A stretch of 28,293 nucleotides of DNA. Source: a virus. Its lineage: Duplodnaviria > Heunggongvirae > Uroviricota > Caudoviricetes. Shown here piece after piece: positions 1-28,293 of the stretch; position 1 is the first letter of the stretch, and each line of letters begins with the position of its first letter. Under the pieces are notes generated by a model. It made no database searches and was not told the DNA's origin. It was given only the letters and a program-made list of their open reading frames with translations. A program made the translations under genes and the position numbers. Location of the stretch: the IMG/VR virus record IMGVR_UViG_3300031760_000004, positions 1 to 28,293 of that record, one strand, 5' to 3'.

Positions 1-187
1 CATCAAGAACCGCCGGGCCGTGGCGTACATGTATTCCGGGCTGAAATGCGTCAAGAAGCACTACGGTGAGAACGAGCTCACGCTTCATGTGATGGGCTAT
101 CCGAGGATGAACTGGGTGCTGAACGAGCTGCAGCAGCTCAAGGACACCCAGCAGGAGGGCCAGCCGATATGGGCGGCCAAGGAGTAG
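1..187 (+). CDS. Partial hypothetical protein (3' end only)
   Basis: Open frame from base 2 (IKNRRAVAYMYSG...PIWAAKE*) ending in TAG at 185-187, 3 nt before the next ATG; GC-biased third positions like its neighbours. Confidence 0.7.
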   Translation, partial: IKNRRAVAYMYSGLKCVKKHYGENELTLHVMGYPRMNWVLNELQQLKDTQQEGQPIWAAKE

Positions 188-190
188 CGT

Positions 191-709
191 ATGCCAGCCT
201 TGCGACCGAAAAGCAGAAGCTACGCCGGAAGACAGGTTGACCTGGAGCTTCTCAAGCACGTCGAGGACCCCGCGGCGTTCACGTCCCTCAGGAGGGTCTT
301 CCCGGACTCGAACACGACTCCGCGCATTGTGTCCGGCATAGAGAAGCAGGTGCAGCGGTACGCCAAGATCTTCCTCACCAACCTCGGATCGTCCAGGCTG
401 GCCGGGGACGTGGGCAACGACCTGCTGCGCGAGATATCAAGGGGTCGCGTCAACAGCCAGGGGTACCTGGACCATCTCGCCGCCGTGGCCAACGCCGAGA
501 CGCTCCTGTCCATGCAGGCCGACGACGGCAACGAGGACATGTTCGGCCCGGTCCCCGACGACGAGCGCGTGGTGTCGTCGGAGCTCAAGGGCGTCGAGCT
601 CGTGCGGGATCCGCTTTCCGGGGGGCGCGTGCACATATCGGTGTTCATATCCACGGCAGCCGGAGACGGATACACTTTCATAATACCTGTCGCGGCGGGG
701 GTTTCATGA
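191..709 (+). CDS. gp25/GpW-like baseplate wedge subunit
   Basis: GIEKQVQRYAKIFLT..GS...G..L and PDDERVVSSELKGVEL...VHISVFI match the gp25-like pattern; lies directly upstream of a baseplate J-like gene. Confidence 0.75.
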   Translation: MPALRPKSRSYAGRQVDLELLKHVEDPAAFTSLRRVFPDSNTTPRIVSGIEKQVQRYAKIFLTNLGSSRLAGDVGNDLLREISRGRVNSQGYLDHLAAVANAETLLSMQADDGNEDMFGPVPDDERVVSSELKGVELVRDPLSGGRVHISVFISTAAGDGYTFIIPVAAGVS

Positions 710-710
710 C

Positions 711-2375
711 ATGAGGGAGATAACCTTAGACAGCATCACGGACGAACAGCTGCAGTCGGAGGCGCAGCTGCTCATAAATATGGTCCGGACCAAGTATCCC
801 AAGCTGGACCTCCGGCGGGGGACCGTGCTCAGGGACCTGCTCATAGACGCCGACGCGGCCGTGGGCGCCATGTTCGCCGCCCAGGCCGTGGAGCAGCGCG
901 AGTCCTCATCGCTGCTCGCGCTTTCCGAGAGGGCCTCGGACGGCGAGGAGGTGGACCAGGACGACGTGAACGCCGTGCTGTCCAACTTCAACATGCAGTC
1001 GGTGTCCGGCACACGCGCCCACGGATACGTCAGGGTGCTGGTCGGGAACGGCGACGTTGACCACACGGTTCTCGCCGGCGTGCAGTTCAGGACGTCGGAC
1101 GACCTGACGTTCACGGTGGCGTCCGACACGTCGGCGTCGTCGAGTCCTTCGGCCGGGCAGGTGAAGCAATACGCCACGGGCACCGGCACGTACTGGTACC
1201 TTGTGCCCGTGGAGGCGGACGAGGACGGAGCCGCCGGCAACATAGAGCAGGGCCTTGCGCTGGAGCCGCTCACCGCCCTGGGAGACTTCCTGTCGGCCTC
1301 CGCGTACACCTCGTTCTCGGGCGGATCCGACCTTGAGGACCTGTCAAAGACCGTGGACCGCATAAAGACCTCCCTGTCGATGCGCGGCCTCACCAGCAAG
1401 TCGGCCGTAGAGGCGCAGCTCCGCGACCGGTACGACTCCGGTGACAACCCGGTAGTGGCGACTTCCGTGTGCGGCTACGGCAACCGCGCCCAGCGCCGCG
1501 ACAGGCACAACCCGTTCGGCACGGCCGTTGGCGGAAGGGCCGACGTATACGTCAGGAACTTCACCGAGCTCCCGCTGGCCGACAACATCGCGGTCTCCGG
1601 CGACATCATACCCGAGTCCGTGTCGCACGACACGGAAGGCAACCCCGTGAGCGCGTCTTTCAGGATCGACATCTCCCACGACGACGTGCCGGGCGTCATA
1701 AGCGTGTATTCGGTTTCAGACCCGGACTCCCAGTCGCTGTCCTCGTACCTGTTCAAGGCCGAGTACTCCGGGGACGTGTCCGGGGTGTGGCACGACTTCG
1801 ACGTGTCCGACGACGTGCACGAGCTCGCCAACACCGTCTGGCGCGACGTTTCCATAACGGCCAGGGACGTTCCCGTGACAGCCGAGGAGGTGTCCGCCGG
1901 CTCCAGGATGTTCCGCGTCGAGCTGGTCGCCCTTCCGGCGGCGAAAAGCATCCAGGACTTCGTGGACGACGGCCTTGTCCGGAATGTCGCGGCTGACTAC
2001 GTGGTCAGGGGGCCAATGGTCGTCAACGTGTCCGTCAACGCCGTGGTCAGGTATAGGTATTCCACCGGGTTCGACAAGTCCAGGGCCGTGTCCGAGATAT
2101 GCCGGTACGTCAACTCCACCGGGTTCCCGGGGCGCCTCACTAGGTCGGAGATCTCGTCCATCCTCATAGGGCTCGGAGCCTCCAGCGTGGACCTCTTCGA
2201 CGAGAACGAGATGCTGTACGGGTACGTGTACGACGCCTTCGGCGTGAAGCACGAGCTTTCAGGCGACGCCCTTGACCTGGCGGTGGTGGCTGACGCCGAG
2301 GCCATGCTCACGGAGGACACCGCCGTGTTCGTTGTCGAACCAAGAAACGTCCAGATAACCGCAATAGCCGAGTAG
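711..2375 (+). CDS. Baseplate J-like (T4 gp6-type) wedge protein
   Basis: A.GYVRV...TV.AG..F.T...LTF, VPVEA...G.AGNI and FSGGSD.E....DRI...L motifs typical of the baseplate J family; 554 aa. Confidence 0.85.
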   Translation: MREITLDSITDEQLQSEAQLLINMVRTKYPKLDLRRGTVLRDLLIDADAAVGAMFAAQAVEQRESSSLLALSERASDGEEVDQDDVNAVLSNFNMQSVSGTRAHGYVRVLVGNGDVDHTVLAGVQFRTSDDLTFTVASDTSASSSPSAGQVKQYATGTGTYWYLVPVEADEDGAAGNIEQGLALEPLTALGDFLSASAYTSFSGGSDLEDLSKTVDRIKTSLSMRGLTSKSAVEAQLRDRYDSGDNPVVATSVCGYGNRAQRRDRHNPFGTAVGGRADVYVRNFTELPLADNIAVSGDIIPESVSHDTEGNPVSASFRIDISHDDVPGVISVYSVSDPDSQSLSSYLFKAEYSGDVSGVWHDFDVSDDVHELANTVWRDVSITARDVPVTAEEVSAGSRMFRVELVALPAAKSIQDFVDDGLVRNVAADYVVRGPMVVNVSVNAVVRYRYSTGFDKSRAVSEICRYVNSTGFPGRLTRSEISSILIGLGASSVDLFDENEMLYGYVYDAFGVKHELSGDALDLAVVADAEAMLTEDTAVFVVEPRNVQITAIAE

Positions 2376-2382
2376 GTCCCAG

Positions 2383-4155
2383 ATGTCAGAGTTGAACAGG
2401 ACTGCAATACCGTCGGAATCGAAGTCGTCCGCGCCGGCCGACACGACGCCGTCATTCTCGGGCAATTCGGACACGCTGTTCGAGTGGCTCGGGTCGTTCT
2501 GGTCCGAGGTATACGGCGACCCGGACTTCGTAAGGGAGCTCCAGTCCGCACGCGCCATGCGCGTGGCGCAGCTGTATTTGGACCTGCTCGAGAACCTCAA
2601 GCTGGAGGACCGCGAGAACGCGCCCGTCTTCCACCGTGAGCGCTGGCACCCCGTCGTACTTCGCAGGAGCACGCGCAACACCGGTTCCGCCGGCATGTCC
2701 AGGCTCACGTCCGGGACGACAGGCGAGGTCGACGAGGGCGGACCCGTGCCGAAGCTCAACTTGGGCGTGCAGCGCAGCGAAGTCTACGGCGAGTGCACCG
2801 TCGTCACGCTGGGCGGGGTCGACGCGAACTACCGCGGCATGGTTGTGTACCCCCTTGACGGGGCCTCGTCGGATCTCAAGTCCGCCGCGTGCGCCACCAA
2901 CGGCGTGACCGACGCGTCCGTCGTCATGGAGGCCGGGGTTGACTTCGCGGTTCTCGACGGCGCGATAGCCGTGTCCGAGCGGTGCGACCCGTTTGACGGA
3001 GAAAACGCCGGAAAGTTCCCCAAGTTCGAGATAGTCGGGGAGCCAGGGGGCGCGGGAGACGTGGAGACCGTCCTGTGGGTGTGCGACGCCATGTTCGACC
3101 GCGACCTGGTATACAGGGCGCTGGGGTACGCCATGAGGCTGCCGTCGAGGGCGTCGGAGACGTACAAGCGCGTTGTGAACGCCGCCTGGAACGCTGTCGC
3201 GTCAGGCGCCACCCCGCTTCTGGTCAGGTCGCTCATGGCCTCGATATGCGGGATACCCACGGTCAAGGAGGACGGCGAAGTGGTCGAACACGTCAACCGG
3301 TTCTCCGACGGCCTCATACAGGTCATAACCGACAGGAACGTGTACAGCCTCGAACCCGGGTCCGAGCTTCGCAAAAACGTCAGGCGCGGGGCGGCGCTCC
3401 GCAGGTTCGACACGCTTGACAAGGCGATAAGGGTGTACGCCTGCACCACCGACGCCAGACGGCTTCCGGAGTACAACGACTTCCTAGACGACTTCGACGA
3501 GTTCACGGAGGATGTCCCGGCGATCGACCTTCCGCCGGCGCTGTTCAGATCCAGCCTCAGGAACGGGTTTTCCGTGAGCTGGGCGCTTGAGGACGTCGTG
3601 TACTGCGGTCCGGACGCGAACGGCAATCCGAGGCTGAGGTTCAGACTTGGAGGCTCCGTGGAAGACGAGGACAGGTTCTGGGCCGACACCTGGAAGAGGT
3701 ACGAGGAGTCCGGAAAGTCCATGGTGTCTTGTCTGGAGGGCGTCACCTATGATACAATCTATGAGGTCGGAGCCGTGTGGACGCAGATCTCCCCGATGGA
3801 GTTCTTCATGCACAACCTCATCGGCGCCAACACGCTGATCATAACGGTCAGGACGGATACCCTTGCGGATGACGCCCCGCTCTACGATCCGAAGTTCTTC
3901 GGCGTCGTAAGGGAGTGCGTGCCGTCATACATAAGGCTGTACGTGGTCGAGCATTCCAAGGCCGGTTCGGAGAGGAAGTGCCTCGCCGGGTCGTCCGACG
4001 AGACCGACCTGTACGTCGGCGAGGAGTACGAGGACAGCGTGTCCTACCAGCCGTTCAAGAAGCGCAAGCGCGGCGGAAGGACGCATGACCGGGTGGACTC
4101 CAAATGGGTGGCGTCCTGCCGCGGATACAACGAGGAAGAGGATGAAGACTACTGA
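2383..4155 (+). CDS. Putative baseplate wedge partner (gp7/tail protein I position)
   Basis: 590-aa ORF immediately after baseplate J; function inferred from synteny only. Confidence 0.45.
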   Translation: MSELNRTAIPSESKSSAPADTTPSFSGNSDTLFEWLGSFWSEVYGDPDFVRELQSARAMRVAQLYLDLLENLKLEDRENAPVFHRERWHPVVLRRSTRNTGSAGMSRLTSGTTGEVDEGGPVPKLNLGVQRSEVYGECTVVTLGGVDANYRGMVVYPLDGASSDLKSAACATNGVTDASVVMEAGVDFAVLDGAIAVSERCDPFDGENAGKFPKFEIVGEPGGAGDVETVLWVCDAMFDRDLVYRALGYAMRLPSRASETYKRVVNAAWNAVASGATPLLVRSLMASICGIPTVKEDGEVVEHVNRFSDGLIQVITDRNVYSLEPGSELRKNVRRGAALRRFDTLDKAIRVYACTTDARRLPEYNDFLDDFDEFTEDVPAIDLPPALFRSSLRNGFSVSWALEDVVYCGPDANGNPRLRFRLGGSVEDEDRFWADTWKRYEESGKSMVSCLEGVTYDTIYEVGAVWTQISPMEFFMHNLIGANTLIITVRTDTLADDAPLYDPKFFGVVRECVPSYIRLYVVEHSKAGSERKCLAGSSDETDLYVGEEYEDSVSYQPFKKRKRGGRTHDRVDSKWVASCRGYNEEEDEDY

Positions 4156-4156
4156 C

Positions 4157-4849
4157 ATGCTTTCAAGGATACGCGGCGCGGTCCGCGCATATTTCGTCTC
4201 CCCGGGCGCAATCGGCGCAAAGGCGGCCGACTCGTCGTACCCGGCCCTGTCCGTGCACAACACCCTGTCTTTCGCAGCGGCGGACGTAATGGCCGCCGCG
4301 TACGGGGGCGACACCTCTCGCATCCCGAAGTACATCGGGTTTATCTACGGCGTTGACACGGCGCCGTCCCTTCCGCCGATAGACCGCGCAATGACCATGC
4401 AGTCGGTGCGCAAGATGATAGAGGACATCGGCGACGCGAACATGCAGGTCGCCAGGTTCAGCCGCAAGCCGACGGTGGGCGACTACGGCACGTTCGGTGA
4501 GCAGGAGTCTCCTCTCTGCCCCGATCCGGAGAACTCGAACGACTCTAACGACTCCAATGGTTCAAACGACGTTCAAAAGTACTACGGAAACGTGGTCGAG
4601 TTCCACGCGATGACCAGGACCGGCCCCGACGGCTTCTACGCCAACGACACGCTTTCCGGAGGCGTGTTCGCCGGCGAATGGGGAAACGGGATGACGATAT
4701 ACAGGGCGGTGCTGCTGGGCGACGGCCGCAACCCGTGCGAGGATCCGTACACCGTGCTGGCCATGGTGGACCTCAAGAAGAACAACGTGTACCGGCAGAA
4801 GCCGGAGAACTACGAGCTCGCCCTTGACTGGCGCGTGATATTCGAATAG
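4157..4849 (+). CDS. Putative baseplate/tail-collar-type structural protein with DSN repeat
   Basis: Start moved to ATG 4157 (TGA-C-ATG junction). HNT...ADVMAA...IGF and the C-terminal K..NYELALDWRVIF resemble the fibre-attachment/collar proteins of myovirus baseplates. Confidence 0.55.
   Translation: MLSRIRGAVRAYFVSPGAIGAKAADSSYPALSVHNTLSFAAADVMAAAYGGDTSRIPKYIGFIYGVDTAPSLPPIDRAMTMQSVRKMIEDIGDANMQVARFSRKPTVGDYGTFGEQESPLCPDPENSNDSNDSNGSNDVQKYYGNVVEFHAMTRTGPDGFYANDTLSGGVFAGEWGNGMTIYRAVLLGDGRNPCEDPYTVLAMVDLKKNNVYRQKPENYELALDWRVIFE
4532..4570 (+). repeat. In-frame DSN-type 9-bp repeat, site 1
   Basis: AAC TCG AAC GAC TCT AAC GAC TCC AAT GGT TCA AAC GAC = NSNDSNDSNGSND. Confidence 0.9.
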
Positions 4850-4857
4850 GAGTCAAA

Positions 4858-7800
4858 ATGGCAGTCTGGCAGAAAGTCACAGAACTCGTAGACGGCTCTC
4901 CGGTGGCCGCCGAGACATTCAACCCGCCCATTGCCCAGCTCGCCTCCAGGACAGACTACCTGAAGGACATGCTCGACCGCCTGCTGGATGACGGCGGCCG
5001 GGGCGCGATAACCGTCCGCGTCCAGCTTTCGGCAAGCGACACCCCCGTGGCCGGCGACATCGTGTGCGTCGACCCGGCCACCGGGCTTTACAGGAAGGCC
5101 ATAGCGTCAATGGACCTGTACGACGCGTATACGGCCTCGGAGAAGGCGTTCGCCATAGGCATCCTCGTAAACCGCGACCCGGACTCCCTGTCGGGCCTCG
5201 TCACGCTGTACGGCCGCATCTCGCTTTCTGGTCTGAACACGTCCGGCATGGTGGACGGCGCGTCCGGCGTGTTCACTGGCGGCCAGTACTACCTGTCGTC
5301 AACCGCGCCTGGAAAGATCACGCGCTTCCCGAACGGGCCCAGGATCCTCATCGGGTATTTCGCAAGGGCCGTGCAGAAGAACGGGTCTTACAACGGGGAT
5401 GTCGCGTTCATAAACCCGCAGCACATGGACATAGAGTCCCATGCCCACAGAACGTACACGCTTCTCGCAAGGCCGTGCGGCGTATCGTCGCTGGAGTTTC
5501 CGGATAATTCTAACGATTACACCGATTCAACCGATTCAAACGATTCAAACGACCAATTACCGGCCGGACGCGTTGTGGTGAACGGGTATCTGCCTCAAGA
5601 AGTTGCAAACGGCGGTGTCGGCATCCCGTATCTCGTTGTGTGCGGCGATTGGACCGTGGACTATGCCGAAAGCTATGCGGTTACAGTATCAAATGGAGTC
5701 GTTGACTGCAACGAGCAGTCTACAAAATGGCCGGTTGACGTCGAGTGGTGCAAGGTCGGCGCTAATGAATGCGGTAGCGGAAAACTGAACTTCTTCGGGG
5801 ACAGCATAGCCGTTGGCAAGCATGGTCTGAGAATCAAGCTTCAGCCGTCCGCAGGAATGTCGGAGGATACCCCGTTCGGTGTCAGGGACCTTACGGATGA
5901 ACAGCGCACATGGTCCATTGACAGGTTCAGCGGGTGCGGGTGGTCGAAGGCCGACGCCGACACGGTGTCCGAGTTCGGTTCCGGAATGATCCGTTTTGGA
6001 GGGGTATCCGACAAGTTCATGAACCACATAGTGGTCCAGGCCCCGGAAAAAATATACGACCTCACGACATCAATCGCCAGGACAGACGAAGGCGACCGGC
6101 TTGAAGTCGATGGCCGTGTGTACGTGTTCACCACGTCTCTGACGCCTGAGGACTCCAACGATTCGTCCGAGGAGGTCACCTATATCCAGATTCTTGACAA
6201 CACTGTGCAGCACGACACGTTCGACACCTTGGCGCAGCTGTGCGACTACGAGGACGGGGCGGTGTTCTACGAGGACAGGTACCTACGGCAGGTTCTTCTT
6301 GGCGCCGACGACGTGTTGTTCAATGACGAACCGTTGACTCCGGCGGTTTCGGGAACATCAAGCGACATGTTCGCCCTGGTGTCGTATGACAATGGCGAAT
6401 CGCTGTTGGCGCCGGTCATCGTCGGGCAGGCCAGAGAGCTTAGCGTTGTGAAGGTGGATCCCTGGAAGGTGGTCCAGCTTAGAAACGGACTCAACATGAT
6501 GGTGTTCCCTGGTGGGGGACTGGAGTTCGGAAGCAAGGCCGTCGCGGACATCTACTGTGTTCCAGGCTCGAAGTTCCGGTACAATATCGAGTTCGACAAC
6601 GACCTCAAGCTCCATTTCCCGCCTGTTCCAGCCCGATCCGGCTGCCTGATGCTGAACGGTGTCGAGCTTGAGTCGTACGAGAACTACGGCAACAGGGCGG
6701 TCATCGCCATCGGTGACGACTCCATCTACTGGCGTGACGACACCGAGGGCCGGCAGCCGTGGCCGTTCCCGGACATGGCGCAGTACGACAAGGTCCCGGC
6801 CGAGGACGAGTACCGCGAGCTGTTCCATTTCGTGTCGGAGTTCCACTCCGAGACGGGGCCGGTGACGTCGCTCCATCCGGCGGAGGGGTCGCCGATAACC
6901 ATACGCAGGTGCGGAACCGACGAAGACGCGACGGTCGGCGACCTTGAACTCGACGTCGACCTAATGCTCGGCATGTCGGACCGGAACACCCCCGGGTACA
7001 AGGTGCCCAAGGCGTTCAGGGGAGGAAAGTTCCTGCTCGGACCCGTCGTGGAGAAGGTAGTGGCGGGTCCTGGCATATCGATTTCAAAGAAGGCCGGCGT
7101 GCCGGACGGGCAGGGTGTCGTCACGATATCAGCCGACGGGTCGCAGTACGCTGGCGACTTCGAGACGGTCGCGCTTGAAAACGCGAAGCTGGAGTCCGTG
7201 GGCATGTTCCCGTACACCAGGCTCCTTAAGTGGGATCCGGCCTCGGACTCCAACATACCGACCGGTTTCGTGGCCAAGTTCCACGTCCCGGCGACGGCGT
7301 CGGACGCCGTGTACCGCGTGAAGTTCTACGCCACGGTGTTCGGCGAGGCGTCGTTCTCCGGCGAGTACAGGAACGCCGGCGTGCGCATGGACTACAGCAT
7401 CCTCCCCGACTTCACGATGGTTGGTTCCGAACTGCCGACGGCCAACTTGAAGACAGGCCTCATACGGCCTGACGAATCCGTGGTGCTCGACATCCCGTTC
7501 GGCGCCCCGGACGACAACGCCGAGGTGTCGTACACGGCGTACGACCCGATCCTCGTGCATAACGACGCGGCAATAGCCGACGTGTCCGGGCGTAGCGCCA
7601 GGGTGCTTGACTACGCCTTCCCGACCGAGAAGGACTGCGCCGGGTACGTCGATTCCCACGCGGGCAAGTTGTCCGGCGTGTTCGGGATACGCCCCGGGTA
7701 CACGGTCGCGATACGGTTCTCCCGCGACGCGCCGAGCTCCGGCACGCCGTACACGGGCGCCATCGGGTTTCTGAATCTTCGCTGGGCGGTAGAGGAGGTG

Positions 7801-7950
7801 TCCGTGATCGACGTAGGAGGCAAGACCTACGACGATATCGTGGCCATCACCGTGGCCAACCTTCGGAAGGCGGCCAGGAAGTCCGGTCCGTTCGACACCG
7901 GCTACTCCGTGGCGGATTTCCTCACCAAGGTGGCGAACGCCCTTAGGTAG
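4858..7950 (+). CDS. Tail fibre/baseplate-attached protein, 1030 aa
   Basis: GGAG SD; N-terminal TFNPPIAQLASRTDYLKD anchor motif typical of myovirus tail fibres; YYLSSTAPGKIT..P module; two DSN tracts. Confidence 0.65.
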   Translation: MAVWQKVTELVDGSPVAAETFNPPIAQLASRTDYLKDMLDRLLDDGGRGAITVRVQLSASDTPVAGDIVCVDPATGLYRKAIASMDLYDAYTASEKAFAIGILVNRDPDSLSGLVTLYGRISLSGLNTSGMVDGASGVFTGGQYYLSSTAPGKITRFPNGPRILIGYFARAVQKNGSYNGDVAFINPQHMDIESHAHRTYTLLARPCGVSSLEFPDNSNDYTDSTDSNDSNDQLPAGRVVVNGYLPQEVANGGVGIPYLVVCGDWTVDYAESYAVTVSNGVVDCNEQSTKWPVDVEWCKVGANECGSGKLNFFGDSIAVGKHGLRIKLQPSAGMSEDTPFGVRDLTDEQRTWSIDRFSGCGWSKADADTVSEFGSGMIRFGGVSDKFMNHIVVQAPEKIYDLTTSIARTDEGDRLEVDGRVYVFTTSLTPEDSNDSSEEVTYIQILDNTVQHDTFDTLAQLCDYEDGAVFYEDRYLRQVLLGADDVLFNDEPLTPAVSGTSSDMFALVSYDNGESLLAPVIVGQARELSVVKVDPWKVVQLRNGLNMMVFPGGGLEFGSKAVADIYCVPGSKFRYNIEFDNDLKLHFPPVPARSGCLMLNGVELESYENYGNRAVIAIGDDSIYWRDDTEGRQPWPFPDMAQYDKVPAEDEYRELFHFVSEFHSETGPVTSLHPAEGSPITIRRCGTDEDATVGDLELDVDLMLGMSDRNTPGYKVPKAFRGGKFLLGPVVEKVVAGPGISISKKAGVPDGQGVVTISADGSQYAGDFETVALENAKLESVGMFPYTRLLKWDPASDSNIPTGFVAKFHVPATASDAVYRVKFYATVFGEASFSGEYRNAGVRMDYSILPDFTMVGSELPTANLKTGLIRPDESVVLDIPFGAPDDNAEVSYTAYDPILVHNDAAIADVSGRSARVLDYAFPTEKDCAGYVDSHAGKLSGVFGIRPGYTVAIRFSRDAPSSGTPYTGAIGFLNLRWAVEEVSVIDVGGKTYDDIVAITVANLRKAARKSGPFDTGYSVADFLTKVANALR
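5503..5553 (+). repeat. In-frame DSN-type repeat, site 2
   Basis: Encodes DNSNDYTDSTDSNDSND; ends in GATTCAAACGATTCAAACGAC. Confidence 0.9.
6151..6168 (+). repeat. In-frame DSN-type repeat, site 3
   Basis: GAC TCC AAC GAT TCG TCC = DSNDSS. Confidence 0.7.
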
Positions 7951-7960
7951 GAGGTGTGAC

Positions 7961-8887
7961 GTGGCCTCCGTGATCAATGCAGAATGGCTAAACCAGAATT
8001 CTCAGCGGGCGTATCCGTTCGCCGAGGACATGCTCAGGCGCCCCACGATTGACGGGGCCGTGTCCCCCGGGTACGCTATACCCAACGGCGCGTTTCTCGA
8101 CATGGTCATGGCCACCAATTTCGACCCGCAGCCGTCCGTGTACCTGAGCGCGTTCACCCTTGCTGGCTCATCTGCCACGGCCGTAATCTCCGACGCCTCG
8201 GACGGCGGGGTGCTTGCCGTCGCCTCAGCCGTTGTCACGGACGACGAGTACACCCCAGTGAACTTCTCGGGTTCCGGAAGGCACGACGACATCAGGGGCA
8301 CGGTGGTGTTTGGAAACCTCGCGGCCGTGGCGCAGTCGCTGCCGGACGGAATCTACCGGTTCGGCCCCGGCGAGACCAGGTTCGAGGCGAGATGCTGCCG
8401 CCCGTCAATCCCGTGCGTGAGCGGGCTGTTCCTGACGAACGCGGCCGGGACGCAGGACGGCGCCAGGCTCCGCGGCGACGTGGCCATCGTGGCCGGCCAG
8501 AACGTGTGGCTCGACTACGACGAGGAGAACAACGCGATCATCATAAACGCCGACAACAGGTACGGGTACAACGACAAGTGCGACTGCGACTCCGGCGACA
8601 GGCGCCAGCCCATTCTTACCGTGAACGGCATAAGCGCCCCGGAAGTCGAGATAGAGGGCGGCGACTGCGTGAACGTCGAGAAGCGGGACGGCCGGATAAT
8701 AATATCGGACACCTGCTCGAAGCCGTGCTGCGGGTGTGCCGAGCTGACATTCCTCAACCAGAAGACCAACAACATAACCACTTCAATAGGCACGCTGGAG
8801 CAGTACGCGAACAGCCTCCACGACAGGCTGGAGGACTTCGTGCGGAACGTCCTGCTCTCCAACCGGAGCCAGTCAAAGTTCCTGTAG
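7961..8887 (+). CDS. Structural protein, paralogue 1 of the N-x4-aromatic-PF family
   Basis: GTG start with AGGAGGT SD at 7949-7955; WLNQNSQRAYPF; C-terminal CSKPCCGC followed by a heptad-like helix. Confidence 0.75.
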   Translation: MASVINAEWLNQNSQRAYPFAEDMLRRPTIDGAVSPGYAIPNGAFLDMVMATNFDPQPSVYLSAFTLAGSSATAVISDASDGGVLAVASAVVTDDEYTPVNFSGSGRHDDIRGTVVFGNLAAVAQSLPDGIYRFGPGETRFEARCCRPSIPCVSGLFLTNAAGTQDGARLRGDVAIVAGQNVWLDYDEENNAIIINADNRYGYNDKCDCDSGDRRQPILTVNGISAPEVEIEGGDCVNVEKRDGRIIISDTCSKPCCGCAELTFLNQKTNNITTSIGTLEQYANSLHDRLEDFVRNVLLSNRSQSKFL

Positions 8888-8888
8888 C

Positions 8889-10586
8889 ATGCTGAACGCC
8901 GGATATCTTACGTCAAATGCCGCCACCGCGTGGCCGTTCGACGCCGACTCCTCCGGGCCGGCGCTGGACATGCGCGTGGCGTCGTTCTTCGCCGACGGGG
9001 CGGTGGTCCTGCAGCCCGGCGAGCAGGGCGTCCCCGTGCTCGTGGGCGACGTGCGGGCCGCGGAAGGGGCGTTCGGGTTCACGCTGTCCAAGGGGGACGA
9101 GGCAGAGCGCGTGTCCGTTGACCGGTTCGACGGCGAGTACACCGTCGTCAGGCGCGGGTGGTGCTTCTTCGTCCTCAGCAACCACGACATCCTGGAGGCC
9201 ATCGGCGACGGCGGCTACGAGTCAGCCGGGCCGTTCAGGCTGGACCCGTCGGCCACGTCCATGACGCCGGACAGGGTCACGTCGTTCACGCTCTACAACC
9301 ATTTCGGGACCGGCGAGCTTGTCCCGACGCACTCCGGAATCTCCGGGGATGTCTCGATACGCGGGGGCACAAACGTGTACGCCGGCCTTGATTTCGCACG
9401 TGGTTTCCACCCGGGTGTGCCGGATGTCAGCGGAGTCCTCCCGAACGGATTCCTCGGAAACGCGTTCGTCATATCCGCGGTTCCTGGCGAGGGTACCGGA
9501 ACGGTCCCGTGCGGCACGACAGACTGCGGCGACAAAACGGCCGGTACTGGGTCGATCGTGCCGGACGACGAGGGCGACTTCGTGCTGGAGGGCGACGACT
9601 GCCACCAGATAACCACGTACGGCAACGTGATCCGAATTACCGGAAGGTGCACCCCGTGCTGCCAGTGCGAGGACTACAAGGCGACCGGCGACCGGCTGGG
9701 GGAGCAGGCCAGGTCCGTCATAGACGTGTACTCCAGGGCGCTTGCCGACTCCGAGCTCTACAACACGTACGCCAGGAAGTTCAACCGCGCTCTGAGAAGC
9801 GTGTCGCCTGACGAGCTCGTGGTCAAGTGCATGGCGCTCACGCAGCGCATAGAAGCCGGATCCGCCCATCCGGTGAACATGTCGAGCGTCACGGGGTCCA
9901 TAGACCGAGGGCAGGGGCTTGTCGTGATCGAGAACGCCTCCCCCGTCCAGGTGCACGTCACCGTGGGCGTCGACATGGCCCCGCAGAAAATCGCGATGGC
10001 CAGCGTCGTTGAACCAGTGGACTCAAGTTCCGGCACGGTGAACACCAGGACCAGGACGGTGTACGCCGGCGGCAGCATAGTCAGAATGGTCACGGACATA
10101 TTCACTCTGGATTTCCACGGCGTCGAGATACCCGACTACAGCGCGGTTGACTCGTTGCTCGCGGTCGACGTCGAGGTGTGGGACTTTTGCGACTCGAACG
10201 ACTCCAATGATTCGAACGACTCCAATGATTCGAACGACTCGAACGATTCAAATGACTGTCCGAGACTTGTCGCCGTCTACCGGGCGGGATCGTCGGTCAC
10301 CGCCGAGATGATAGACGTGTGCTTCATGTACGGGATACGCGAGCTTGACGTGTATCGGTCGGCCGGCCTGTCCTACTCCGTGTCGATCAAGCCCGGGTCC
10401 GCCATCTCCATGAGGGTTTACGGGGCCAGCACCGCCATGACCACATCCACGGAATGCCATGTGTCCGGATATGCGCGCTTCAGGTGGACCGAGGAATACG
10501 ATTCCGGGGAAGAGTCCAACGACGGCGCGGAGACGAAGCGCGGAGCGCTGGTGAAGTGGTTCTCGGCGAGCCAGGAGGTGAAGTGA
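8889..10586 (+). CDS. Structural protein, paralogue 2, with Cys-flanked (DSN)7 tract
   Basis: TAG-C-ATG junction; YLTSNAATAWPF; RCTPCCQC; C-(DSN)7-D-C. Confidence 0.75.
   Translation: MLNAGYLTSNAATAWPFDADSSGPALDMRVASFFADGAVVLQPGEQGVPVLVGDVRAAEGAFGFTLSKGDEAERVSVDRFDGEYTVVRRGWCFFVLSNHDILEAIGDGGYESAGPFRLDPSATSMTPDRVTSFTLYNHFGTGELVPTHSGISGDVSIRGGTNVYAGLDFARGFHPGVPDVSGVLPNGFLGNAFVISAVPGEGTGTVPCGTTDCGDKTAGTGSIVPDDEGDFVLEGDDCHQITTYGNVIRITGRCTPCCQCEDYKATGDRLGEQARSVIDVYSRALADSELYNTYARKFNRALRSVSPDELVVKCMALTQRIEAGSAHPVNMSSVTGSIDRGQGLVVIENASPVQVHVTVGVDMAPQKIAMASVVEPVDSSSGTVNTRTRTVYAGGSIVRMVTDIFTLDFHGVEIPDYSAVDSLLAVDVEVWDFCDSNDSNDSNDSNDSNDSNDSNDCPRLVAVYRAGSSVTAEMIDVCFMYGIRELDVYRSAGLSYSVSIKPGSAISMRVYGASTAMTTSTECHVSGYARFRWTEEYDSGEESNDGAETKRGALVKWFSASQEVK
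10191..10256 (+). repeat. In-frame (DSN)7-D repeat, site 4
   Basis: Seven GAY-TCN-AAY units plus GAC, flanked by TGC and TGT (Cys). Confidence 0.95.
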
Positions 10587-11335
10587 TGGATTCCGCCAGG
10601 GAACTTCCGGGCGCTCTCGGCCCGTCTGTAAGCCAGCCCCAGTGGGAAAGCGGCAACGTGTCCGTTAGGTTCCCGTTCGCGGACGACGCCGGCCCCGAGG
10701 GATACCCGTTCAATGCGATTTCCGACGCCTGCGTGGTCATACCGTCCGGGCGGGAGGCGTCGGACGAGACGGTGTCCGTGGGCTGCCTGCACATAGGCCC
10801 GTCCATGGTGTCCGTCATGATATACGCCGGCGACGAGCCAGTCCTGTGCAGGCATGTGCCAAAGTCGGTGTTCGAGCCCTTCACGCCGTTCGCCCTTGAG
10901 CCAATGAGGCCCGGCTGCTCCGGGTTCGTGTCGTTCGGCGACATCAGGTTCGAGTCGTTCAGGGACCCGGTCATGCTGCGCGACAGGGTCAGACTTTCGG
11001 ACTCCGCCGTCATCAGGCCGGTGGTTGGCCGTTTGACGAAGTTCATAAAGCCAGAGACGGGGTCCGAGGCCAGCGGCATAGTGGGAATAGTGGTGCCGCA
11101 GGAGGTTTCGGTCGCCCGCGAGCTCGATCCGGACGGACGGGAGGTCGGCCACGAATCGGTGGTCGGCTTCTCGCTGGACGCGGATGGCCTTGACCTGGTG
11201 TCGGTCGGATGCGACGCCGCGGAGGCGGAGGCCGGTTCGCCGGTTCCGGTCAGCTCCGTAAACGGGCTGCAACCCGACGAGAACGGCGTCATAGCCGTGG
11301 TGTTCGCCAGGGACGAGTCGGAGGTGCCGGAATGA
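10586..11335 (+). CDS. Structural protein, paralogue 3
   Basis: Start moved to the TGATG overlap at 10586; WESGNVSVRFPF; C-terminal SVNGLQPDENG. Confidence 0.7.
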   Translation: MDSARELPGALGPSVSQPQWESGNVSVRFPFADDAGPEGYPFNAISDACVVIPSGREASDETVSVGCLHIGPSMVSVMIYAGDEPVLCRHVPKSVFEPFTPFALEPMRPGCSGFVSFGDIRFESFRDPVMLRDRVRLSDSAVIRPVVGRLTKFIKPETGSEASGIVGIVVPQEVSVARELDPDGREVGHESVVGFSLDADGLDLVSVGCDAAEAEAGSPVPVSSVNGLQPDENGVIAVVFARDESEVPE

Positions 11336-12363
11336 TTCTTCCGTCGGTGACAGGCACAAGGTACGCAGAGCACGAGAATCTCAACTCGTACCGCAACTAC
11401 CCGTTTTCGGAAACCGCCGACCTTAGGGACGGGTCCGGGTCGCGGATCGCGTCCGACGTGTTCACGGACGCCATGCTGTACCCCGTGGTGACGGAGGCCC
11501 GGAGACTTAGGCTGTCGGTTCTCGACTGCGCCTCCGGGGAGGTCGCGGTGACTGACGGCGAAACCGTGGTCTCAGGGTCGGAGTCCGACGGATCCGTGGA
11601 ACTGTACGACGCGTACGGCAGGCATGCCGGCACAATTGTGTGCGGACCCGGCTGGGACAGGGAGCGGCAGTCCGGCAGGCGCCGCGAGTTCGACGGGCTG
11701 TGGTTCGCCCCGCAGGCGGAATGCCCGGTGGTGCACTCTGGCGTCATGGGGCTGGCGGACGAGGGCCGCACATGGCGCACCACGAGGCGCGACATCGTGC
11801 TCAGGGGGGACGGGAACATCACGCCGGTGCTCTCGGATACCGAATCCGGGCCCGTATTGAGGTTCGACGCCCAGTATGAGCCGCCGGCGTCCGGCAGGCG
11901 GCTCGTCAGGCAGATCCTGTTCGCCACGGCGGGGCAGACCATGTTCGAGATTTCGGAGTCGGGCGAGGATTCGGCCGTTGAGCTGTCCATGTCCGAGATG
12001 GACCGCGAGGACGTATGCTGGCACGCCCACCTGGGCGACGACGTCGCCGTGGTGGCCGACGCCTGCTCGGGCGGCGGGCAGGAACCGTGCGGACCGGTGT
12101 TCGTCGGGGTCAAGGCGGACGAGGTCAGGGTCTGCCCGTCCGACATCGGGAACATCGAGATAATAGCCGACGACGCCGTCGGGTTCAAGAACCCGGTCAA
12201 GGTGTCCGCCGTCGAGGGCGGGGCCGTCGCGCCGAGGCCGCAGATCGTCGGCGGGATGTCCCAGGAGGACATATTCGCCGAGGCGTCCAAGATGCTTCAG
12301 CGCCCCGTCACCGTCGGCAACGGGGTCAGAATAGGCATACCGGGGGTCAACCATGGCTGGTAG
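11332..12363 (+). CDS. Structural protein, paralogue 4
   Basis: Start moved to the ATGA overlap at 11332; HENLNSYRNYPF. Confidence 0.7.
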   Translation: MILPSVTGTRYAEHENLNSYRNYPFSETADLRDGSGSRIASDVFTDAMLYPVVTEARRLRLSVLDCASGEVAVTDGETVVSGSESDGSVELYDAYGRHAGTIVCGPGWDRERQSGRRREFDGLWFAPQAECPVVHSGVMGLADEGRTWRTTRRDIVLRGDGNITPVLSDTESGPVLRFDAQYEPPASGRRLVRQILFATAGQTMFEISESGEDSAVELSMSEMDREDVCWHAHLGDDVAVVADACSGGGQEPCGPVFVGVKADEVRVCPSDIGNIEIIADDAVGFKNPVKVSAVEGGAVAPRPQIVGGMSQEDIFAEASKMLQRPVTVGNGVRIGIPGVNHGW

Positions 12364-13081
12364 CACTCTTCAGGAATGGCTCGACAGGAACGCCCACAGG
12401 AGGTTCCCGTTCGTGGAGGACTCCGACCTGTCGTGCGAGAACGGGGCGGAGCTTCCGAACGAACTGCTCCTCGACGCCAGGTTCTGCCTGTTCGGCCTGG
12501 AGGACGGCCCGGCGCTTGTCAGGTCGGCGACCATACGCGACGACGGGTCGGCATCGATGGTCGTGGATCTCCCGGGTCTCCAAGGCGTCGAGATCCCGGC
12601 GTCAGGGGTGTGGTCCCGGCCCCCGGACTACTCGGCGAGGGTCGTGTTCGGGTTCAGAGGTCGCCTCGTCCCGCTCGCCGGCGAATACCGGCTTGTCACC
12701 CCGGCGCCGATACTGCGGAGCAGGATCCTGTCCGTGCCGTACGGAATAGGCGCCGACACGCTGACGTGCGGCGGGGTCACGGCCCACGGGGCCATCAGGG
12801 TCGCAGACGGCCACAACACCACGCTGGACATCGGCGGGAACAACCTCGTGCTCGCGCTGGGGAAGGGCAGGGGGCTTGGCGTGGTCTGCCGGGACGACCC
12901 CAAGGCCGAACTTTGCGACGGAAAAGTGCTATACTTCTTAAACGGGCAGAAGGCCGACTCGGACGGAAACATAGACATTCTCGCCGGTGAGGGGGTGTCC
13001 GTGACAACCGGAACCTACAAGGGCATTCCCGCGGTCATAGTAAAGACCTCGGCTGTCGTCAATGGATTCGCATATGGCTGA
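12353..13081 (+). CDS. Structural protein, paralogue 5
   Basis: [34 protein letters not shown]; 11-nt overlap with the upstream gene. Confidence 0.75.
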
Positions 13082-14915
13082 AAGAAAGACAAGATCCGAC
13101 AATTGTCTGGGAATGTGCGTGCGGGAGGCGTTCGACCTCCCGCCCGAATGCTTTGTCGGAAAGCCTGACATCCCAGACATCGTGGTGTGCGAGCTTCCAA
13201 AGCTCCTCGCCACGGACTCCGAGAGGAGGTTCGAGCCCGTCGTGCTCCCAGGGCCTGACTTCAATGTGGACTGCTACTGCATCGACGTTAACGTCAGCGC
13301 CAAGGTTGGCAAGTCTTCCACTTCGGCCGGCGGGTCGTGGAGCGTCAGCAAGTCCGGAAGCGGCGACTGCTGCGAGGGGCGGTACGACCTCGACTTAACG
13401 TTCCCGTGCTTCCCCACCGTGGAGCTGGACTCTGACTGCTCGATAGAGATAGAGGAAAGCGAACTCCCGCCGGACCCAGACAATCCGGACGGATGCGGAG
13501 GGAAGCTGTACTACTTCAAGGCCAACATTCCGGCCATAAACCTGACTGGCCCCTGCGTAAGCGGAGGCGCGACGATAGGCCCGGACGGATGCGTGTTGTC
13601 GTACGATTTCGAGGTCAACTCGCCGGTCATAACCATCGACGGCGACTGCACCATCGACGTCGGCCCGGCCCGCGACGGTGGAAGCGACGACCAGTGCGGC
13701 GACAAGCACTACCAGCTCCACGTCAATTTCCCGGAGATAAGCGTAATCCCGGCCGACTGCACCATAAATGTGGATCCGGAATGCAGCGAGGGCGGTGACG
13801 ATGATGGGTGCGGGCCGAAGACGTTCGCGATCAGCGCCAACATACCTACAATCTCCATCACCGGCCCGTGCGTCACCGACAACTCAACGGTGGCGTCCGG
13901 GTGTGCTACGGAGTACAGTTTCGAGATCAACCCGCCGAACATCTCGTTCACCGGCGGCGACATCGAGATAACGCAGACGGCAGGTGAAGACCCGTGCGAC
14001 ATGGTGTTCGACGCCAAGGTCAATTTCCCCACGGTGAACGTGGTCGTGGAGGGATGCTCTGACATGCTCGAGGCGGATGTCACCCAGCCAACTGATGATA
14101 GCCGTGAGACCAAGATTACGCTCACTGCGAATCCGCCCAGCGCGGAGGGGTCTGTCAGCATAGACGGTTGCGGCGTCGGCGCCATAACGCTCAAGCAGGT
14201 CGGATGCTCTTATGTCCTCGACGGCGGAATAGACCTGTCGGGCTGCAAGGGCGACAAGGGCGACCCCGGGCAGGACGGCGAGGACGGCGAGAAGGGCGAT
14301 CCTGGACCGTGCCCGTGCGACGGTCCCACGGGTGCGCCTGGAAACCCCGGTGAGGACGGCCCCCCTGGGGAACAGGGTCCGACTGGCGAATCTGGTGCGC
14401 CTGGAGACCCCGGTGAGGACGGCCCCCCTGGGGAACAGGGTCCGACTGGCGATGGCGGACAGTCAGGCCCGACCGGCAAGGAGGGTCCACGCGGCGCAGC
14501 CGGCGAGGTCGGAGAGAGAGGTCCGACAGGCAAGGAGGGCTGCCCCGGGCCGCAGGGCCCCAGAGGCGCGAAGGGACCTACCGGCCAGGGCAGCGACGGG
14601 CCGACAGGCCCGAAGGGCCCGACAGGTCCGTCAGGACCCACGGGACCGACCGGCCCCACCGGACCTACCGGCCCCACCGGACCGACCGGCCCCACCGGAC
14701 CCACAGGTCTGGAGGGTCCCACGGGGATATCGGTCGGGTATCCCGGCATCGACGGGCCCACCATGCTTGAGTTCGCGATGTCGAACTACGAGTTCGAGGT
14801 GAAGCCATACGGCCAGGGCCTGTTCATGAAGGTGCCGTACTACGAGGTAAGCATCGAGCACGGGCTTATAACCGAAGTTTCTGGGCCGTATTCAAGGGAA
14901 TGGCGCATCCAGTAG
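13074..14915 (+). CDS. Cys-rich repeat plus collagen-like fibre protein
   Basis: About 7-8 N-x-P-x-I/Cys repeats, then Gly-X-Y tract 14241-14723 rich in GPT. Start at 13074 (8-nt overlap) preferred over 13062. Confidence 0.75.
14331..14452 (+). repeat. 63-bp-period tandem duplication inside collagen tract
   Basis: GGTGCGCCTGGA(A/G)ACCCCGGTGAGGACGGCCCCCCTGGGGAACAGGGTCCGACTGGCGA at 14331 and 14394, one mismatch in 59 bp. Confidence 0.95.
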
Positions 14916-14923
14916 GAGGCATT

Positions 14924-15367
14924 ATGGAAATAGAGGTGACATACAGGCAGTCGGAGACGAAGGACGGGCTGTACGCGTACGCCCTGCACGTGGAGGCCCG
15001 GCCGGTGCCGGACGACTCCAACGACTCAAACGACGCCGATGCGAACATCTTCGTGTTCAGGAGGTCCACTCCGACGATGAACCCGCACGGCGTCACAGAT
15101 GCCGTAGTCGACGACGAGTTCTTCAACGTGGCGACCCCGGTCGACATGTACGACATTCCGGCCAAGGAGCCGGACGTCGAACATGGAATGCCGTATTTCC
15201 GGGATTCCAGGGTCGAGCTATGGTTCCGGAACTTCGAGGATGTCCTGAGGGCCAAGCGCGAGATGTCCGAGGACATTGCATCTCTTGTCCGTTTGTGGGA
15301 TAATATAAACGATGAGGCCACGTTCAAGTACGGCGAGACACGCACGTACGGCACGCCCTCTGAATGA
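14924..15367 (+). CDS. Hypothetical protein with DSN repeat
   Basis: GGAGG SD at 14915-14919 supports ATG 14924; 147 aa. Confidence 0.75.
   Translation: MEIEVTYRQSETKDGLYAYALHVEARPVPDDSNDSNDADANIFVFRRSTPTMNPHGVTDAVVDDEFFNVATPVDMYDIPAKEPDVEHGMPYFRDSRVELWFRNFEDVLRAKREMSEDIASLVRLWDNINDEATFKYGETRTYGTPSE
15014..15034 (+). repeat. In-frame DSN-type repeat, site 5
   Basis: GAC TCC AAC GAC TCA AAC GAC = DSNDSND. Confidence 0.85.
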
Positions 15368-15380
15368 AGTGGAGACCGCA

Positions 15381-15731
15381 ATGCCAGAACAACCACAACC
15401 TGCGCCAAGGCCGCAAAGGCCGCCCAAGCCGACGATACTGTCGGTAGACCACATAAAGCGCGCCATCGGCGACGCGAACTTCTACACCGCGCTTCCCGAG
15501 TTTCTCGCGGTAAAGCGCAAGATGGACGCGATGCACGTGGACTTCAACTCGGGCTGCAGCCCGTGCAAGAAGCGCCGCGTGGCCACCAGCCTCACCTCGG
15601 ACTTCGTGTCGATTCTGACCGGGCTGTCCGACGACGGCCTGGCCAGGGTCAAGAAGTACCTTGGCGTGCCGAGGCTTCTCGTAAGGTCAATGAACCAGCA
15701 GACGCGCAAGGTGGAGATGAAGGAAATCTAG
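15381..15731 (+). CDS. Small hypothetical protein with CxxC (GCSPCKKRR)
   Basis: GGAG SD at 15371 supports ATG 15381; 116 aa. Confidence 0.7.
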   Translation: MPEQPQPAPRPQRPPKPTILSVDHIKRAIGDANFYTALPEFLAVKRKMDAMHVDFNSGCSPCKKRRVATSLTSDFVSILTGLSDDGLARVKKYLGVPRLLVRSMNQQTRKVEMKEI

Positions 15732-15732
15732 C

Positions 15733-16716
15733 ATGTGCTCCTTCAACGACAACGAGCTGATACCGATGCTACCGGACGAACGCCCGGAGCTTGTCGCCGC
15801 GTCGCTGGCGTCCCTGCACGACTACAACAGGGACTTGTCCAACATCCCGGCCATGTGGAGGCACACGAAGGGTGCCGGCGTGAAGGTGGCCGTCCTGGAC
15901 ACCGGGATGCCACGGCACCGCGACCTGTCGGTGGTAGGCGCTCAGTCGTTCATTTCAGGATATCTCGAGGACTGCCAGGGCCATGCCACGGCAGTAGGCT
16001 CGATAATCTCGGGACTCGGATGCGCCAGCACGGGCGTGGCCGGCGTCGCGCCGGACGCCGACATGTACTACGGGGTTGTGCTGAACTCGTCCGGTGCCGG
16101 CTCGATGACCTCCGTGGCGCAGGGGATAAACTGGGCGGTGGACGAGATACACGCCGACGTGATCAACCTTTCGCTTGGCACGCCGCATGCCTACGGGTGC
16201 GACCCGAAGGTGCAGGCCGCCTGCAGGCACGCCTATGAGAATGGCGTAGTCGTGGTCGGCGCCGCCGGAAACGACGCCAGGGACGTCAACTGGCCGGCGG
16301 CCCTCGATACAGTGATAGCCGTGGCCGCCGTCGACCGCAACCTCAAGGCGGCCTCGTTCTCGGCCCGCGGCCCCGAAGTCGAGTTCGCCGCCGGCGGCGT
16401 GTCCGTCATGACGGCCTACCTTGACAATGGCTACGCCACCTTATCAGGCACGTCGTTTTCGGCCCCAGTGGTCACGGGGATCATAGCCCTCATAATCTCC
16501 GAGCATCGTTCCCGCGGTATCAAGATGTCCCCAGAGGAGGTGCGTCAGCATCTGAAGGAGATAGCCTACGACGTGGGAGCCGAGGGCCGTGACAACGAGA
16601 CCGGATGGGGAGTCCCGGTCTTCACAAAGGACACCTTCAACGCCACGGGCCGCCCCGGCAAGCCGAAGGTGCTTTCATGGTTCGGGCGGATTCTGAGAGC
16701 TTTGAAGTGGTGGTAG
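15733..16716 (+). CDS. S8 family (subtilisin-like) serine peptidase
   Basis: VAVLDTG (Asp), GHAT (His), VINLSLG, AAGN (oxyanion Asn) and SGTSFSAP (Ser) are all present in the correct order. Confidence 0.93.
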   Translation: MCSFNDNELIPMLPDERPELVAASLASLHDYNRDLSNIPAMWRHTKGAGVKVAVLDTGMPRHRDLSVVGAQSFISGYLEDCQGHATAVGSIISGLGCASTGVAGVAPDADMYYGVVLNSSGAGSMTSVAQGINWAVDEIHADVINLSLGTPHAYGCDPKVQAACRHAYENGVVVVGAAGNDARDVNWPAALDTVIAVAAVDRNLKAASFSARGPEVEFAAGGVSVMTAYLDNGYATLSGTSFSAPVVTGIIALIISEHRSRGIKMSPEEVRQHLKEIAYDVGAEGRDNETGWGVPVFTKDTFNATGRPGKPKVLSWFGRILRALKWW

Positions 16717-16720
16717 AGCG

Positions 16721-18778
16721 ATGGCGTATGTGAACCCTGTAAACCCTGTAGGCGTAAACCCCGTCCTCGACCAGGAGCGCATTCCAGTTATCAAGGTCGT
16801 GAACGGCGACTCGTGGGTCGTCGACGCCAACCTCTACAACCCGTCGAACTACGAGCCGGCCACGGTGGAGAACACCAAGGTCGAGTTCATCCTGACCGAA
16901 AACAGGTTCACCAAGTACGCCTTCTGGATTGGGAAATGGATGGAGGGCGTCGTCCCTGACGAGCATATACCAGGCCTGGTACACGTCAAGGTGCCGAATG
17001 AAGTGTCGGCGTCGCTCAGGAGGGGCATATACGCCTTCTCGCTCAGGGTTACGGACTACCTAGACAAGGAGACCAAGACCGAGTTAACCGGGTACTTCCA
17101 GGTCGAGTACGAGCCCACTTCGGACACGCACGACATTCCATATAGACCCGGAAGCGGCGCCGATGGGCCGGTGATACCGCTGGTTCCGGGTGGTGAGCCG
17201 GGGAAGCAGGGGCCTACAGGAGATCAGGGAGAACAGGGAGAGCAGGGACCGACAGGGGAGCCTGGAGTTCCCGGAGAGCCCGGAGAGCCGGGTGAACCTG
17301 GCGAACAGGGCGAACAAGGTCCTACGGGAGAGTCTGGTGCCAGGGGCGCCACAGGTGAACAAGGTGAACCTGGAGAACCGGGAAAACCCGGCGCCGACGG
17401 GCTTAAGGGGCCCACGGGAGATGAAGGCCCTGTAGGTCCTGTAGGTCCCACAGGTCCTGCAGGTCTGCAAGGACCGACCGGGGACAAAGGCGTCGACGGG
17501 CTTCAGGGGCCAACTGGCGACGCCGGCGTAGACGGTCTTAAAGGACCTACAGGCGACAAGGGCGCAGACGGTACGCAGGGACCAACCGGAGACGCCGGCA
17601 TCAACGGTCTGCAAGGACCGACAGGCGACGCCGGGGCCAATGGGCTCCAAGGTCCAACAGGCGATAAGGGCACAGACGGGCTTCAGGGACCAACCGGCGA
17701 TCAGGGCATAGCAGGGTTACAAGGTCCTACCGGAGATGCTGGTGTAAATGGTCTTCAAGGTCCCACCGGCGACCAGGGTGTGGTCGGTCCTCAAGGCCCA
17801 ACCGGTGATCAGGGCATAGTAGGGTTACAAGGCCCAACAGGTGATCAAGGTGTTTCAGGACTGCAGGGTCCCACAGGAGATGCCGGCGTAAATGGTTTGC
17901 AGGGTCCCACAGGTGACCAAGGTGTTTCGGGGCTACAAGGACCAACAGGCGACCAGGGCGTGGTTGGGCTTCAGGGTCCAACTGGTGACAAGGGGCTTCC
18001 CGGCGATCCCGGTGAACTTACCGGCAAGCTCGACTCCGTCGCAGCCGCCCCGGATTTCTCCTCGTCCTCGACCTACTTCGTGGGCGATTACGTCACCTAC
18101 CTCGGCAGGCTCTACAAATGCACCGCCGCCGTGACCACGGCCTGGGACTGGACAGGTTCCACGAACTGGACGGAGGTTGACATGACCTCGCCTGACGCCA
18201 CGGTTGACATAACCAACGACGGGTTCCTGAGGGTCGTGTCCGCGGACGGGGAGATTCTGTGGGCCGAGGGCTACAACCTCTCCGAGGACAGCTCGGACTC
18301 CATGTCCAACTGGTCCGTGAAGGGCTACACTTTCGCGGCCAACGCTACTAGCGGAGTCTCATTGTCGTTACCGACGGCGATGGCAGGAAAGGTCGGAGAC
18401 TTCATACTCGACGTGACCAACCCGGCTCTTGACATGACTTCGCTGCCCACGGCCTTCAGCGATTCGGCCACCTACGCAGCTGGTGACATCGTGAGCTACG
18501 ACTCCAAGATATGGAGGTGCGTGGTCGCGGTCGAGACAGCGGGGGCTTGGACTGGCACGACAAACTGGGAGGAGGCGTGGCCATACATCACGCTGGCCCA
18601 GGTGACGGCTATGACGGCCTCTGTTGTGGTTCCGGCAGGCGAAGACTTGCAGGAAATGCTCACATTCGCTCCGGGGACGATGTGCGAGCTGTACTTCACC
18701 CAGACGGCGTTCAACGTGGACTCAAAGCCGACGTGGAAGGTGGTCAGGCAGGATGTGGAAAGCGGAGGCGCGTCATGA
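16721..18778 (+). CDS. Collagen-like fibre protein with two CBM5/12-like modules
   Basis: N-terminal globular anchor-like domain; about 92 uninterrupted Gly-X-Y triplets (17192-18019); two TY..GD.V.Y....(Y/W).C...W....NW modules. Confidence 0.8.
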   Translation: MAYVNPVNPVGVNPVLDQERIPVIKVVNGDSWVVDANLYNPSNYEPATVENTKVEFILTENRFTKYAFWIGKWMEGVVPDEHIPGLVHVKVPNEVSASLRRGIYAFSLRVTDYLDKETKTELTGYFQVEYEPTSDTHDIPYRPGSGADGPVIPLVPGGEPGKQGPTGDQGEQGEQGPTGEPGVPGEPGEPGEPGEQGEQGPTGESGARGATGEQGEPGEPGKPGADGLKGPTGDEGPVGPVGPTGPAGLQGPTGDKGVDGLQGPTGDAGVDGLKGPTGDKGADGTQGPTGDAGINGLQGPTGDAGANGLQGPTGDKGTDGLQGPTGDQGIAGLQGPTGDAGVNGLQGPTGDQGVVGPQGPTGDQGIVGLQGPTGDQGVSGLQGPTGDAGVNGLQGPTGDQGVSGLQGPTGDQGVVGLQGPTGDKGLPGDPGELTGKLDSVAAAPDFSSSSTYFVGDYVTYLGRLYKCTAAVTTAWDWTGSTNWTEVDMTSPDATVDITNDGFLRVVSADGEILWAEGYNLSEDSSDSMSNWSVKGYTFAANATSGVSLSLPTAMAGKVGDFILDVTNPALDMTSLPTAFSDSATYAAGDIVSYDSKIWRCVVAVETAGAWTGTTNWEEAWPYITLAQVTAMTASVVVPAGEDLQEMLTFAPGTMCELYFTQTAFNVDSKPTWKVVRQDVESGGAS
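17462..18001 (+). repeat. 15 x 36-bp (12-aa) collagen repeat array
   Basis: Unit GLQ-GPT-GD(K/A/Q)-Gxx repeated 15 times with heavy synonymous divergence. Confidence 0.95.
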
Positions 18779-20028
18779 TACCGAGAGTGCCTTACGATGC
18801 GGAGATAGAGTACCTGGAAGGTACCGGGACGCAGTGGATTGACACTGGCGTGCACGGCACAGAGACAACGAAAATAGAGGCTGGTATAAACCCATCGCAG
18901 GATTCAGGAATATCGGCCAAAATTTTTGGAGATTACTCCGGGGCTACTGCGTCCAGACGTCTTTACGGGGGAATATTGATAGGGGAGAACAAAAGAACAA
19001 TAGTATGTAAATATGGTGCTATAACTAAGCCTGTCTTTGGCACAGATGGGAATTATGTTCCGAAGGACGTAATCTCGCTTTTTAGGATGGGACCTACAGG
19101 CGTGAGTTGCGGAGAAACATTTTCGGCGTCATGGACCGCTTCGAATGTTTTTAGTACAGCGGCCACATTATACCTTTTCAAATATAATGGGCAGGCAGAC
19201 GCGAGCGCTTTTATCGGTAAAATGTATTTTTGTCAAATTTATATTAACTCCTCCCTCATCCTCGACCTCATCCCGGTCCGCATAGGCCAGACCGGCTACA
19301 TGTACGACCGTGTTACGAAAAGGCTCTTCGGCAACAAGGGCACCGGCTCGTTCGTCCTCGGCCCCGATGTGGCTAAACCCGTAATTGGGCTGTACGGGAT
19401 GAGGAAGTTCTACAGCACCACGGACTACATCCAGGACGGACTCGTGGCCATGTGGGACGGAATAAACAACACCGGTCACGGCCATGACCCGGAGGCCACG
19501 GTGTGGAAAGATTTGGTAGGAGATAGAGACTTTACCTTAAATGGCGCAGTTGTCGGTCAAGACAGTATTTCGTGGAACGGAAACTACCGTTCTTCGAGTT
19601 CCCACCAGCCGCCTAATTTCGTTCAAATGGAGATTCTTTTTAGGACAATTAGCGGGTATAGCTGGAAAGTGTGGTTTGGAGACTATGGTCATTCTGTATC
19701 ATCGTACTTTGGGGCGGTATTAGAATCAAAAACAGCACGGCAGGACAATAGCAGTTACAAATTTGGCGCGCTTGCAGTCTCCATACCATTGGTTGCACCG
19801 TCAGAATCCGGTAAAAGATGGGCTAATAAAATTTATGAAAAGAGTGTGTTAAAAAATATATCGGGCAACTTCAATTATGTTGGAACGGACTGGGCTGCCA
19901 ATACAATGCAGTTAGGGGGAGCTAGCGGATTGTCATTGAGATGCATTCGTCTTTACTCACGTTACCTATCAAACGCTGAAATCGCGCACAACTACGCCAT
20001 AGACAAAGCGAGGTTCAACCTGCCATGA
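18775..20028 (+). CDS. Two-domain ConA/LamG-like putative adhesin
   Basis: Start moved to the ATGA overlap at 18775. Domain 1 spans EYLEGTGTQWIDTG...MYDRVT..LFGN.GTG.F; domain 2 spans QDGLVAMWDG...CIRLYSR.LS.AEI..NY, a LamG-like ending. Confidence 0.6.
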   Translation: MIPRVPYDAEIEYLEGTGTQWIDTGVHGTETTKIEAGINPSQDSGISAKIFGDYSGATASRRLYGGILIGENKRTIVCKYGAITKPVFGTDGNYVPKDVISLFRMGPTGVSCGETFSASWTASNVFSTAATLYLFKYNGQADASAFIGKMYFCQIYINSSLILDLIPVRIGQTGYMYDRVTKRLFGNKGTGSFVLGPDVAKPVIGLYGMRKFYSTTDYIQDGLVAMWDGINNTGHGHDPEATVWKDLVGDRDFTLNGAVVGQDSISWNGNYRSSSSHQPPNFVQMEILFRTISGYSWKVWFGDYGHSVSSYFGAVLESKTARQDNSSYKFGALAVSIPLVAPSESGKRWANKIYEKSVLKNISGNFNYVGTDWAANTMQLGGASGLSLRCIRLYSRYLSNAEIAHNYAIDKARFNLP

Positions 20029-20774
20029 GTACTTTTGGAAAAATAGGGGCAAGACCTCTTCTGCTTAAGAACACCGGCGAATACGCGGAGGAACAGATGT
20101 ACAAGGAACTTTTCAAGGCTACTATAGAAAGAACTGGGATCGGGACGGGACATATGGACCTAGTTGGCATTGACATACAGTCCATTGGCAGACAAGCATA
20201 CTCATGGCACAGAAACATTGGTGAAATCAACCTGCCCAACGTGCTGTCAGTCGGCCAGCAGGCTTTCGACAGCGCCATAATCTACGGAAACATCAACCTT
20301 CCAAACTGCACGACAAGCGGGTACCGCATGTTCACAGAGGCGTACATGTATGGAGCCGAGGTGCACATGCCTTCGCTTGTGACTTCTTCTGGACAGGAGT
20401 TCTACCAGGCGCTTCAGTGGAGCCGTGTAAACACCTCCACAAGGGTGTCCATATACCTTGACTCTCTGTCGTCCATAGGCAACAGCATGTTCTACAACGC
20501 AACCGGGATGGCAAGGCTATACGCCCCAACGGTTACGTCGATATCTGGTGCAAGCGCGTTCCTGCTCGTCGGAAACAGTGCCTCGGCGGGGAACGTCGAG
20601 CTTGTGGTTGGCAGTAAAGATATGGACACCGGAATGACGATGGCCGGTCTTGTGGGGTCGAGCGGATTTCCATTTGGAGCCGCGGCGTCATCCAGGGTGA
20701 AGTGGACATGCAAGGACGGGACCGTGACCTACGACACCTCCACCTCGTCATGGGTGCAGACTCCGTACGCCTAG
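20025..20774 (+). CDS. BspA-like leucine-rich-repeat protein
   Basis: Repeats INLPNVLSVGQQAF, INLPNCTTSGYRMF, VHMPSLVTSSGQEF, IYLDSLSSIGNSMF and LYAPTVTSISGASAF. Confidence 0.7.
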   Translation: MSTFGKIGARPLLLKNTGEYAEEQMYKELFKATIERTGIGTGHMDLVGIDIQSIGRQAYSWHRNIGEINLPNVLSVGQQAFDSAIIYGNINLPNCTTSGYRMFTEAYMYGAEVHMPSLVTSSGQEFYQALQWSRVNTSTRVSIYLDSLSSIGNSMFYNATGMARLYAPTVTSISGASAFLLVGNSASAGNVELVVGSKDMDTGMTMAGLVGSSGFPFGAAASSRVKWTCKDGTVTYDTSTSSWVQTPYA

Positions 20775-20786
20775 AAGGGCTTTACC

Positions 20787-21368
20787 ATGAAGACAAATCA
20801 GCATTTCGCCAAACTAAACAACCGAATCCCCGAATACGCCCCGGTGCCGCTCAAGGTCGTCACGCACCACCACGAGGAATACGACGTCGATGTTCTCGAC
20901 CCCGAAACCGGCGAACCCACCGGCGAGACGGAGCATGTGGTTTCAGATTGGGACACCTGGGAGAGTAAACTGTTTCCAACAACAGAAGAGTACCTCAGGA
21001 TGGGGTGGCTCATCGTTGTTGATAAGGCCCCGAAGGCCGAGGAAGGCCATTCAGTCCGCAAGACCGGTTTTGCGGACGATATTGACGGCAAAATCGTCAT
21101 GGAGTATGAGCAGGTTCCACTTCCGCCCATGGTCCACACCTACAAGCGCTCATACCTCGCCCAGTGGATGAGGGCGAATGGCAAGTGGGACTCCTTCAAG
21201 GGGCTTCTGGGGCTGTCCGAGGACCTTGAATTCTTCTGGGAGACAAGCACCGAGTTCGACTCCAACCATCCGCAGTGGGGAACGGTCATGGCGGCTGTTA
21301 AGTCGGCCCTTGAACTGACGGACGAGGACATGGCCGAAATGCTTGAATACGGCGAAAGGGGAGCGTGA
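20787..21368 (+). CDS. Hypothetical, possible fibre-associated chaperone
   Basis: 193 aa; C-terminal W...EF...P......ALELT.E.M..ML pattern resembles small proteins found downstream of phage fibres. Confidence 0.5.
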   Translation: MKTNQHFAKLNNRIPEYAPVPLKVVTHHHEEYDVDVLDPETGEPTGETEHVVSDWDTWESKLFPTTEEYLRMGWLIVVDKAPKAEEGHSVRKTGFADDIDGKIVMEYEQVPLPPMVHTYKRSYLAQWMRANGKWDSFKGLLGLSEDLEFFWETSTEFDSNHPQWGTVMAAVKSALELTDEDMAEMLEYGERGA

Positions 21369-22069
21369 TGCTTATAGCCGGCAGGAATGGTATGGCGGTG
21401 AAGTTCCCACCGACCGCCAAGAACTATGTTCAGGATGGGTTGGTGGCGATGTGGGACGGCATTGAGAACGCCGGGTGGGGACAACATGATGCGAACGCGA
21501 CGGTGTGGAAGGACCTAATAGGTGATAACGACATAACACTCACGATGGGTGGCGGAAGCTGGGTTCAAAGCGGTGGGCTGTTCATTGCAAAATCGCCTAA
21601 AACCACGGGCGTTTTCAAAAGGAGCGAAACAACCTACAGGCAGATAGAGGTCGCAGGTGTAGAACTGACAGGAGATCTATCCTACAATAGACACATTCTG
21701 ATTTCGTTCGGCAGTACACATTCATTTGTTATCGGACAGAATAGGCTTGGGTTCATAGTGGCAAATAATGTAGTTGGTATTGAACCAACATATCCGGCGG
21801 TCAACAGGGCAAACATTCCGTTCTCCGTGTCGGTGTCATATACCAGCGGAAATCTACCAGACCCGAACGCCATGTATTATAACGGCGAGAAAAAGCAACA
21901 GGATGGGCAAAATATCCTTCTAGGAGGAGCATCTGGCGTATTTAACAATTACGGGAACTACCAAGCCGACGCCAATATCTTCTGTATCCGTCTCTACTCC
22001 CGCGCCCTGACCGCTGACGAAATCGCGGCCAACTACGCCGTGGACAAAATCCGCTTCAACCTGCCTTAG
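21368..22069 (+). CDS. Single-domain ConA/LamG-like putative adhesin
   Basis: QDGLVAMWDGIENAG...ATVWKDL and CIRLYSRALT..EI..NY.VDK.RFNLP; paralogue of domain 2 of 18775-20028. GTG 21365 is an alternative start. Confidence 0.6.
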   Translation: MLIAGRNGMAVKFPPTAKNYVQDGLVAMWDGIENAGWGQHDANATVWKDLIGDNDITLTMGGGSWVQSGGLFIAKSPKTTGVFKRSETTYRQIEVAGVELTGDLSYNRHILISFGSTHSFVIGQNRLGFIVANNVVGIEPTYPAVNRANIPFSVSVSYTSGNLPDPNAMYYNGEKKQQDGQNILLGGASGVFNNYGNYQADANIFCIRLYSRALTADEIAANYAVDKIRFNLP

Positions 22070-22089
22070 AAATGGTGTACAATTAAACC

Positions 22090-22332
22090 ATGGACAACCA
22101 AGCTTCAAACCCATCCACATCCAATGACTACCGCGGCAAGATCCGGGTCTTCGGGCGCAACATGCTCGCCGGCCCCCTATTCGAGTCGTCGGACGCCCAG
22201 ACGATCGTCATGTACGACGACAAGGGTTCGCCGTGCGTGCTGCTCGCCAGGCTCGTGGACAACACCTGGGCCATGGGGACTGTAGCCGACGAGGACTGGG
22301 AGAACGTGAAGCAGCGGTTCGGAGTGTACTGA
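22090..22332 (+). CDS. Small hypothetical protein
   Basis: 80-aa ORF with genome-like codon use; no SD; TACAAT ends 6 nt upstream of the ATG. Confidence 0.65.
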   Translation: MDNQASNPSTSNDYRGKIRVFGRNMLAGPLFESSDAQTIVMYDDKGSPCVLLARLVDNTWAMGTVADEDWENVKQRFGVY

Positions 22333-22398
22333 CCCCTTTTCCCAAATCCGGGAATAGTGTATACTAGTCTTTGTAAATAAAATCAAACCATAGATTCG

Positions 22399-22433
22399 CC
22401 GGCGGGGGTCTTTGGTGTTTTCTACCCCGCCGG
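22399..22433. repeat. Inverted repeat, 9-bp GC stem
   Basis: CCGGCGGGG (22399-22407) pairs with CCCCGCCGG (22425-22433), 17-nt loop, intergenic. Confidence 0.8.
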
Positions 22434-22467
22434 TGGGCCCCCGGGTGAAGGGCTTATTCATTTCACC

Positions 22468-22496
22468 TTCATACGCGAACCCTTTTTTGCTATAAT
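22468..22496 (+). promoter_or_regulatory. Sigma70-like promoter with extended -10
   Basis: TTCATA (22468-22473), 17-nt spacer, TG-C-TATAAT (22488-22496); SD GAGGAGG at 22501-22507 follows. Confidence 0.7.
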
Positions 22497-22515
22497 GGAT
22501 GAGGAGGGATTCAAA

Positions 22516-24888
22516 GTGGCTGACACAAAGGTGGTACCGTACAACTTGGGGCAGATACCGTTCGGAAAAAAGGTCTACACTTCCGACCAGGTCGACTACA
22601 TCGTCAAGAACGCCGGCCTTGACGTAGGCATCTACAAGTACAGGGGCACCGTGCATTCATACGATGACCTGCCGTGGCCTTTCGACTCCACTGATTCAAA
22701 CGACTCCCCGTCCGTAGGCGACGTGTACGACGTCGAGGAAGGCTACGAGGACAGCAACTACAGCATACCTCCGGGAACCAACTGGGCCTGGAACGGTGAG
22801 AGATGGGACCCGCTGTCAGGATCTCTCGCCGACTATCTGAGCAAGAAGGCCGCGGCGGAGACTTACGCCACCAAGACCGAGCTCGGTGACAAGGCGGATA
22901 AAGTCCCGAACGCAACAGCCGACAACTTCGCGGGCCTGGACGAGAATGGCAACCTCAAGGACAGCGGGAAGAAGGCCGGCGACTTCGCCACGGCAGAGCA
23001 GGGCGCAAAGGCTGACAGCGCGATACAGTCCGTCAAGGTCAACGGCACCGCCCTTACGCCGGACGCGCAGAAGGCCGTGGACATCCCAGCCGCGACAACC
23101 GGCGTGCGCGGCGTCGTGAAGCTCAACAACTACACTAACTCCACGTCCGTGACCGAGGCGGCCACGCCGAACGCCGTCAAGACGGCCATGGACAACGCCA
23201 ATGGCCGGGCGAGCCTGACCGAAGACAACGAGTTCTACGGCGCAAATACATTCAGAAGCGTCCCAGATGTAAAAACCACTGGTTTTACCAACATCATGTT
23301 TTTCAGAGTTGTGTATGACGAAAGCCTCGGAGACGACAGGTACGACCCAGTGTTCACCATGGACGACGTCTCGATGGTCTACCGCAGCTCGTGGGATTCT
23401 GAGCTGACAAGGGAATTTTTCCACGAGTTCTTCTCGGAGGCTTGCTGGAGGCTGCTGACTGACGGTGAGTGGCTTTTTGCGGGCAACCTTTCCGGCGCCT
23501 CGTTCTACGACGCCGTCGACGGATCTACCGAGACGTTCGAGGTTGCGACCGGCTATACTGACGAAGCCACGGGCGAGTGGGTGGAAGAGCAGTGGAAGAC
23601 GGCGTACATTGACTGGAGCGGCTCCCGCCTAGACCTTGATGTAAACGACCATGGTGGATACGGTGAGTCTACAGGTGTCGTGGTGGTACCTATGCGTGAA
23701 GCTGGGACTGCCGTCTGGATAGGCGATTTGAGATATCCGCTTTCGTTCGGCGTTAACGACGGCTACACCGGCCCGAAAGGCACTGTGACCATCGAGGGGT
23801 ATTCAGACTTCCAGTTTTATGACGAGTCCGGGTCGCCTATCGATGCGTCCCCTACCGACTATGAGTTCCCCGGCCTCAGGGCCAGTACCGACCCGTCGGA
23901 CCCGGCATACGATTTGCACTACGAAGAGTACCCCGACGAGTATGGCTGGCTGCCGGCGCTCGACACACGGCTGGCGACGATGGCCGATATTCCAGATGTT
24001 GAAGCGTCGGTGGCCGCGCACAACGACGACACGTCTGCGCACAATTTATTGTTTTCCGGCAAGCTCAACACATCACACAACACGGATGCGAACGCGCATA
24101 GCGCGCTTTTTTCCGCCGCGGCTCCACTGCCGCCAATTCGCGTTGGCAATTTGATGGACACTGGTGTGATTCGCTTTCCATGGATGCCATCAGGAGGTGT
24201 AGGAGGTGTATACTCCGTTACGATGAGGCCCGTTGATTTGGTGCTCACGGCTGGAAGATCGATTTTGATTTCGAAGCACACCACGACTCAAGGCATTGCA
24301 GTGCTGTCAGCCGCGGGGACATATATCGTGAATATTGGTCTTGATGCAAGCAGCAATGAGTATGTTGATGTTCTTGGCGCCTATTATCCCGGCGGCGTTA
24401 GCAATGCTCCGGTACGTAACGGTTTCAAGCTAGTTGACTTTTATCTTCCGGTTTCACTTTCTCCGAACGAATCCGACTCAGACAAGATGCGTGTTTTTCA
24501 AATAAGCGTGGCGACCGACCATTCAACCCCGGGAAACTCCGGCGGTACGTACACGTACACTACAAAAACGCTTCTGTCCATCCCGAGGTATATTCCGGAC
24601 ATGCCTCCTGTGACCGCCGATTCCGTGGTCTTGAACATGACGCTTGTGAAGATTCCGTGCGTGATTACATACTCCTTATACCGTACGTCATCATCCAGCA
24701 ACGCATGGAGGGTCATGAACTTCCAAGCCAACATGGATTCTCCGCTGTGGAAGCATGTTGACTACTCGTTCGTACATAACAACGCCTCTACCACTGTAAA
24801 CTATAGCTTCCCCAGCGCGGTGTACCGTCCCGAGCCTGACTGGACGCCCGTGCCAAGCTCGTATCTTGGAGACTTTTTTACTACTTAA
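22516..24888 (+). CDS. Mosaic tail fibre protein
   Basis: Start moved to GTG 22516 (SD GAGGAGG; ATG 22495 overlaps the -10 box). GVVKLNNYTNSTSVTEAATPNAVKTAMD matches the phage tail-fibre repeat; AHNDDTSAH and SHNTDANAH are His-type tail repeats; one DSN tract. Confidence 0.75.
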   Translation: MADTKVVPYNLGQIPFGKKVYTSDQVDYIVKNAGLDVGIYKYRGTVHSYDDLPWPFDSTDSNDSPSVGDVYDVEEGYEDSNYSIPPGTNWAWNGERWDPLSGSLADYLSKKAAAETYATKTELGDKADKVPNATADNFAGLDENGNLKDSGKKAGDFATAEQGAKADSAIQSVKVNGTALTPDAQKAVDIPAATTGVRGVVKLNNYTNSTSVTEAATPNAVKTAMDNANGRASLTEDNEFYGANTFRSVPDVKTTGFTNIMFFRVVYDESLGDDRYDPVFTMDDVSMVYRSSWDSELTREFFHEFFSEACWRLLTDGEWLFAGNLSGASFYDAVDGSTETFEVATGYTDEATGEWVEEQWKTAYIDWSGSRLDLDVNDHGGYGESTGVVVVPMREAGTAVWIGDLRYPLSFGVNDGYTGPKGTVTIEGYSDFQFYDESGSPIDASPTDYEFPGLRASTDPSDPAYDLHYEEYPDEYGWLPALDTRLATMADIPDVEASVAAHNDDTSAHNLLFSGKLNTSHNTDANAHSALFSAAAPLPPIRVGNLMDTGVIRFPWMPSGGVGGVYSVTMRPVDLVLTAGRSILISKHTTTQGIAVLSAAGTYIVNIGLDASSNEYVDVLGAYYPGGVSNAPVRNGFKLVDFYLPVSLSPNESDSDKMRVFQISVATDHSTPGNSGGTYTYTTKTLLSIPRYIPDMPPVTADSVVLNMTLVKIPCVITYSLYRTSSSSNAWRVMNFQANMDSPLWKHVDYSFVHNNASTTVNYSFPSAVYRPEPDWTPVPSSYLGDFFTT
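22684..22707 (+). repeat. In-frame DSN-type repeat, site 6
   Basis: GAC TCC ACT GAT TCA AAC GAC TCC = DSTDSNDS. Confidence 0.85.
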
Positions 24889-24900
24889 GGAGACATGAAC

Positions 24901-25365
24901 ATGGAACTGTACTACAAACCAAACAAGCGGGGCGGCGCCCGCATCACCGTAACCGACGACATGCCCGACGAGGTCAAGGCCGCGCAGCGCGCCATAGCGG
25001 CCGCGCAGGGTCTCTTACCCGTCTCAAACGTCGCGCCGCATCCTGCGCCCACTCCGTTCGGCACATACCGTGAACGGCTTCTCCCGGTCACTGACGAGTA
25101 CGGCGGGGTCATCGGGTATTCTCAGTCGTGGGTGTTCTCGCCGGCACGCATCCACCTGTCGCAGTCAAAGCTCGTGGCCGATCCGGCGATCGCGCCTCTC
25201 GTCGCCACGTTGGCCCCCATGTTGCAGCAGGACGAGAAGCTGGCGGCGTGGTGGGCCAACGACATGACGTACGTGCGTGGCTCCGAAATGGCCCAGAAGG
25301 CCATGGAGGTCTTTGGCCTGACGCAGGAGCAGCTGGAGGCCATAGCCTTCCGCTGCCGCGGCTAA
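24901..25365 (+). CDS. Hypothetical, possible tail fibre chaperone
   Basis: AAGGAG at 24887-24892 fits ATG 24901 better than 24895; follows a tail fibre; C-terminal WW...Y.R......FGLT.EQL..I. Confidence 0.55.
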   Translation: MELYYKPNKRGGARITVTDDMPDEVKAAQRAIAAAQGLLPVSNVAPHPAPTPFGTYRERLLPVTDEYGGVIGYSQSWVFSPARIHLSQSKLVADPAIAPLVATLAPMLQQDEKLAAWWANDMTYVRGSEMAQKAMEVFGLTQEQLEAIAFRCRG

Positions 25366-25377
25366 CCGGAGGACGAC

Positions 25378-26148
25378 ATGAAGAAGCTCATAACCAAGAT
25401 CAAGAACTGGATCCGCAAGATCCTCGGCAAGATCGCCCCCGGGATGACCACTCCGTCATGGAAGGAGTGCGTCCACGCCTCGTGCTGGGACGGCAGCAAT
25501 GCACAGAGGCGTATGATGAACATGCTCAGCCCCAAGTTTTCGGACGGCAAGTTCAACGAATACCTGTCCTGGATGAAAAGCCGCGGCTGCGACACCGCCC
25601 ACGTGTTCCTGATGAACGGCGGTGACGGCGAGGGCGCCGGCTACATCGCAACGGACAACACGGGCCTCACCATCAAGCGCCTCAAGAAGTTCCGCTCCGA
25701 GGGATTCGGCGTCGTGGAGTGGATCATGGCCGACGACTCCAGCGCCATGGCCAGGAAGCTCTTTGCCAATCCCGAGCAGTTCATCTCGGCCTTCGACAAG
25801 GCCGGAATCCTGGACTACGCGTCCTACATCGTGCTAGGGCTCGAGATGGATGAGTACGGCAACGCGAACCAGTGGAACGCCGTTCGCAAGGCGGTCAAGA
25901 ACCACTGCCCCAAGATCAAGATCGGCGTACACCACGCGTCTGGAAAATACTCGTTCGCCAACCTTGGCGACATCGTCCTCGACCAGCTCGACCCCAAGGC
26001 GGCCACGAAGTCCGCCATAACGGCCTCGATCAAGAAGATCAGGTCCATGGGCAAGGAGGCGGTTGGATTCGAATACGCCCGCAACGCCAATAGGCAGAAG
26101 GCCCAGTGGGCCCTTGACGCCGGTGCATTTTCAGTGGGTAATTGGTGA
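25378..26148 (+). CDS. Putative TIM-barrel glycoside-hydrolase-like protein
   Basis: GGAGG SD; alternating beta/alpha pattern (SRGCDTAHVFL, IVLGLEMDE, KIGVH, EAVGFEY) with two Glu in clan GH-A-like positions; basic amphipathic N-terminus. ORF is solid, function is tentative. Confidence 0.45.
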   Translation: MKKLITKIKNWIRKILGKIAPGMTTPSWKECVHASCWDGSNAQRRMMNMLSPKFSDGKFNEYLSWMKSRGCDTAHVFLMNGGDGEGAGYIATDNTGLTIKRLKKFRSEGFGVVEWIMADDSSAMARKLFANPEQFISAFDKAGILDYASYIVLGLEMDEYGNANQWNAVRKAVKNHCPKIKIGVHHASGKYSFANLGDIVLDQLDPKAATKSAITASIKKIRSMGKEAVGFEYARNANRQKAQWALDAGAFSVGNW

Positions 26149-26438
26149 TGAGGCGGTTTCCGTACATAGGGCTCGCAAAGCTCGCCGAAGGAGGGGGTTC
26201 GGACCCCAATCTCCAGCGGGCTTCCGAGATCTTCGAGGACTGGCTGGTAAACCGGAAGTACCAGGTGCGGAGGGGCGAGACCCTCTCAGGCATAGCGGCC
26301 AGAAGCGGCGTCCCGATGGAGGAGCTCATGGACGTGAACGGCCTCGCCTCCGCGTTTGTCAAACCGGGCCAGATACTCAGGATCCCGAGCGGGTTCGCCA
26401 AAGGGAAAGGCGGTAGCGATGCCGGCGGTGTCAGGTAG
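26148..26438 (+). CDS. Stand-alone LysM domain protein
   Basis: YQVRRGETLSGIAARSGVPMEELMDVNGL....VKPGQILRIP is a canonical LysM; TGATG overlap start. Confidence 0.9.
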   Translation: MRRFPYIGLAKLAEGGGSDPNLQRASEIFEDWLVNRKYQVRRGETLSGIAARSGVPMEELMDVNGLASAFVKPGQILRIPSGFAKGKGGSDAGGVR

Positions 26439-26796
26439 CCAGCAACGGCTGTTTGGAATGGTCCACGCCTATCAGAAGGGCAAGCTGAAGCACGCCCCGG
26501 AGAAGATAAGGCGCATCGCGAAGCACATCTCCGAGGAGGACGCCGAGCACTTCGCGAAGACGAAGCACGACGGCCTTCCCGAGAGAACTGGAGGCGAGAA
26601 GGAGGCCTCGTCCGGCCAGCCCGTGACGGTCGTCTTCGGCAGGGGGCGGTCGTTCACGTTTCCGTCCATAAAGGCCGCCATCGTATATCTGCAGGCCCTT
26701 CCCGGCATCTCGCCGGCGGATGCCGACGACGCCGTCAGAAACCGCAAGTCCGGCGTCGGGAACGTGAAGCTTACGTATCCGCCGCCCGAGGAGTAG
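26419..26796 (+). CDS. Conserved phage hypothetical (DUF3008-like N-terminus)
   Basis: MPAVSGSQQRLFGMVHAYQKG...IAK.IS..DA..FAKTKH.GLP resembles a motif common in large-phage structural regions; start moved to ATG 26419. Confidence 0.6.
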   Translation: MPAVSGSQQRLFGMVHAYQKGKLKHAPEKIRRIAKHISEEDAEHFAKTKHDGLPERTGGEKEASSGQPVTVVFGRGRSFTFPSIKAAIVYLQALPGISPADADDAVRNRKSGVGNVKLTYPPPEE

Positions 26797-26810
26797 CGGC
26801 GCGACGCGAA

Positions 26811-27353
26811 ATGAAGGAGCATGAAGTGAAACCGCAGATGCCAAGCATCTTCTCGCCGTATCCGGCGTCGTTCTTCCCGGACATAGACACGGCGAGGCAC
26901 GGCCTTGAACGGGCCAAATACGGCAAGGAGCCGTTCAAGGTCACGGACTACAAGGTCTGCATTTTCAACATGGGCAAGGAGAAGGACAGGTCGGAATACG
27001 CCGACCTGATGAAGCGCCTGATGCCCATGGCCCAGGACAGCCAGTGCGTCGTGAACAAGAACGAGCTGCAGGTGCTGAACACCCCCGAGGGCCAGTCGTG
27101 GTACCGGTACGTGGAGTGGTTCGAGTACGTCCTGAACGAGAAGTCCCTCACCACCGGGGCGGATAACGCGGACAATGCGGGAAGCGCGGGTGGCCCAGGC
27201 GGTTCAGCCGGCCATGGCGTGGAAAAGCCCGCGGCCGAGCCCTCCGACTTCGCCGGGGCTGAACCATCCGAAGACGGAGAGGACAGCAACGACGGAGACG
27301 GCGAGGACGACGTCGGCAATGACATGGCCACCGACGGCTTCCTGGACGCCTAG
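26811..27353 (+). CDS. Hypothetical protein with acidic, Gly/Ala-rich disordered tail
   Basis: 180-aa ORF; alternative GTG start at 26826 downstream of AAGGAG. Confidence 0.7.
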   Translation: MKEHEVKPQMPSIFSPYPASFFPDIDTARHGLERAKYGKEPFKVTDYKVCIFNMGKEKDRSEYADLMKRLMPMAQDSQCVVNKNELQVLNTPEGQSWYRYVEWFEYVLNEKSLTTGADNADNAGSAGGPGGSAGHGVEKPAAEPSDFAGAEPSEDGEDSNDGDGEDDVGNDMATDGFLDA

Positions 27354-28141
27354 CCGAGCGCCTCGGCGCGCAGCCTCCTGTCCTCAGCCGGGTCATTGAA
27401 CTTCATGTATCTGGCCGGGATGCGGTACATTTTCGAATGTCCGCTCAGACTCACCCCTATGTGCACGAACGGCAGGTTGCGGCCGTACTGGGAGAACGTG
27501 TCCCATCCCGACGGCCACGCAACGTACGGGGGCATTGAGCCGTAGCCCGTGGCGTGGTTGTACCTGTATGCCGCGGTCCTTTCGGCGTCGCTTGGCTTGA
27601 CGTTCTCCGGATATTTCCCGATTAGGTCGGTAAGCTCCCTGGTGACCACGGCGACCTGGTTGTTGAACGTGAACAGCTGGTGGTACGCGGACCTCACCTT
27701 CAGCAGGTCTGGGCTCCCCTGGAACGGCAGGAGCTCGTTTCCGTGCCGGTACATCATGCCCAGCCTCAGCGAACCTATCCACAGCCTGTCCATCTTGGCG
27801 ACCCACGTGCCGATGTCCAGCGGCCTGTCCAGCATCCAGTCGTCCTCGAGCCTCAGGCACTTCGTCGCGCCTGGGTCGGAGAACGCGTCTTCAAGCCCGA
27901 TGTTCATCGAGGCCCCCAGCCCGTGCCTGCCGTCCGTGGTGACGTGCACCGCCGGTTCGATTCCGTGGCGCCTGTAAACGGCCACGACGGCCTCCACGTG
28001 GCCCGGGACCGACATGTCGTCGCACACTATGTGGCGGGGCGAATACCCGGACGCGCCCAGGTTGGACAGCAGGGCGTCCACGGTCGCGCACGCGCATCCG
28101 GTGCGGTCCTTTGTCAAGAGGACTATCGGCAGCGTTTCCAT
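27350..28141 (-). CDS. GT2-like (GT-A fold) glycosyltransferase
   Basis: IVLLTKDR, HIVCDDMS, GLGASMNIGL and LRLEDDW follow the GT-A nucleotide-binding and DxD-like layout. Confidence 0.75.
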   Translation of the reverse strand: METLPIVLLTKDRTGCACATVDALLSNLGASGYSPRHIVCDDMSVPGHVEAVVAVYRRHGIEPAVHVTTDGRHGLGASMNIGLEDAFSDPGATKCLRLEDDWMLDRPLDIGTWVAKMDRLWIGSLRLGMMYRHGNELLPFQGSPDLLKVRSAYHQLFTFNNQVAVVTRELTDLIGKYPENVKPSDAERTAAYRYNHATGYGSMPPYVAWPSGWDTFSQYGRNLPFVHIGVSLSGHSKMYRIPARYMKFNDPAEDRRLRAEALG

Positions 28142-28142
28142 G

Positions 28143-28293
28143 CTAAGCCTTGAGTTTTCTGTGTGTGTCTGGTATCTCTATCTTGAACCACCTGCTGCCA
28201 CGGTACATGCGTTTCGGAAGCCAGAACACACCGGCTTGCCTTGGATCCAGCCTCCACATCACGTACGGGAACGAGATCTGGTCCCTTGTGCAC
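28143..28293 (-). CDS. Partial DUF616 (TOD1/MUCI70)-like glycosyltransferase, C-terminus
   Basis: My translation of the - strand gives CTRDQISFPYVMWRLDP...HRKLKA*; RDQ(I/L)SF.Y..W is the motif I associate with DUF616. Joined to the GT2 gene by TAG-C-ATG. Confidence 0.55.
   Translation of the reverse strand, partial: CTRDQISFPYVMWRLDPRQAGVFWLPKRMYRGSRWFKIEIPDTHRKLKA

Follow-up and report, generated by a model that had tools for sequence, protein, structure and literature searches.

Short tandem repeats are familiar in phage adhesins. Collagen-like Gly-X-Y repeats flank the variable regions of Streptococcus thermophilus phage receptor-binding proteins, and Gly-rich motifs occur in T-even adhesins. 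Among bacterial surface proteins, the staphylococcal Clf/Sdr family carries Ser-Asp (SD) repeats, and in the streptococcal serine-rich repeat proteins GT2 and GT8 glycosyltransferases help elongate the attached glycans. Mycobacteriophages, whose hosts are Gram-positive-like, offer a viral case: in Che8 and Rita, the tail-tube protein is reportedly modified through C-terminal extensions. According to PMC11256854, the virions of these two phages are glycosylated by phage glycosyltransferases (Freeman et al. 2023, cited therein) and the modified protein is the major capsid protein.

The locus described here belongs to an uncultured cattle-gut phage with a genome of 162,185 bp, of which we analysed a window of 28,293 nucleotides. 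Six in-frame (Asp-Ser-Asn)n tracts occur in five plus-strand genes, those of a baseplate/tail-fibre module (Table 1). An initial annotation of this DNA had listed six sites in five genes, with a DSNDS at each and six overlapping copies at the fourth. All six tracts were located as it stated, on the plus strand; DSNDS is present at 6/6 sites; and tract 4, which has Cys codons on both flanks, does hold six overlapping copies. Its further claim that the tracts share a single reading frame does not hold, as their absolute frames are 1, 0, 0, 2, 1 and 0 and each tract follows the frame of its own gene. TRF reports periods of 9 and 18 at the tracts, tract 4 being 3.6 copies of period 18.

Table 1. 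DSN tracts, the genes that carry them and the adjoining glycosyltransferase genes (positions are those of the window unless marked as genome positions).
Feature	Position	Strand	Description
Tract 1	4532-4558	+	NSNDSNDSN, then GSND to 4570; in 235-aa baseplate-type protein
Tract 2	5503-5553	+	DNSNDYTDSTDSNDSND; DSNDS itself from 5533; in 1030-aa protein, N-terminal edge of variable central region
Tract 3	6151-6168	+	DSNDSS; in 1030-aa protein (same as tract 2)
Tract 4	10191-10256	+	(DSN)7D; between Cys434 and Cys457 of 565-aa protein
Tract 5	15011-15034	+	DDSNDSND; in 147-aa protein
Tract 6	22684-22707	+	DSTDSNDS; near N-terminus of 797-aa tail fibre
235-aa protein gene	4142-4849	+	ORF open from 4085
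1030-aa baseplate/fibre protein gene	4858-7950	+	Holds tracts 2 and 3
565-aa protein gene	8889-10586	+	One of five N-terminally related paralogues, 7961-13081
147-aa protein gene	14924-15367	+	ORF open from 14900
797-aa tail-fibre gene	22495-24888	+	PF03406 Phage_fiber_2; tail-fibre PHROGs
First gene of convergent glycosyltransferase block	27350-28141	-	GT2-like: ESM Atlas features 0.99, structure TM 0.74
Rest of glycosyltransferase block	genome 28143-32079 (extends past window)	-	TOD1/MUCI70-like gene, weak GT2 match, 856-aa double GT2

The 235-aa protein is 100% identical to a database protein of the same length (P0043), and its best VIA-align matches are phage tail and baseplate chains, at middling Z scores (HFTV1 tail, Z 8.3; phi812 baseplate, Z 6.0). 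The 1030-aa gene contains a strain-hypervariable cassette at approximately 5483-6547: compared with its counterpart in the related phage L003, residues 215-560 of the protein are 40-70% identical and the flanking parts 80-97%, and tract 2 opens this variable region. Pfam and PHROG searches with the 565-aa protein returned zero family matches; its family has an invariant CxxCCxC cluster. All five tract proteins are of cytoplasmic type and strongly acidic, and a simple hydropathy test found a signal peptide or membrane segment in none of the five.

The tracts are non-random and restricted to the tail module. DSNDS is in strong excess, with 10 observed against a mean of 0.03 expected from within-protein shuffles, and the same shuffles give 0 DSNDSN where 8 are observed. 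A six-frame scan of the whole genome places every tract in its first 23 kb. A looser class, ([DE]S[NTSAEDG])>=2, counted on a crude gene set that omits the sixth site, yields 7 matches against 0.97 expected, five of them in the module, which accounts for 17% of the proteome. The proposal that the tracts are a shared feature of virion proteins is thus borne out by the genome-wide scan, which confines them to baseplate and fibre proteins. Besides DSN, one other tripeptide repeat dominates in the module, the collagen-type GPT.

The repeat is conserved as peptide. In a set of 63 units drawn from 6 phages, entropy is 1.09, 1.86 and 1.24 bits at codon positions 3, 6 and 9, and 0.2-0.9 bits at the rest. 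Asp is the best-conserved residue of the unit (97% of the 63) and Ser is almost invariant, with acidic residues on either side, while Asn is the least conserved, with Thr in its place in 12 of the 63 units and Ser or Ala also occurring in homologues (DSTDSTDS, DSSES). Between the window and L003, tract codons show 21/54 synonymous and 11/54 non-synonymous differences, compared with 519/1896 and 629/1896 in the rest of the same proteins. In strain X2, tract 1 carries four synonymous changes and a Gly-to-Asp change at 4560 that lengthens the repeat. Codon entropy, the X2 changes and the L003 comparison agree: the encoded amino acids are conserved although the synonymous sites are near-scrambled, so selection acts on the protein and not on the DNA.

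The same data bear on a possible DNA signal, in which the units would carry GANTC (the CcrM/HinfI site) and provide methylation or protein-binding sites 9 bp apart. All 22 tract Ser codons in the window are TCN, against 22% AGY genome-wide (p = 0.004), and every unit there consequently contains GANTC. However, SND units of L003 and L053 use an AGC-coded Ser, which loses the site and largely refutes a GANTC cluster; the motif survives as a peptide from 37% to 64% GC. GANTC is neither enriched nor depleted across the genome (562 observed, approximately 560-610 expected), which also lacks an N6_N4-type methyltransferase. We regard this reading as scarcely credible.

The poor conservation of Asn is equally relevant to the reading put forward in the initial annotation, that the tracts are N-glycosylation sequons of the D/E-X-N-X-S/T (PglB-type) or N-X-S/T (NGT/HMW1C-type) kind. 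DSNDS formally contains both sequons, and glycosyltransferase genes adjoin the module. Nevertheless, the D-X-N-X-S at every site is a trivial consequence of DSNDS and carries no weight as evidence, and orthologous tracts replace the Asn by Thr, Ser or Ala. Sequons beyond the tracts are at chance level (N-x-S/T, 175 against 180 expected; [DE]-x-N-x-[ST], 27 against 23.7). Since the tract proteins have no signal peptide, they would not reach the periplasm. Profile searches of the phage genome, which CheckV rates 100% complete, found neither STT3/PglB (PF02516) nor a GT41 enzyme of the HMW1C/NGT type (PF13844), in line with a caveat in the annotation itself that no such enzyme was visible. The resemblance to PglB and NGT systems therefore stops at the D-X-N-X-S letters in every tract: the enzyme (in the phage genome), the export route and the Asn conservation are all missing, and N-glycosylation is very improbable. 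Among the alternatives that the annotation had listed, the conservation pattern favours Ser O-glycosylation and Ca2+ binding over N-glycosylation; as for phosphorylation, no protein kinase (Pkinase or CotH) was found in the phage genome.

Copy number changes fast, and between close strains it does so by 9 bp. Strain X2 is approximately 95% identical to the window, and over the approximately 11.6 kb aligned there are just three indels, each of 9 bp: -9 bp at 10190, +9 bp at 15019 and +9 bp at 14271. Two of the three fall in DSN tracts, leaving tract 4 of X2 with one unit fewer and tract 5 with one unit more (AACGACTCA); the third lies in a collagen repeat, and in this the window's own collagen repeats behave like the tracts. 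A contig from another strain, X3, joins 22641 to tract-4 DNA, a junction that we read as a longer tract 6 in that strain. Replication slippage is the probable mechanism of these changes.

Alternatively, the conserved 9-bp DNA periodicity, which five genes and the related phages have in common, could serve as microhomology for swapping the variable domains that the tracts border, in parallel with the collagen-like repeats of the Streptococcus thermophilus phages. The unalignable segment of the 1030-aa gene in X2 starts at 5483, or 20 bp short of tract 2, and the first block of it runs to 6214, 46 bp past tract 3; in all, two of the four X2 breakpoints are within 50 bp of a tract, a number too small to judge. 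Tracts also sit at indel or domain-insertion boundaries in two alignments (A1 and A4), and the X3 contig aligns tail-fibre tract DNA with tract 4, which belongs to another gene. A linker would be expected at domain edges regardless, however, and the right end of the variable cassette (6547) is away from any tract. Few long identical runs remain, owing to synonymous scrambling, and a chimeric gene was never actually observed. Recombination junctions thus seem an improbable explanation.

Across related phages, the tracts occupy orthologous loops. In related rumen or gut phages of 37-64% GC the motif recurs in these variable loops, where it may be a lone Ser-Asn-Asp turn or a run of many units. 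In the syntenic modules of L003 (GC 0.645), L005 (0.374), L053 (0.539), L054 and L055, the tracts in equivalent loops vary in copy number and are at times a mere remnant. At least one [DE]-S-[NTSA]-[DE] unit is present in approximately 35 of 37 homologues at tract 1, expanded in a subset, and a lone S-x-D/E unit persists across the 235-aa family down to 41% identity. The tract 2 site has DSND, SND or longer tracts in relatives; in L003 it has an inserted mini-domain, bounded by a Pro/Thr/Glu-rich linker at one end and a DSN tract at the other. In alignment A4, tract 3 falls within a block of columns rich in indels. Homologues of the 565-aa protein have 0-8 units at the tract 4 site and additional tracts elsewhere, and one of them, P0003, has a corresponding loop with many Cys and His residues. 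The tract 5 loop ranges from 0 to approximately 45 residues among 30 homologues, with a DSN, DST, DSS, DSA or ESE periodicity; one member of the 147-aa family (P0014) has 3 units where the window has 2.

As short in-frame tandem repeats of strain-variable copy number at the edges of variable domains, the tracts resemble the linkers of phage receptor-binding proteins. Unlike Gly-X-Y and Gly-rich linkers, the DSN unit is acidic and polar, has no known regular structure, recurs in five unrelated proteins and would have its origin in a conserved single S-N-D turn. We found no published description of a DSN-type repeat in phage tail proteins in the literature.

The suggestion that the tracts lie in exposed loops agrees with structure prediction, two AF2 models giving tracts 1 and 4 as exposed and disordered. 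In the model of the 235-aa protein (pTM 0.80), residues 123-145, containing tract 1, form a loop with pLDDT below 50, and in that of the 565-aa protein residues 436-455 (tract 4) have pLDDT below 50 between confident strands; in both, the low-confidence stretch coincides exactly with the tract. These models are monomers without ions, and their low confidence is weak evidence of true disorder; the loop might be ordered in the assembled trimer.

D-x-N-x-S corresponds to positions 1, 3 and 5 of EF-hand-type loops, and D-x-N-D is a cadherin linker motif. The tracts could thus be divalent-cation loops, in which Asp, Ser and Asn oxygens chelate Ca2+ or Mg2+ and the ions make the loop more rigid or link the tail to anionic polymers of the host surface during adsorption. 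The D-S-N-D-S spacing would put Asp, Asn and Ser ligands at those three positions, Asp is the best-conserved residue, and the tract proteins are strongly acidic. Conserved Cys residues bracket tract 4, in a family with the invariant CxxCCxC cluster and the Cys/His-rich loop of P0003. On the other hand, the tracts are dispensable, a single position having anywhere from 0 to more than 7 units. They contain neither Gly nor hydrophobic residues, and they lack the position-6 Gly, the hydrophobic anchor (8) and the bidentate Glu (12) of true EF-hand and dockerin loops. Pfam calcium-binding families gave zero matches, AF2 gives no ordered loop in its ion-free monomer models, and no sequence similar to the tracts was found among solved structures. 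Cation binding as the main role is therefore possible but doubtful.

The glycosyltransferases that the initial annotation had noted beside the tract module are real. All GT2 domains of the genome are in a single minus-strand block right after the fibre module (27350-32079), and none of the block's glycosyltransferases has a membrane-like segment; its first gene is a candidate partner of the tracts. Relatives retain glycosyltransferases here, of varying type: GT2 in L176, G004 and G005, and, in L177 and G003, a GT8 gene that lies immediately downstream of the fibre gene in the same orientation. A further contig, P0010, has GT2 together with a TupA-type ATP-grasp. This arrangement is consistent with tracts that act as Ser (and Thr) O-glycosylation tags, where soluble GT-A enzymes would decorate the Ser of each D-S-(N/T) unit in the cytoplasm before assembly and the glycan coat of baseplate and fibres would scale with copy number. 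The near-invariant, acid-flanked Ser would suit such a role, as would the commonest swap, Asn to Thr, which adds a hydroxyl, and the variation in copy number recalls that of serine-rich and SD-repeat adhesins. Collagen-type GPT, also prominent in the module, is the O-glycosylated motif of Bacillus BclA.

The same GPT repeats could, however, be an equal or better acceptor. A search of the genome for a GT-B/GT4 initiating enzyme like SdgB or GtfA (PF00534) found none, leaving GT-A as the only type present. The glycosyltransferases share their strand with a primase-like gene (a weak Atlas lead), which could make them early or middle genes with DNA or host glycans as their substrates. G004 has the whole glycosyltransferase block yet only short SND remnants, indicating that the block is independent of long tracts. 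The comparison with known glycoproteins is similarly divided. Like SD and serine-rich repeats, the tracts are Asp/Ser tandem repeats of variable length in a surface-exposed attachment protein with glycosyltransferase genes close by. Unlike SD repeats, their period is 3, with Asn or Thr, and not 2; whereas SD and serine-rich stalks run to hundreds of residues, the tracts are internal loops of 2-7 units, in phage proteins produced in the cytoplasm, and the GT-B/GT4 initiator is missing. Virion glycosylation by phage glycosyltransferases is established in Che8 and Rita, as cited in PMC11256854, and by analogy may extend to this phage: here too glycosyltransferase genes adjoin structural genes and the acceptors would be virion proteins, although in this phage they would be baseplate and fibre proteins, modified in internal loops and not in C-terminal extensions of capsid or tail-tube proteins. 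O-glycosylation as the primary function is possible but doubtful.

The best reading, to which we assign a probability of roughly 0.45, is that the tracts are flexible acidic loops or linkers at variable-domain edges, grown by slippage and kept by selection, and we infer that they serve as spacers needing no modifying enzyme. Several observations sit uneasily with a plain spacer. Asp, Ser and Asn in the tracts are better conserved than the folded regions of these proteins, which would not be expected; together with the lone S-x-D/E unit that persists in the 235-aa family, this indicates a more specific role for Ser and Asp. One tripeptide, and not assorted low-complexity sequence, recurs in five unrelated proteins, and all the reasonably complete relatives examined have a glycosyltransferase block next to the module. 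The sequence of the Cys/His-rich loop in P0003 hints at metal binding. Ser O-glycosylation or divalent-cation binding could add to the spacer role.

On this reading, the tracts are in-frame 9-bp minisatellites (GAY-TCN-AAY) encoding (Asp-Ser-Asn/Thr)n. They would have arisen within one clade of large rumen or gut phages, whose peripheral baseplate and fibre proteins have surface loops with a single conserved Ser-Asn-Asp turn, and this turn would be their starting point. Replication slippage would lengthen or shorten them by one 9-bp unit or a two-unit block of 18 bp, and copy number would drift while selection retained the residue chemistry, in which each three-residue unit offers one carboxylate, one hydroxyl and either an amide or a second hydroxyl. 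The outcome would be length-adjustable, strongly hydrated, negatively charged and disordered loops or linkers, placed at the insertion points and edges of variable, presumably receptor-facing, tail domains.

The phage record is a single contig of 162,185 bp at 60% GC, rated 100% complete by CheckV; its first 28.3 kb make up the window. It occurs in bovine gut metagenomes, and no relative was matched in the GenBank phage collection by megablast of a 6-kb stretch of window DNA or by tblastn of two proteins. The features discussed here are listed in the table below. Each relative has a Sigma70_r3-type sigma-factor gene immediately upstream of the baseplate module (L003:1-749, L005:1-872 and L053:399-1199), and the window starts just downstream of where this gene would sit.

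Features of the baseplate and tail-fibre module and of the adjoining minus-strand block, in window positions unless marked otherwise
Feature	Position	Strand	(Asp-Ser-Asn)n tract
Baseplate and tail-fibre module	191 to ~25,400	+	
Baseplate_J protein	711-2375	+	
235-aa protein	4142-4849	+	1: 4532-4570
1030-aa protein	4858-7950	+	2: 5503-5553; 3: 6151-6168
565-aa protein	8889-10586	+	4: 10191-10256
Collagen-like fibre	13062-14915	+	
147-aa protein	14924-15367	+	5: 15011-15034
S8 subtilase	15733-16716	+	
Collagen-like fibre with CBM_5_12	16721-18778	+	
Phage_fiber_2 tail fibre, 797 aa	22495-24888	+	6: 22684-22707
BspA-type LRR protein	within 191 to ~25,400	+	
GT2-like gene	27350-28141	-	
567-aa gene (L006:4099-5802)	genome 32099-33802	-	

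All six (Asp-Ser-Asn)n tracts of the initial annotation are present where it located them, in five genes on the plus strand. Its statement that they share a reading frame did not hold: each is read in the frame of its own gene, and there is no single absolute frame. DSNDS is found 10 times where within-protein shuffles average 0.03, and six-frame scanning of the entire genome puts every tract in the first 23 kb, which bears out the proposed enrichment in virion genes. Relaxing the pattern to acidic-Ser periodicity yields 7 matches with ~1 expected, five of them in the module, which makes up 17% of the proteome. Outside the tracts, N-x-S/T and [DE]-x-N-x-[ST] sequons are at chance level. The tracts are a clade-specific, copy-number-variable Asp-Ser-Asn/Thr repeat that selection maintains in five baseplate and fibre proteins, in loops predicted to be exposed. 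A literature search for DSNDSN turned up no earlier account of the motif; it resembles in kind the repeat linkers already known from phage tail proteins, and this variant is new.

Whether selection acts on DNA or on peptide can be read from the codons. The repeat unit is GAY-TCN-AAY, and none of the 22 tract Ser codons in the window is AGY, compared to 22% genome-wide. Because Ser is never AGY, each unit contains a GANTC site, and we therefore considered a GANTC/CcrM signal at the DNA level. We rejected it: the related loci L003 and L053 encode this peptide using AGC for Ser, the peptide is retained across genomes of 37% to 64% GC, GANTC occurs genome-wide at its expected frequency without bias, and the phage genome has no CcrM-type methyltransferase. 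Together these observations indicate selection on the peptide, and the DNA-level reading is not supported. In a set of 63 units drawn from six phages, all three wobble positions come near saturation (entropy 1.09, 1.86 and 1.24 bits) and the remaining six codon positions are nearly fixed, Asn to Thr being the most frequent replacement. Between the window and L003, the tract codons are richer in synonymous (21/54) and poorer in non-synonymous (11/54) differences than the remainder of these proteins (519/1896 and 629/1896, respectively).

TRF assigns the tracts periods of 9 and 18. We compared Logan contigs from four gut runs with positions 4000-23000, and one run (X2) yielded a 90-kb contig ~95% identical to the window. 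Over ~11.6 kb the two differ by only three indels, each of 9 bp: X2 has one unit fewer in tract 4, one extra unit in tract 5, in agreement with database protein P0014, and a difference of one collagen-repeat unit at 14271. Its tract 1 differs at four synonymous sites and by a single Gly-to-Asp replacement, which lengthens the repeat. We infer that slippage underlies the 9-bp changes in tract length. The collagen-like repeats at 14246-14299, which include the indel at 14271, and at 14634-14704, (GPT)n among them, show a 9-bp unit polymorphism between strains like that of the DSN tracts. Two stretches of the 1030-aa gene, 5483-6214 and 6256-6547, gave no alignment with X2 at 85%. They lie in a hypervariable cassette (5483-6547) that starts 20 bp ahead of tract 2 and probably marks a receptor-facing domain; an alignment of the 1030-aa protein places the variable part at residues 215-560, consistent with the X2 comparison.

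Homologues of three tract-bearing proteins come from metagenomes only, on contigs that share the syntenic module. In the 565-aa family there are 0-8 units at the window's tract position and further tracts elsewhere, mostly at indel boundaries. The corresponding loop in the 147-aa family (30 sequences) ranges from 0 to ~45 residues, with a DSN, DST, DSS, DSA or ESE periodicity, and is wholly missing in some members. Approximately 35 of the 37 members of the 235-aa family have at least one [DE]-S-[NTSA]-[DE] unit, situated ~10 residues ahead of a conserved Y-x-G-N-x-V-E-F-H block, and a subset has 2-4. In the related genome G004 (38% GC), three or four orthologous sites have short SND remnants, and the more distant loci L001 and L002 (30-50% identity) have no tracts in the 20 kb covered for each. 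Given single units or remnants in relatives and expansions in subsets, the ancestral state, as judged from these alignments, looks like a lone Ser-Asn-Asp turn that was expanded repeatedly.

Scanning IMG/VR for (DSN)3D gave 40 matches, mostly in AT-rich low-complexity regions of giant viruses and none from this clade; inspection of one GC-rich match, L044, was uninformative. The same scan of GTDB genomes returned mainly unrelated, non-coding 9-bp minisatellites of Vicinamibacterales and no clue to the host. In MAGs of Vicinamibacterales and other Acidobacteriota (L061, L063, L073, L080, L093, L102 and others), 9-bp minisatellites with units GAYTCGAAY or GAYCCGAAY (read as DSN or DPN) number in the dozens; they are dispersed and mostly lie outside coding sequence. 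These are a lineage-specific repeat family unrelated to the phage.

When mapped on structure predictions, a check proposed in the initial annotation, the tracts fall in low-confidence coil or loop and not in confident fold in two AF2 models. The 235-aa model is good (pTM 0.80), with pLDDT <50 at residues 123-145, a stretch that includes the tract; the 565-aa model is poor overall, and its tract residues 436-455 form a low-confidence coil between confident strands, flanked by Cys434 and Cys457. Foldseek of both models against the PDB gave no significant match, and a phmmer search of that database with the tract region gave none. VIA-align of the 235-aa model ranked phage tail and baseplate chains highest, with middling Z (HFTV1 tail 8.3, KP1 baseplate 6.7, phi812 baseplate 6.0). 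All five tract proteins are strongly acidic (net charge -7 to -56), and none has a signal peptide or membrane segment. Our preferred reading, to which we give a probability of about 0.45, is that, where variable domains have their edges, the tracts act as loops or linkers that are flexible, hydrated and acidic.

Such a linker could also bind cations, which is chemically plausible and which we consider unlikely: the D-x-N-x-S ligand spacing would suit it, Asp is the most conserved residue of the unit, and the 565-aa homologue P0003 has a loop rich in Cys and His instead where the window has (DSN)7 in tract 4, yet the tracts are dispensable, vary in length and lack other hallmarks of known Ca2+ loops. 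Elsewhere in the 565-aa protein, a G-R-C-T-x-C-C-Q-C cluster (9642-9668, residues 252-260), accompanied by Cys208 and Cys238, is probably a metal site, since it is invariant in all 13 aligned family members (the window protein and 12 homologues). Phosphorylation of the acidophilic S-x-D/E motif by a phage kinase was rejected: the genome has neither Pkinase nor CotH. The S8 subtilase is a stand-alone gene within the fibre module, 63-75% identical in close relatives and better conserved than many adjoining tail proteins; its candidate roles are virion maturation and host-surface attack. We set it aside as a tract-processing protease because subtilases are not known to favour Asp/Asn/Ser sites.

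The glycosyltransferases (GTs) noted next to the tail module are indeed there. Beyond the window, the GT2-like gene is followed by a TOD1/MUCI70-like gene, a weak GT2 match and an 856-aa double GT2; this block contains every GT2 domain of the phage genome and no gene with membrane-like segments. The N-linked reading of the sequon seen in the tracts fails at every testable point and is not supported: the phage genome has neither STT3 nor GT41, the tract proteins lack an export signal, and no residue of the unit is less conserved than Asn.

O-glycosylation of the tract Ser, also compatible with a linker role, seems to us improbable, though this Ser is near-invariant, and SD repeats, serine-rich repeats and GPT collagen repeats offer parallels. 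However, the genome has no GT-B initiating enzyme, and the GT block shares its strand with the 567-aa gene at its far end, whose DnaG-type primase likeness is a weak lead (ESM Atlas score 0.91, TM <0.5). If that gene is a primase, the GT genes may be co-transcribed with replication genes and not with late tail genes. The GPT collagen repeat, the module's other dominant tripeptide repeat, also competes: in Bacillus BclA it is GPT that is O-glycosylated, so the GPT repeats would be an alternative acceptor for the GT block. A further objection is that G004 retains the GT block with only short SND remnants of the tracts. L001 and L002, both only genome fragments, have neither tracts nor GT2, and the related genome G003, whose sequence ends inside the 565-aa homologue, carries GT8. 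It is unlikely, in our estimate, that the phage's own soluble GT-A block uses the D-S-(N/T) tracts, and perhaps the GPT repeats as well, as acceptor tags for O-glycosylation. Relatives retain GTs at this position, though their types differ (GT2, GT8 and a TupA-type ATP-grasp). In one sub-lineage (L177:13779-15200, G003:74886-76304), a GT8 gene that directly follows the tail-fibre gene and shares its strand replaces the convergent GT2 block.

Tail-fibre and baseplate proteins determine phage host range, and variation in their exposed loops is relevant to rumen phage ecology and to receptor-binding-protein engineering. In this clade of large uncultured phages, one selected tripeptide repeat is reused in five unrelated tail proteins, shifts in copy number on a strain-level timescale and is kept over genomes of 37% to 64% GC, making the tracts a compact, testable example of a functional low-complexity module in virions. 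Were they O-glycosylation tags, the baseplate and fibres of a rumen phage would be glycan-coated at a density tuned by 9-bp minisatellite slippage, and the adsorption apparatus would bear a genetically variable glycan coat. If the GTs use the tracts, phage virion glycosylation would extend past actinobacteriophages and be tied to a tunable minisatellite; otherwise, the tracts are still a clear example of slippage-driven loop-length variation in an adsorption apparatus.
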